Source of the DNA: Psilocybe cubensis
Taxonomy: Eukaryota
Length of the DNA stretch: 64,000 nucleotides
Assembly (NCBI GenBank): GCA_017499595.2
Contig: CM039008.1
Location: 1,984,001 to 2,048,000 of the forward strand
Direction: 5' to 3'
How positions within the stretch are numbered: the stretch's first letter is position 1; every line of letters begins with the position of its first letter. The notes beneath the pieces are model-generated. The model saw only the letters and a program-made list of their open reading frames with translations. It was not told where the DNA came from and searched no databases. This document shows, one piece after another, positions 1 to 64,000 of this stretch. The position numbers and the translations under genes are program-made.

Positions 1-468
1 ATGGACCATAAAGGTGCAGAGAAAGATGGAAAGAAAAGTGGAAAATATCAAAACAAGAAAACATCGCGAACAAAATCCAAAAAAAAAAAAATGTCTTCCA
101 GATAGTCTCTGAAAACGGAACCAACAACCAACCAACTCGACAAACACCGAACAGGAACAGATAATCCCAAAAAAAAACGCAATTCAACAGAAGATGCCAA
201 CTGCCATGACGTCAATCCAATCATATGCACAAGTTCTCATCCATCCCATCCAGCCGAACCCGCCTCGCCAGGCCACGAAGAAAAAAAAGAAAAAAACCAC
301 CGACTGCCCGCGGGACATTACTGATATCATACACCTACTGCACAACACCCACTGATCCCACACAGACCAAAAAAACATCGGCATGCACACAAGCCGTATA
401 CATCCCAGCCAAACACAGACACGAGGCATGCCAAAGTTAGGGTTGTGTGTAGCCATAAACACCCCCCA

Positions 469-1263
469 TCACCGCAAACGTTCACAACGGTAAGCTTGGT
501 GGACAGGATATGGTAATGTCCTGCCACCTCCGTGCCTGACGCATAATAACCGCGGTGATGATGGATTATATTGGATGGTGATGTAGATGCTGATACCGTA
601 GAACACGGAAAAGGGGGTGATAACGCGATAGGCATAGTGTTGTGCGCGGCATGGCTTGAGGCTGAGGTGAGGTGTAGGATGTGTGCGAATAGGCAGAAAA
701 TGAAAAAAGAAAGAAAGAAAGAAAAATTTCCGACGAAGCATAAATGAATGAATGAAAAGAAGCACCCAAACTCTCGAAATATCGAAGAGAAGAAGAACAA
801 AAAGGGACACTCACACTGCTGTGGACGAAAACACACTCGTCGAGCTCTCTGACAGCGTCGAGAGCGACGCAGACGAAGACGTCGCACTTGATGAGCTCCC
901 GGTCGAGCTCGCGCTGTTGCTCGAGCTACTACTATCACTCGCACTGTTCGTATTGCTCACACTCGAACTCGAGCTGTCGCTCGCGCTCGACGAGCTCGAA
1001 GATGAAGACGAGCTCGACGACGAGCTGGAAGACACAGACGAAGAAGAGGAGGGCCCGGGCGTTATTGATGGATCTGCGGGTACTGTTGGTGGCGTTCGAA
1101 ATGGAGGGGGAGGAGGTGGGTCAGAATGGTGTACATTAGACGATGAAGAGAGAGGAGATGAACCAGATGAGGAGGCAGAACCACCGCCGCCGCTGCTGGG
1201 AGCTGGTGAGCTCGCCGTGGGCGTCGACGCGGGAGGCAGGTCTCCCGGGTCTCGCGTCGCCAT
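469..1263 (-). CDS. Ser/Pro-rich low-complexity hypothetical protein, probably spliced
   Basis: ORF begins MATRDPGDLPPAS and contains a poly-Ser tract. A GTGAGT donor at about 814 and a CAG acceptor near 662 could join it to the 469-810 frame. The 5' end is uncertain. Confidence 0.35.
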
Positions 1264-2779
1264 CGTGTATGCGTTCGTGCGATACGAAAGAGAAAAGAAA
1301 AGAGAAAAGACGATAAGAGTAGTGCGATATATCAATCGCAGTGTGAAGTGTGGAGTCGGGACGCAAAAAAGACGTCAATAAGGGAGTGTGCGTGCCCGTT
1401 TATCCGGGTGCCCAAAATACCAAACCAAAAGCAATACACGGATGTATAAAAAAAGGATGCTTGCTGGAATGCAGACCCCCCAAGCAAGGAATCCCTTTTG
1501 TCCCATTTCCTGTCCCCTTTACCTTATCCTTATCCGCCGCCACCACCGCTTCCTGATCGTTCACCCATCCATGGTCCACACACAAAAGCAAAACCACGCT
1601 GGGACCAAATCCTGAATCCGAAGCCAGCAGCGGTTCAGATGCGATCGACGCCGCTCCCGTCATTTCATTTACAAACACACAAAACGAACGAATCACAGCC
1701 GTCCTGCCCTGCCAATGCCAATTATGCCTGGCTTAGCAAGTACTCCGTCCCGGGTTGACGGAAGAAAGAAGAAGAGCGGAAAGCAAAAAGCCAAGCAAGG
1801 GAGGGGACTCACTCGACATTATGGTGGTTCTAGTTCAAAGAGCGTTGCGGTTGGAGCCAGCGAATGTGGTGTGGTGTTGTGTGGTCGGGTGGTATAGGTG
1901 CGGTCTAAAGTCACCCTTGCGTTTTCTCCTTTAATTTTGCAACCCCTTGCCGTTGCCTGGGCCCGGCCGCTGGCGGTGCACCGCTCACGTGTCATTTTGC
2001 ATGACTAAATTGGTATCTCAGCTCCGAATGCCGCCTCGGCACGGAGGCATTTGGTAAATTTTAATTTAGGTCGAGGAGTCATTTGCATATTTTTTTTTGG
2101 GTCCACTGCGGTCCGTCTCCTGAGTTTTACTCGGTTTTTGCTTCAAAATTGGTTCAATCACTACGGTAAAAGGGAAGCTTTGACAACTTCACTTTATATC
2201 CTCTATCTGCATCGTATCAAAATGCGACACGACACGAAGCGAAGCAAAGGTTGCTTGATGAATTAAAACCAGCTTCTACGTACATCGTTAGAGATGCACT
2301 ATCGCCGCTTCACATCTTCATGCCCGAGTTGCACAAGTTCTCGTGTCTCTGACTCTCAGAGTCTCAGCGTTTTCTATATGTTTTCAAGTGCTCATGATAA
2401 TGGACACCCACTTACCTCAGTCTATCCACCGTTTCGGCCTACCTCCAAGACCAAATGCTAGCCTAAACAGTGCGATTGCTGGTGCCAGCGAAGCTAATGG
2501 CCGACCCCATCTTATAATCTTCTGGCGCTTTTCTATCATTATTTCTGATGAATCTAATTTCTGATCTTCTGAATTCTCGTTATCGTTACCCAATGGCCAA
2601 ATACTCTTTAGTCGTTACCATTGATGGCTCTTTGCGGTTACTCTTTCAACGTTGTCGAATCATTTACGAGGGTCGTAACGCGCTGACCTTGACGACAGTC
2701 GGGTCTGATACAACTTTGACCAGCGATCGTCTTTTCAACTGCAGGGTTCTCCACTGTTTCCTGTTATGCTGAGTCCTTC

Positions 2780-3850
2780 AGATGATGTTCATATCCAAGG
2801 ACCATTTGACCAGTATGCTCAATATAGGACACTTTCTGGTTGGGGTCCGAGCACAGCTGGCATACGCCAAGTTAGCGAGCTCGCCTTTATCTCCATAAAC
2901 AAGCAGATTTACGGGACTAGTGTTGCAATAAAACCAGCCAGAACAGAACCATGCTTGAAGAGTTGCAATGCAACAGGTCAGTCTAAATGACTTGACAAAA
3001 TTAAAAGCGAAGACACAAACCAATAAGAAACTCGACAAAGATCTTCATGATATCGCCAAATGTCTTCGCGTCGCAGGTGTACATTTCTTTGTACACAAAG
3101 CAGATCTAGTGCACACTAGTGTAATCGCGTGGCGCGGAAGCTCCATGCAGTACCGGGTGCTGCATTCAGGTCTCGTTCCATTTGTCCGGGTTGATTTGTA
3201 TGATACTTGTTTTTTTGATGTTGTCCAGGTCAGTGTGGTAGTCGGAGTTGGCACCATTTATCACAGTTGCTGTGCGGAAGTGGCACACCAATTCGGAATA
3301 GATGGAAAATGTTTAGGACATTTCACAATGCCCTAGCCTCAGTGCATTCCTCCGTAGTTGTCAAGCTTCCATATATGCCATGATGTGAAGGAATGGCGAC
3401 TTGTACTGCCTTCCCTTGAAAAGATGCTTGAGGTTCTTCTTAATATCCTCTATGAAATTCTTTAATCGTGGGTCCACAATCCATGCGAGACCCTCAAGGA
3501 ATTTTTCGACAGCGGCGAAAGGTTTGGGCTAGTTTTCAAGTTCAAAGGGAAAGTCGGATGAATTGTCGACATAATTTTCGGGATTTTGAATCTTGACTTT
3601 AATCCAAAGTCAGAGTTCGACAACCTTCCAGATACGCGTAGAGCTGTTACTGATGCGCGACAATTGTTTGAAGATCATGTCGAGATTTATAAAATAGGGG
3701 GTCATCGATCGTCTTCTGTCGTTGGTCCCAGTGTCGCTTTTGTCTGCTTCCTTCGGGGGAGGTAAACACTTGTAGAAGTGGACAAGCTTCACCGTTGCTT
3801 GTAATTCTGTATATCACCTTCCTGTTCACGTTTCCTCCCAGTTTCCTAAC
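2780..3850 (-). pseudogene. Decayed fungal-type protein kinase (FunK1/Pkinase_fungal-like) remnant
   Basis: Minus-strand GWFYCNTSPVNLLVYGDKGELANLAYAS resembles the FunK1 motif GWxHRDISPGNxL...GKLADLEYA. An upstream segment reads ICFVYKEM...FGDIMKIF. Several stop codons interrupt it and the boundaries are approximate. Confidence 0.5.
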
Positions 3851-4319
3851 GTCTTCTCATGCCTCGGAAAGCAGCACACATGAGGGTTGATGTCAAGTTA
3901 CGCATCCATTGCGTTCCCCAGCAGAAGGAAACCTGCACTAACATTTCCGGGCTCTGTTTCGATATATTAAATGTCGAGTTGCATTAAATACAGAAACACG
4001 TGCCTGCACACAGGTAATAGGTTTAATCGGTAATCTTTCAGAGCTATATGAATACCGGTGAACATGTAAGCCGAATCTCAGAGAAAAACCGAAGATGAGA
4101 AACGGCATAGACCTACATCCGGGAATGATCACCACACATTGAAATCCAATTCTTCTAAACCTAGGGAACAAACTTGAGTGATAAGTGCTGCGAAAATGCA
4201 CGAGGTAAAGTACCATTCTTACCCCACAACAGTTTGCGCGGAACATTGAGGAAGACCATTTTATTAATCAGAGTCGTCTCAGCCCCGAGAGCATATGTCT
4301 GGGATCTCATCGGGTAAGA

Positions 4320-4800
4320 GGGGAAGAAGTAAAAAAACCAAGATATATGCGTTCAAAAGGCGCATATACTTACCTCTTCTCGTGTCTCCGGCTTTCCTGT
4401 AATTGGGGAAATGGGGAGATTTGGCAAACCTGACATAGTATTAGAAGGAAAGGAATGAAAAGACAAAATATATGCGTTAAAAGCGCGCATATACTTACCT
4501 CTTTTCGTATCTATTGGCATCTGTGTAATTCGCGAAACGAAGATATTTTGCAAGCCTGACCTAGGGTCAGAAAGAAAGGAATGAAAAACCCAAATATATG
4601 CGTCAACAAAGCGCATATGCTTACCTCTTTTTGTGGCTACAGTGGGTGCGAGTGCGAATTGAGAAATGAGGAAATTTTCAAACCTGAATCACGATAAGAG
4701 GGAAATGAGTGAGAAACCAAAATGTATGCGTTGAAAAAGCGCATATACTTACCCTGCCTCTATGGGTTTGGGCGTTATTTGCGAAATACGTGAGGTGTTG
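4320..4800. repeat. Four degenerate tandem units of about 125-128 bp
   Basis: The core ATATATGCGT...GCGCATAT(A/G)CTTACC recurs at about 4343, 4468, 4594 and 4722. Confidence 0.8.
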
Positions 4801-6259
4801 ATTGGGACTTTCCACAAATGAGGATAACATGCAAAGTATCAGAGAGAGAGACTTGCGTTCATTATGCAACGCTTAAGGACGTTGGCCCTGATACGGGTAA
4901 TCAATCAGTCAGTAACGAGCATCGTAGTGATAGTAGTACTTTACTCACGGAATCGGAGATCGTTTAGAATCTTTGACTAAAGGAACAGTAATGTCCGCAG
5001 AGTCGATAAGAATCAGAAAAAAGAATGATTGAAGCGGGAACAGACAAGCTCTCAGGTATAGGCGTGGACCGACAAGGTGGTGGTAAGGAAGTAAACCGGA
5101 GTGGACCTACGACTTACCCAGGACAGACTCCCAAAGTGAATTCAGGCTCCGATATCATTTTCAATCTCCGACATGTTGCGCCTTCCTGATCAGCATCAAA
5201 CTTCTCATTTGCTTCTCATACGACATCTCGACCCCGTCTCCAACATCATGGCAGACGGACACTGTGTCTCTCTCGTCTTATATTATTATACAGGGTCTCG
5301 CATGCAGACAACGTAGTAAACGCCAAAATACTATATCGCATATCCTAACACCAGTGGTATAGTATAATCTTTTTCCTCCATCATCCACTGTAACTGTTGT
5401 TTGCGCGCGAATTCGATCTATTTGCGCGGTGTCGGTGTCCTCCCAGCTACGTCTACAATAATTATAGATTTATGAAAACCCACAGGCAGTACCTGAATGC
5501 TCATTTGCCAAGGCCATATGAGTACACGTCCGAGACGCACGAGATGCACATCCTTAAATCAAACAATCTCAATCCGACCTGTATCCACATTGCGAAGGAA
5601 TTCCATGCAAGTAAGCAGCAAATGAAAAAAGTAACATAACTCGCCCAGATCTCCAAGACGGCGCGTTTGAACATCAGAATAAGTTGCCCAAGGTCCAGAC
5701 AATGACTTGGTAATCATGGGGCGAACTGCGCCACGGTGTAGTCCGACATCAGAGGCTGGGGAATCCGTTGAGGATAATGGGGCGAATAGTCAAACCAGTG
5801 GGGTATTCAACCCAGGAAATTTCACCGACTACCCTTGAGGTTTGTCTAGACTGATTTTTTTTTTTCATACAGTGTTTTGATGTTCTGGAGATTATTCTGT
5901 CTGCTTGTTTTTCAGTCATTATTGCTCGTATGCTGTGTAGTTTTTATTATGCGTGCTAGATTGATTGCACCATTCGTAAGGCATGTTCTTTAACGATCAG
6001 GATTGAGTGTGTTCTACGTCTCCCTTTTCAAATTCCATTTAAACAAGCTCTTAGTAACCTTTTGCTTATTTTACTGATATTTTTCTGCCAGGTTTGCGTT
6101 GTTCGGCCATCTAGCCCATCTTTTTGCATGTTATCGTGCCAAAGGCTTACGCGCCCACGGAATATCAGTGCAACCTTATCTCTCTTTCATTTGTTTGGTT
6201 ACAATTGTAATTAGTATCAATGCGAACGGTTAAATTTATTTGCACTGCGGGCGCCGACC

Positions 6260-6730
6260 GCTGTAAGTTAAACATACAGCAGAAAACTTACATGTCTTAT
6301 GTAAGTTTCGCTGTAAGTTCGACATACAGCACACGTGTATGAAAAACAAACAGTCGGCAAAGACATATTGTGTTTGGTGGCTGTATGCCGACCAAACACA
6401 ATTGCTGTAAGTAGACTGTAAATAGAATAAACACCGAGATTACACAATTTCTTTTTGTCCGGTGTTAGTATAATATACACAATTGCTGTAAGTCATACAA
6501 ACAGCACTTGTGTAAGTAAAACATACACACAAAGAAAACAAATTGTGTATGTCATACTTACACAATTCCTGTAAGTAAGTGCTGTAAGTTAAACATACAC
6601 CTGAACTTACAGTAATCGACTCGCTGAGCGAGTCGACAAGCGCGCGAAGAATTCGCATTTTTGGCGCGATGTCGACTCGCAGACGATGATAACACGATGG
6701 CATGCGTCGTTCTGGCGACTCGCTGCCCTT
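6260..6730. repeat. Subterminal motif array: TGTAAGT/TGTATG in both orientations, then CGACTCGC motifs and a palindrome (mirror copy at about 44695-45165)
   Basis: About 11 TGTAAGT/ACTTACA copies lie in 6260-6612, interspersed with CATACA/TGTATG. TCGACTCGCT-G-AGCGAGTCGA is at 6616-6636, with more CGACTCGC near 6673 and 6716. Confidence 0.8.
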
Positions 6731-7131
6731 TGAAAAATCTCGCAGTCGTCAATGTGTAGTGCGCGATTCATTAATAAATATGATATATTTTCAGCGTTTT
6801 GCGCAATTCTATTTATTACACTCGTTGGGTACTTAATATAGCTGGCGCCCTACCTGGCGCGCCTACACCCGACTCACCTGCAGACATTGAAAATTCTGAA
6901 TCTTTGGCCTTCCCTAGTGTGAGTCTGCAGTGAGTACTTTAATCTGTTCGTTTGCCATCGTTTGTCACCACCATCTATAAATTGATCCCACTTACACAAC
7001 TTTCCCGCAGCCTTTCTTATCACCAACCACAACCACAACCACTCACTCCCTCGCTCACTCGCTCTTACCGACTACCACCCACATCGATCTCCACACCCAC
7101 CCGCTTATTCGTTAACCGCGAATCTCTTACC

Positions 7132-7693
7132 ATGGCTGCACTCATCTCTCAAGTCGTTTCGGCCATCGTAGGCTTCAAGTATGGGTTGAAGCACAGCATC
7201 GCGTCGGGATGTTGGATAACGGAGCGCGTATCCGCGTATGTGGGGTCGGTTTGTGGGGAGGTCTTTCGTTATATCGAAGAGCGTAGCGATACCCCGGTGA
7301 TGGTCAGAGGTCGCAATCGTACGCATCGTTGAATTTTTTTTTTTTTTGAATCTGCTCATCCCAGTTTCGTTAGGCGCTCAAATCACGGATGTCGAAGCCC
7401 AGAATTTACGCACCACCGACGCTGACTGCAACGCCGACTTCGAGGAAATCGAGGACCTCCTTCGGATTCGTCAAGAAATAATGGATCTTCATACCCTTCT
7501 CGACAACAAACGCGCACTCACCCGGCCTATGACGCCCGAAGCGCACAATATCAACATCGACCGATTCGCTCTCGACCATAGGCACCGGCTGAACGACATC
7601 GCTATCGAGGCGCAGATTCGCGCCAAGTATCCGTCGAGGAACGAGTATCTCGCAATCTGCAAGAAATACGAGGTTTCCCCCTTCCGCACCTAG
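7132..7693 (+). CDS. Inverted-repeat-encoded hypothetical protein, about 170 aa, 2 exons (left copy)
   Basis: ATG at 7132 (MAALISQVVSAIVG...). GTACGC donor at 7319, poly-T tract, acceptor at 7364 or 7373 in a compatible phase. Exon 2 reads AQITDVEAQNL...YEVSPFRT*. Confidence 0.6.
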
Positions 7694-8269
7694 CAGGCGT
7701 TCTCAGCGTCATTCCAGCGTCTTTATAACTTCTTGGGGGACTCACCCACTACCCTACTCCCCGTCATCTTTCTAATCGTTTTCTTGTTTTCTTGCTTTCG
7801 ATTTTCAGTATTTGATCTGCTGTATATACACGCTCACTTTTGTATTCAACGATACCTCTAATGTGTAGTCTACTGTTTCATATTGTATTATACTGTCGCA
7901 TATCCATTTTATTTCTCAGTCAAGTTCACTCCGGTTCATTCATAATTAATGAAATAAGTTGGCTCGCCGAGTGACCCGTTGATAATCGACTGCTCGTATG
8001 ATGGGTGAGTCAGGGAGTTGTGGGTCAAGATGTCCTTTGCGGGGTGTAAACTCTGCGGGTGTTGCGATAGAATTGCCAGTGCCGTATTCGTTCACAAATT
8101 CTCTACATCCTCGCAGAAGCTGCCGGTACAGCAGCAAAACGAACCTCTAAGCACAATCGAAGCTAAAACTACATTTATCGGCACGATGAATTAACGCCTC
8201 CAACTAGACGTCACGATGTGTAACCTAAGACATGGTAATAACGCAGTACGTACCTGTTCATTAACCCGG

Positions 8270-9165
8270 TAATATTGAGCTTTGTGTAGGGAGAAAGGTC
8301 GTGCACATCCATGGTGAGATTAAAAAAATGTGGTTAGGATGAGATGAGTTTTACCTGCATAACCACTCGTCGCTCAGCCTTTCCAGTCCTGATATCGTAC
8401 AGCGTGAATGTCCCGTCGGATCCTATACTTGCGAGCACCGATGATTCGCTCATTAAATCGTACAGATGTGATAGTTTCGGTTGATGTTGGGAAAGTGAGA
8501 AGATGGATAGATTGATCCTCGCTTAAACGCAGCTTTCCCGGGAATACATTAAGAGGCTAAAGGGCAACGGTTAAAGGATTAGAAATTGAGCTCAGTAAAT
8601 AAAAGAAGCGCTGATGCGGACATGCAGCGCTGTCGTCCGAGGGTGTTGACTTACCACCTCCGTATTCAGGTTATCGTCTCCAACGGCCCATAGGCTTCAC
8701 GTTACGATCGACACCGCAGCTAAGAAGCCTTTGACCATCCGGAGAGAAGCATAGCCCTGACGCTTTCCCTTGTGCGCCTGGGGAATTTTGGCGATCGGTT
8801 TTCGGGTTGCAAGATTGTGGAGGATTATTCCTGGTTTATTCCAATTCCATCATTTAGTGATTATCGCCTGCGTGATTAGAGAACCCACGCACACACCTCC
8901 ATCCCAGCTTCCACTGGCCACACCTGTTAGGGAGCCAGGTCGCCTGTACAGGACCTCAACAGCATCGATGTGCCCTTCCAGACTGTCCACAAGCGGCTTC
9001 GCGAACATCCTTTCCATTTTAACCGCATTCAAAGCACGGGTTCGTTCTCTCGCACGGGCAAAGGGTGCATAAGGGGGTTTAAATTCCGAGATGTAGGCGT
9101 CGGGGGTCTCCAGGCCGCATTGGCAGATGTGTGTAGACGGGTCATGTTGGAGTACTGAGATTTTC
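8270..9165 (-). pseudogene. SOF1: Captured SOF1/DCAF13 (WD40 rRNA-processing protein) 5' fragment
   Basis: KISVLQHDPSTH...TSRNLNPLMHPFARARERTRALNAVKMERMFAKP...GHIDAV, and later SIGSDGTFTLYDIRTGKAERRVVMQ. It has frameshifts and an internal deletion, is truncated, and retains introns. Confidence 0.85.
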
Positions 9166-10059
9166 TAAGCTCTTGCCTGACTCTTCATCCTCCTCTTTCT
9201 CAGAGGGTGTCGACTGAGCCAGCGGCGTGGACGTACGGCCATCCTTCCAGCGTCCTCCAATCCCCCGCTATCGCCCTCGTGTCATTACCAGCCAATCGCA
9301 CCTTGGGTTCGAGACGGCGGCGCTGCGATGAGAGTTCGCACCGCGGGAAAGATCTGGGACAACAGTGTCATGTGAGTGAGACTCTTCCTCTTTTTCTGCT
9401 CACTTACCTTCGCTTGTATACTAGTTGATGGCGGGGTGCGCGCTATGACAAGTCGCGTTGTCGTACACGATGCGCCTTGTTAGGAATGTCCTGCCAAGGT
9501 GCGTCACCACCCTTTATCAGTCTTAATTACTGTACTAACCTTACCTGCCATTCCTTCTTTGAGATCGACGATGACGACGACGACACAGGCGGGGTCAAGG
9601 GAGCAGAGTGACGAACTGCGAATACTTGTAAGTTACCTACGCAGCTGGAATTTCACGCTTGCTCACCTCTTGTCTTTTCAGCGTGTCTGTATCGGTGTTG
9701 TTGGCGTGCGACTGCGATAGGGAGTTGAGGGGTACTGCGACGGCAAGAGGTCAGTCATTGGAAAACTATGTCATACTCTGATGCTCACTGTTGTTTTACC
9801 ACTTCCAGTCACTTCAAATCACCATCGTTGGCCTCGTATCTTCTTATGGATCAAGGGTGTCGGGGGCTGTCATAGGAGATGATGGAAAGGACCTTTACTT
9901 ACCCAAGAATGCCCGCCACAACAGCGTACGCACACCGGAGACCGACTGACACCGGGGTGCGTTGCGATGAAAAGAAACCGCTGGCCAACGACGAGCGCGT
10001 TGCTGGAAAAGTGCGTCAATGCTGTAGGTATGGGTTATCAAGGTTTCTACTCACCGTTT

Positions 10060-10685
10060 TGTTCCCACTCGCAACCGCGCCAGCATGTCCGTGTGTCTGT
10101 GCGTCAAGTCAAATTCCACATAGCATGCATTACGACGGACACTCACTATGGCATTGCGTTCCGAGTGCCCGCCACATCTGTGTACGCAGCAGGCTGTGAA
10201 GTGTAGTCGGTGAGGAGCGCCTCACTGGCAAGGTGCGTCAGCAATGTGTTTATAAACTGTCAGGTTTCTGCGTACTGTTTTGTTCCCTGTCGCAACCGCG
10301 CCCGCGTGTCCATGTGTCTGTGCGTCAAGTCAAACGCCGCGTAGCATGCATTGCAACGGACACTCGCTATGGCATCGCGTTTTGGCGGCATGTTGTTGAC
10401 GAGAGAGGCAGAGGGGATTGTCGAGGTGCGTCGTCGACGTTTGCAATAGGTTGGAACTGCAGCGATGGGCGGTGAGTCAGTACCAGGGCGCCGTTTAGGG
10501 GATGCTGCTCACCATACTACATCCTCAAGATTGTTCTGTCAAGCACACCGTCAGCGCCGTCGTTGAGACTACATACTGCAATACACATACCTTGTAGAGG
10601 TGCGTCGTCGACGTTTGCAATCGGTTGGAACTGCAGCGATGGGCGGGGAGTCAATACCAGGGCGTCGTTTAGGGGATGCTGCTGT
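10060..10685. repeat. Two pairs of degenerate direct repeats of about 90-100 bp
   Basis: 10061-10160 resembles 10282-10381, and 10423-10509 resembles 10597-10683. Confidence 0.75.
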
Positions 10686-13046
10686 CACTTGGCGCAGCGG
10701 CGAGGATGTGGGAGGTAGATGTGAGAGGGGGACAGCATGCAGAAACACTGCAGCACATCGGTTGAGTACACATCCAATCACAATACACAAACTCTACTCA
10801 CCTGGAGATATGAATCGCGCCTTCAAGGACCGCCGCTGAGTGCAACATTGACGCGTCCACTCCCATCTCGCTGCTCTGCCACTCTGGAATTTCGTTGTTG
10901 GTAGCAGTAGAGGTAAAAGCAGAGGACAGGAACAGGAACAGGGTCGGGGTCGGGTAACGAGCATAAAAAGACGAGTAGCTCGGCGTCGAGTTCGAGTGTT
11001 GCGACGCTTCGCAGGAAGGGATCGAGTGATACGATCCGTACGGTCAAGTCGTCTGGACTTTTGTCGGTCGTTTCGGGTGCTGCTTCTGCTTCGTCTGATA
11101 GAGATAAAGATAAGGAGAAGGATGTGACTGCTGGTGCTGGTGTTGTGGATGAAGGTAGGCCGCGCTCGAAGGAGATGCAACTGCAGGCAAAGGGGTTGCC
11201 GACTTCCCCACCGCTCCCGCCGCTCCCTCTCTCTGTCGACTCGCCGAAACTGAAGGCGTCGCCTTTGCTCCCGTCCTTGATGCCACTTGCTTCTTCACTC
11301 ACACATCCACCATCCTCATCATCCCTTTCACATCCACCATCCTCTTCTTCCCCCTCCCCTTCCCCACATGCACATGCCCATCCACATTCACATACACACT
11401 CGCCACCACCCCTACACCCAACTAAAAAATCATCAACGCTCACCAACACCACCACCGCCTCCATCAACAAACCCCTCTCATCCATCGACTCCCTACTCGC
11501 ATCCGACGTGCCCACGGGCGCTACACTTGAGATCGGCATCCCATGCTCATCTCGTCGAAGCGGAAGCGGCATCCCCCCCGCGAGCGAGAATGTCGTAGAC
11601 GCAACAGCTGTCCCAAACTCTAAGTAAAGGTAATAATGTAAATAAAATAAAAATAAAGAAAATAATAATACCCTCCTGTCGTTGATGGCGACGAGTACGA
11701 CAGGTTGGAAAATTAGGTCTGCTCCCGCCTCCTGCACTGCTCATGAAGCCGCAGACTAATCTACTGCATTCCACAAGTACGTAGGTAAAGTCGAGAGGAA
11801 ATGCAGCGTTCTCGTTCATGCACTCCATGCACACGATACACTCGTGCTGAGCGTTGGCTGAGCGTTTTACCAGCGTTTACGGATTTCGCCAGTCCGGGAG
11901 ACATGAAGAGGTTTGAACGGGAGTTGGGTTTGCTTCTGCGCGAATTGGCGCGTTTGGTTAGATATTGTATGAATTGCATCGTGTTTGTATGCGGATGAAA
12001 ATGGGTTGCAACAACGATAAGCACCTTTAAAAAAAGGGGGGAAGGGAAAGGAAACCTTGAATATTTTCATGAACCCAGCAATATTGGGTTTTGTGCAGGG
12101 AACCAGGTTGTGCACGTCCGCGACGGGGATAGCAATCTCATCGAGACCACGGAAGCGCTCTTCAAGCCCGTGGAACTCGTCGGACTCTTCCTCTTCATCA
12201 TGTTTGTAAGGGAGAATGTGTCCGAGCCAGCGTCGTGGGCGTACGGGTCGCAGAGCTGCGCCTTTATCTCAGCGTTGAGCTGTTTTGGGGAGGTGGATGG
12301 TTAATCTGCACGTCTGCACGTCTTTTTCCGCCTCGTATGTAGTCCTGTAGAACTTGGATGTTAGATGTCTTATGACGAAGACGAAGATTAAGGTTAGATA
12401 TAGACAGTATGGAATCACGACGTACATTGAACGCAGAGCGTCATGGAAGGGTGGACAGGCCGAAGACGATTCTACAGAACGATGGCATTGGTTGACAGGT
12501 CACGCAAGACAAGCTGGGGAAGGAAACACACCTGCGCGGGGCATCAACGGCGTCTTTCCTACAAGCTCAACTGACAGGCACACGGTGTGTTTCGACTATG
12601 ATCGACGACTTTGACTGGGGAGACACTATGTAGGACATCGGAGAGCTAGGGGGATCAGGAACACAATCTAATCATGAGCATCAGTATATGATACTCAGAT
12701 TCCGCGCGTCTAAGCGTCACCCTAGTCGCTGAAATCAACAGTGTCGTCTTTTTGGGTAAAAATGAACTGGCGCTGACGCTATGTGTAGACGGGGGCGTTG
12801 CAGTTGCGTTGGAGGTTCTGTCGCTGGCGTTGACGACGGCGATGCTGCGAAGAACATGAGAAAGGAGAGGCCTACAGGAAGGGTGCACGGGGTCATGGTG
12901 TAACGTCAGTGCTCGCAGGGAAGTTGGCGTACCCAGAAGAGGGGGAAAGAATAAGTTGTCCCAGTAAAGATTGCCGATTAAAGGAACTATTGAGGTCTGC
13001 GTATGTTGTGCGCAAATTTTAGACCTGAGAGACAGCGAGAAAGATG

Positions 13047-13525
13047 GGAAGCGCGTCAACATGTGCTCCTCCAATTGGCGCATACAGATCAACTTTCTCG
13101 GTATTAGTTATATTGACAGAAGCGAGTTAAGTCTTGAAGCTCGTCGGTGCATACGGTGTTCGAGGTAACGTGCAGGAAACATGCACGATTAGGGTACATG
13201 GGTATAGTGGGAAGTACAACTCCAGGGCGCGCTGAGCGTGTTCGGATCCGGCCGGCCCGGAAGACGTGTGCCGCGGGAAGCACCTCAACACGTGCTCCTC
13301 CAATTGGCGCATACAGATCAACTTTCTCGGTATTTGCAGTTAGATTGACAGAAGCGAGTTAAGTCTTGCAGCTCGTCGGTGCATACAGTGTTCAAGGTGG
13401 CGTGCAGGAAACAGGCACGATTAGGGTACAAGGGTATAGTGGAAAGTACAACTCCTTCTGTTCAGGGCGTGCTGAGCGTGTTATGAGCGTGTTCGGATCC
13501 GGCCGGCCCGGAAGACGTGTACCGC
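13047..13525. repeat. Tandem duplication with a unit of about 229-250 bp
   Basis: TCAACA(T/C)GTGCTCCTCCAATTGGCGCATACAGATCAAC... occurs at 13056 and 13285. Both units end in GGATCCGGCCGGCCCGGAAGACGTGT. Confidence 0.85.
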
Positions 13526-14571
13526 ATACAAAGAGCTTCACGCGCGTGCAGAGCGCATAACCTGCGCGTGGATATGACCGTTCCGGGGTATGAACGTGCT
13601 CCTTCCGTGAGCTGACCCGCCTCTCTGACTCGTCTACCAGCGCCATTTCCACCAGCTCCAATGTCACTTGTGCCGTTTCATCTTCCATCAGCACCGTATC
13701 TGTTGGAAGAAGACTTGAAGCCAGTGACTCACTACGCTCTCCGCTCCAATGCTATCTGATTCACGCATGAATATGAGTGTGGGCTTGCCTGGTCGGCTGC
13801 CCGTGATATATTGAACAATTTAATAACGAATTAATCTAAATCAAATATATCAGATTCTTGCAAATCAGATTTTGCGATACAGATCCGTCCAGAGATATAC
13901 GTATTACAAACTTCAACTTACCTATGACGAAGTATGATTCAGGACCTGTATCGTGACCGGCTTAACCCCCGCAGATTGAGCAGCGACCAAATAACGTGCG
14001 TTTGAGTGGAAGATTATCGTGTTGCTCAGTTGTCGAGACCCTATCGTGTAGATTTCACCCCGACCTTGCCCTTCGACCGCAGATTCACCTGTTCATGGAA
14101 GTGAGCCGTGGGCACCGATGTCCTGGAATGATCAGAACGAAAATTTCTGCTTACCTCTCGTGAAAGGGACGCATGCGACGGGCGACGGCTTTTAAACCAG
14201 CCTCATTGAACACGATGACCGGTAGCATAGAGCGTAGTTTGACTCGTCAAGTGCGCTGAGTGTGTAACTCTGATTTCGCTGTCATTCTGGACTTTGCTTC
14301 GGAGTTCTAGCACCTAAAAAGGGGGTCAAAACCACAATAAGTTACGGTTTGAAGATCACTTAACCTCCTCGCAAATCCTCCTTGCTCACAACTCTATAAT
14401 GGTATCATTTAAGTATGCCCTGTACCAAACACGCATTACCTTTGAGGTATTTCTAATGCCTGACTTTCAGACCTGATCCCACTAGCTACTCGCAGACATT
14501 AAAACCACGTAAAGTTATATACACATTATGAGTGCGCGTAACTACAAATGCTGGCTACAACTCTAAATTTT

Positions 14572-16211
14572 CTAAATTTCCCTCATTTGCGTTGAGGAGC
14601 CCGTAATATTGCGCCTTCGAAGTCAAGAAAGCGAACAACTAAGGTAGACATTGCTATTAGATATAAAAGTTGAGGCCAGATGACGAATTCTTACAGCAAA
14701 AAGATATGGTGCCCAGTTAGCGTAAGTGCATGCCATGACAAAAGCAATGAAGGGACCATTGGTTCTGGCATAGTGAAGGAGCGTATTTGCAGGCTGTGTT
14801 TGAGTTTCACCGACGCCAACAAAGGGCTGGCTCCGCTTTTCCCACAGATAGATGAAGCCATTAGAAGATGCTGCAATACAGACTTTGCGACTCTCCGCCA
14901 TGGTTACTGCAATCGCCTGTGTCATGTGAGCCTCTGTGAACATGTTTGAGCGTCAGAAAGCATAAGATACGGCAAAAGATCAAACCTTTTGGACTTGAGG
15001 TAAGGGTCTGCAGAACGTAATTATTGGCTACGTCAAAGATATGTACCTTATTAGTGTGGCTACCGCACACCGACAGTTTCGTGCCTTCAATGAAACGGCA
15101 CTGCTTTATGAAGTATTTGTGGGTGGTCACGGAGTCCCCAACGGCTAGGGTCTGGAGAGGAGACATATCAGGAGTTTGGTAAACATCAAAATTGCCGTTG
15201 TTGAGATTGTTGACGATGATAACAGTCTGGTCGCTCGAAATCGCAGCAGATCCGCTACATGAGCTTATCAGTCGAATATAAGGTAAAATATGTTAATATG
15301 CGTACATCCCACTGGCGAGTTTTTTGGTCCAGAGCACTTCGCCATTGGAAGCGTCCCGACAACAACTAGCAGAATTAAGAACAGTTAGAACAGTTGAACA
15401 GCGTGGTTAATTGATATTACGTTGATAAACATACACGTCACCATTCTCTAGTCCGAAGGACAGCAACTTTTCATTTGTTGACCCGAAGAAGAGGACCGAC
15501 GTCGGAATACCAGGTCGGTTACTGGGAGCTTCCCAGACGAGATTCGCTGAGCCAGCTACAGGCAATAAATAAATGGTACAGAAGAAACCAGGAATAACCC
15601 TTACCGACTGCATCAACAGAATACATCTTAACAGCTCCGGAATGACTGGAAGCAATCAGCCTGCCGTTTATCTTATCAAATACGAGGTTCTCCACGATGT
15701 CATTTGGGGTGAACAGCTGGATTACGGTTCCTCTCTCCGTGAAAGGCTACGAGAGAGAATTAGTGACTCGCTAGGATATCCTCTGATTGGCACACCTTAA
15801 CAGAACGAGAGTCCATTAAAAACATGCTCATACCACCAAAAACATTCCCGACGCATAATACGGTTGAGGGCTCCCTCGAAGGTAATTCGGTATACGCCCA
15901 CGCTAGGCAACTAACTTGCCCCCACTGCTTGTTCTCGAGGACTTGTTCAGTCCGGAAAGTTTCCGTGTTCCATATAAAAACCTTGTCGCGGTCACCTATT
16001 TTGTTGCATCAGATTCTCGTTCCAATAGTGAAAAGCAAAGAAATAGTATACCTGCAGCGACCAAAAATTTTCCATTGCTCGAGAAGAGCAAGTGATCAAC
16101 GTGTTCAATCCCTGGGTTCTTCAACTCCTTCGCAAGGACGAAAGAGCTATTCTGTTTCAACGGTTAAAGTAAATATTCTACATTTCAAATGTCACGACGT
16201 ACCAAGTTCAT
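14572..16211 (-). CDS. WD40-repeat (beta-propeller) protein with a C-terminal hydrophobic segment, multi-exon
   Basis: Exons read HLLLSSNGKFLVAA / GDRDKVFIWNT...WGQVSCLAW / SSHSGAVKMYSV / CGSHTNKVHIFDV / SSNGFIYLWEK / PFIAFVMACTYANW. Introns are canonical GT-AG. Confidence 0.7.
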
Positions 16212-17078
16212 GATGTATAAGTAGGTATAAGTAGACAGATAGGATAGCACTGTGGTGTACGGGCAAATGTGGCAAAATGTTTGATTTGTGGGGTGAAGGT
16301 ACTTTTATTCAAAGCCTGCCGTGTCTTGTCTTTAAGATTGAGTACGTCGTGTTGCCTTTCAGCTCACCGGAGATATGCCTAGCGCTGGATCCGCCTTTCG
16401 ACACAAGCGGGTCATCAACGAGACGACAGCGTGTTTGTTTCGTTTATTCTCTCACCCGGGATCCCTTTCACTATCACTATACAATCCGAGCTTTGTTATT
16501 TTTCAGTTATGTTTGGGTGGGATGCTTTAGCAGACTTCAGTTTCTCTCACTCTACTAGAAGAAGTAATCTAACTACAGGAGTCGCTGAAACTACGTATTT
16601 TTTACAGACTGTCGGGTCGTGGTGGAGGAAGAGCGAACCGTGCGAAAATGCTTGAACGAGAATATTATAGTGCACAGATTTCCATGCCGCTTCGGCAACT
16701 CGCCGAAGCGGCATGGAAATCAACACGGTATATCAATGCTGGCGCGCGACCGGACCACCTTTCCGACCTTCTTTGTTCATCTCCTCGTCATGGGGAAACA
16801 TCGTCTTCCTCGATGAAAGAGTTCTTTCTGTATAATTTGTAATTGTACCCTTTCTGAATCAATAGACCTAATAGATCAGTGTGAAAGCAATCAAGCAGTC
16901 CTCCGCAAAAGCCGTTTGACGCGTAAAACACGCCCACAGCGACTTGATAATGCCTGTGTGCTATCGACTGTGCGTATATTTCAAGCCCCTCGCCATCCTA
17001 CCCTTCTCATATTATCAATTCACCACCAACCTTTCTTAGACGCTCTTTTCTGCCTCCTTTCAACTTACTCGTACGACC

Positions 17079-18000
17079 ATGGAGAACACTACTCGTCAAG
17101 CTTCGTCATCAGGTTCCCTGGTGGAACCTGTCCCCATGGCCGTCTCCGAACCCTATATCGGATTTCACCACCCTATGGTAACATCGCATATCAACTTTAC
17201 ACCAGTCTCTCGTTCTGCTCCTCCTGTTCCCAAAACAGCCATGAGGATTAATTGGGAACCAAGGAGGTCTTCCGCTGATTTACCTGACGATAACGACGAC
17301 CCCTCACTTGCCCCTGCACCTGCTAACCCTTCACAGTCAACTTCCTCGTCTGCCAACTCTCCGAACCCAGACCCTCCGAACCCTGCTGCGACGGCAGGGC
17401 CGTCGCAAACCACTTTACCCGCTCAAGGTGTCGCTACCGCAGGGCCCTCGTCTGCGCCAGTAGGCACTTCAAAAGTCATCATTATCCGGAAGCCCCCAGG
17501 TGAACCCGGTCGCCCAGGATCGGGTGGTTTTAATTTGGAAGATGTACTTGTGGGCGAGCACGACTGGGCCTTATCGGACGTTGAAACCCTGCAGGTAAGT
17601 TTATTTCGTTCGTCCTATATGTCTTTTCTTTACTCTATCACACAGGATTGGCTTCGCAGAGAGGCGACCAAGACTCTCCGGCTCGATGCTAGTTATCGGT
17701 CGCAAAACCCGAGACTGATTGAGAGAATATGCAACAAGGTGTGTTCTGGTTTCAGTTCTGCTCAACTTATCTCATGTTTTGCAGGCTATGCGTCCCGAGC
17801 ACTGGCCTGTTTTGGCTAATTACGACAACTGTTGGCCTGTCAAGAGTGCCCTGAAATTGATCCTCAAATACAAATCTGAAGCCTCGCGACGGGTAGAAGG
17901 GCGGAAAATGGCTGTGCGCGTTCGTAAAGCTATCAATAACCAAGAGGGCTCGCATGAATCGTCTAGCGAGGGCGGCAGTGGTAGCGATGAAGAGGCCTGA
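17079..18000 (+). CDS. Hypothetical protein, 3 exons: disordered N-terminus plus a helical C-terminal domain (KPPGEPGRPGSGGFNL...WPVKSALKLILKY)
   Basis: Introns at about 17595-17646 and 17739-17784 join ORFs 17079 and 17719 in frame. Confidence 0.7.
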
Positions 18001-18656
18001 ATTCCCTCCCCCCAACTCTATACCATTGTGCCCTGGCTTGTTATACCTGTCCTTCCTTTATTTGTAATGGTCTCTCCTCTCTACTCTTTTTTTCACGTTC
18101 ATTTCCACATGCACTATTCATGTCCGACTCTAATCCACGTTCCTTTCCTCCTGCATCTGTTATTGCATACTATTCGGGTTTGAAACTCGTTGACATTGCT
18201 TTTCTTTACCCCGTCGCTCGTTTCCTGTACAACCTTTCTTCCCATACCATTATCAAATGTCTTAATGTGGAAATCCCTATGTCTCAATTTTAAAGTCATA
18301 GTCGCTCACTGTGAGGATGCACATCGTCTCCGAAAGTTTAATGGAAGTTTTCTGTCAGAAGACAAATTAGACATGAGCTATGATCCGCTTCCGAGCCCAT
18401 TTTGACAAGTAAGTCTTGAACACATCGAAACCCAAGCTTGATTCTAACTTATCTAGACACGTTTGAACACGCCGGCCGAACTTCAATAACTTATTGTATC
18501 TGCCATAACGTTACACTGTGAGTACAACTGTTGTGGAGATAAGATTAGGTAACTACAAGGTAACTAAACTATCCAGGGTCGCTCGAAAGTCACAGGATAA
18601 AAGTTGCGATTCTCCCTTCCCCACGACTTTTGTCGTCTGCTACCATCTACAAAACT

Positions 18657-19184
18657 ATGGAATCGGGAGACGGATATTGCGCCAGAAACCACTATCACTT
18701 CCCGGACACACAGCGGCAGCAATTGCGGCAATTTCATGTCATCACATCACCCGCTCAATCTGTACCAACCTATTCCCATCTACCTTTTCCAGACGGCGAT
18801 GGGCACCCTAAATGCCCCAGTTGCACGAAGTCCATGAATAATGCAAATCGAAACCCCCCGTATAACCAACGCTTTACTTATCGATCACACGTATCACTCG
18901 CAAATAATGCAAACCGAAGTCCTTTGCCATACAATCAGGTCTCACTCACTCGGCCACCTGAGCTACTCGACGTCACTCTTCCAAGTGATTATCTGAGTAT
19001 TTTGGTCCGAGTTCAACATCCCACAATTGACCCCGGGGCTTCCTCCACTAATCGATCGAACTTCGAGCCTCATCCGTGCCCGTATATTTGCCAACTTTGT
19101 CCCTACCTTCAACAGATCATGTATCAAGAAGGCCCTCCCGAAGATATAGTCGGGATACAAGCAGTACGTTCAGCTTCCGTATAG
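18657..19184 (+). CDS. Possible hypothetical protein with two CxxC pairs
   Basis: Open frame from MESGDGY containing CPSC and CQLC. No family recognised. Confidence 0.3.
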   Translation: MESGDGYCARNHYHFPDTQRQQLRQFHVITSPAQSVPTYSHLPFPDGDGHPKCPSCTKSMNNANRNPPYNQRFTYRSHVSLANNANRSPLPYNQVSLTRPPELLDVTLPSDYLSILVRVQHPTIDPGASSTNRSNFEPHPCPYICQLCPYLQQIMYQEGPPEDIVGIQAVRSASV

Positions 19185-19735
19185 TTCGCATTGCCTTGTA
19201 CTTATCAAGAATTTCCCCACAGCGATCACCGATACCCCCTGAGAAAATATCTACCTATTCGGAATTGACACCCCATCTCCAATATATGCAACAACATCAA
19301 CGTCAACGATCGGAGGAAAGATAATCTCGAGCAAGGGTATTAAGTTCCTGCGCCATGCTTCCTGTTCTAATAATTCATGAGTTTGTAACAATGTCAGAGT
19401 CACTGGTTCTATTTAATTTTACCGCGACTTTCTATGAACGAATGCAACCATAAGGGTTTATGTGAAAAAGTCTCCCCATAAGTTGCACCTTCAACTGAAA
19501 ATAATTCTGTATTGCAGGCAACTTACTTTATTTGAATGTCAGGTCGCGTAGAAGGCGCGTCAGGCCCGCATTAGGGTCACGGACTGTCTCGTGAAGATTT
19601 TAATGAATAGTTTAAAGTCCCGAACGTCTATCTCTTTGTTTCGTATGTCCTTTGTGTTTTAAACCTCGAAAGTGTTTAAATAGGCTAAGATCTAATGTGA
19701 AGCCAACTCCCACCTCGTTCCACCCATCCACCATC

Positions 19736-20323
19736 ATGGGCATTTTATGCTTCGCTGTCACAACGCTTGTCGTAGGCACCATGTTGGTCGGCATAGGCAT
19801 TTTAACACACAATGGTTTATGGTTCTTTCTCGCGCTTTTTTCACCCATGACGTTGCTCGCTGTGTTCACTTTTTACGATTATTACACGGTTGTCTACAAC
19901 CCTTCTCCACACCTTTTAAACCTCAATAATTTGAGCTCACGCCCTGCCCCATTATTGCGCTCCGGACTGCGAAGCGAACGTCGTTATATCGTTTCCATGC
20001 CAGTATCTGTCAATACAGTCCGCAGCCTCCTCGACGGTTCTTTCGCTAATTCATATACGCCGACAACTGCCAATATTCTGGAAGCAATCGACCATATTTG
20101 GTCGCAAAACGACATAAACATCATGGAGGTATGCAGTTTTTTTACGGCGTGCTACCTTTGAATCTTAAAGTTCTTGCAGAGAATCCATGGACTTCAAAAC
20201 CCTTGTCGATATCGCTTCCTCCATCGATCGGGCCAAAATATATATCTCGTTACAGACGTCGACCCGTACGGTCCTTCCGCCGAGACCTCGCGATTGGGTC
20301 CTCGTGAATTGGAATATTACTAG
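19736..20323 (+). CDS. Small membrane-anchored protein, paralog A (2 coding exons)
   Basis: Hydrophobic N-terminus and an intron at 20129-20179. NILEAIDHIWSQNDINIME/RIHGLQNPCRY aligns with the gene at 36073. Confidence 0.7.
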
Positions 20324-20928
20324 GACAGGACTCCAACCTGTTCGTATATTTTAACTGCTTGTTCACCGATTCTGTTCTGATTACCTTGTAGTGCGGAATG
20401 TGCAAAGGCGTTCCAGCTTGGCAGTAGCATCTCGGTTATTCGTATATCTTCGCACCCAAGTTCCACTCATGCTTCTATTTTTTTTCTTCTTTCCTCAGTC
20501 TCATCTCGATACTTAGTCCCGCAATAATGTTTTTCTTGTAAATCATATTTAGTTTTGGCTCTATGAATACTTAGTGCAATAATTTTCCGTTGTGTAAAGT
20601 TCACTGCATACGCAAATAGACATCCATTCCTAGGTCGGTTTAATTGTTTTTGCGCGCGACGGAACCCATGGCCAACGCGCGCGATGTTTTGATGCCGATC
20701 AAGACTAGAAAGAGCGTTCAAACCTGGAGATGGCATGGAGATGGCCTGAGAAATAATGTTACTCGCTCAGTGACGAAAGAAAATACGCTCATAACAAGAA
20801 TTAAAGGTAAATTGATCGGAAAACAAACTTTCAAGCTACTGATAACATGGACCACGAAACCGCTATATTAGTCTAAGTAGAAGAATTTTGATATGTAACA
20901 ATTATGAAAAGTTGCGCGCCACGAAATG

Positions 20929-23900
20929 TTAGGTATAGATTGCAGGATTCACCTCGTCGTCCTCCCCTGGAAATGGTTGAGCGGCCTGGGGGTCTAGCAA
21001 TCGTAGTTCAAGGTCGGATAAAGTATTCAACCAGACCGGATTGTAGTAGTTTATGGGGAGTCTAGTTGGGGCAGGCCTCGTACTGTAATTTTGCCCTTGC
21101 CTTAACCGCTGACGGACATCAGGTTGACCTCCGGGGCGCCTACCACCATATGCAGTCGTGGCTGGCAAAGCATTATCGGCATCCGTCACGGTGTTCAGTA
21201 GCCGTGGATTTCGCCAATATAATATCCTAACGCTTCGGATTCCGCGCTCTTCAGAATCGCTCTCGTCGGAACTCATCCCATCATCTCCTAGCGTCACAAT
21301 GGTCCGCGCATGATTTGGCATGTTCGCCTGTTGAGCACTATCAACACGGGTCTCATACAGCTGCAAAGTAAAGGCCGTTAGAGCAAGGAATTCGGACTAA
21401 CTTGATAGCTTACTTTAGTCTGACGACGACGAACCCGCTTAAACCGGTCGCGTCCCTCTTTCTCCATCAACAGTCTATTTCCCGCATCCTGTTCAGTTTC
21501 ATCCCCCCGTGGCATGGCGTTGGACATGTAATCCCTTAGAGTAGTGAGACGCCGAAGGAAACATTGTTCAATTTCTTCCTCTTGCCCCCGATATTCTGGA
21601 TATTGTCGCACTAAAGAATCTGCAAAGAGGTTTGCCATGTGACGGTTCCATTGTGTGTTGACTCTGTCAAAATACAACTGGAAAGGTGTCATTGTCGGAG
21701 GATCTCGTCGTCGGCGCTCTAAACGATCCACTTCAACCTCGTCGGCGATGTGAATATTATCAAGATCGGAGTAGATTTGGCTGTCACGATGATCTGCAGG
21801 GAGATCAAGACATTTGCGCAGATGTAGGCGCACTGCTTGCTAAAAATTCTGGGCTTAAGTAAAGCATTGATATATAGGTAGTAAAAACTATACCGTCAAC
21901 TGTGTGCGGTCAATTGTACGAGGCCTAGCTGGAGCCTTCTCTTTGAAGGGAGACTTGACTTTCGTAGGCGTCTGACGTACTCTGGGTCCTCTTCCGTTTG
22001 CCAAATCATCCCGCAAGCCGTTGACACTGGCAGTCATAGTTTGTATACATTCAATCAGCATGTTATCGGTATTGGGTCGTGGCGAAGGGTGCTGATCATC
22101 GTCTGAAGGCATATTGGGAGCCGTAACGGTCGAAGTCGGATGCCTTGGCGTGTTGGCCATCGGAGGAGCCGGCTGAGCAGTGGCAGGAGATTTTGCGCGC
22201 TGGGCACTGGCACCAGAGCGTTCTGCGTGCCGAGCTTGATAGGCAGCGAGTTGAGGATTTGTACTGGCACCAGAGCGATTTGCATGACGCACTTGATAGG
22301 CAGCGAGTTGAGGATTTGCAGTTGAGGAGTTGGGAGGGACAGATGTGTTAGACGTTCGCACTTCGGAGGCCGAATGTCTTGGCGTGGTTGGCGTGGTAGG
22401 CATCGCTGGAACTGTACGATCAACGACAGGACTGACAGTAGGGCGGGTCGCATGACGAGCTTGATAGGCAGCACGGTAAGGATCATTCACCGCAGAGGTA
22501 GCAGAGGTAGGCGCTATGGTAGAGTTTGAAGCGGGAAGGCGCCCTAGCCGTTGCATAGCAGCGGCAAAGTATCGCTCTGTTGCTGACTGACCTGTAGGAG
22601 GGATAGGGGTCGCGCGGTTAGAATCCCTGCGTCTTTGAGATGGTGGAATTGTGGTATATCTTGTAGGAAAAAAACCCGGAATTATATATCGCCGAGGTGA
22701 TGCTGATCTTGGAACAGGTCTTTGGTGTGTTGTCCCATCTTCCATATGTTCGTCGTCTGAGTCCAGCGGGGGTGACGAATTGGGAGCTCGAGGCGAATTC
22801 CGGAGCGGAGAACTATCTACCATTTCGTCATCTTCATCCCTCGAGGCTTCATTTTGAGGAGGATTTGACGGTGGAACAGCTGATTGTCCGCGCTGGGCAA
22901 TCTAAGATACCTCGTTAGGATCAACAAGATCACCACATACATTATTGCGTACTCGTGAATGTATAGAAAACCCGGCATTGCGCTTGTTGATCCCAATCTA
23001 GAAGACATCGAGGTAAATTATTAGGTACTACGTACGAATGGATTGTTTAACATACCAGCCTCCGCCGGGCATCCAACCTCCTAATTTCCGTTGGTTCATA
23101 ATCATCCTCAGTATTGTGAGTTCTGTTCTTCATAACTGAATTAATGCGAGCCTGCAAAACCTTGGAGGTGTGATCAGAATCGAAGATTGACAAGGAGGGG
23201 AACAGATTTACTTCATTCTTAATTCGTTCGTTCTTTAATATGTCCTCCAACGCACTTGTCGTGTTACCGAATTCGGTATTGCTTGATTCCAGCTCGTTCA
23301 AGCGACCTTGATTTGCCTGACATTGTTGTGCCAGATTGGAAACTTGGAGACGCAGGCTGGACTAATAATGATACCTTATCAGTCGGATTTGTTGAGGCAT
23401 AGGCTAAACTAGAATCCTACCACCGTATCCTCGTAAGTGGCCTTCATTTGATTCATCTCGGCCTGTGCTCTGTATCAGCAACAATGCCATGATTAAAAAT
23501 TGACAGACAAACCATTCGGTTAGTTTGCTCTGCTTTCAGAGCGTTCTCGGCGTCCGCTGATTTTTGTTGATGGAGATCCATTTGGGACTTGAGATCGCGT
23601 TCGAGCGCATGATACTGTTTCTGCGACTCCTCTCGCTGGTTTTGTAATTGTGCTGTAAGGCGGGTTATCTCGTTTGACGCAACACGCAACCGTTCATTGA
23701 GGCCCGTGATAGTTTGTTGATCTTCCACACGTGTCGTGTTTGCGCGCTCTAGCTGTTGTTGGAGAGCATTGATTTGGTCCTGTGCGTGTGCTGCACTTTG
23801 CGATGTGTTGAGATTTGCAATTGTCGAATTCGCGTCCCGGAGCTGTTGCTGAAGAGAGTTAATTTGTTCCTGTGCAAGGGCCGCCGTATTTTGTGAGGCA

Positions 23901-25825
23901 CTTAAACTTTCAATCCTCGAATTTGCTGCCTGGAGCTGCTGCTGTAACGTTGCTGCTGCACGTTGCGATGCGTTGAGATTTTCAATTGTCGAATTCGCGT
24001 CCCGGAGCTGTTGCTGAAGAGAGTTAATTTGTTCCTGTGCAAGGGCCGCCGTATTTTGTGAGGCACTTAAATCTTCAATCCTCGAATTTGCTTGCTGGAG
24101 CTGCTGCTGTAACGTTGCTGCTGCACGTTGCGATGCGTTGAGATTTTCAATTGTCGAATTCGCGTCCCGGAGCTGTTGCTGAAGAGAGCTAATTTGTTCC
24201 TGTGCAAGGGCCGCTGTATTTTGTGAGGCACTTAAATCTTCAATCCTCGAATTTGCTTGCTGGAGCTGCCGCTGTAACGTACTGACTTCGCTGGATTTCT
24301 CTTGCTGCAGACAAGCGATGTCGTTTTCTAAATCTGAGATTTGTGCGAAGAGTTGTTGACCTCGCGAAGCAACCGCAGCTTCGAGATCGGCATTCGTTTT
24401 CTCGTGACGCTCCTGAGCTTCAAGACGCTGGCGGTCGTATGCTTTAGATAAGGACTCTGCACGCCGAAGTTTGATCAACGCTGACGAGAGGTCGCCTTGT
24501 TGAGTTTTAACAGTTTCTTCAAGCCCTTTGGAGCTCTCCTTCTCCGTCCGCATTGCCTTCGACAGCTTGGTATACTGCGAACGTACAGCCTCTACCTCCT
24601 TTTTGCTCCTTTCTGCTTTCTTTTCAGCATTTTTGATGGCATTCTTCGACTTAGTTAGCTGTACGATGGTGGTAAATACGCAAATCTTGCAACATAGGAA
24701 ATAAATTAACATACTTCCGCTCGTTCATCATCAATGATTTTCTTGAGCACCTCTTCCCTCTGCTTGATCTAAAAAAGCAATGAATACATAAATGACAAGA
24801 AAAGTAGATTTTGGGTAACGTGCCTGTTGCTTGCTCAGCTCTGCGATGTCGACGTCTTTCTGTTCGATGACTTGGACTTTGGTGGTATGGTCTTCCGGTG
24901 CAGCTCGTCGTTTCTTCGCCTTAGACTGGTTAGACTGGTTCGGATCACTTCTAGTGAAATTGAACAAATTTCCAGACAAAACGGGTATAAAAAACCGTGG
25001 AAATGTAGAGGTGCTACTGGGATTTGACGACGTAGGTAGTGTAGGATCAATGTCCATAGACGTTTCAGGGTTCGGAGGAGGATTAGTGTTGGCGGAAGAC
25101 TCGTTCTGTCGGAAATGTCCAGGAAAAAGCACGTCGGAAGACCCAATCCGTGGGATATGTCCAGCGGATGGCCGAGAGACACTATTCGCAATGGAGGATC
25201 CTTGGGCACCCCGAACATCTGTAGCAAACCGGAAAGGCGCCTGATCGATCGAACTAGCGCCGTTGGTGGGCTGAGAAACAGAGGGAGCAACACGATCTGG
25301 GACGGAAGATCCTTGGGCTCCCTGGTCATCTGCAGCAAGCCGGGGTGGTAAGAGAGTAACCGCATTTACAGGAGCTTGATTGGTCAAACTAGCGCCATTG
25401 CTGGGCTGAGAAACAGAGGGAGCAACACGATTTGGGACTGAAGATCCTTGGGCTCCCTGGTCATCTGCAGCAAGCCGGGGTGGTAAGAGAATAACCGCAT
25501 TTACAGGAACCTGATTGGTCAAACTAGCGCCATTGGTGGGCTGAGAAACAGAGGGAGCAATGGAGGCTGTACGTGCACCGTGTTCATCTGCGGCAGGTCC
25601 GGGTGGAGGAATTGGAAAAGAAACCGCTACATTAGAAGGCGTAGCGTTGGACAAAGTAGCTCCAGCTCCTCCTTGTTCTACTTGTTCTAGACGTTCCGTC
25701 GGGTAATCAGGTGATGTGTCCATTGAGGAGGGTTCTTGATCAGTGGAAGATCCAGTTGCCGAAGGAGTAAGTAAGGCCACGATCCTCTCCTTGAGGGGCA
25801 ACGTTTCCCGTCGGGTGGACGACAT
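20929..25825 (-). CDS. Large (~1,400 aa) multi-exon protein: repeats, coiled coil and a C-terminal LGDDGMSSDES...WR...LPINYY..WL domain; candidate TnpA-like accessory protein
   Basis: Consecutive minus-strand ORFs (24731, 23453, 23047, 21888, 21378, 20929) are separated by short GT-AG introns. The TnpA role is an inference. Confidence 0.7.
23800..24280 (-). repeat. 165-bp (55-aa) near-identical coding tandem repeat, about 3 copies
   Basis: TTGTCGAATTCGCGTCCCGG occurs at 23821, 23986 and 24151. It encodes a heptad Gln-rich coiled coil. Confidence 0.9.
25250..25560 (-). repeat. 135-bp (45-aa) coding tandem repeat, about 2.3 copies or more
   Basis: CTGAGAAACAGAGGGAGCAA occurs at 25271, 25406 and 25541. 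Confidence 0.9.
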
Positions 25826-26029
25826 GGGTATGATACTGAGGATGCCTGCCTTCCCGAGGTCACCTTTTGTACACTCAGATGGGGGCTCTTTATTCAAAAA
25901 CTCTTTGTGAATACCGGGAATAAGGAAACAAAGAGGGACTCACCTAAAAGATAGCAGCCAAACCGTATTCGCGCCTCATACTTTCCTCCCTAATTACCGC
26001 CACATCCACCTCCATACTTTTTCGCCGAC

Positions 26030-26595
26030 ATGGTATCATCGTTGATGACCTTCCGGTCGACTACAAGGGTGAGATGAAATCGAAGTTTATATGAATAACG
26101 ACTCACTTCGACCAAGGATCTCCATATGACCCTTAATGCCAGATATTATGCGGTCGATGCAAACCGTGCTGTAACGAAGAAAATACACACTCTTGCAAAC
26201 GCGAGCGGGAGGAGTCCTAGACTGGACTTATTGATGGGCGGGAAATCGCTGCAGCCACACATACATGACGGCGTGGTGTCGATCGTTAACAAAGGGCGGA
26301 CTACACGCTTTCATATCTTCGTTAAGAATCACAAGTTTCTGCCTCGCAACAAATCTCTTAGACGCTGGGGAAATGCACGATGGAGAGGGGATGTCGTCGT
26401 GTTCCGCAAAGGTCTAAGTCTGGACCTCGTCAATTTCACCATACGGGATGGGAAGTTGGCTGACCACGCAGTGAAGAGGTGAGCTGGCGATACTGAGAGT
26501 ATAGAAGAACGCTAACAGTACCTAGGTTTGTGGAAACTGTTCGCCAACAGCCAAGGTTCCGCATCCCAAAGGACCTCTCCTTCACAATGCCCTGA
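26030..26595 (+). CDS. Small basic hypothetical protein (~155 aa, 3 exons)
   Basis: ATG at 26030 and two GT-AG introns. The core reads FHIFVKNHKFLPRN...WRGDVVVFRKG...VNFTIRD..LADHAVKRF. Confidence 0.65.
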
Positions 26596-27195
26596 GCGAC
26601 TTCTGCTCTATCTGAGCGTCTTCTGCTCTGTTTCCTGTTTTTTCTGTTTCCTGTCTTATTTTGGCGGTTCTCCATCGTTCCGACTTTCGTTCGTTTGTAA
26701 ACTAATTTGTACACACATTTACGATCTACTGTAAATATATTTACTACTACTTACGCACTGAGCGACATGGTGTGTTATGGGTGGAAAGAGAACGAAACCG
26801 TGAGAAAATGCCGACCACGCCATGATGAACCCCCGGAATTTTCAAGCCGCGTTGCCGAGGAGAATACCGCACGCGATAATCGGCTTGAGCGGCTTGAAAT
26901 TCCGAGGGGTACATATTGAGCTACTCAACATATTCTCACGCTTTCTCTTTTCCTCAACGTTAACGACAGCCTTGAGTAGCAGAACCATAGGTACGTTTTT
27001 AAACAATGTTGGTATGAAGTTAGCTAGAGGTGATGTACGTGAATAACAAAAAAAACAAAAATACATGAGTTGAACGAGTCTCCACCTACGAGCACAATAA
27101 GAAAATATGATGCGATCGTGTCTTAATAACGACCAGCTGATGACCACACAGCACAAGCAGTGTAGCGCAGACCAGAGTGTTTCGCGAAAATCGCA

Positions 27196-29917
27196 ATGAA
27201 GAAGGTATGTCATGATTCCTTGATATCTTAATCCGTTTAGGTTAGTAACATTATTACAGATAGATCCCAGAATCCGCCAGTTCCTGGACACCGAAGCTCA
27301 AGTTGACGACGAAATTTCTGAGGAAGACGAACAGACGGGATCCGGAGAAATAGATAGAGAAGGTGAATATTATACTTCAAACACATTTACCCTACTAATA
27401 TAACCCTTGCCATTGAGATGGATTCATCGACGATGATACACCCCCGGATGTTGGGCATTCCGTTCTACCGACCCAGTTATCAGTTCATAGGCATACCGAG
27501 GGAGCATTAGAGCGCTTGATTTCGCGCATCGAGTCCAGAATCAATGCCGCGGGAGATGGGGGATTCGCCATTCCTGAAGATCCAGACGATACACTCCATG
27601 ACAATGGTTTGTTGTACATACCTAGGGCGGATGATTATCCACTGTGGCGGGTTGAATGTAGAGTGCGTACCCTACCGTTATTGACACTGGGCGTTCTAAA
27701 CTGAATGGATCTTCGCAGGTTGGTATTGAAGAACAGGCTGTGATGTCTCTGCTCAGCACAGTCTCGGAAGTACATCAGGTTCGTTCCGCATTCACTCGAG
27801 GATCAACACAGGGCAGTATCTATATCGAATGTAAAATGAACCAAGCCCTCGTCGACCTTCTTCTACGGACACCAGGTGTACTGCGTAACGGCTTGGGTAT
27901 CAAACGACAGCTCATCGACTCTTCAGAGTATAGTCAAGTGCTTGGGATGAGGGATGGTCCCGTGGACGTCGGTGCATGGGTAGTCATCAAGAAAGGCTTG
28001 TACAAGGGAGACGTTGGCGTGGTTTCACAAAAAAGTTTTCAACATGCCCGTATTCTCCTCATTCCTCGGCTACATACGACCCCACAGAACCCCCTCAAGC
28101 GAAAATCATCGACTGTTAAGCCGGCTGCTAAGCTCTTCGATCCGGATCACTTTCGACAGCTTTTCCCAACCGACGTGCAGAGCCGTGGGCCTGATTGCTA
28201 CTGCTTTCGCGATATGGACTTCGAACAAGGGCTTCTGGCCCAAAATTTGGACCACCGTTCATTCACAGTTAACGTCAAGGACATACCCCATGACTTCTAC
28301 ACCATGTTTAGAATGAGCCAACACCCAGCAGTTAATCGCTCGCATATGCCACGCCCGCGCGAATGGACTTTGAAAGAAGGCGACGCGGTTCTCATTTGCA
28401 GCACCCCTTCAACCTCTACGTCGTTTTTTGCCCCAGCTATCTTGAAGGTTATGGATACCTACTATGCGGAAGTCCTCGAAATAGGGACACACGGTGTACC
28501 TCTAGCCGACAACCCAACAAAACGTGTGCCGTGGCAAGAAATCAGGAAGGATGTTAAAATCGGACAACATGTTTGTGTACGGGGTGGACATCATACTGGC
28601 AAGACAGGCTGGGTAGTTGCTCTCAAAGATGATCGAGTTCATTTTGTCAGCAAGAAGTTTGAAGGTGAAATACCTACTTATTTTAGGGATGGTGACGAGG
28701 TCATTGAAGTGAGGTCTCCATTTTGTTATTCGTTCTACTTTTGCAACTCTATTGGCTTACTTATCTCTTGACAGTCAACAGAGGTTTTTGTCAACTTTGT
28801 AGACATTGCAAAGGAGCCCGTCGTGCTGCACCACAAGCACGAGCCAGAACAAACTGCCATAATCCCTTATGTGCGCCAGCCAGAATCTGGTCCCCTTCCC
28901 AAGACGCCTCCACATCCATGGTGTGGAGTAAAAGTGAAGATATCTAAGCAGCACCATCCTCGAAAAGGCGAATACGGAGTAATTCAGGATGTCAAGGAAA
29001 ATCTCGATGACAATACTATAACGTTGCACATGCAGTTGACGCGATACGACCCGAATGCCCCATTTCACAGAATATCAGTCCGTTACGACGACGTCGTTGA
29101 ATTTGCGTAAGCGCATTCCATCTCACACAGGTCATGCAACACTCATTATTTTCAACGTAGATCTTCTCTTGAGCTCGTCCTGTTCCTTGATCCCGGTGAG
29201 GGTCATATTCGACCTACCCCAACGCAAACTTTGTCTACGCCGCAACCCGAGCAAGGTCATGATACATCCGCCCATCACCCTTATCTGATGGAGAGGCCGT
29301 CTGGTAGTGCAACGCCCCTTCCGACACCAGCACCAAATAATTTGTCTTCTCCACCTAGTCCAGCTTGGGACCCCTCTTCGAGAACTCCGTTATCTGATTC
29401 CGTGGCGTCTGATCCATTGTGGATGCCTCCAGCACCACCCCCACATGTCCTCTTGAACCCAAAACTCGTGGGAGTTAAACTGAATGCTGTAGTTGACGGC
29501 GGAGATTTTTCTAAGCAGCTAATTGCAGTGTCTATCGAGCTTCATGGCAACGAGGTTGTTCTCCGACATAAAAAATATCACACATGGATTTCATTAGAAC
29601 CCCGTTGGGTCACCCCTAAATACCCTCATCCAATTCACGACAACAACCTTCTCGTCGTCATAAAAGGAGATCACAGCGGCAAATACGTTCGTCGCATTCA
29701 TCACCGACTAGATCAGCTAACCAAGAAAATCAACATTATTCTATCCGTTGTGGCCAGGACCGTCGGCTCGCCTGATTCCTTAACTGGCGAGCAATTGGAA
29801 CTCGATCCGCAGTTTCTTTGTACTGTTCCCGAAACAAAGAAAGAAAGAGAATTGAACTGGCGTGTCATGAATACAACGCGAGCTATGCATAATCGCGGAC
29901 CTAGTCAAAATCAGTAG
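27196..29917 (+). CDS. Divergent SPT5-like transcription elongation factor (~811 aa, 6 exons)
   Basis: Acidic FLDTEAQVDDE/GFIDD; NGN domain LWRVECRVG...VRSAFTRGSTQGSIYIE; KOW1 GAWVVIKKGLYKGDVG...LLIPRL; KOW IGQHVCVRGGHHTGKTGWV; KOW HPRKGEYGVIQDV; CTR-like ATP..SPAWDPSSRTP; terminal KOW LVVIKGDHSGK. The exons splice in frame. Confidence 0.85.
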
Positions 29918-30172
29918 TGCAATGTAACTAGTCCATCGTGTACCAACTTTTTGCGGATTTTATGTCTCTTAATTTGCGTACGTATTTCTTGGGTGTTTTT
30001 TCGGTGTTTTTTTTGTGTAGCGACATGTGCCAAATTTAATAAAGGCAAAGATGTTTATCATCAAGTACATGCGCAAAGGCCCAAATGGGCGTGTCGTTAA
30101 ACAAAGGCAAGGTATATACATATAACACACGACGCGATACGGGCAGTTAGTTTTCCTCCACCAATTCTACTC

Positions 30173-31894
30173 ATGTCGAACCGCAGGACAAGAAAAACAA
30201 TCCACGATGCCTTGAGGAACAGGCAGAGTCGCACCACCAATATCAATCATCATCAAGATGCGTCACCTGCGCCAGGGCGTAATTCTGCAGAAACCTTGGA
30301 CGTAAGTTTCGATTTGGTGCTTAGAGCGATGACTGACTGAGATTATCTCTCAGCTCGACGAGCTGCGGCCCTTTGGAAACGCGTTGACCCAAAGCGAGGT
30401 GGGTTACGGCTGCCTGTATATTTTCTGCATGATTTGGCAAGATGTTAACGCGAATGGCAGGATCTGAATATCATTTCAATCCGCAATACTAATCGCCGAA
30501 GCCACAGAAATCTCCATTTACTCCCAGACAAAGCCAATCCTAGTCCCCGACGCCAAAGAAGCGTCCATGTGATGCCAGACAGAGCCAGGACGCCCCAAAT
30601 TGCTTTGGAGCACTCCGACATCAGCCTTGTATTTTAATTTCGATTGTCTTTCATACGGCAAAACCTGACACGGTTCTTAGCCCGATGATGCACCTATGGA
30701 TAGTATCAGACCAGTAAGCATACATTGTTGTTGTCCTTAAACGATCTCACATTTTTCGCGCCACAACCAGGATGTTCTTTCTGCTGTCGTCCCCGAGATG
30801 GTTAACCATACCCGCGAACCTGACGGAAATGTAAATCATGTCCGCATCCGTGAGCTGGAGGTAGAACTAGTAAAATGTCAAGAGCAGCTAGCGAGAGCTT
30901 CGGATCGAAACAATGAATTGGAATCAACGCTGATAGAAAATCAACGCACATTACAGAATCTTTCTGACACAATTACTGTAGTAAGTTGTATTTGTCCTAG
31001 TTCAACATCATACCTTCCTAACATCTGGGAACATTTGAAAGCATAAGAATAATGAAGATAACTTGCAAAAGCTGAATGACTCTTTGGGTGACAAACTGTC
31101 GGAACGGGAGAAAACAAACGGCGAACTTGAGTCGGTTCGTCATTATATTTAACATATTACCGTATAAAGTTGACCAAGTTGACGGACTACCTTTGCAGAG
31201 GAACAAAGTGTTAACGAGTAGGGCAGAACTATTGACTACAAGAGTAAAGGAATTCAAGAACGAAAACACGCGTCTTCAAAAGGTAAGGTTTCCATCTTGT
31301 CATTCAGGCAGTGTGCTACTAATATCAAGACTGCAGTCAATCGATAACATGGAGGCGAAAGTCGAAGAACGGGAATATCTTGACATTTATATAAAGGTGT
31401 GTTTGATTCTTAAATTCCAGTTGTATCCTTACACAAGCGTTCAAACTTTAGAATCTCCGCCATTGTTATGAGAAATGTCAATCTGACTTGAAAAAATCGC
31501 ATGCAGTGAGTCATGTCGAAATATTTTATGTGCTCTCTGAATGTTTCATAGGAGTCAGCCGAGCTGCAGCGTCAAGTTGAAGCACTTCGCAAGTTATGCG
31601 ATGTCGTCGTCCAAAATACGACTTGCCCAATATGCACTTGCCACATAGATATGCCGGTAATGTATGTTTTTCCAGCGAATCATTGCAATACCGAAGATAA
31701 TGCTCATTACTAATATCTAAAACAGGTTGACTTGCGGTCACTTTTTTTGTTCGAGCTGCCTTGAAGCATGGGACAATAAGAAGGGATGGAAGGGGGGCTG
31801 CCCATATTGCCGCATGGACATTAGCCGAAGGATTACTGCACTGCCAGTTTTCAACCAAATTCTGGACGCGGTTCCAGTCGAATACCGATCTTAA
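30173..31894 (+). CDS. Coiled-coil protein with a C-terminal C3HC4 RING finger (putative E3 ubiquitin ligase), many small exons
   Basis: The spliced C-terminus reads CPICTCHIDMPVMLTCGHFFCSSCLEAW...GCPYCR, with an intron at 31662-31725. Upstream exons have heptad character (IRELEVELVKCQEQL). Confidence 0.75.
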
Positions 31895-32022
31895 CGATTT
31901 TTATATATTGTGAAATGGATATCATGCGTGCTTCTCCTTCCCGAGAAGCTATTTCTTAATACTCCCGATCTCTGTGACTATAAAGTAGCATCAATTTTGG
32001 TACTAGACGTTATCATACCATC

Positions 32023-35000
32023 ATGCCCCCTGCAATAGGCGATCGACTCTGCATATGTAAAGTCCACGGGTGCTACGATAATGTGGACCCAGGAACTAAT
32101 CGAAGGGGGAAATTACTTAAACCCAGGGACTTCAGAGCACATCAGCGACGCCAACAAGAAGAAGACCTAAAGCAACAGCAACGCGCCTTGGATGTACAAT
32201 CAAAAACTCTCGCTAAGCATGATCAAGCCATTGAAGAAGCGTTGAGTCGTCTATCACTGTCGGACCCTCAATCAATTCCATCGTTCACATCCCAATTATC
32301 TGATTCCGATTCTCGCTTCGAAACGAAAAAGAGAGTGGCAGCTCAGCTTGGTGGCCTGTTGGATGAAACAGACGTACACAAACGAGGGATAGAAGCTCTG
32401 CAAGTTAATCCCGGACCTCTCACCGACTCTGCATTACTTGGAGGACTGGATAAGTGCTCCTCAGCATATGGATTCATCGAAAGATCTGCGACAGTGCTGG
32501 CCACAGCCAAACATTCGGCGATCCGAAAGGATCCTTCTATCAAAACACTCATCGATAATGCGCAAATGCAGCTCGGCCTACTTCAGCATGATCTCAAGCG
32601 AATCGAAACTCTCTATAGGAAGGAGTTTGGGAAACGCGAAACAGTTGCCGCCTCGACTCCTATGTACAATTCAGGTAACCGAAAGTTCATTCGATATGGT
32701 TCTAGGCTAATATTTATGGAAAAGGACGACATTTTAAGCCCATCCTGGAATCCGCAACTACCATCTTGCAGTTGGTTGCATTCATGGTCGTGTCGGTCCA
32801 AGTTATTTTTGGCGTTCCTCGACGGGGTTGCCATTGGATTTTTCAAATTTCCGAATTTATCATTGAACAAACAGCCTTCAGTGCCTTGGGCTCTTCCAGT
32901 CACTCTACCCTTCCGAACAAAATCAAACTTCTCCTCTCCAAATTCCCTCGCGACGTTCGTACGGCGACGAGCTACTTCAATATCGATGCGGAAAGCACTG
33001 TTTATGCAGCATGCCCCAAGTGTCACGAAATTTATCCGCCAAAATTGGAGTCTGGCGTTCCCATATACCCAGAGAAGTGTCGTGCACGTAGAAGGCCTCA
33101 CAAGCAAGGTGGCCCTGTCAGGTCCTGCAGAGAATTGCTAGTTCGCCCAAAACAGTTTGGGAAAGCCACCATTAACGCTCCAATAAAGCCATACATTGCC
33201 TTCAGCTTCCATGACTGGATGGCCAATCTCTTATCACGCCGCAATTATGAGAAGACGATGGATTCAGCATGGGATAGAATGCAAGAAAACGAAGGCGATA
33301 TCGAGGATATTTTCCAGGCGACATGCATCAAAAACTTCAAAGGACACGACAAAAGGACGCATTTCGGCAAAATCGGCGACAAGGACTCCGGGAGATACTT
33401 ATTTTCTCTTGGATTCGATTTCTTCAACCCTCTGAGGAACTTGGCAGCTGGGAAAAAGGTGTCAATTGGCGTCATCGCGCTGATATGTCTCAATCTTCCT
33501 ATCGATATCCGCTACAAACCTGAGAATATATTCCTAGCGGGTATTATCCCTGGCCCTTCTGAGCCAAGTCTGGACGCCCTTAACCCGTACTTGCGGCCTT
33601 TGGTCGACGCACTACTGCTATTCTGGGATGGAGTTCGCTTTTCAAAGACGGCTCTTTACGAGCTTGGGCGATGTATATATTGCGCTATCATTGCTATTAT
33701 CGCCGATCTTCCTGCTGCTCGAAAAATCGGAGGTTTTTCCTCACATAGTCACGAATTCTTCTGTTCAGTTTGTACTTGCAGCAAAACCAAGAACACTTAC
33801 AACGACATCGACTATACGACCTGGACATGGCGCACCAACGAGTCCTGTAGAAATCGTTCGGAAAAATATCGCAATGCACAAACTCAGGACCTGGCGGATA
33901 GATCCTTTGACTTGTCAGGACTTCGCTCCTCGGAGTTGCTTCGTTTGCCGTACTACGACGCAACCAAGCATCTTCCCATAGATCCAATGCACAACCTATT
34001 TTTGGGTTTGGTAAAGGAACACTTCCAAAATATCTTGGGATGCAAGAAGATTCCGATGGGTGGTCTTCCCGAATCTGCGGCCCATGCAGGCCGTCTATTT
34101 GCTCACGATGCCAATAATTTGGACCCCGATCGCTTCAACGTCCAGCAAAAAGCGAGCATCAGACGCTTGGAAGGATGGCTTAAGGAGCCCTTTCTCCATG
34201 GATCGGACCTACAGTCAACGATTGACAAACATGCCAAACATTGGGCTGGGAAGGGATGCCACCTGGTCTCCTTGATCTACATTGGCAGAGGACTTGGATG
34301 CATCCCGAGCACTGTTACCGAGAACGGGAGGGATTCCCGTGATCCTGATAAGAGGTATCACAAGCCGGAGCTGGCAAAACTAATAGTGGAATGGGTTCGT
34401 TGCACGCCTTTTCTCAAGATCATAAATCTGATCAATTTTACCGTTGTCTTCGCTTTTTCCTTAGCGATCAAGACAGCCAATAGTACTACCGGCCTCCGTC
34501 ACCTCTCCTGGACTAGCCGGCAGGCAGGGATATATATTGACCTCGCAGGAAATGGACGAATTGCGACGAGATATCAGCGCGATAGTGCAACCATCATGGG
34601 CAACCACTATTCCTATATCAATCTCTTCCTCTGGACCGAAGTTAAAGTCGGATCAATGGCGAGCGGCGGGATCTGTTTACCTCCCAATTACTCTCATACG
34701 CTTATGGTCCTCAGATGGGACAGACACTACCAGCCAGGAACGTCGAGATCTCCTCAACATGACGATGGAGTTATTCCAAGCCGTCTCCGTCATCACTTCG
34801 CGGACAACCTCTGCTGCACATGAAAGGTTGTATCTTGGGCATATGCTCACGTACCGTCAAAATTTGGCACGTTTATTTCCTGACTACAATTGCCATCCCA
34901 ATCACCACATGGCAATGCATCTTGGGGAATTCCTTGCGGCGTATGGGCCTGTTCATGGATGGTGGACGTTCCCTTTCGAGCGTATGATTGGGACACTGCA

Positions 35001-35772
35001 ACAAATACATACTAATTACCATCCTGGTAAGCCGTCAATCATAGAACTCTCATGCTCTACCTAACAATACGTGATAGGCGAGTATGAGGCTACGATTGGA
35101 GAATCGTGGCATAGAAGAAGCAATCTTAGGGCACTGTTTTCCAAGGTCACCTGCCCTCCTATCATTGCCAAGTGCGCTTCAATGTTCGAGAGCATCGTCC
35201 AACCTCAGAATCAAAATTTCCTTGCAAACTACGCTACGGACAAGGTGCAGGCGGTTGGAACCGACGATCAAGATACAGATATCATCCTTGACAATAACCT
35301 GTATCGCGACAGACTGGAGGTTGAACTTCCCGACAACATTCTCAATGCATTTACAAACTTCTTCCAAGGCAGCGCTGAGCTGGTATCTACTCGTCATATT
35401 CGTGCAAACTTAATAAATCGATATACATCGGGCCGCATTTCATACACCAGTTCTTCCATCCATGAAGGAAACAGTCAGATTCTGACACCCTCGGGTCCGT
35501 ATTGCATCCAGAACATTGTAGTGTTCCGCAAGCCACTTCTATACGACGATGTCTGGCTTGTCGCAAAACCATTTCGCGCTGCAAAAATCAAGGTCGACCC
35601 CTATATGCGGTATCAACATCTTAGAGCAAAAATATGGAGCAACGAATTGGAGGAATTCATTGAGGTCATTCCCTTGTCTATGGTTGATACTCATTTTTCC
35701 AAGTGCGTCATTCAATGGGAAGGGAAAGAAGTTGCCGTTTGTGTAAGTTTATCTCGAGTTGTATCCGTTTAA
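32023..35772 (+). CDS. CACTA/En-Spm TnpD-type DDE transposase (Transposase_21 + DUF4218-like), about 1,192 aa, 4 exons
   Basis: ACPKC zinc motif; FSLGFDFFNP...CLNLPIDIRYKPENIFLAGIIPGP; ADLPAARK; IDPMHNLFLG; HPNHHMAMHL...GPVHGWWTFPFERMIG. Exons 32023-32674, 32725-34394, 34465-35026 and 35078-35772 join in frame without stops. Confidence 0.92.
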
Positions 35773-36072
35773 TAGATTTGTATGTACGATTACGATTTTA
35801 CGACCTTTACGTGAGATCAGATCTACCCATAACTTACACTGCAACAGCTCGCTTTAATTCACTCACTGGTCGCGTAGGAGGCGCGTCAGACTCGCATTTG
35901 AGTAACGGCCAGTTCCGTGGGGTACTGACCCGCTTAAACGGCCCGAATCGTTTACCTCTTTGTTTCTAATGAATCGTGTTATTTAGGCCTTTGTTCTTTA
36001 TGTTAAAAGCCTCAAAGACGCTTAAAAGGACCAACGCGAAGTCAACCTCCAACTCATTCCACCCCTACCACC

Positions 36073-36588
36073 ATGCTTTCTCCCATGCTATTTCTCATAG
36101 TCAAGCTATACGACACTTTTATCTTTTTGATATCTGTCCTCGTTACTTTATTCTTGGTTCAACTTGTTCACGAGGAATATCATAAATGGTTCGACTATTC
36201 ACCGGATTCCTCTCCAACCTTGCGTTCTGCACAACATGTCCAACGTCGATCCACAATCTCGAGGCACCTATCTATCCCTACCTTCCACATCCACCTCCGT
36301 ATTGCTGTTCAGCCGGCAACAAGGAATATTTTAGAGGCACGGGACACTGTTATCTGGTCGCAGAATGAGCTGAATATCATGGGGGTGCGTACGTTGATTA
36401 AATGTGTATTATCATCTCTGAATCCTAGCTTATAGAGGGTTCATGGAGTTCGAAACCCCTATCGATATATCTTTGTTCACCGATCTGTCAGCGGCCGAAT
36501 TATATATCTCTTTACCGGCGTCGACCCGAACAGCCCTTCTCCCCAGACCTCGGGCTCACATTACCTTGAAATTGAATTAAATCGCTAG
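36073..36588 (+). CDS. Small membrane-anchored protein, paralog B
   Basis: Intron at 36385-36435 in the same position as in paralog A. Reads NILEARDTVIWSQNELNIMG/RVHGVRNPYRY. Confidence 0.7.
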
Positions 36589-38949
36589 GCAAGAGTCCAG
36601 CGGGTTCGTATTTCATAACTAATTATTCACTGATTTATTCTGACTACTGTGCCTTTGTAGTGCAGAATGTGCAGAACGTTTACTCGATCCAGTGTAGCAG
36701 AAGCATCGTTCTGTTATTCGTTCATCTTCACGCCCATCCTCCACTCATGGTCTCTTTTAATATCTCTCCTTCTTGTTCTTTTGGTTCTCTTTATCTCGAT
36801 TCTTAGAACCTCGATAATTTTTTTTTCGTATAATTCATGTTAACGCCAGTGATTTTAAGTTTTAATGCCATTTCCTATGCAAAACATACTAGTACGCAAA
36901 TACTTGAGATTCATTCCCAAGTCGGTTTCATTGTTTATACCTGCAAGAGCATATTGAAACGATGAGCGCGCGATGATCATAGAAGGGACGATTTTCATGC
37001 CGCTCAAGCCGAGAAAGAGCGTGCAAATATGGATCAAAGACGGCAGCAAAAACACACCGGAAAGACACTATGCCGTATTGAAAAACCGACGGCATGAAAA
37101 TCCTTGTCACTTATCAAGTGCACTGAAGTGACTGTGACAACTTTCCGCTCTTAGCATGAACCCACACTCAGGCACGATGGTATCACCTAGGATGAAGTAC
37201 GATACGTAGTGTAGAATGATTAATACAACACACCTTGCGCAGTATTATAGGACATTTGAACCTTTTAGAATGTAGTTAATGTCCAACAAATGAGTATATG
37301 AAGTAGAGCGCTCCCTTGTATTGTCAGCGTGTAGCATACGCTTTGGAGTTGGAAAACATGAAGAGTACTACTGCACGAAAGTCAAGTGAGTGTAATTTTC
37401 CAAGCAGAAGCATTTTCCGTTTTAACCTATAGCTACGATAACCCAGCTACGACACCCCGAAGCAAAAGTTGGGGATGACAGGCCAGCAGTCTCTCAGAGA
37501 CTGCTGGCCTGTGTTTCGTGTTTCGACAGCCGACCCTGTCTCCCTGTATCTCAACCTCTGCAAGCTGAGTAGCACTAGGCCACTTTGGTAAGCAATTTGT
37601 CTTTGGAAGCATTTCACTCTCAGGCTTATTAGAATGTTAGTGGCTCGATGTGTTGTCCAGCATGTCGACTCTTCGACCGCCAAAGGTTTACAATTGTGGT
37701 AGGAACTCTCTGGGGAGAAGAACATGGATGACGTCGACGTGTCGCGAATCATGCACGAGGAGGCGAGGATTGAAATTGCTCCTCCCATGCACCCCGGAGC
37801 AGCTCCTCTTTTCCCTCCCATCTACCACCAGGAACAGCTCAGACAGCTGGAGCAGCTCTACTTCTTCAGCAGGCGAGCAGCGTACTGTTTCATCCGTCCC
37901 TTTCACGAGTGTAAGCAAATAATTTTTGTTCTGATCACTACACATCAATTAACACCTAGTAACACAGTTTCCGGATATTGCTACCCACAGCCCAGTCCCA
38001 TGGGCAGGTGAATCTGCGGTCGAAGGGCGAGGTCGTGTTCGAAGCCGCCTCGAACTACCTTAAGACAACCATTGACGGGATGGACACGGGATGAGTGTGT
38101 TACGGAACACATCGTCGACTCGACAGCTCGCGATGGTTCTGGGAGTGATAAGGTGGGTGTACAGAACACTTCAACACTGGCATAGCATGGTCAAGTCCTT
38201 CTCTCCAATCAGAATTCAAGCGATTTATCATTGAGGCCAGCTTCGTTCGTGTTGTGGCCATACAAAAGTCGTACGAACATAACGACGAAATAACGATGCT
38301 GCCTCATTACGAGTATTGACCTTTTCTTGATGGCGATTCCAATGTACTAATTCTTCCTGGGTTCATGACAGAAGCCAACGACGCTGGTGTTTTCAACCTA
38401 TACACCGACACTATCTGCGCGCGCCCTGAAATTCCATATTACCGTGTAACACACACCTCGCACCATTGGTACCCGACAAAGAATCTACCTGAACATCCTC
38501 CAAGAAGTAAATAAGTTCAAAAGATCGAGACGAAGAGACGAAGATCGACACTTCTGATGACATGGAGGAACATGAAGGTCCCCAGTTTGACCTATCATCT
38601 ATGGAATTCTGCTAGCATATCTCTCAGGTCTCAAGATAAGTCGTACTTCACACGTTCATCTGCGGTACTGGGTTGTGACAAGACTAAGGGACAACTCTAC
38701 AGGACCCAAGACCTACAGACGTCCATTCTCTGGCCTCGTTCGTATCTGGGCTGGCACGATCCACGCGCTGGGTGCTCCTGGTCTTCCGGGCCGGCTGGAT
38801 CCGAACACGCTCATAACACGCTCAGCGTGCGCCGAACAGGAGACTTGTACCCTGATGCGCTCATCTGTATTATCCGGCCTTATCCAGCGGGACTTTCACA
38901 TATCCTACGTAGCCGCATTGGGACTGTTGCCTGAACGCCATTTCCAACA

Positions 38950-40071
38950 CTGTCTGCACCGGTGAGCTGAAACACTATACTCGACGCTTGATGTCCCAGG
39001 AGACGCGCGAGTAGAAGAATGAAGAAGTCAGGTAGCCCTACCTACTACAATACACGTCCAAGCCACGCGACGAGCTGCTACCTCTTCTTCCGGCGTATGG
39101 GGTACAAGGTTGATCTCAACAACCACGTCAGGTAGCCCTACCTACTACAATACACGTCCAAGCCACGCGACGAGCTGCTACCTCTTCTTCCGGCGTATGG
39201 GGTACAAGGCTGATCTCAACAACCACGTCGTGGCGCACATCCACAACCTCCCTCGCAACGCTCAAGGGGGATTTCACAGACACCATCGTCGGTGTATGCG
39301 AGGTGCGTGGTCTTTCCTGTTCGATATCATTAACACCATTGCTCATTTATGACTTGTTGGCTTCGCCTTTGCACTCGCACTTTCTTTTTTGATAGATGAG
39401 AGGTAGAATATCAAGACTGTCGACGCTGTGCAAGTGCTTCCCTGCGGTGGTTCGCCGGTGCGACGTCGAGAGGTTCTTGAATATCGGAAGATTGTACCCT
39501 GAAATTGATCCCCCGGAGAAACGCATCGATATGCACATTGACTTGTTAAGGCGCGGTGAGTTTAGGGATATGGAGTGTGTTAATGACATCGTCAAGTATG
39601 TTTAAGATGTCATCACCATATGAACCTCATTACTGATCATTGAATTTCATTTCTTTATTTAGGATAGAAGCGCAATCTGATCAGCTTGCAGAGACGTACT
39701 TTGATGGATTCGATACTGACCTTGCGCGCAAGTTGGTATATGTGACCGCGTTTGACCACAACTTGGACAGACGGTTTTGACTGTTAATGTCGAAGCTAAA
39801 TGGACGGTGTCGTCGTTCAGCGACGAGATACAAGGTCTCGCGCGGACAATACGTACGAAAGACCAAATGATCCAGTAGTCGACAGTAAAGATCGAGCTGA
39901 TGGAGCGGTGGCTGGAGCGGTGAAGAAGCAGGCGGACAATTGGCCAGTCGAGGAAGCAGGAGCTAGCGTATGAGGAGGCGATGGCGATGGAGCAGTTACA
40001 GGCGGACTTTGACACGCTGGAGCAGGATAATGCCAAGTTAAAGACGATGGCGGCTGGGCAGGAGAGGAAAT
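38950..40071 (+). pseudogene. Captured dynactin p150 (DCTN1/NIP100-type) fragment with deletions and stops
   Basis: CYLFFRRMGYKADL; VGVCE/MRGRISRLSTLCK...EKRIDMHIDLLRR; AETYFDGFD; IRTKDQMIQ*STVKIELMER...MEQLQADFDTLEQDNAKLK. Introns are retained. Confidence 0.8.
39027..39229. repeat. 100-bp tandem duplication (1 mismatch) inside the dynactin fragment
   Basis: GTCAGGTAGCCCTACCTACTAC... occurs at 39027 and 39127. Confidence 0.9.
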
Positions 40072-40976
40072 GTGAGTGTTTGGAATGATTGTATGCGCGT
40101 TTTATTGATAAAGAAATTTTAGCTGTTAGGTGTGCCTGTTGAGGGTGGTTCGTATGTTCCGTATATCGTGATATAACAGTCACCGGACACTCCCTGCGCA
40201 TCGTTCGTGTCTGGATGACTTCCTGTGCACGCTGACTGCGCCTCGTACACTCCATCGCGCAGGTCTGCAACTGCCCGCCTATACACAATAACTGTGCCCC
40301 CCGTATACCCCTGCCTCCGCCGTCGATCCGCTGACTGTTTTGGTGTTGTGCATAACATCCTGAGGGTGTGAGACGGGCGTCACAGCTTACGGTGCCGCAG
40401 GATGCATAGAAGGAGGCAAGAGAGCCAGCATATTGTCTGTAGATATTGTGAATGTTTGGTGGGATGTGCAACCCGATGGGTCACTCACCATCTGGTTTCC
40501 ATCGTACATAGCTTCCTACGACGCGACGCACGCGACTCGTAGAGTGCCGGAAGCACGCAGTTCACCGCGCGCTCGGTGTCTCCCATCTCGCCTGACCTCT
40601 CCTTCGGTAATGGTGCGCTGAGGAATTTCAACTCTTTGTCTCCTTATGCGGCGCATAGTCTGGAAAGTCGTTTCTCCTTGAACAGGCGCGTTTTTTTTGT
40701 GTGTGTTAGTTTTGCAGCGCTGACATATGCGTATAGATCGAGGCCAGACTCGGAGGAGCTCCCACCGGCACCGACGGTGCTATCGCTATCCACGGTGATG
40801 AAGCGTATGTACCGGGACCCGATGATGTACTCGTCTGCGCCGAGGGTGGTGGACCTGTTTGCTCTGAATGCGAAGCGGGCGGCGTAAAATGGAGTCCGAA
40901 ACGGACGACGACGACGACGACGCTGCAACCATCATAAACTCGCTCAAGACTCTCACATTCGGTGTCTCCCGCGGGA

Positions 40977-41160
40977 CAGGAAATCATCCAACACTGCTTC
41001 CACCGACAATTATTTTCCGTCTTCATCCCCGCCCTCGAAGACCCTGAGCCGCGGGTTCACGCTCACACAGCATCGGCGCTCATCAATTTCTGCAAAGGCG
41101 TCGAGCGCGATATGCCCCTGCCCTATTTGGACCCGATTGTCGAGTGGCTTCTGAAGTTGT
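40977..41160 (+). pseudogene. Captured importin-beta3 (Pse1/Kap121/importin-5) HEAT-repeat fragment
   Basis: EIIQHCFHRQLFSVFIPALEDPEPRVHAHTASALINFCKGVERDMPLPYLDPIVEWLLKL. It is an isolated single-exon-sized piece. Confidence 0.8.
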
Positions 41161-41219
41161 CGAAGCACTTCAAGTTCGACTTAGGGGTTGTCGAAGCACT
41201 TCAAGTTCGACTTAGGGGT
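41156..41219. repeat. 31-bp perfect tandem duplication at the junction between two captured fragments
   Basis: GTTGTCGAAGCACTTCAAGTTCGACTTAGGG, two copies. Confidence 0.9.
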
Positions 41220-43400
41220 ACTACTTACCAAGATACCGAAGATAAGATTAGATAAATTGGTGCATGCACGTGACGACACCGTACCAAGTCCACCACGGAG
41301 CCCCCAGCCACTTCTGCTATTGGCAGCGACTGGGTGCAGTTCTCAGCCTCAGGTTTCCTCGACTCAACGCCTGCAATGGCCCCGCTCGTGTCGACGCTAT
41401 TCGACACGGATATGGAGAAGACTACTCCAGTCACCACGACGCTTTCGAGGAAGTCGAGCAAGCGCAGCAAAGCCGTTTCGAGGAAGACCGTCGACTTTTC
41501 GGCTGAACCTGTACCACCCGTCTCACCCCCGCGGCTTGCAGACCCTGTCAAGAAGGAGACGACTGCCATTGTCCGCGCTACCAAGCTCGAAGTCATCGAG
41601 CTTGACGAAGCGTTCATCGATTTCTGGAGCGACTCGCTGCTCGATCCTATCACAGCGACATGGCCGACCTTTATCATCTGCAAGTTTAAATCCACAGTTG
41701 TTCCTCAACTTCTGTACGGCCCCGTTCAAGAGGGCGGCAAGCAGAAGACGCTCAAATGGCTTGTTCTCGAGCAGGCGTTCACTGTGCGGCCCGCGCCACC
41801 ACCATCGCTGTCAGCTGTCCCTCGTCCGGAATCGGCGCGCCCGGTCTCCCCTGCGCTCTCGACGTCGGGCAGGAACCGCTTCAGCTTCTGGAGTATGTCG
41901 CGCACTGCATCGAGCTCGTCGCAGTCGTCGCAGAAGGGCAAGAAGAAGGAAAGAGCGCTGAATGTTGGCGAGATGGGAGAGATTATCGAGGAGCCCGCCG
42001 AGCAGGCTAAGCAGGAGGTTGTGCAGCTGAAGGCGGCGCCGTCCAAGTCCAAGTCATCCAAGGCGGAGAAGGCGCAGATGCCTATCGAGAAACCTGTCGA
42101 GGCCGTGAAGCAGCTTGCTGATACATCCGACACGCCAGACCTCGAGACGGCTGCTATTGTGACTGGAGCCGCAATTACAGACGCAATCGCTGGAGCTGCT
42201 GCTGCTGCCCCTGCCGCTAAGATTCCAGAGCCAGCTGTCGAAATTCAGGCAGAGGCACCAGCGCCAGCTGTTGAGGAGCCTGCCACCGTCAGCGAGACTC
42301 CTGCTGCTGTTGTTGCAGAATCCGTAGCACCAGCTGCAGAAGTCTCTCCTCCTGTCACTGAGGCTCTTGTTATCTCTGAACCCGAAGTTTTGCAACGGAA
42401 GTCGAGGCCCCTGTTCTTGATGCACCCGTTGAAGCTGAACGTGAAGCTGCAGTTGAAGAGATCCAAGTCCAAGCACCCGTCTCCGAACCGCAGCCTTCAA
42501 CGGATGCGCCCTCAGTTGTCGAGGCCCAGGAAACCGCTGTGGAACCATAAATAACTTCTATCGAACCTCGTGCCCCCGTTGTCGAAGCAGTGGTTACATA
42601 GGATGCATCGACTGACGATGACGCAGCTCCTGTTGAAGCTTCAGTCTCGGAATCTCAAGTCGCAGTACCTGAAGCTCCGTCGGCGTCGTTTGTTGCTGAA
42701 GTGGACGAATCTGCACCGGAACCCAAAGCTCCAACAGCTGAAGCTATTGCTCCTGCTGTAGACGCCCGAAGCTCGAGATGAACCCGCTGTCGTTGAGCCC
42801 GAACCACCAGTCGTCACAAGCGTGGAAACAGAAGCAAAGATCCAGTGCTCAAACAAGTCTCTGAAGAGCGTGCAAGTGCAATCGTCGCGGAAGCTCAAGA
42901 GCCAGTCGTTGAGTCTGTGCCGCCGCTTGCTACTGCGGCCAAAGAACCTCTCGTCGCAGCTCCTGCCGAGGTTGCAGAGGTTTTGGTTGAGTCAAATCGC
43001 CCGCCGCTGTTGACGACATACCGTCTACAACAACGAAAACCGCCGCCGTCGCCGACGAAGTCTCAACTTCGAATGTCGAAAAATCTGCGCCTGTTCTGGC
43101 AGCAGATCTTACCGAGGCACCAACTTCGATTACCGAAACTCCCTCAGTTGATGTTGACGCCGCGCAGGAGAGCATTGAGGAAGAACCACGGGTTATGGAC
43201 AACCCCAGTCGCCGAAGTTTCGGGTGCTTCTCAACCTGAAAACCTGTCCCAGGTTCTAGTTTCTGATGTTCCAGTTGCAGTTGAATTACAACCCTTCAAA
43301 GCGGATTACCAGGCTCCTATCGTCGAGGCTCCAGCCGCGGAACCTCAGGTACAACTTTCAACGGGTCAACGATACCCTCGCGCGCCATGTCGACGTACTC
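41220..43400 (+). pseudogene. Captured internal fragment of a large host gene, probably Msb1/Mug8 family, with an Ala/Glu/Pro/Val-rich tail
   Basis: IELDEAFIDFWSDSLLDPITATWPTFIICKFK...WLVLEQ. It lacks an N-terminus, and the acidic tail has several frameshifts. The family assignment is from memory. Confidence 0.55.
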
Positions 43401-43658
43401 GGTTGTAGCCCCAGGAGAATTTGTCCGCGCTGCCGTAGCCAGTTGGGCCTGCAAGCGACGTTAGATGGTGCAAGAAGTACATTGTGAACTGTATCAGTTC
43501 TGTAATGGCTTGAAAATCATTGAATTTACGACAGTATAGCATGTACAATATGAAACAGTAGACTACGTATTAGGTACATTGTGGGGTATGAAATTGATTG
43601 CGTATATACAGCAGACCGAAAATCGAAAGCAAGACAACAAGAAAACAATTAGAAAAGC

Positions 43659-45182
43659 TGACGGGGAGTAGGGTAGTGGGTGAGTCCCCCAAGAAGTTAT
43701 AAAGACGCTGGAATGACGCTGAGAACGCCTGCTAGGTGCGGAAGGGGGAAACCTCGTATTTCTTGCAGATTGCGAGATACTCGTTCCTCGACGGATACTT
43801 GGCGCGAATCTGCGCCTCGATAGCGATGTCGTTCAGCCGGTGCCTATGGTCGAGAGCGAATCGGTCGATGTTGATATTGTGCGCTTCGGGCGTCATAGGC
43901 CGGGTGAGTGCGCGTTTGTTGTCGAGAAGGGTATGAAGATCCATTATTTCTTGACGAATCCGAAGGAGGTCCTCGATTTCCTCGAAGTCGGCGTTGCAGT
44001 CAGCGTCGGTGGTGCGTAAATTCTGGGCTTCGACATCCGTGATTTGAGCGCCTAACGAAACTGGGATGAGCAGATTCAAAAAAAAAAAAAATTCAACGAT
44101 GCGTACGATTGCGACCTCTGACCATCACCGGGGTATCGCTACGCTCTTCGATATAACGAAAGACCTCCCCACAAACCGACCCCACATACGCGGATACGCG
44201 CTCCGTTATCCAACATCCCGACGCGATGCTGTGCTTCAACCCATACTTGAAGCCTACGATGGCCGAAACGACTTGAGAGATGAGTGCAGCCATGGTAAGA
44301 GATTCGCGGTTAACGAATAAGCGGGTGGGTGTGGAGATCGATGTGGGTGGTAGTCGGTAAGAGCGAGTGAGCGAGGGAGTGAGTGGTTGTGGTTGTGGTT
44401 GGTGATAAGAAAGGCTGCGGGAAAGTTGTGTAAGTGGGATCAATTTATAGATGGTGGTGACAAACGATGGCAAACGAACAGATTAAAGTACTCACTGCAG
44501 ACTCACACTAGGGAAGGCCAAAGATTCAGAATTTTCAATGTCTGCAGGTGAGTCGGGTGTAGGCGCGCCAGGTAGGGCGCCAGCTATATTAAGTACCCAA
44601 CGAGTGTAATAAATAGAATTGCGCAAAACGCTGAAAATATATCATATTTATTAATGAATCGCGCACTACACATTGACGACTGCGAGATTTTTCAAAGGGC
44701 AGCGAGTCGCCAGAACGACGCATGCCATCGTGTTATCATCGTCTGCGAGTCGACATCGCGCCAAAAATGCGAATTCTTCGCGCGCTTGTCGACTCGCTCA
44801 GCGAGTCGATTACTGTAAGTTCAGGTGTATGTTTAACTTACAGCACTTACTTACAGGAATTGTGTAAGTATGACATACACAATTTGTTTTCTTTGTGTGT
44901 ATGTTTTACTTACACAAGTGCTGTTTGTATGACTTACAGCAATTGTGTATATTATACTAACACCGGACAAAAAGAAATTGTGTAATCTCGGTGTTTATTC
45001 TATTTACAGTCTACTTACAGCAATTGTGTTTGGTCGGCATACAGCCACCAAACACAATATGTCTTTGCCGACTGTTTGTTTTTCATACACGTGTGCTGTA
45101 TGTCGAACTTACAGCGAAACTTACATAAGACATGTAAGTTTTCTGCTGTATGTTTAACTTACAGCGGTCGGCGCCCGCAGTG
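43659..45182 (-). repeat. Right terminal inverted repeat (1,524 bp), with a degenerate extension to about 43529
   Basis: Reverse complement of 6243-7766, ending in GGCGCCCGCAGTG. Confidence 0.95.
43732..44293 (-). CDS. Inverted-repeat-encoded hypothetical protein (right copy)
   Basis: Mirror of 7132-7693 with identical translations. Confidence 0.6.
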
Positions 45183-45457
45183 TTATGAGTCCGAATTCTC
45201 GCTTGATTACTTTATGTCACCCGAGGCACATCTGATGACGTTAAGTTAAAGCAGTGACCTAACTTTCACCTGAGGTGCCTATCATTTTCGTATCATCCTG
45301 TCAATCTTTCACACAAAACTGGAGTAGAAACTATATAAAGACATGACTCAGCTGCGTGACTCGAGCATGGACTTGAATTTTCAGGTCGCTAAGTGCTCAA
45401 AAGGTAGAAATAGGGCGGGTGTTGAAGCGATGACTATAGCAAATACCCTCTTCAATC

Positions 45458-47561
45458 ATGTCTTCTACACCACTTGAGAGCACCAATCACTTTCTGTTCA
45501 CTGCTTTTCCAGTCTGGAGTAAGCATTGACAAGTTTTGAGGAACTAGAATTGTTGCTGATCATCGGTGATTAGGCCATGTTCGATCGTTTTGTACTTTGG
45601 CTGCCCGGCTAGTCAGAGAGTACAACAGCGTAGTGGTTACAATTATTCTTTCTCCCGATCTTTTAGGCAAAGGTCAGGCTGAGGTCGATGCGGAGCTTGG
45701 ATCCGAAGTGTCTGAGAGCACTCGTCGCCGCATTAGGTGAGGCTTGCCAATATGCTGAATGCTACCAAAGTTGATTCTAACAATTTTTTGATAGGATATT
45801 GGCCACGTTTCAGTCTAAATCCACGGATATCTTCAGTCTCTTTCAGCCTCTGGCAGAAACGTATCCGGCAGCCTATAAAACACTTTTTGATGGGAAATCC
45901 ATCTCTTGTTCGGTCAAGGGAACGTTATTCGACCCCGTTCCTGCTCCACGAGCCGTGATACTTGATGTAGGTGTTCCGGTAGTATCCCAATCCTGGTTTT
46001 CTTAAATTTAGGGCACTTTGTAGCCTCTTGCACTCGCACAAATAGCGTCAACGCGTGCTATCTCTGGAAACAATGTCCCGATATTTTCCTGGCTTGTAGG
46101 ACATGCAGCAACAATTATCAGATTATTTGGTCCCGAGAAATATGGCGGTCTAGACGATATAAAGGCCAAAACCGAGGCAGAGGCAGTTCGCAGGGGAGTC
46201 AGTCCGGAGGAAATTGGAGACTCGGTGGGTTCTTTTCAGTTACAGGAAGTGCACTTGCTTATTGGATTATGACTTAAAGATCATCACCCACACCGAAGGA
46301 AAAATCCTCAAAATCCCAGGTGCCCCGGAGATGTACGATTGGGAAGCTATGCCCCAGCCTGTATGCCAAATGATATCCCTTATAATTCGGCATTATGCTT
46401 ACCATATACCTGACAGCCCCCTTTCAAATCCAATATGACACCGATTTTGAATATGCAGTATCAGTAAGATTATAAAATATCCAGATGGCAGCGTTCACTT
46501 ATTATATTTTACGAATTAGAGGAATGAGGCAAACCGATGGAGCTTTCCTCGTCACCGCGTATGCTTTTGAAAAGGAGTCGATTGAAGCGCTCAAATCGTG
46601 GCATTCTGAGATCAATAAAGAGGTGTTTGTTGTCGGCCCTTTGCTTCCATCTATAGGTGGTGCTGTATCAGACACGACTCGTGGATCTTCCGAAACGGAA
46701 TTGTTCCTCCAGAACGCGCAAGCTAAATATGGAGAACATTCAGTTATTTTTGTACGTTCTATTAATAGAGCTTGGCGGAAGCGCTGATCAGGGGCTGCTT
46801 AGATTTCGTTCGGTACAATTCATTGGCCTCAGAATCATGAATACATCGAAGAAGTTGTTGAGGCTTTGATAGAGAAGAATATTCCTTTCGTAAGTGATAT
46901 ACAGGTCAATCCGATCATGAATTGATTTTACATGTAGATATTTGCATATGCTTCACCAATCGCCCAACTTTCGGAGGAACTGAAAGCGAGGCTGGAAGCA
47001 TCTGGGCTTGGACTTATTTCAAAATGGCTACCACAGCAGTATATTTTGAATCATCCTGTATGTTTTTCTCGACATCTACAATGTTAATAAGCCTTATGAT
47101 CTTTGGGCATAGGCTACAGGCTGGTTCGTTACGCACTGTGGTCAAAATAGCGTTCTAGAAGCTCTCGGTGGTGGAACTCCAATGTAAAACAGTTTGAATC
47201 CGTAAAATTTCGATGCTGACGTTGTCCTGTTAGGATATGCTGGCCTGCAGGCGCTGATCAGCCCATAGCTGCTCAACAAATCGAGTCTGTCCTCAAGGTC
47301 GGTATAGAATTGATTGAAGTGCGGCTTGGAGAGGAAGGCATGAAGCCACTGTTACGAAACGGACGCAAGGCTCAAGGCACCCGGAAGGCCGTTGGAAAGG
47401 AGTTCAGAGATGTTTTGGATTTGTGTAGAAGTGAAGAGGGGGAGGATCTTAGGAAAAATGTCCTAGCTATCAAGGCCCAATTCTCTGAGTGCTGGGGACC
47501 AACTGGCGCAAGTCGGCGAGAATACGAGTCCTTCTTAAAGAAATACGGAGTTGGGTTTTGA
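45458..47561 (+). CDS. UDP-glycosyltransferase (GT1), multi-exon
   Basis: N-terminal HFLFTAFPVW/GHVR; VFVVGPL; ISFGT; PSPG box [29 protein letters not shown]...ICWPAGADQP. Confidence 0.9.
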
Positions 47562-47618
47562 AAACGTAATCGCATAATTACTAGACAATGGATGTTTCAA
47601 TGTAGCGGTCAAATAAGT

Positions 47619-48695
47619 TTATTGGGAATATTCAGCATGCTCGATATCTCTTTTCGTAAACTGCGAGTGTTCCGGCAGGCTCCCTTCAGTGGACATACCA
47701 GTCTTGATCTAAGAATGCCGTTTGTTAGATGGAAATGGGTTAGAAAAGGGAAAACTCACCTGTAGATCAACTGCAGCTCTACGCCTCTGAAACGCCGCCT
47801 GTATCTGCTTCAACGTTTCTGAGCTAATATCTAGCCCTGCTGAAGGCGACACAGAAGTCGAGGCCCCAGTGCCCAGGGCGTCTGCAACGACACGCATGAC
47901 GATTCCCGCAAACAAGGCACATGTTTGCTCTTGTTGTTGGTTCAGTTGTTGGAATGTGTAGCTTTGAACCTCGACCAGAAGCATAGCAAAGTGATGGAGG
48001 TTAAAACTCGAGGATAAGTTGACATTGTCGACAAGACTGTAATTTGTCAAATCGCTTTTGAATGTAGTTTGCACGCTGTCCACAAAAGACGTTGCGGCGT
48101 TCGAGTTAGGGCGGCATCCTGCAGCATAAATGGATGTTGATGGATGCGAAACCTCGAAGCTGATTCCCGGTTTTTGAGTAGATGCCCACTTCGTCGGATC
48201 GGGAATAGGCGTGTCCTGTAGAGCAGGGGCAGAGATAATCGACTGGTCAAGTGAAACGTCTTTGGCGCCGGTATCACGCTCGATTCGCAGAAGTTTGCGA
48301 GGCCCTTTCCCAGTTTCTACTTCGGCAATGATAATTTGATGTTCAGGTGCCTCTTTGAATGCGTAGCGCGATATGTCGATAACTTTGTACTGGTCCGCGT
48401 GTTGGCGCGTCTGAGCGTCGCCATGTGTATATAGGAATACCAGTATATCTCTCCAATCTTTTATTTCCAAAGGGAATGAGTGACGCGGAAATTCAGACTG
48501 TGCGAAACTGCCTGAATCCGAGAACAAGGGAGGGGGGATTGAAGTGGCGAGGAGTATTGGCTGAAATAATTTGTTAAAGAACAGTTTAATGCTGGCCATT
48601 TTGACCAAAGATTTGCTGCTGGAAATAAGAACAATGGCAACAAGAACTGTGAAGTTTACAAGTAAAAGGCTGACAGTTGCGGAGGTCAATGACAT
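47619..48695 (-). CDS. Hypothetical protein with an N-terminal hydrophobic signal or anchor
   Basis: 328-aa ORF plus a short last exon after the GTGAGT donor at about 47759. Confidence 0.6.
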
Positions 48696-49129
48696 GCCTG
48701 AAGCTAAGACATGTCCCTGTTAGTGCTGCGAGATGTTTCGGACTACCACTGGACTACCTAATAGGGAATTAGGAAACAAAACCCTCGATGCTCGCTGACT
48801 ACCTAATTCGTAAGTGCAATGTGTAAAATAACATAGCTATTAACGAAAGAATCGTTCACTCACAGGATGCTAGCATGACCCAGGTGGGCACAATTTCACC
48901 TTTGAAAAGGGGGAATGAGATGTCATTACAGGTCGTGATGTATGAACTAAACAAACGAAAGCACTGAAGTATTCCGATTAGAGATATTGATAATACATGC
49001 GGATATTTCAAAAATGATTTGGGAAAAATGCTGTACGATGGATCAGGGAGTGCGAGGTAAAACGAGTGAGTATGATACAGGAAAATGTACAAGGTGAAAA
49101 AATTGCCAGACGAGAGCGGCGCACAATGA

Positions 49130-51178
49130 TCATGACTTGACCCCGTTAATAATGTTGCCCAGAGTAAAGGTGATTCGAGTGCGGGCATGAGCGCTCTCTG
49201 TAGAATCACCGCCTATAAGTTTGCCATTTTCGTAGCCAGTGGTTATGCCTTCGTAGATGAGCATGAGCATCTTGATCCATTGTTTTCCCCAAACATTGCA
49301 AGCTTCCAAACCAAGGACGTCGAGTGCCGCTATAGAAAATGAATTAACCATTGTGAGATGCGAAGTCGAAGACAGTAAGGTACTCACTGAAGATAAGCCA
49401 TGGAGCTACCGGATCTTGTAACAACCTGGTATCCGATGTTATTCTCGCAAACCATGTCCAGGCTCGAGTTATCTGGAACATGCTGTCCAGAGGCTTCTGC
49501 ATGGGCGTAATCTTGATGACACAAAAATAAACCCTCATCATGGCAGCAATGCGCTGTGAGCGATCTTTGACAGATTCCAAGCCTTCGGCGACCATACTCT
49601 TCCTCCATCCCGAGGCTTTTGTATAATCTTCGCGAGATTCCCAAGGTTTGTTATCGAGGGTGTGGCTGGGTGGTATTATCCCGATCGGCCACCCTCCACA
49701 GCGTTGGACGAGTTTGGCGAAGAAAATGGACGCAAAATTGTCGAGTGTTTCGCAGAGAGTGAAGGCGACCTGGCCAAGAGCTTCTGCTATACGTGGTTCT
49801 GCTGTGACTTCTGTTTCTGCCTGAAGAAGTATGGCTTTCGCAAGTGCCGAGCAAAGAGTTGCGTAAATAGTGGGTTCGTGTGGACGCCCGCTTGGGGGTC
49901 GCATGATCTGCAAAAGTTCTTTGGTCTGTGGAATGTTAACGTACGCACCCAAGAGAGAACGTCCTATAACTTACTATTCTATTAATCGACTCAGCGTCGT
50001 TTGTTAGTTGTCCAATTCTGGGCGTAATTAGCCTACGCAGACGACCACACTCTGCTTTGTACTCCTTGTTCGATTTGACAAACGCGATTGGGCCTGTCTT
50101 GAGATTTTGTAAATTTGTCCGAGCGACTCTCCAGTCTTCCTCAGCTGGCGCAAGTTGAAGTGCCTCTCGCAGCTTGTTTTCGGCGTCCCCTTCCTTGCTC
50201 TTGAATTCCTCCAACTTCTTTCTTTGTTCTTCTTCTTCTTTCTCTCGTTGTAGTTGTTCTTCCTCCGCTCTTTTCTTCTCCGCCTCTGCCTTTAATCTTT
50301 CAGCTTCCTCCTTCAGCTTCTTCTCCTCGATCAGCCGCCGGCGCAACTCCTCCTCTTTGCGCTTTTTCTCCTCCTCTTCTCGGACTCTCCTCTCCTCCTC
50401 TAATTTCTTGGCAAGCTTGTCCTCTTCTGCTTTGATGACAGCCTCGATCCTGTCCCACAGTTCCTTTTCGCGTTTCTGCCACTGCTCTTTCAGGACGGTC
50501 TCTTCCCGTAGCGCCCTCATTCTCATCTCCTCGGACCGCTGATGAATAGAAGCTGCCTCTGCTGCATACCGAGACGATAGCTGTTCCAGTTGAACTCGTC
50601 GCTTTTCTTCTTGTTCAGAGTTTCTTTGGGCTTCGTATTCGGTAAATTGTTTTCGGGCAGTGTTCTATGGAATTGTTAGATCGTTGGCGTGTTTATAGTT
50701 AGAGAAAAATTGTACTTACAAGTGCATCTCTTCGGACTCCTTTTTCCCATTCCTCGTAGGGATCTTGATACCGTGCGCGAAGGCGTATTGCAGATATCGT
50801 TTCTTCTATCTGACGCTCTTCAAGTGGTGTGCGTTGGATATGTCTTGGCCGTCTAGTGCGATATTCAATACATGAGGTTTGGGTGGCGTCGTAAAAGGAA
50901 CTTACAATGAGAGTTTGTTGATATCTGACACTAGCTCAAAAGTTGATCCATTCGCCGATGAAGAGCTTGCTGACTCTGTGTCCGAATGTGCAAAGCTGTC
51001 CTCGACCTCCGAGTTGTACTCTTCTGACTCAGAGTCGGAATATAGCCCAAATGTCGACGTTCCTCTTGGCCTGCGCGTCCTAGACAACGTATGAGTTTCA
51101 TGTTTCGATTGGATTGTACGAAAAGATCTACACTCGTTCCGGTGAGGGCGACACTGATCTTGGGGCGTGAAATTTCAT
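49130..51178 (-). CDS. GLE1: mRNA export factor GLE1
   Basis: Starts MKFHAPRSVSPSP, followed by a charged coiled coil, RRLITPRIGQLTN, LAKAILLQAETEV and AWTWFARI. Confidence 0.85.
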
Positions 51179-52464
51179 GCCACAACTAAACTACAGCTGT
51201 CACACTCTAAATAAATATGAACTGGCACCGTTTGAGATTAACAGAAATTGAGAAAGGTGGTGTGGCCAAGTCGTGGTTGAAAACAAACTAAACAAAAAGG
51301 TATTGACGTGACGAAAGGCGTGCCCTCACCTGGAACCCACGACGTGACATTGTCACGCGTCGACGGTGACGCCGTTGGAAATCTTTTCTCAACACTGTCC
51401 TCTCAACTTTTATGCAACTTTGCCTTTCCTATTCTTTGCAAAAAAACTCATGGAAAATCCGAAAAAATTCAGGAGATTTCAAGAACTCGACCGCCTTTTA
51501 CGCATATGAGATAGCAAAATCGTACCCAAATTGAATGACACGAATCCGACAGTTGACGAGTGCCAGTTTATCTACCAGAACCTGCAGGCTGGTCAAAAAC
51601 AAACAGCGTCTTCAGGTTTGGTGTCGAGGGCCGAAGTGAATGCATACTGATTTGTTTATTCCGACTATGACATCTTCAGGTTTTACAGCAATACACTCTA
51701 TATGTAATCAGGTAAGCATATTTCGCCAGCATGTCGATGTTCCATTGGCGTCAATTGGGTCTTATTCTCTGGACCGTCTTTCATCTCATATTCTACCATT
51801 CAACCTGCCCTGATTGCTCGAACTGGAAAGGAGATGACAGGAGCATGTGGTATCGTAGGGCAACCTCTATGGATGAGGGACTCAGAAAATTAGGTCTTCT
51901 GGGAAATCAGACACGGAAATCAGACACAGTCCCTTTTCTTGCGCTCTGTTCGGAATACATCTTAGGCAAAATATGGTTAGGAGGGATCTGTGGTTAGTTG
52001 TTTCTCGGCGTGTTCACTTGGGGCATACTAAATGCAATAAGTCAAACGATATCGAGGGTTTAAAACAACCATCGTAATGATGTCGCTTCGGGCATTAAAC
52101 CTTATTAGACGCTCGCATAGGCTTGCATGCTGGGTGCCTCACGGAGACAAGATGTTTAATGCACCACATTCAATCATTCATGTGCTTTTCCTTATGCATG
52201 CATTCAAGTTTTTCTAAGCGTTTTTCTCTGAACAACTTTCTTCTTTCTTTCTATTTCTCTCTTCTCATTCTCTCGCCGTTTCTTTTCTCCTTCCTCTTTC
52301 TTATTTTGATCGCAGAACGACTCGCGTTGCTGCCTCATAATACACTCAGAAAACCGAATCAATCCATCCCGACAGGGAAACGTTATATTTTCAAGAATCG
52401 AGACGAAGAGCTCGCAACCTCGGTACAAAACTACAATTTCCTCCAACACGGCCTAGAAATTGTA

Positions 52465-53804
52465 ATGTCTGAATCATTGTTATACGACCGATTCCCGAAA
52501 AGTTTGCCTCCTTATATCGGGGCAGTTATGGTACGCTCTTTTCAGTTCATTTTCACCTGGGAGCCACCTAACTGTTGACTAGCTTGAAACGTTTCTTTAC
52601 GGTCTTTATGTGATTCTCTTCGCCATCTGTGCATATGTTCTCGTGCGGCGGAACAAAAACCTCCATTGGATATTGCTGTCTTTCGCCGTCGCGATGTTTG
52701 CCATAGCGTCAGCAGACATAATCTACACATACTACATTCTCTTTTGCAAAGCTTTGAAGGGTGGCTTAACATTTAATCACCTGAAGCCGAAGTATTTGAT
52801 GTATGTGACCAACAAGTACGTGCCTATTATCTGTTTGGTAGTGGATGAAATGATAGAATATTAATTGTTTCTCCAGCGTTCTTGCCGATACTCTACTTTT
52901 ATATCGATGCTACGTTGTTTGGGAGTACAGAAAGACAATCGTCGTTGGGCCTTGTATTTTATTGATTGCGGGAACAGGTCAGTTGAAATAATATATGCGT
53001 CACGTATTGTTTCTCACATTTTTGTTATCCACAGTTTGCGGCTACATTTTTGAAGGCTCTTCATCGGAGCTGTTCAACCTAGCCTACATCTATTTAATTT
53101 TAACCTTGATACTAAACGTCATTTTGACATGTTTGACCGGTACGTTGTATCGTGGACATGACAATATCCCGTCAACTTTGCAAAAGTGCTGACTATTTTT
53201 GTAGCTGGAAGAATATGGTGGTTAGCACGCAAGGCAAGACTTGTTCTCGGCGCTGGACTTCTTCAACGGTACAACGCTACAACTACCATTCTGTAAGTCC
53301 CTCTAAAATCAAAATGATTTTTATCTTGCTAAGCCAGTCGTCGCGGTAGTATTGAATCGGGACTCGTGTACTCCATATATATTATTCTTAACCTTGCTTT
53401 GCGGAACACAAAAGTTGTCAACGTGAGCACGCGGGTGGTCCTAATGCAGCCTAATTTATCCTGAACTGGTCTTTAATTATTCAGATTATACTTGACGCTG
53501 GACTCATCCAAGTTGTTGTAAGTGTTGCTTCACATTCCACTCCGACAAGTACTTTAATTCTTATCGCAATTGATTTCAGGGTATCATGCCTACTCTCATT
53601 ATTGTCCAAGTTGGACTCGGTCGAGCGGTGTACGATATCGAGGCGAACCAGGCTATTGCGCGTCTGGAAACAAACAAAGGGACTATTATGATGAACAGAT
53701 CTTACTCTGATGTTATACACTGCGTTCGCTCACGCGAGTACCATCAAACTTCTAGCGATAATTTTGCTGTAGCTGAAAGCGAGGCCACGCTTCCATTGCC
53801 ATAA
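52465..53804 (+). CDS. Multi-pass (about 7 TM) integral membrane protein, multi-exon
   Basis: Hydrophobic exons with LADTLLLYRCYVVW, AGRIWW, IESGLVYS and GIMPTLIIVQVGLG motifs. Confidence 0.75.
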
Positions 53805-54679
53805 TTAACTTTCTTGAATACCTTGAACCTATTTACCTGGTTTCAATTTGGCTAATCTATATATGAAGGATGTTGAAGACGGCGAACGGTTATCCTTTGT
53901 CTTTTTGTTGACGGGCCGTTCTCAACCAGCAATGCCAATTTCATATTCACTTTCTGGCTCATGATCGGCCTTTGATTGCAACGGCGAACGGTCCTCGCGG
54001 GCGAATTTATCCATGGTCGGAGTTCGTATGGCGTTGGCGCTTCTTTTTCTTCATTGCCAAGAATCGGTACTATCTAGTATCTAGGCCATATTATCAGATC
54101 GCAAATTCTGTGGGCTTTCGGTTGTACCGGAAGTGTGAAACCTCGGTTAATGCTTATGATACGTTAGTGCTGATCGATTCGTTTCTAGAAATAAGACTAA
54201 ACTTCCCCGAAAGCCAGAACGAGTGCTACCCTGAATGAAGGGTCAAGGAGCATGAGTCCGGCCAGTGGCTATCGTCTCTATTGTTTTTACACGCGTTTCT
54301 GATTATTTGGGCTCAAGACACCACTTTCAGGATTCCGAGCCTACCGAGACTACCGTAGACCGCCCAAAATGATTACCAGTACTTTCAAACGCTCGACTTC
54401 GAAATCCGTCACAAACGGAAAAGAAGTGAGACTCTCATATACACCGACAAGGGGGTTACCGCTTGTGAAGTTAAAACTTCTGTCAATACGACTCTGGGAT
54501 GACCAATGATATCTCAATCTTCATTACGCGCTCATGTCTTCTTAGACAAATCATGCTTATTGAATATTGATAACGGCCCACTTACTTCTGCCGTCATGAG
54601 TAGAGTATAAAGAGAGAAAGCTCTGCTTTATGGACGTCTAACCACCCAAGTATTTCTGCTTTTTTATGACGTCAACAAA

Positions 54680-56786
54680 ATGACCCACATTTTCTTCTCA
54701 GCTTTTCCGGCATGGGGTGAGCATCGACACCTCTATAATAATTGATGCTTCTGACCGTCGATGGATTCTAATCATTGGATATAGGTCACCTGAGAGCGTT
54801 ATGTATTCTAGCAGCGCGTCTTGTAAAGGAGAACAAGAACTTGACTGTGACTCTTCTGCTCCCCCCAAATCATCTAAAAAAAGCAGTAGCGGAGATCACA
54901 GCTGAATTTGGTGGTGAATCATCAGAAAACAACTGGAAACGGCTTAGGTGTGGATATTTGCATCTGATGCTTGACTCTTCATTAGCTCAGATGAATTTTT
55001 TACAGGGCCTTTTCTCCCTTCAAACTGGAGTCTGAACATCCATTAGAGCTCGTCCAATTGATGGTAGCATGCTATCCGACGGTCTATCAACAACTTTTGA
55101 ACAGCCAATCTATTACGTGCTCGATAACCGGGGATGTGTTTGACTCTATCCTACCTCCGGATATGGTCATTCTAGATGTAAGTATTGCCTGCTGTTGTTC
55201 GGTGATCATCCCTTAATCACCTTCGGCAGTTTTTCGCCCATCCTCAATTGTTGGCGACACGGGAGGCCACGGGAACTAAAATTCCTATTGCAGTTTTTGT
55301 GTGTGCTCATGCCGCGACTATTCTTCGTACATTGGGTCCAGAGCATTATGGTGGTCGTGGTGATCTTAACGCTAAGATTGAAGCTGAGGCTGCTCGCAGA
55401 GGTATCACACCTTTGGAGGTTGGGGACTCGGTGGGTACCCCTGGACATATATGTTGTGGGTTACAACTTACAAAGCCGAATTCAGGTCTATAGCCACACC
55501 GATGGTACGATAATCAAAATAGCTGGAATTCCTGACATGTATGATTGGGAGTATTTCCCACAGCTGGTATGACCGTGAACTGTTGTTCTATACACATCAT
55601 CGGCTTACCGACAATTTAAGCTCCCATTCGATCTGCCCGTATCCCAAATTATGATACAAGCGTATCGGTGAGTGTTTCCGACTCGTTGAATTGTGGGTTA
55701 TATCAATGTACCAAACTTTCTGCAGTGGGCTAAGGGATAGTGATGTTATTATTTCTGGATCTGCACAAGACTTCGAACCGGAGACGCTGGAGGCATTCAA
55801 GTCATGGTTTACTGAATGGAATAAAAAGGTATACGTAGTCGGCCCCCTTATTCCATCAAAACCAACGACGTTTGTCATCCCATCAAATGATGCTCAAAAT
55901 ACCGGCCTTGTTGAAACGTTCCTTGACAAGGCTCTTGCAGAGCATGGGCGGCTGTCTACAGTTCTGGTGAGTTCTATACATAGTACGGTATGCCCCATCA
56001 ATTGTTAACATCGCTCAGCTCTCTTTTGGGTCATTATTTTGGCCCCATGAGCAAGGCTATCTGGAAGAAGTTATAGAAGCTTTGATTGAGAAGAAATTCC
56101 CTTTTGTAAGTCGAGTTTTTCCTGTCTGCGCAATTTGCGCTGAGGTGTTTTTCTAGATTGTTTCTTATGCTTCGCCTTTTGCGAAAATTTCGGATGATCT
56201 ACTGGAAAGGGTCCAGAGTTCAGGATATGGGCTAATTGCGAGATGGTTGCCGCAGCTTTACGTTTTAAATCATCCTGTGCGTGCACGCCTCATTACTGCT
56301 GACGTATGCCAGGCTAACAAATTTACACAGGCAACTGGGTGGTTTATCACCCACTCCGGTCAGAACGGTGTTCTGGAAGCACTGGGGACTGGTGTTCCAA
56401 TGTAAGTCTACTCCTCAGAGAGCGTATCAAATCTGGCGCTCACCACAAATCGCAGGATTTGTTGGCCTTTCGAAGCCGACCAACCTGCTGCCGCTGCACA
56501 TTTGTCTGAAAATCTGAAAGTTGCTTTCGAATTACTGGAAGTCAGGACTGGAGAAAGGGGGCTAAAACCTCTCTTGCGAAATGGTAGGCAAGCAAAGGGC
56601 ACTCGCGAAGCCGTTGGAATCGAAATTAGGGATGTCCTAGATGCGTGCCGTGGAGAGAAGGGGGCTGAGTTACGAAAGAATGCCCAGGCTATCAAGGCCA
56701 AGTTTGACAAAACCTGGCAAGCCGATGGTATCAGCAGAAAGGACTTTAACGCCTGTTTAGAGCAGTATGGCATTCATCTTTCCTAG
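54680..56786 (+). CDS. UDP-glycosyltransferase (GT1), paralog of the gene at 45458
   Basis: MTHIFFSAFPAW/GHLRAL; PSPG box WLPQLYVLNHPATGWFITHSGQNGVLEAL...CWPFEADQP. Intron pattern is similar to the 45458 gene. Confidence 0.9.
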
Positions 56787-57023
56787 ACGACATCTTATAC
56801 AGGTCGCACTTGTACCATCATTAGAGACTAATTGGAATACGAACTTTGTCAATGTATAGCCCAGAGTTCCCGACGATCTGCATGTAATCATGCTACCTCA
56901 ATTGGTGACCCAGAACATCAATTGTTGAGAAATACAAACTATAATGAGAGCTTCGTAATACAAGATAGAAGATTGAGATGCTAACTAATCGTCAATACAG
57001 ATGAAGACATAACGCCATTTGAA

Positions 57024-57989
57024 TTAATCATAGAACACAAGAGTTCTGATTTCGATTGACTCCCTGAAAGGAGCACCCTCAGGTGTAGAAGGATCTTCAA
57101 ATCCAGTGTGGGGAGTAAATACGGCCACGCTGCCATCTTGGATAGAATCAAAGCTGTCACCGGGACTGTAAGCAATGAAAGAAAGCAAATTATCCTAGTA
57201 GATAAAAAACGACGCACCACTTGATCAGCACACCTTCCTCTGGAGTCATACCACGAAGGTACTTCCATTTGTGGTTTGGATTATACTTAACACCTAGCGT
57301 TTCCCCCTCTCGATCTGGGTAAATAAGTGCTACAGGGACTATGTCTGCAGGATCAACGCTGGTGTGGTCGCAAAGTGCCAGAGGCCAGTCGAGGGCAGCG
57401 TGCTTAATTGGCCTCCACAAGTTAATTATTTGGAAACGTTTTTCCAAGAGCTGAGGGACATCCGAAGGTGGGAGGTGCCTATGAACACGGGCGATAGATG
57501 CCTTCGAGGATTGATCGACATGCACTTGGGCAACCGGGGCATTAAATGGAGATTTTTGACCAGGGATTCGACGACGTAGGGCTTTTCACAATTCGTGTGA
57601 TTAGAAGGTCAACAAACTAGTGAAAGAAACGAGTATTTACTGTGATCGAAAATGACTACCCGAGTGGCTCCGGTTAATTTCTTTATGAGCTCAATACTTT
57701 CGGGATAGTATTCCGCCTTGATTTCGTCGTCATTCGTGAACGAAGTGTGTTTCGGCGGGTGGATAAAGTATTGGAAACCCGTTTTATCAAGAGATACAGA
57801 ATCTTCCCTCCCACGCAGATTTTCAATCACAATGTTTGGCCGTTCCTCGGTGTCAAAATTCTTCTCAGCAGTACGCTCGCCTGTAACAGGGTCCACGAGT
57901 GCCTTTTGGTACGCCCTTTCTCCTCCAGCTGGAGGTGTGAAATAATGAAGAGTGGTAGTCACAGATACAGGCGACGTTAAACCGGGCAT
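57024..57989 (-). CDS. AsaB/CmcJ-like hydroxylase/desaturase-type oxygenase
   Basis: SLDKTGF; VVIFDHTLRRR; HVDQS; IINLWRP...PLALCD; PHTGF...RESIEIRTLVFYD. Confidence 0.8.
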
Positions 57990-58576
57990 GGCGAGATGTA
58001 TTCATAACACCCAAGTCTGTTGTTTTAAACTACAAGATTTCCTATTTGTAGTTACAAACATTGTAATCCAGCCCGATGAGTTCATTGCAGACAGTTCTTG
58101 CGTGCTTGGTACATGACCATTTGTTAGAGTAGAAGGTATTCTGCCCGAAGGGCTTAATCATCATATCCCAATACGTCAGCGATATTATATGCGGTTCACC
58201 GGAAAAGAGGAGGATTAATAATGATTTGGGACCAAACGAAAATGCCGAAAGAGAGTTGGAATAAGTACATGCTTTCTCTCTGGATAGTCTTAATCGCTCA
58301 GAGTATATTATGGAAATATGTACCATTGAGTCTATAACAAACCAAGAAACGTCAGAAAACATGTTACCATATGACATACCAAGTAAAGATAGAGCAATAT
58401 TTCCTTTCCCCCGCCGCGTAAAAGGCGGGGAAATGTAATTTTGGGCAGATATTACTACTCTGCAACGGGCGCTTAAACTGTCACTGTTATCATATTACCA
58501 ACACAGGAAGTTAAATAAATCAACAAGGTTAGAGCGTCAAAGCCGCCGCACGGAGGCAGTGCAGTGACTAAATGAA

Positions 58577-59272
58577 TTAATGACCGCCATTACCCTTGAG
58601 CTTCCTCCACGCCCTTTGGACTGCTTTCTTAGCCTTAAGTGCCTTCACTTTTGTTGCATTCCCTTTTTTAACAGGAGCATGGGAAAAAGGATGGTTCCTG
58701 GCATTTGCATTGTTTGGGATTGGCCTCTTGGGATCGTGATAAGACACGCCAATGTTGAAATGAGAGTCTCCGTGATTCCTCCAGGCCATGATACGGTCAC
58801 TCCCGACTTTCATGGAGTTCTGTCCTTGGGGATTCTGGTGCGGTGTGCCGGGTCTCCCGTGGAATGGGTAGTGATACGCTAAGTCATGCCCATGAGCTGG
58901 GTCGTGCGCATGCTCCGTCGGGCGGAACCCAGAAGATGCTTTTGGGTAAGTTCTTATGCCTTTCCGCATCCTATTGGAGGTGTATGTAGGAGCATTGGGA
59001 ATCGCGTCGTGGACGAGACGATGCGCTGCGGCGTTAACCTCTGTGTGCGAGTACTGGATGGCTTGCTCATCAACGTACTGCTTTAACAGCAGCGAGAAAT
59101 ATGGCACATACGACGTGGTTATGGGTTTCAACGTAGGTACCAGGGGGCAAAGGAGTAAATCCGCCATGTGCATGATGAGGATGCGCGGGATCTGTGTGCG
59201 CAAACGTCTTGCCACTCTACTAATTGGGCTGATTTACACAAAACTCACCATCTTGAGGGTGCCTGACGCCAT
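58577..59272 (-). CDS. Basic, His-rich protein with a possible RNase T1/ribotoxin-like motif order
   Basis: YPK...YHYP...VGSDRI...GVSYH...NHPF. The 5' exon structure is uncertain. Confidence 0.5.
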
Positions 59273-60108
59273 GTCCCACCGGTATCAGATTCACTCTACG
59301 GCATATCTCAGAAACATCCTCATTGGTCGTACAAGAGTTTCCGAATTTCTTAGAGTTAAAGAAAAGATTTAAATGAATCCACCAGCTGAATACTTCATCA
59401 ATAACTCACCAAAATCGGAGCTGCATGAACCAAGTACGCCAAAAATGTCCACAATGAAAGCAAAAGACCAAGGTGATAACGCATGATAAATGTAATTAGG
59501 TGCGAATATGTTTGATTATGGTATAATCTCGACCAGCGAGAGCAGTCTCAAACGAGCCAGCGGCTGAGATAGTGACCTGAGGGAAAGGTTGAGAGGCAAT
59601 CAGACACTTCATCCTCTTTATAACCCCAGAAAACATTGGCATTGACAGATGACAGTGCCTCTCGCTAATAAGATCGACCCGTGTGCGTGAAATTCGGAAC
59701 TGGCGCCCTGAAGTTGAGGCTTTGGATTTTTCCCTGGCCCAGGTGAAGCATTGAAGTCGCGCACAAGTCAACCCCTCGAAGAATCGAAATCTGCGAGGGC
59801 TCCAGTTCCAAACGATGGCCGAGTCGTAGCTCCTCAAAGCATAGTTTTCTGTGTTTGCATGGCGTTTCAAGGTGTGGCCCATTTGTGCATCTCAGAACAA
59901 CAGCAAGCAGTGGCGTCCCAGAAAGAGTTTCAAAGCTTGCCAAGGCGGATTGATCTGTCAATTCGCAGGCGTCATGTGAACGGTCAAGGACGTACGCATG
60001 TCGGGGAAATCCGAAGCGCCGAAGGGTATATCACAACGCACTGCCATAGCGTTTATCGCTACCATATAATCACCAACCAGTCATTTCGAAAGCCATTCAA
60101 GTGCACCA

Positions 60109-60999
60109 ATGTCAGCAAGCCAGAACGAAAGTGACTGGAAGACATCATGGGCATCCGCCCTCGTTGCCGAACCTTACTCGCCAGAAAATGTCGAACAGCG
60201 TCTTCAAGACCTATTGGATGGCAAGACAGTTCTTGGGGTGACTGGATCCGACAAAAAGAATGCGAAAAATGTATTGGAGGGATTTGTCCAGGGAGCCGAC
60301 TGGACATTCAAACCCTCTGCGTTCGACGACGTCTGGCACGCCGTGTTTAAGATTGCCAAGAGACTAGGGTGCACAGAGCGCATCCGTGAGGCGACATATT
60401 TCTGGACAGAGGCCTTCCTATTAGACGAAGCGTGGGACGTGGATCCACCAGAGGAAGCGGACAAGGATCATCCGATCTATGGTGGGGAATACGACAATAG
60501 CTGGATTTCGGCGTCTCTCGGCGACGCGCGCCTATTTTCGCTTGGCTATGGCTACTCGGCCTTTGCCCACAATGCATTTTTAGATGGGCTTGGACTCGGA
60601 GGCGAGAAGAGTAACTCGGATAGTATGCGCATTGCCTCGTGCGCGCAGCTTTTAGCTGCTGGTCAGCGATTGAAGTTGCATTTTCATGGAGGAGGCGATA
60701 GCCATGATACTCCAGGTTTTGCAGGCCGATATCTGAAGGCCAGACCGCCAAAGGAACAGGAGACTGCGAAGAAAGAAGGAGAAGCTTTCTGGAGAGAAGT
60801 TCTGAAGGCGCTTGAGGATCAGCAAAGTCAAGCTCGCCCTAGGGCAGCGGCACTTTTGAAGGTATTTCAGTCATTGCTAATCACACCGTTGATTCTAAGC
60901 TGTATATCTTAGTTAACGCTGGATCACATAAAGTCAGACTCGCCGGATAAGTCAAGCGCTGAGGTTGCCAAGATCGTATGGACCTCTGAGCAGTCGTAG
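60109..60999 (+). CDS. Hypothetical helical protein (weak DUF3632-like resemblance)
   Basis: 267-aa ORF plus a short second exon after an intron at about 60862-60912. Confidence 0.65.
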
Positions 61000-61160
61000 G
61001 TTGTGTAGTCGTGTATTGTCATTTCTCCCACGTCAATGATGCCTTGATTATCGATGAAAGAGTCTTGTTGCAAAGTTCAATCAACCACTGCACTCTCCTC
61101 TGAACATTGTAAGTTGGTTTTGCGTTCCCATGAGCAACTCCTATTTGAAATTCAGAATCC

Positions 61161-61439
61161 ATGTGTTCCCAAATCATCTCGAAGTACACCAGATGCACAA
61201 ATAATCCCAAGCATATGTACGTTGAAGAAGCGTGCTGCAGCAGAAACGGTAAATGTAACAACGCTCTCTTTCTGAAGTCTTATCGACTATCTCCAGGAAA
61301 TGGCGTCTGGTGCGAGCGGCAGGCTGACGGGGAGTATCCCTCATACAACAATATGACCACAGGGACTAGGATTGCTTGTGTTATTTGCAACCATATTATT
61401 ATTATTCACAATTACACACCTCCAGCTCCGTCATCTTAA
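61161..61439 (+). CDS. Small Cys-rich hypothetical protein
   Basis: ATG-initiated 92-aa ORF with the pattern MC...Y..C...H...CC...C...C...CxxC. Confidence 0.4.
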   Translation: MCSQIISKYTRCTNNPKHMYVEEACCSRNGKCNNALFLKSYRLSPGNGVWCERQADGEYPSYNNMTTGTRIACVICNHIIIIHNYTPPAPSS

Positions 61440-61995
61440 GGAGGCTTTAGTTGAGACCAACTCGAGATTAGCTAGGACAATGGGTCTCCTTTTTGAATAG
61501 CTAGTACATCCAGTATACGCTACTGTATTCCATTTTCTTTACCTGCCGTGCACAGAAACCGTCCACCTTACAGGTTACTATTGCTTCTAATTGCATACCT
61601 CTATCACCGTCCTCTTAAACCAACACAGACACTCAGGCTTTGCCGACTTGGGCTTTGAATACGTAGACTAGCATATCAACTCCTAGAAAAGTCGTTATTG
61701 ATGAAAATGAAATAAATCCCAGGTAACTCATGCTTGCCTCACGAAAAGGATCCATGTTTGACGCGTCTAAGCCGAGTTGGACAAACTACTACGGTCTGGG
61801 CATTCCCACGGGTAATTACCGCTTTTATCTAATCTGATCCCCTCATCCGACCAACTCCGATATATTGACCTTGTTCTCGCTCGGTTCTCCTCTTTTCCAT
61901 TCACCTCGACAACGTTTAAGTGAGTTTTCAAGTATTTGAAGGCGTGCAACTGTCCACGTACTTATTTCGTACTAGATCCTACAGTATTTGACAAA

Positions 61996-63071
<1,076 letters not shown>

Positions 63072-63850
63072 AAATCCAAACAATTGTGTAAATCATTGTA
63101 ATTTCTATAGAGCAAACACACAAGATTTTAAACCTATTCATGTGTTTGGGAGTCGCTTATTGCTGAGATATGCGCATGTAGTTGGTTCATATTTGCCCCA
63201 CAATGTGCGTGGATGCTCGACGCGTCGATTTCTGCAATGACCCCTTTCCTTCGCGAGGAAACCCTTGCGCTCGCGAACGTTATGGGCCCGGATACTAGTG
63301 CCGGAAGATCTGACATCTTTCTTATTTAATGACAGCATGCTTTTCTGAAATTCTACGTGCAAGTTTGGAGCCTGTACTCGGCCTAACGCGTCGATATCGG
63401 GTGTCTCCTGCAAGATGCCTCTCGTATTTTCGTTATTCTATTTCTGATGCAGTTACAACTGTAAACCTCTGCAAAACTACTGTCGTCTATAAATGTGACT
63501 TCACATAGCTGGTTTTCCTACATCATATTTACAGTTCGTTATGAGTGCCATCTCGAATGAAGCCATGGAATGTTTTCAAAATGCCTGTCAAGTGAACATA
63601 TTGTGTTGTAAGCTAAACCTATGTATATCTCCTCAGACGCGTCTAATTAGGCAAGAATAACTAGTTTTTATAGCGATCATCGATCATGTTTGTTGTGAAC
63701 AGGTTGAAGGGCCACCAAAATAAATGCGCCACGCCAACTCTATTACCATAAATGGTAGTTCCATGACTATCAATCCTCCCTGCCACGTGAGATGGTCCGT
63801 GCGTATTTACAGAAAGTATATATTGGAAAGGCGAATAATTCGAATTCTTT

Positions 63851-64000
63851 ACCACTCTGGCCTTTTGGCTTAGATCAAGTGTAGTATCTGTTCTTAATAG
63901 TTTAACCACTATTATGGAGCCACCGGCTCCATTCTTGGTTATCTTATTTTTGCCGCCCCAGCTCCTCGGGCTCTGCTTGCACCCCTTGGACGTGATGACC
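63851..64000 (+). ncRNA. U2: U2 spliceosomal snRNA (3' end may extend past the window)
   Basis: GGCCTTTTGGCTTAGATCAAGTGTAGTATCTGTTCTT includes the branch-site pairing sequence GTAGTA. Stem IIa and IIb hairpins (ATGGAGCC-ACC-GGCTCCAT) and the Sm site ATTTTTG follow. Confidence 0.95.

Follow-up and report, generated by a model that had tools for sequence, protein, structure and literature searches.

The window, that is, the whole 64,000-nt stretch of Psilocybe cubensis DNA that was analysed, holds an element that opens with CACTG and closes with CAGTG, is bounded by a perfect inverted repeat, and carries a transposase gene, further genes and fragments of host genes (Table 1). The CACTG/CAGTG ends proposed in an earlier note on this DNA were read at both borders, 6243 and 45182. 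We interpret the element as a giant autonomous EnSpm/CACTA cut-and-paste DNA transposon in a P. cubensis-type genome, a reading to which we assign a probability of roughly 0.8. The 39-kb element is real and intact, and it has apparently been mobile in the recent past. A search for tRNA genes found none, and no ORF spanned the junction when the two flanks were rejoined.

Table 1. Features of the element and its borders (window coordinates)
Feature	Position	Strand	Remarks
Whole element	6243..45182	.	38,940 bp, CACTG...CAGTG
Left candidate target-site duplication, TTG	6240..6242	+	sequence read
Left repeat arm, perfect	6243..7771	+	mirrored right arm at ~2x depth, 4/4 runs
Left subterminal region	6243..6620	+	7 copies of CTGTAAGT/ACTTACAG; mirror 44805-45182
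Repeat-borne small gene	7132..7693	+	two exons, ~175 aa; mirror 43732-44293 on -
Degenerate repeat continuation	7772..7950	+	mirror ~43475-43653, ~72% identical
WD40/beta-propeller-like fragment	14864..15292	-	left arm; weak, E 8.3e-5, far under curated cut-off
Old direct duplicate of 35852-36766 (just downstream of transposase)	19526..20488	+	
Gene A, spliced, P/S-rich N-terminal part	20929..22950	-	C-terminal motif conserved beside related transposases
Gene B, coiled-coil protein	23453..25939	-	internal repeats 165-nt x3, 135-nt x2.4
120-aa-domain ORF (26030-26479) and divergent Spt5-like NGN/KOW gene (27162-29917)	26030..29917	+	
EnSpm/CACTA transposase, Transposase_21 and DUF4218-like C-terminus	32044..35772	+	intact, at least 3 introns
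HEAT-repeat fragment, importin-like by eye	40938..41252	+	weak, E 0.01
5'-truncated copy of conserved Agaricales gene	41214..43435	+	in P. cubensis JR316_0007510 and others
Right repeat arm, perfect	43654..45182	-	inverted-pair search and depth
Outermost ~160 bp	45020..45182	-	common to high-copy family; mirror 6243-6405
Right candidate target-site duplication, TTA	45183..45185	+	2/3 match to TTG

The profile check on the transposase gave a PF02992 (Transposase_21) match well above the cut-off (E 1.5e-12; 47.6 vs 28.6 bits). The Pfam match to DUF4218 scored 20.2 bits, under the 27-bit cut-off; the C-terminal region aligned at 33–48% identity with the C-termini of three long homologues, one of which carries the source name 'DUF4218 domain-co...'. 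The description of the gene as uninterrupted is correct once introns are allowed, since its stops fall in canonical introns: the in-frame stop at 35062-35064 lies inside a GTAAGC...TAG intron of ~50 nt, which is flanked on either side by stretches to which homologues align. Of the 22 sequences aligned, 21–22 kept D238, D334, C353/C356/C358, D426, H429 and H439, and 18 kept E438; the choice of the triad residues is our own assignment. Conserved acidic residues and a C(2)C motif after the second D (C353-x2-C356), both expected of EnSpm/CACTA transposases, were thus present, and in the 22-sequence alignment the H(3-4)H motif described in PMC12730594 had no certain position. Among 8,000 scored candidates, 606 relatives were found at E<=0.001; those with names came from Psilocybe, Galerina, Gymnopilus, Termitomyces and Candolleomyces. 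A Transposase_21 transposase with a DUF4218-like C-terminus inside CACTG ends bears out the view that the element is DDE-based and belongs to EnSpm/CACTA.

Both arms start CACTGCGGGCGCC..., and the termini have the 5'-CAC(TA/TG)...GTG-3' form that EnSpm/CACTA elements carry in short terminal inverted repeats (TIRs). Short subterminal motif arrays in direct and inverted orientation, also typical of the superfamily, were formed by CTGTAAGT/ACTTACAG: the window has it 15 times, 14 of them at the two ends (7 within ~365 bp of each) and 1 elsewhere in the 64 kb. Read depth was taken from four public runs (X1, X5, X9 and X13) of three studies, raw Illumina reads included. The terminal bin (44676-45342) reached depths of 431.7, 1047.3, 359.2 and 230+229, tens of times above its neighbours in all four runs, and in X13, 714 reads broke at exactly 45182 (agreement 0.36) and 303 at exactly 45183 (agreement 0.41), where they passed into unlike sequences. 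Because the terminal bin is far deeper than its neighbours and more than 1,000 X13 reads break at these two positions, we regard the ends as transposon ends. Only ~160 bp of the end are common to the high-copy family, the remainder of the 1.5-kb repeat being private to the element. Each genome has about a hundred termini with the same ~160-bp ends, most of them belonging to short derivatives, which makes the element a likely transposase source for a larger end-sharing family. The 3-bp flanks (TTG vs TTA) agree at two of three positions and provide an imperfect candidate target-site duplication (TSD) from one insertion only.

The perfect inverted repeat pairs 6243-7771 with 45182-43654 over 1,529 nt, 100% complementary and with 0 gaps. 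Its arms are separated by 35,882 nt, and no other inverted pair of at least 100 nt exists in the window. The repeats had been given as identical, without indels and 1,524 bp long; identity and the lack of indels stand, and the length is corrected to the measured value. BLASTN lengthens the pair to 6243-7906 vs 45182-43521 (97.8% of 1,669 columns). Past the perfect block 130 of 181 columns match, and similarity then stops. Since assemblers can generate structures such as perfect 1.5-kb inverted repeats, the second copy might be a mis-join or fold-back. We consider this extremely improbable, as the inner 1,361 nt stood at about twice the interior depth in all four runs, across three studies and with raw Illumina reads included. 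For X1, X5 and X9, the repeat contig (43659-45019) had depths of 124.6, 77.1 and 26.4 against interior depths of 61.4, 41.2 and 13.5 (ratios of 2.0x, 1.9x and 2.0x); the raw reads of X13 gave ~1.8x. Contigs of X1 also tie the right arm to the repeat (43159-43688 overlaps 43659-45019) and the terminus to the flank (45156-48000). The doubling of depth thus rules out, for practical purposes, the assembly artefact against which the second repeat had to be checked, and the duplication is real. Against the window, the repeat contigs of X5 and X9 show 3 and 2 differences, respectively, yet each remained a single contig at 2x depth, which argues for concerted evolution of the two arms.

Codon usage and homology revealed gene A, gene B, the 120-aa-domain ORF, the Spt5-like gene, the repeat-borne gene (twice), an ORF at 11870-12268, and one truncated host-type gene. 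An estimate of about nine genes beside the transposase is therefore roughly right only when everything is counted. The repeat-borne gene had the top codon score per residue within the element and belongs to no known family, with no Pfam match and no usable Atlas match. Gene A likewise had no Pfam match; its only Atlas matches, at 0.97 and of low recognition (1935), were Basidiomycota clusters without names. The gene content was compared with that of 80 metagenomic loci, namely those holding transposases related to that of the element. A homologue of gene A exon 3 was present in 14 of the 80, lying upstream on the transposase strand in 13 of these 14, and the 120-aa domain was present in 7. Gene B occurred in 0 of the 80 loci and is, judging from these comparisons, probably element-specific cargo. 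The NGN/KOW part of the Spt5-like gene was also found in 0 of the 80, just 17 of which are at least 10 kb long, so the link of this gene to transposons comes from Psilocybe alone. No clear termini or long repeats were seen in these loci. The transposase, gene A and the 120-aa-domain ORF thus appear to be the genes typical of the family, and the divergent Spt5-like gene and the coiled-coil gene B would be lineage-specific passengers.

The 120-aa domain had no Pfam match, and its predicted structure (pLDDT 75.2; the other four models 44–57) matched no fold, the best Foldseek hit having E 0.038 and the best VIA hit Z 5.0, under the level counted as meaningful. In the Spt5-like gene, the NGN and KOW matches reached only E 1e-6 to 1e-3. 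We rejected its assignment to canonical SPT5, a gene expected to be a single conserved orthologue and to match NGN, KOW1-5 and the acidic N-terminal part strongly: the NGN/KOW matches are weak, and paralogues within and between two Psilocybe species are 37–55% identical. The family comprises 97 clusters at E<=1e-30. Among ten long or N-terminal matches scanned, six contained NGN and none was fused to a transposase domain. No TET/JBP domain was found in any ORF scanned.

The arms had been described as full of gene debris. This is true of the truncated gene near the right end and, more weakly, of the HEAT and WD40 fragments; most of the left arm (8-20 kb) lacks coding signal by codon-usage score. 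In a set of 10 large ORFs from the arms and flanks, 7 had no Pfam match; in another set, 10 of 10 had none. The proposed layout, with TIRs outermost, arms of captured fragments and a core of genes, is broadly right.

Proteins of the element are 100% identical to P. cubensis proteins at 3 to 5 annotated loci on at least 3 contigs. The arm-gene protein is 100% identical to a 618-aa protein that has three GenBank accessions on three contigs, and the Spt5-like protein appears under five accessions, a copy count by accession number being indirect. Each arm-gene accession is 4 numbers from an Spt5-like accession; gene order is therefore the same at 3 loci at least. Depth over positions 28001-48000 of the window gave interior against flank values of 61.4 vs 16.6 in X1 (3.7x), 41.2 vs 41.2 in X5 (1.0), 13.5 vs 13.4 in X9 (1.0), and ~15 vs ~29 in X13 (0.5). 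The right flank was not joined to the element in X5 and X9, whose flank contigs match from 45183 only and continue into unlike sequence, over 334 nt in X9 and over more than 10 kb in X5. To the left of 45183, X5 has sequence that matches 47110-47188 in inverted orientation. The possibility that this neighbour is the left flank of the element in the window was rejected, as 5000-6242 and 46700-47300 share no similarity. No similarity was found between the two flanks of the element.

Such copies could also have arisen by segmental or ectopic duplication around an old CACTA insertion, or around two solo ends, in which case the transposase does not, or no longer does, mobilise the 39 kb. Some copies might be due to local or segmental duplication, since the accession numbers of three of the five annotated Spt5-like loci are close, and the imperfect TSD and the local inverted rearrangement at the right flank of X5 point the same way. 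We nevertheless judge this explanation unlikely. Similarity to the flanks of other runs ends exactly at the CACTG terminus (45182/45183), and a high-copy family, next to many flanks, has the same termini. Copy number varies, yet each run gives a repeat-to-interior ratio of 2; the copies lie on at least 3 contigs, and the transposase is intact. Given the identical proteins at several loci, the depth ratios from 3.7 to 0.5, the termini with many flanks and the unjoined right flank in two runs, the element is read as a young, copy-number-polymorphic giant CACTA transposon that is most likely still, or was recently, mobile. The CpG o/e of ~1.0 all along the element also argues for its youth. The earlier suggestion of a young and possibly still mobile element is in keeping with these identical copies, with copy numbers of 3.7x, 1x, 1x and 0.5x, with the right flank unoccupied in two runs, and with termini common to a high-copy family.

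The origin of the element raises another alternative. Both ends are one 1.5-kb sequence with a promoter-proximal gene, with no distinct 5' and 3' subterminal regions, and inverted colinear patches lie ~7 kb in from the ends (13233-13516 vs 38850-38781; 14061-14175 vs 38035-37891). Gene A is on the strand opposite to the transposase, against the same strand and an upstream position in 13 of 14 related loci, and a second copy of the sequence downstream of the transposase lies at 19.5-20.5 kb. These features would suit a composite or macro-transposon, in which two related elements, or one element and an inverted partial copy, came to lie head to head, for example through aberrant sister-chromatid or reversed-ends transposition, and just the outer identical 5'-type ends now cooperate. 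Such an origin is possible, if doubtful: the left half held no second transposase remnant at E<=1e-3, the arms are almost wholly unrelated outside the repeat, and a motif-cluster search of the window found no internal terminus of the high-copy end family inside the element. A composite origin would not conflict with the element moving as one unit today.

With regard to known systems, the element resembles EnSpm/CACTA transposons (maize En/Spm and fungal) in its Transposase_21 DDE transposase with DUF4218-like C-terminus, its CAC..GTG termini, its subterminal motifs in both orientations and candidate 3-bp TSD, its family-conserved second ORF (gene A) beside the transposase, and its many short end-only derivatives. 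Canonical CACTA elements have TIRs of tens of bp. Unlike them, the present element measures 38.9 kb, has a gene-bearing, perfect 1,529-nt repeat that is kept identical between the arms, has one and the same sequence at both ends, and carries the Spt5-like gene, coiled-coil gene B and the 120-aa-domain ORF as extras. The novelty lies in the size, the identical 1.5-kb end repeats and the extra genes, inside the known EnSpm/CACTA superfamily, and is not that of a new class. An undescribed class, which the earlier note had thought possible, does not agree with an ordinary Transposase_21/DUF4218 transposase that has hundreds of Agaricales relatives, nor with CAC..GTG termini: PMC12730594, which describes fungal EnSpm families from rusts and Agaricus, names such termini, along with 3-bp TSDs, as hallmarks of the fungal group. 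Furthermore, the capture of gene fragments by CACTA elements is already known from plants (PMC6379663; PMC8978399), and the second of these sources gives 28-nt TIRs for canonical CACTA. Pack-type CACTA elements are described as non-autonomous (PMC6379663). As in plant Pack-CACTA, host fragments (the truncated conserved gene, HEAT and WD40) lie between the subterminal regions and the core; unlike it, the element is fungal and retains an intact transposase, and a Pack-CACTA assignment was rejected because of that transposase.

Plavaka elements of the CMCT group share the host group (Agaricomycotina) and a related transposase, some homologues combining PF18759 with PF02992. Their termini are TGT..ACA (A) or CATCA..TGATG (B), with 2–3-bp TSDs (PMC12730594). 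This assignment was rejected, given the CACTG..CAGTG termini and a transposase ORF without a PF18759 match. Cryptococcus KDZ1-3 have TIRs of 139–241 bp, a size of ~9–11 kb, TSDs of 4–8 bp and demonstrated mobility (PMC12810828). KDZ is likewise a large basidiomycete DDE transposon with TIRs longer than usual, and differs in belonging to another superfamily, in being a quarter of the size and in having TIRs about ten times shorter. Like Starships, the element spans tens of kb and carries passenger genes, and strains differ in how many copies they have and where these lie. Starships have a 'captain', a tyrosine recombinase (DUF3435), at one end; the present element depends for its mobility on a DDE transposase and inverted-repeat ends. 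A Starship identity was rejected, as no tyrosine-recombinase Pfam match occurred among 50 ORFs/proteins scanned (ORFs of at least 110 aa, a set that includes only some of the small or heavily spliced genes). To our knowledge, giant cargo-carrying fungal elements have so far been tied to the tyrosine-recombinase Starships of ascomycetes. We found no DDE-based element of such size described in mushrooms in the literature searched; long fungal EnSpm elements may be among those whose lengths and sequences are tabulated in the supplement of PMC12730594.

For the giant CACTA transposon, we propose the following mechanism. The transposase would recognise the CACTG termini and the ~160–380-bp subterminal regions with their repeated CTGTAAGT, excise the entire 38.9 kb as a single unit by cut-and-paste chemistry, and reinsert it with a 3-bp duplication. 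The identical 1.5-kb repeat would then be an inverted duplication private to the element and carrying a small gene, rather than a functional TIR, and conversion between the arms would keep it identical. The host gene fragments in the arms may have been captured as in Pack-CACTA elements.

An ordinary CACTA transposase thus appears able to move ~39 kb that contain complete genes as well as fragments of host genes. The element offers a natural system for studying size limits of cut-and-paste transposition, the upkeep of identical long end repeats, and gene capture. Its Spt5 paralogue provides a testable tie between transposons and the machinery of transcription and silencing. More speculatively, and in our view rather unlikely in this full form, Agaricales may hold an undescribed lineage of giant cargo-carrying CACTA elements, with kilobase-sized, gene-bearing repeats kept identical by conversion and with their own Spt5-like NGN/KOW paralogue of the RNA polymerase II elongation factor, which may drive transcription through, or evade, CpG-methylation silencing. 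If so, a large and fast-evolving Spt5-like family would be largely transposon-borne. The element probably gives rise to structural variation among strains: in this cultivated species, its copy number (from 0.5x to ~4x) and its position vary from strain to strain.

Within the 64-kb window there is exactly one inverted pair of at least 100 nt, namely the repeat that brackets the element. Both of its arms start with CACTGCGGGCGCC. BLASTN extended the pair to 6243-7906 versus 45182-43521; beyond the perfect block 130 of 181 columns match, and then no further similarity is found. Read and contig depth was taken on 28001-48000 (the right 17 kb of the element and the right flank) in four public sequencing runs from three studies. 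In the assembled contigs of runs X1, X5 and X9, the repeat's inner 1,361 nt assemble into a single contig with a depth of 124.6, 77.1 and 26.4, while the interior has a depth of 61.4, 41.2 and 13.5, respectively. In the raw Illumina reads of X13, the repeat lies at ~25-30 and the interior at ~15. Since the repeat has about twice the depth of the interior in all four runs, each element carries it twice, which rules out an assembly artefact as the source of the second arm. The long, identical, indel-free inverted repeats described in an earlier note as 1,524 bp are thus real, and measure 1,529 nt at 100%. The repeat contig differs from the window at three sites in X5 and two in X9, and is still one contig at double depth in each. 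The same changes are therefore in both arms, that is, the arms undergo concerted evolution.

The profile check proposed in that note for PF02992 and DUF4218 gave a Transposase_21 match in Pfam for ORF 32706-34820 (47.6 bits against a cut-off of 28.6) and a weak DUF4218 match in the ORF that follows. The note's uninterrupted transposase was confirmed: alignment to homologues of up to 1,228 aa covers 32044 to 35733, the in-frame stop at 35062 falls within a canonical intron, and no conserved D, D, CxxC, D/H or E/H position is lost. At E<=0.001, 606 relatives were found among the 8,000 candidates scored; the best are ~50% identical, and those that are named are all from Agaricales. According to sections 3.1.5 and 3.2.2 of PMC12730594, fungal EnSpm elements are defined by CAC..GTG termini and 3-bp TSDs, from which Plavaka termini differ. 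Because its transposase features and termini match fungal EnSpm, unlike Plavaka, the element belongs to EnSpm/CACTA. Two short, conserved stretches of the transposase (33691-33715 and 34942-35001) are the only parts matched by one contig each in X1, X5 and X9 (depth 82, 85 and 36) and by 135 loose-ended X13 reads; these matches point to more distant transposase copies elsewhere in the genome.

The motif CTGTAAGT/ACTTACAG is present in seven copies within the first ~365 bp of each arm. One of its 15 occurrences in the 64-kb window falls outside the two ends, and no internal cluster was found there. The flanking three bases are TTG outside the left end and TTA outside the right, so the candidate TSD is imperfect; flank exchange between element copies could possibly account for this. 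The outermost ~160 bp (45020-45182) are high-copy, with a depth in bin 44676-45342 of 431.7, 1047.3 and 359.2 for the contigs of X1, X5 and X9 and of 230+229 for the X13 reads, or very roughly ~70-125 termini per genome equivalent. X13 reads break off exactly at 45182 (714 reads) and 45183 (303 reads), and their continuations are mutually unlike (agreement 0.36 and 0.41). Since the high-copy terminus ends where reads depart into differing sequences, position 45182 marks the edge of a mobile family, which shares only ~160 bp of the 1.5-kb repeat. Raw reads also show opposite-strand joints and skips in the terminal 320 bp, 44858-45182 and its mirror (e.g., 44914 to 45182; 44858 to 44860), and loose read ends accumulate by the hundreds at 44860, 44916 and 45067, a pattern consistent with numerous short fold-back or MITE-like derivatives of this family.

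ORF 41274-42551 is 100% identical to the 618-aa "hypothetical protein JR316_0007510 [Psilocybe cubensis]", whose exact sequence stands under three GenBank accessions on three contigs, and the Spt5-like exon matches P. cubensis proteins under five accessions at 100% identity. As each of the three arm-gene accessions is four numbers from an Spt5-like accession, this gene order is common to at least three loci. In agreement with these multi-locus accessions, the X1 interior has 3.7 times the depth of the right flank (61.4 versus 16.6), and the long interior contigs of this run have no differences from the window. Interior and flank depths are equal in X5 and X9; in X13 the interior reaches half the depth of the flank, a ratio that an element carried by one of two nuclear haplotypes would give. 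The X1 flank contig begins at 45156 and spans the junction between element and flank, while those of X5 and X9 match the window from 45183 onward and are joined on the other side to unlike sequence, which in X5 differs from the window's left flank. These results support the earlier claim of a young, possibly still mobile DDE element, and point to number and place varying among strains. The element is a real, intact giant EnSpm/CACTA element with apparent recent activity. Left of 45183, the X5 flank contig has 79 nt that correspond to 47110-47188 in inverted orientation and then steps back 347 nt, indicating a local inverted rearrangement (45183-47188) exactly where the element sits in the window. 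The right flank carries a host GLE1-like mRNA export factor gene (49344-50664, minus strand; PF07817, E 5.9e-27), so the element sits in gene-bearing DNA. On the left, a 126-nt tandem repeat lies at 4333-4631 (2.4 copies, 80% matches). X9 contains 0.68 of the sampled words of 1501-11500, and part of the left flank may therefore be strain-specific.

Between 28001 and 43000, 30 of the 38 listed differences of the X5 copy from the window are CpG to TpG/CpA transitions, an excess of which is the signature of methylated-CpG deamination. Differences number ~3 per kb in the interior versus ~1 in the flank, and the window copy has a CpG o/e of ~1.0. This pattern suggests that the element is CpG-methylated in the X5 strain, possibly as a host response.

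Coding regions were called with a codon-usage score trained on clear exons.

Features of the element in window coordinates
Feature	Coordinates	Strand	Remarks
Inverted-repeat arms	6243-7771 and 43654-45182	opposite	1,529 nt, 100% complementary, 35,882 nt between
Repeat-borne gene	7132-7693 and mirror copy		codon-usage score
Gene A	20929-22950	-	codon-usage score
Gene B	23453-25939	-	codon-usage score; coiled coil, internal tandem repeats
120-aa domain, then divergent NGN/KOW protein	26030-29917		codon-usage score; internal stops in canonical introns
Transposase			marked coding by codon-usage score
Right-arm stretch	40938-43435		marked coding by codon-usage score

Gene content was compared with the best 80 of 381 confirmed metagenomic loci with related transposases. 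The C-terminal motif of gene A was present in 14 of the 80, in 13 of these upstream of the transposase on the same strand, and the 120-aa domain in seven. None of the 80 contained gene B, the repeat-borne gene, the arm gene or the NGN/KOW part; thus gene A and the 120-aa domain belong to the family, and the remainder are passengers. For the repeat-borne gene, Pfam and protein-atlas searches found no known family. The 120-aa domain (26030-26479) lies within 10 kb of related transposases in L002, L009, L011, L036, L038, L063 and L080. Its invariant residues include I62, F78, N84, H85, L88 and N91 (P0160 numbering), and the protein library contains numerous short relatives of it; comparisons of its predicted structure led to no fold assignment. 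The Spt5-like gene is not housekeeping SPT5: its Pfam scores are weak, and identity among the paralogues of P. cubensis and P. cyanescens is no more than 37-55%. Its family is large all the same, with 1,101 representative clusters found at E<=0.001 and 97 still found at the stricter E<=1e-30. The 120-aa domain is retained N-terminally in the P. cyanescens paralogue, suggesting that the two modules travel as a pair.

The right-arm gene is without a ~160-190-aa N-terminal domain conserved in seven of eight orthologues of other Agaricales. This domain has no match anywhere in the window, and the gene is therefore a captured, truncated copy. In X13, X5 and X1 there is additional depth across 41.3-43.3 kb, consistent with a native copy at another genomic location. 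Of the gene debris said to fill the arms, this truncated gene stands, while the HEAT fragment adjoining it and a WD40 fragment in the left arm are weak Pfam matches. At the seam of the HEAT fragment and the truncated gene is a perfect 31-nt tandem duplication (41156-41219), of which X5 is without one unit (skip of 31 nt at 41155-41187). In X13, ~40 reads at 42255-42312 carry a 58-nt backward joint with 11 extra letters, 20 of 82 reads have a 3-nt deletion at 42308, and half-frequency SNPs lie at 41559 and 41564; these variants (41559-42312) fit the presence of a further, native allele of the captured gene.

The possibility raised earlier that the element represents an undescribed class was not borne out. 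The parts consulted of PMC12730594, PMC8978399 and PMC6379663 describe the superfamily, its termini and subterminal motifs, as well as a second ORF and the capture of gene fragments, for CACTA elements; the element is not a new class. Its distinguishing features are a length of 38.9 kb in a fungus, an end repeat of 1.5 kb that carries a gene and evolves in concert, the Spt5-like passenger, and what appears to be recent activity. KDZ1-3, large basidiomycete DDE elements whose mobility was shown, are given in the part consulted of PMC12810828 as 9-11 kb with 139-241-bp TIRs, compared with 38.9 kb and a 1,529-nt repeat here. Our literature search, of incomplete coverage and without supplements, found nothing relevant on giant or cargo-carrying DDE elements in Basidiomycota/Agaricomycetes, long-TIR CACTA elements in fungi, transposon-encoded Spt5 or P. 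cubensis transposases.

Four observations suggest that the element derived from an inverted partial duplication: both ends are identical in sequence, inverted colinear patches of similarity persist ~7 kb in from either end, gene A has the opposite orientation to that usual in the family, and a second copy of sequence from downstream of the transposase lies at 19.5-20.5 kb. Such a duplication would have given rise to the element, with homogenisation presumably now continuing in the outer 1.5 kb only.

What the first reader, a model, noticed from the sequence alone, without database searches (positions are those of the whole stretch)
27196..29917. Transposon-borne SPT5 paralog with the full NGN-KOW-CTR-KOW architecture
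Seen: a 6-exon, ~811-aa frame with every SPT5 module in order, strongly diverged, with a short acidic N-terminus and a CTR reduced to about one PAW/RTP unit. It lies about 2 kb upstream of the transposase on the same strand. Known: SPT5/NusG is the essential, usually single-copy RNA polymerase processivity factor, and the plant paralog SPT5L/KTF1 acts in silencing. Inference: unlike the decayed captures in the arms, this gene seems maintained. It may be an element-encoded elongation or anti-silencing factor that helps Pol II transcribe the element through heterochromatin, like specialised NusG paralogs such as RfaH.
Basis: partly seen in the sequence, partly recalled or inferred. Interest (0 to 1): 0.87.

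Follow-up and report, generated by a model that had tools for sequence, protein, structure and literature searches.

The report
Transposon-carried SPT5 paralog in mushrooms
A giant cut-and-paste transposon of the mushroom Psilocybe cubensis carries its own intact, diverged copy of SPT5, the universal RNA polymerase elongation factor, and related copies sit beside similar transposases in other fungal DNA, which suggests these transposons bring a factor that acts on the host's transcription machinery.

Summary
Window 27196-29917 (+) is an intact 6-exon gene of 811 aa, identical to an annotated Psilocybe cubensis "SPT5". Its order is acidic motif, NGN, KOW1-3, one further KOW, a disordered linker with a single CTR-like unit, then a KOW6-7-like tandem. 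One correction: the KOWx-KOW4 module is missing.

It is not the host's SPT5. A canonical 1136-aa SPT5 with all modules exists in the same species, 25% identical.

The gene lies inside a 38,940-bp CACTA-type element. That element has 1,529-nt perfect inverted ends, CACTG termini and a Transposase_21 gene 2 kb downstream.

The family is large (622 clusters at 50% identity) and monophyletic, and at least 11 annotated proteins of it come from one P. cubensis assembly. In soil metagenome contigs, 7 of 8 loci with at least 8 kb of flank carry a Transposase_21 or Plavaka transposase next to it.

dN/dS in 14 independent pairs is 0.28-0.71, with every interval below 1. It is lowest in NGN, KOW1 and the C-terminal tandem.

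So it is a maintained transposon accessory gene. Its function (element-specific Pol II elongation, anti-silencing or targeting) is inferred, not shown. No RNA data were found, and no paper in the searched library describes it.

The parts
27196..29917 (+). SPT5-like gene (SPT5L), 6 exons: 27196-27204, 27260-27362, 27418-27662, 27719-28708, 28775-29106, 29161-29917. It encodes 811 aa.
   Evidence: The splice model has 5 GT..AG introns of 54-66 nt. It is identical to P0153. Pfam finds NGN and KOW. PDB Spt5 matches at E 1.1e-27.
27636..27946 (+). NGN domain (residues 111-195), split by the intron 27663-27718
   Evidence: Pfam Spt5-NGN scores 28.6 bits over residues 113-193. pLDDT is 88-98. dN/dS is 0.39.
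29357..29389 (+). Single CTR-like unit SPAWDPSSRTP (residues 626-636) in a disordered linker
   Evidence: Read from the sequence. A628, W629, D630, P631 and S632 are invariant in 9 family members. The host CTR repeats are TPAWNASSRTPNPY. pLDDT is below 50.
29447..29896 (+). C-terminal tandem KOW6-KOW7-like barrels plus a terminal helix (residues 656-805)
   Evidence: pLDDT is 93-98. The best Foldseek hit is 5ohq, human DSIF KOW6-KOW7. It has the lowest dN/dS of the protein, 0.32.
6243..45182 (.). Whole carrier element, 38,940 bp, CACTA/EnSpm-type
   Evidence: The inverted arms are 6243-7771 and 43654-45182, 1529 nt and 100% complementary. Both ends begin CACTGCGGGCGCC. The subterminal repeat family D2 lies in both arms.
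6243..7771 (+). Left terminal inverted repeat
43654..45182 (-). Right terminal inverted repeat
31984..35772 (+). Transposase gene region (overlapping ORFs 31984-33141, 32706-34823, 34465-35064, 35065-35772; exon structure not resolved)
   Evidence: Transposase_21 scores 47.6 bits (cut-off 28.6) in ORF 32706-34823. DUF4218 scores 20.2 bits (below its cut-off) in 34465-35064.
30101..31894 (+). Coiled-coil/RING-finger gene between SPT5L and the transposase (exon structure not resolved)
   Evidence: RING finger hits (zf-C3HC4_3 29.5 bits, cut-off 27) fall in ORF 31721-31894. The coiled-coil ORFs are 30741-31046 and 31076-31471. The P. cyanescens model P0002 has a coiled-coil stretch after its SPT5L part; its homology to this gene was not tested.
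26030..26479 (+). Upstream 134-aa ORF of unknown function (P0156). It is annotated as a separate gene and is fused to SPT5L in some gene models.
   Evidence: tblastn of P0156, P0155 and P0002 on the window; the P. cyanescens homolog is 50% identical. No Pfam family. The nearest Atlas clusters are Basidiomycota hypothetical proteins.
26794..26945 (.). Weak palindrome (158 nt self-complementary alignment, 68% identity) about 250 nt upstream of the SPT5L start codon. It may be a decayed counterpart of the strong palindromes upstream of SPT5L homologs.

Best explanation
Shown: SPT5L is an intact, selectively maintained paralog of the Pol II elongation factor SPT5. It is a standing accessory gene of CACTA-superfamily DNA transposons (Transposase_21/EnSpm and Plavaka types) in Agaricales, not a host housekeeping gene and not a decaying capture. 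In the tree it forms one clade on a long stem beside the basidiomycete SPT5s. It kept NGN, KOW1-3, one further KOW, one CTR unit and the KOW6-7 tandem, and it lost KOWx-KOW4 and most of the acidic N-terminus and CTR array.

Inferred from those observations: the family arose once from a fungal SPT5 and has since diversified with the elements.

Inferred mechanism: the conserved NGN-KOW1 'DNA clamp' lets it sit on the clamp of host Pol II, probably with host Spt4, in place of host SPT5. The altered C-terminal half changes which partners are recruited. The element would thereby gain sustained or silencing-resistant transcription of its own genes, or access of its transposition machinery to transcribing chromatin. 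This parallels the specialised NusG paralogs carried by bacterial mobile elements, and the TET/JBP anti-silencing genes carried by related fungal transposons.
For: Identity and intactness:
- The gene is intact and identical to P0153.
- A canonical SPT5 exists in the same species: P0251, 1136 aa, with Pfam NGN 80.9 bits, KOWx, KOW4, KOW2, KOW5, KOW1 and Spt5_N above cut-off, and CTD at 24.1 bits just below its 25.4 cut-off. It is only 25% identical over residues 103-457.

Location in a transposon:
- The gene lies within a 38.9-kb element with perfect 1,529-nt TIRs and CACTG termini. A Transposase_21 gene lies downstream.

Copy number and spread:
- Eleven GenBank (KAH) protein accessions of the family come from one P. 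cubensis assembly.
- The family holds 622 clusters at 50% identity with E<=1e-3, in Psilocybe, Panaeolus, Pholiota, Flammula, Dendrothele, Cyclocybe and Lentinula.

Co-location:
- Of 80 metagenome loci, a Transposase_21 or Plavaka ORF lies beside SPT5L in 7 of 8 with at least 8 kb of total flank, 3 of 11 with 4-8 kb, and 0 of 61 with under 4 kb.
- Of the 20 flanking ORFs scanned, 9 are these transposases, 3 Copia, 1 Helitron and 7 have no family.
- In L002, imperfect inverted repeats of about 0.5 kb enclose both genes.

Selection:
- 14 of 14 independent pairs have dN/dS 0.28-0.71 with upper confidence limits of at most 0.96. The neighbouring transposase in pair L002/L023 scores 0.28, against 0.39 for SPT5L.
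- By domain, dN/dS is 0.32 for KOW6-7, 0.39 for NGN, 0.39 for KOW1 and 0.94 for the N-terminal tail.

Fold and descent:
- The best Foldseek hits are SPT5 chains of Pol II elongation complexes, down to E 2.3e-25.
- The 26 family members are one clade (SH-aLRT 100), next to 3 basidiomycete canonical SPT5s (93).
- Core NGN residues are kept: G121 in 24 of 26, E123 in 23 of 26, Y154 in 24 of 26, E156 in 20 of 26.
Against: - No expression data. No listed run is on record as RNA, and two runs guessed to be RNA held none of the gene (uninformative rather than negative).
- No test of binding to Pol II or Spt4 was possible.
- 23 of 80 metagenome loci have stop codons inside the aligned coding parts, so many copies are dead.
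- dN/dS of 0.3-0.7 is only moderate constraint, and close pairs approach 0.7-0.9.
- There is no random-gene control for the co-location count, and Copia and Helitron genes also occur nearby, so these are transposon-rich neighbourhoods.
- No clean target-site duplication flanks the window's element: TTG on the left against TTA on the right.
- The window's own transposase, RING and upstream ORFs found almost no counterpart in the metagenome loci: 1 of 80 for the transposase, 0 of 80 for the others. The partner genes therefore vary.
- Loss of KOWx-KOW4 could equally mean that it no longer works as an elongation factor.
Confidence: 0.6

Rival explanations
1. Integration or excision tether. SPT5L rides on elongating Pol II and, through its most conserved part (the C-terminal KOW6-7-like tandem), holds the transposase or the element's ends. 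Insertions are thereby directed to transcribed, open chromatin, or excision is coupled to transcription.
For: The C-terminal tandem, which shares none of the 4 columns conserved in canonical SPT5, is the most constrained domain in the transposon family (dN/dS 0.32). That points to a family-specific partner. The gene associates with two related transposase families in three gene arrangements.
Against: No interaction was tested. The transposases next to related SPT5L genes differ (Transposase_21 or Plavaka), which argues against one fixed protein-protein interface.
Confidence: 0.15
2. Decoy or dominant-negative. SPT5L occupies Pol II, or binds a silencing factor through its single W-containing CTR unit, without supporting the normal recruitment steps. 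This blocks co-transcriptional silencing (small-RNA or methylation pathways) rather than promoting elongation.
For: KOWx-KOW4 and the CTR array are lost, while the PAWDPSSRTP unit stays nearly invariant. The element appears to be a methylation target: 10 of 11 transitions between strains are at CpG.
Against: The linker holding the motif evolves fast overall (dN/dS 0.60). One W motif is far from the WG/GW arrays of known Argonaute hooks (recalled). No data on small RNAs.
Confidence: 0.1
3. Host-side silencing factor family. The paralogs are host genes, like plant SPT5L/KTF1 or ciliate Spt5m, that act against transposons. They merely lie in transposon-rich regions.
For: Specialised SPT5 paralogs in non-coding transcription and silencing exist in plants and ciliates (PMC5416832 and PMC8934623, abstracts seen in the listing). 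P0153 matches plant RDM3 at E 1.2e-7. Copia and Helitron genes are also nearby.
Against: The gene lies inside the TIRs of the window's element and of L002. Identical or at least 90% identical copies occur at 5 annotated loci. 23 of 80 loci carry stops. Branches are fast and long compared with the canonical gene. The family groups with fungal SPT5, not with a silencing paralog.
Confidence: 0.08
4. Functionless passenger. A host SPT5 captured once and carried along. The apparent constraint would come from comparing young copies or conserved segments only.
For: CACTA elements are known to capture host gene fragments (recalled). Close pairs have dN/dS 0.7-0.9. The alignments used only tblastn-alignable parts.
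Against: The gene is full length and is kept across lineages 25-45% identical over the whole protein. dN/dS is clearly below 1 in all 14 independent pairs and differs by domain (0.32-0.39 in folded domains, 0.94 in the tail). That pattern is not expected for neutral decay.
Confidence: 0.07

Closest known systems
Canonical eukaryotic SPT5 (DSIF large subunit), e.g. P. cubensis P0251
   Same: Same order: acidic FLDxEAxV motif, NGN, KOW1, KOW2, KOW3, a later KOW, CTR motif, KOW6-7-like tandem. Core NGN residues are kept. The fold matches SPT5 in Pol II complexes.
   Different: 25% identity. 811 aa against 1136 aa. No KOWx-KOW4. One CTR unit instead of three or more. A short acidic N-terminus. Multi-copy, transposon-borne and fast-evolving.
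Specialised bacterial NusG paralogs (RfaH, ActX, TaA, LoaP), several of them on plasmids and other mobile elements (recalled; RfaH review PMC9630627 seen only in the listing)
   Same: A paralog of the universal NusG/Spt5 factor carried by, or dedicated to, a mobile or accessory DNA segment, presumed to act on that segment's own transcription.
   Different: Bacterial, with two domains, recruited by an ops DNA element, with a fold-switching KOW. None of this was tested here. No recruitment element is shown, and the upstream palindrome is only a candidate.
Plant SPT5L/KTF1 (RDM3) and ciliate Spt5m
   Same: Lineage-specific SPT5 paralogs devoted to transposon-related or non-coding transcription (PMC5416832 and PMC8934623, abstracts in the listing). 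There is a sequence match to RDM3, 8hyj_W, at E 1.2e-7.
   Different: Those are host genes. KTF1 has a long WG/GW Argonaute-hook region (recalled), whereas this protein has one W unit. This family groups with fungal canonical SPT5 in the tree and lies inside transposons.
TET/JBP dioxygenase genes carried by fungal Kyakuja, Zisupton, EnSpm, Plavaka and Helitron transposons (Kojima 2025, PMC12730594; abstract and passages read)
   Same: A host-derived chromatin or epigenetic factor carried as an extra gene by the same kinds of fungal DNA transposons, including EnSpm and Plavaka in Agaricales, and proposed to help escape silencing.
   Different: A different protein and different chemistry. That paper's main text has no occurrence of Spt5, KOW or NGN. 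No TET domain was found in the window ORFs that were scanned.
En/Spm (CACTA) TnpA accessory protein of maize (recalled)
   Same: A second, non-transposase protein encoded by a CACTA element with subterminal repeats, linked to transcription and to reversal of the element's methylation.
   Different: No sequence or fold relation. TnpA binds the subterminal repeats, and DNA binding by SPT5L is untested.

Membership tests
SPT5/NusG superfamily (eukaryotic SPT5) | NGN domain | tested here: met
   Pfam PF03439 scores 28.6 bits against a 22.4 cut-off. hhalign to canonical SPT5 gives probability 100. pLDDT is 88-98.
SPT5/NusG superfamily (eukaryotic SPT5) | KOW1-linker, KOW2 and KOW3 after NGN | tested here: met
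   hhalign covers canonical residues 92-537. Foldseek gives 4ytk (KOW1-linker) TMt 0.84 and 4ytl (KOW2-KOW3) TMt 0.78.
SPT5/NusG superfamily (eukaryotic SPT5) | KOWx-KOW4 module | tested here: not met
   There is no PF23037 or PF23291 hit in P0153, against 85 and 91 bits in the host P0251. 0 of 23 canonical conserved columns are shared. Only one barrel lies between KOW3 and the linker.
SPT5/NusG superfamily (eukaryotic SPT5) | KOW5 | tested here: inconclusive
   A barrel lies at residues about 500-560. There is weak BLAST similarity to host KOW5 (E 0.10). 4 of 8 conserved columns are kept in at least half of the members.
SPT5/NusG superfamily (eukaryotic SPT5) | Acidic N-terminal region (Spt5_N) | tested here: inconclusive
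   Exon 2 scores 17.2 bits, below the 24.2 cut-off. The F, A and V of the FLDxEAxV motif are kept in 21-23 of 26 members. The region is about 40 residues, against about 180 in the host.
SPT5/NusG superfamily (eukaryotic SPT5) | C-terminal repeat array (CTR) of phospho-acceptor repeats | tested here: not met
   One unit, SPAWDPSSRTP, in P0153 (two in P0004), against three TPAWNxSSRTPNPY repeats in P0251. The motif itself is nearly invariant.
SPT5/NusG superfamily (eukaryotic SPT5) | Post-CTR KOW6-KOW7 tandem | tested here: met
   The best Foldseek hit is 5ohq, human KOW6-KOW7 (E 2.8e-4, TMt 0.66). This is by fold only, with no sequence match.
SPT5/NusG superfamily (eukaryotic SPT5) | Heterodimer with Spt4 and binding to the Pol II clamp | not testable with these tools
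The Glu of the IYxE motif, the Spt4-contact residue in yeast by recall, is kept in 20 of 26 members.
SPT5/NusG superfamily (eukaryotic SPT5) | Single-copy essential host gene | tested here: not met
   Eleven annotated proteins of the family plus a separate canonical gene in P. cubensis.
CACTA/EnSpm DNA transposon (the carrier element) | Transposase of the Tnp2/Transposase_21 type | tested here: met
   PF02992 scores 47.6 bits against a 28.6 cut-off.
CACTA/EnSpm DNA transposon (the carrier element) | Terminal inverted repeats beginning CACT(A/G), with subterminal repeats | tested here: met
   Both ends begin CACTG. The arms are 1,529 nt and 100% complementary. Repeat family D2 lies in both arms.
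CACTA/EnSpm DNA transposon (the carrier element) | 3-bp target-site duplication | tested here: not met
   The flanks are TTG and TTA, so 2 of 3 bases match.
Plant SPT5L/KTF1 | Long WG/GW Argonaute-hook region (feature recalled) | tested here: not met
   The disordered linker holds one PAW unit and one PLW.
RfaH-type specialised NusG paralog | Sequence-specific recruitment element and fold-switching KOW (features recalled) | not testable with these tools
   The only candidate is a conserved palindrome upstream of homologs, in 13 of 23 loci.

The most novel reading that the evidence does not exclude
A lineage of eukaryotic DNA transposons encodes its own RNA polymerase II elongation factor, a 'eukaryotic RfaH'. 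SPT5L replaces host SPT5 on polymerases that transcribe the element. It may be recruited by the conserved palindrome upstream of the gene. It makes transcription of the element resistant to methylation- or heterochromatin-linked termination. This would make the universal NusG/Spt5 factor a weapon in the conflict between transposon and host in eukaryotes, as its paralogs are for mobile elements in bacteria.
Probability: 0.2. Interest if true: 0.9.

Novelty: new variant of a known kind. Interest (0 to 1): 0.75.

Why it matters
SPT5/NusG is the only transcription factor conserved in all domains of life, and in eukaryotes it is treated as a host housekeeping gene. Lineage-specific paralogs are known only as host genes (plants, ciliates). 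A large, selectively maintained SPT5 clade that travels with CACTA-type transposons would show that eukaryotic transposons can carry a core component of the Pol II elongation machinery. It would parallel the NusG paralogs of bacterial mobile elements and the TET/JBP genes of fungal transposons. It would also give a tractable system for asking how elongation factors influence transposon silencing, and for dissecting what KOWx-KOW4, the CTR array and KOW6-7 do. A practical point follows: automatic annotation names these proteins 'Transcription elongation factor SPT5', which inflates SPT5 counts in mushroom genomes.

Tried and rejected
- Whole-genome search: no genome is held for this window, so copy counts rest on annotated proteins.
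- RNA evidence: no RNA holder is listed. Two runs guessed to be RNA (X4, X5) laid no contig on 25900-36000. X1 and X2 hold the stretch as unspliced contigs, and their kind is not on record.
- Complex prediction of the SPT5L NGN domain (residues 100-200) with the upstream ORF product P0156: no verdict (score 0.01). The idea that P0156 replaces Spt4 therefore has no support, and it has no cysteines for a zinc finger.
- tblastn of the window's own transposase, RING and upstream ORFs against the 80 metagenome loci: 1 of 80 hit for the transposase and 0 of 80 for the others. Transposases had to be found by Pfam instead.
- Pfam on 10 further long ORFs of the element: only weak coiled-coil-type hits below cut-off in one ORF and nothing in the other nine. 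No TET/JBP domain was found.
- CpG depletion as a sign of long-term methylation: not seen. CpG observed/expected is about 1.0 inside and outside the element.
- A word-index search with the 24-sequence family profile did not reach the host SPT5. It was found only by searching with a distant canonical SPT5.
- The first tree run with the mixture model timed out. The reported tree uses LG+G4 and a quick search.
- Earlier findings of this scan: three look-ups returned nothing.
- Literature searches:
  - Spt5 + transposon + CACTA gave 1 irrelevant paper.
  - Plavaka + Spt5 gave 0.
  - Spt5 + transposable element + Agaricomycetes gave 0.
  - Spt5 + EnSpm gave 0.
  - Spt5 paralog, Spt5-like or Spt5 homolog + transposon-encoded gave only plant and ciliate host paralogs.
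  - NGN domain + KOW + transposase + fungi gave nothing relevant among the 12 listed.
  - PMC12730594 and PMC5751038 have no occurrence of Spt5, KOW or NGN in their main text.
  - Iyer et al. 2014 (PNAS) is not held.
  - Supplements were not seen. Those of the three papers, which list transposon sequences and their genes, could mention such an ORF.
Full report
**1. What is at the coordinates**

The + strand between 27196 and 29917 holds open pieces that join into one frame through five short introns.
- Exons are 27196-27204, 27260-27362, 27418-27662, 27719-28708, 28775-29106 and 29161-29917.
- Introns are 55, 55, 56, 66 and 54 nt, all GT..AG. The CDS is 2436 nt, giving 811 aa and a stop.
- The product is identical to stored protein P0153, which NCBI names 'Transcription elongation factor SPT5 [Psilocybe cubensis]' under two GenBank accessions.

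The organism is Psilocybe cubensis by these annotations.

**2. Is it SPT5-like, and how completely**

Sequence evidence:
- On the whole protein, Pfam gives NGN 28.6 bits (cut-off 22.4). KOW and KOW5_SPT5 are just below their cut-offs. KOW reaches 24.9 bits (cut-off 22.3) on exon 4 alone.
- Against PDB sequences, 17 of the 19 matches at E<=1 are SPT5 chains. One is plant RDM3/KTF1 (E 1.2e-7) and one is a chance GAPDH hit. The best is 8qsz_Y, E 1.1e-27 over residues 7-448.
- A profile of 9 family members against a profile of 10 canonical SPT5s gives probability 100 and E 7.5e-47. Residues 7-440 align to host residues 92-537, which is the acidic motif, NGN, KOW1, KOW2 and KOW3.

Structure prediction:
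- The AlphaFold model (150-row alignment, mean pLDDT 79) shows these parts:
  - confident domains at 111-195 (NGN), about 200-330, about 340-375, about 385-460 and about 500-560;
  - a disordered stretch at 575-650;
  - two barrels at 666-712 and 724-781;
  - a final helix.
- The best Foldseek hits are the W/Z chains of Pol II-Spt4/5 (DSIF) elongation complexes, down to E 2.3e-25. The isolated KOW1-linker (4ytk) has TMt 0.84 and KOW2-KOW3 (4ytl) has TMt 0.78.
- A separate model of exon 6 (pLDDT 80) finds human KOW6-KOW7 (5ohq) as its best hit, E 2.8e-4 and TMt 0.66.

CTR unit and missing module:
- The disordered stretch holds one unit, SPAWDPSSRTP (residues 626-636). Its core is invariant in 9 members.
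- The unit mirrors the host's CTR repeats, TPAWNASSRTPNPY.
- KOWx-KOW4 is not there. The host protein scores 85 and 91 bits for these domains and the transposon protein scores nothing. None of 23 columns conserved in canonical SPT5 in that region is shared by the family.

The architecture 'NGN-KOW-CTR-KOW' is right. 'Every module' is not.

**3. It is not the host's SPT5**

A search with a distant canonical SPT5 (P0177) returned P0251, 'Transcription elongation factor SPT5 [Psilocybe cubensis]', 1136 aa.
- Seven SPT5 Pfam modules and the generic KOW motif score above their cut-offs, and CTD scores 24.1 bits, just under its 25.4 cut-off.
- It is 25% identical to the window's protein over residues 103-457 (E 8e-26).

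In a tree of 26 family members and 13 canonical SPT5s (737 columns, LG+G4, quick search), the family is one clade (SH-aLRT 100) on a long stem (0.8). It sits next to the three basidiomycete canonical proteins (93). Its tip branches are several times longer than theirs. Only three fungal canonical sequences were included, so the point of origin within fungi is not resolved.

**4. The carrier**

- The window holds inverted arms 6243-7771 and 43654-45182, 1,529 nt and 100% complementary.
- Both ends begin CACTGCGGGCGCC, followed by a family of 25-nt subterminal repeats.
- This bounds a 38,940-bp element of CACTA/EnSpm type.
- Its transposase region (31984-35772, +) scores 47.6 bits for Transposase_21.
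- The flanking triplets are TTG and TTA, so a clean 3-bp duplication is not present.

Genes around SPT5L:
- Between SPT5L and the transposase lies a coiled-coil/RING-finger gene.
- Upstream lies a 134-aa ORF (P0156) of unknown function. It is 50% identical in P. cyanescens, and some gene models fuse it to SPT5L.

**5. Copies and spread**

- One P. cubensis assembly has 11 GenBank proteins of the family. Five are at least 90% identical to the window's protein (P0001, P0153 twice, P0155 twice). Five belong to a second type about 43% identical. The last is P0003.
- An exhaustive HMMER search with exon 4 found 622 clusters (50% identity) at E<=1e-3, 223 at E<=1e-10 and 62 at E<=1e-30.
- Named members come from Psilocybe, Panaeolus, Pholiota, Flammula, Dendrothele, Cyclocybe and Lentinula.
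- A 24-sequence alignment shows conservation over the whole length, including the C-terminal tandem.

**6. Co-location with transposases elsewhere**

A scan of JGI metagenome contigs gave 139 relatives, of which 80 loci were kept.
- I scanned the 20 largest flanking ORFs of 13 loci with Pfam. Five were Transposase_21 (L002, L023, L026, L032, L055). Four were Plavaka (L014, L049, L063, L078). Three were Copia parts, one was Helitron and seven had no family.
- Using these transposases as local queries on all 80 loci, a transposase lies beside SPT5L in 7 of 8 loci with at least 8 kb of total flank, 3 of 11 with 4-8 kb, 0 of 16 with 2-4 kb and 0 of 45 with under 2 kb.
- Three arrangements recur: same strand 2-3.5 kb downstream (as in the window), convergent 0.7 kb downstream, and divergent upstream.
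- In L002, imperfect inverted repeats (3501-4018 and 20092-20654) enclose both genes.

Limits: there is no random-gene control, and these are transposon-rich contigs.

**7. Selection**

Method: Nei-Gojobori estimates on codons aligned through tblastn.
- 318 of 320 pairs with dS 0.01-1.2 had dN/dS below 1. These pairs are not independent.
- In 14 pairs that share no locus, dN/dS was 0.28-0.71, and all 14 bootstrap upper limits were at most 0.96.
- In pair L002/L023, SPT5L gave 0.39 (0.30-0.51) and the adjacent transposase gave 0.28 (0.21-0.39).
- Pooled by domain:

| Region | dN/dS |
|---|---|
| KOW6-7 | 0.32 |
| NGN | 0.39 |
| KOW1 | 0.39 |
| KOW at about 500-570 | 0.53 |
| KOW2-3 | 0.56 |
| linker | 0.60 |
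| N-terminal tail | 0.94 |

Against a simple picture, 23 of 80 loci have stops inside the aligned parts and close pairs approach 0.7-0.9. This is the usual pattern for transposon genes: selection between lineages, decay after insertion. Only alignable segments were compared, which biases dN/dS downward.

**8. Mechanism**

Shown: an intact SPT5 paralog with conserved NGN and KOW1 (the parts that clamp DNA on Pol II in canonical SPT5, by established structures), carried by transposons and kept by selection.

Inferred: it loads on host Pol II, probably with host Spt4. The Glu of the IYxE motif, recalled as the Spt4 contact in yeast, is kept in 20 of 26 members. The loss of KOWx-KOW4 and of the CTR array, together with the strongly constrained family-specific C-terminal tandem, would change what is recruited.

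The benefit to the element could be silencing-resistant transcription, targeting of transposition to transcribed chromatin, or a decoy effect. I rank the first highest for two reasons. Related fungal transposons carry TET/JBP genes thought to counter methylation (PMC12730594; abstract and passages read). This element also looks methylated: 10 of 11 transitions between the window and two other strains' contigs fall at CpG, against 23% expected (p 4e-6). None of these functions was tested.

**9. Novelty**

No paper in the searched library links Spt5, NGN or KOW with fungal transposons. The two most relevant papers do not mention them in their main text. Iyer et al. 2014 is not held, and supplements were not seen. 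The proteins are in public databases under automatic SPT5 names.

I rate this a new variant of known kinds: specialised SPT5/NusG paralogs, and transposon-carried host-derived genes.

Noticed in passing
L002 9276-9466; L032 8993-9237; L023 1288-1491; L055 4133-4902; L005 1031-1861; L012 3418-4146; L025 1216-1767 and others; window 26794-26945 (weak): Large palindromes (self-complementary alignments of 96-866 nt) lie 0.1-0.8 kb upstream of the SPT5L coding match in 13 of 23 metagenome loci that have more than 900 nt of upstream sequence. None was found in the 43 downstream control regions. Palindromes of different SPT5L lineages share 70-84% similar stretches. In L055 the palindrome lies between divergent transposase and SPT5L genes. 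It could be a bidirectional promoter, a recruitment site or a hairpin-RNA source.
   Followed up: partly
window 25900-36000: Contigs of two other strains (runs X1, X2) differ from the window by 15 substitutions. Of the 11 G>A or C>T transitions, 10 are at CpG (23% expected, binomial p 4e-6). That is a 5-methylcytosine deamination signature on the element. CpG observed/expected is nevertheless about 1.0, so the copy is young. Four of the 5 changes inside the SPT5L CDS alter the protein (E15K, D341N, R425Q, T581M).
   Followed up: partly
window 26030-26479 (+): A 134-aa ORF (P0156) lies just upstream of SPT5L. It has no Pfam family, is 50% identical in P. cyanescens, and is fused to SPT5L in gene models P0155 and P0002. 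The nearest Atlas clusters are Basidiomycota hypothetical proteins with 70-128 members.
   Followed up: partly
window 30101-31894 (+): A coiled-coil plus C3HC4 RING-finger gene lies between SPT5L and the transposase. The P. cyanescens model P0002 also has a coiled-coil stretch after its SPT5L part. No counterpart was found in the 80 metagenome loci.
   Followed up: partly
window 23453-25939 (-): Two long minus-strand ORFs lie upstream of SPT5L. One is a coiled-coil ORF with three 165-nt tandem repeats (23789-24283). The other is a Ser/Pro-rich ORF with 135-nt repeats (25235-25560). Only weak hits below the Pfam cut-offs (Tropomyosin and similar) were found.
   Followed up: no
window 13233-14175 and 37891-38842: A second, inner set of inverted repeats (33-68 nt, 77-97% complementary) lies well inside the terminal repeats. 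The two arms of the element therefore share more than the 1.5-kb TIR.
   Followed up: no
window 6240-6242 and 45183-45185: The triplets flanking the element are TTG and TTA, not an exact 3-bp duplication. This may reflect mutation or recombination between copies.
   Followed up: no
L014 10355-12169 (-); L054 1592-5935 (-); L004 911-5593 (+): Other transposon genes lie next to SPT5L homologs: a Helitron-like helicase/Rep ORF and Copia polyproteins. These loci are in transposon-rich DNA.
   Followed up: no
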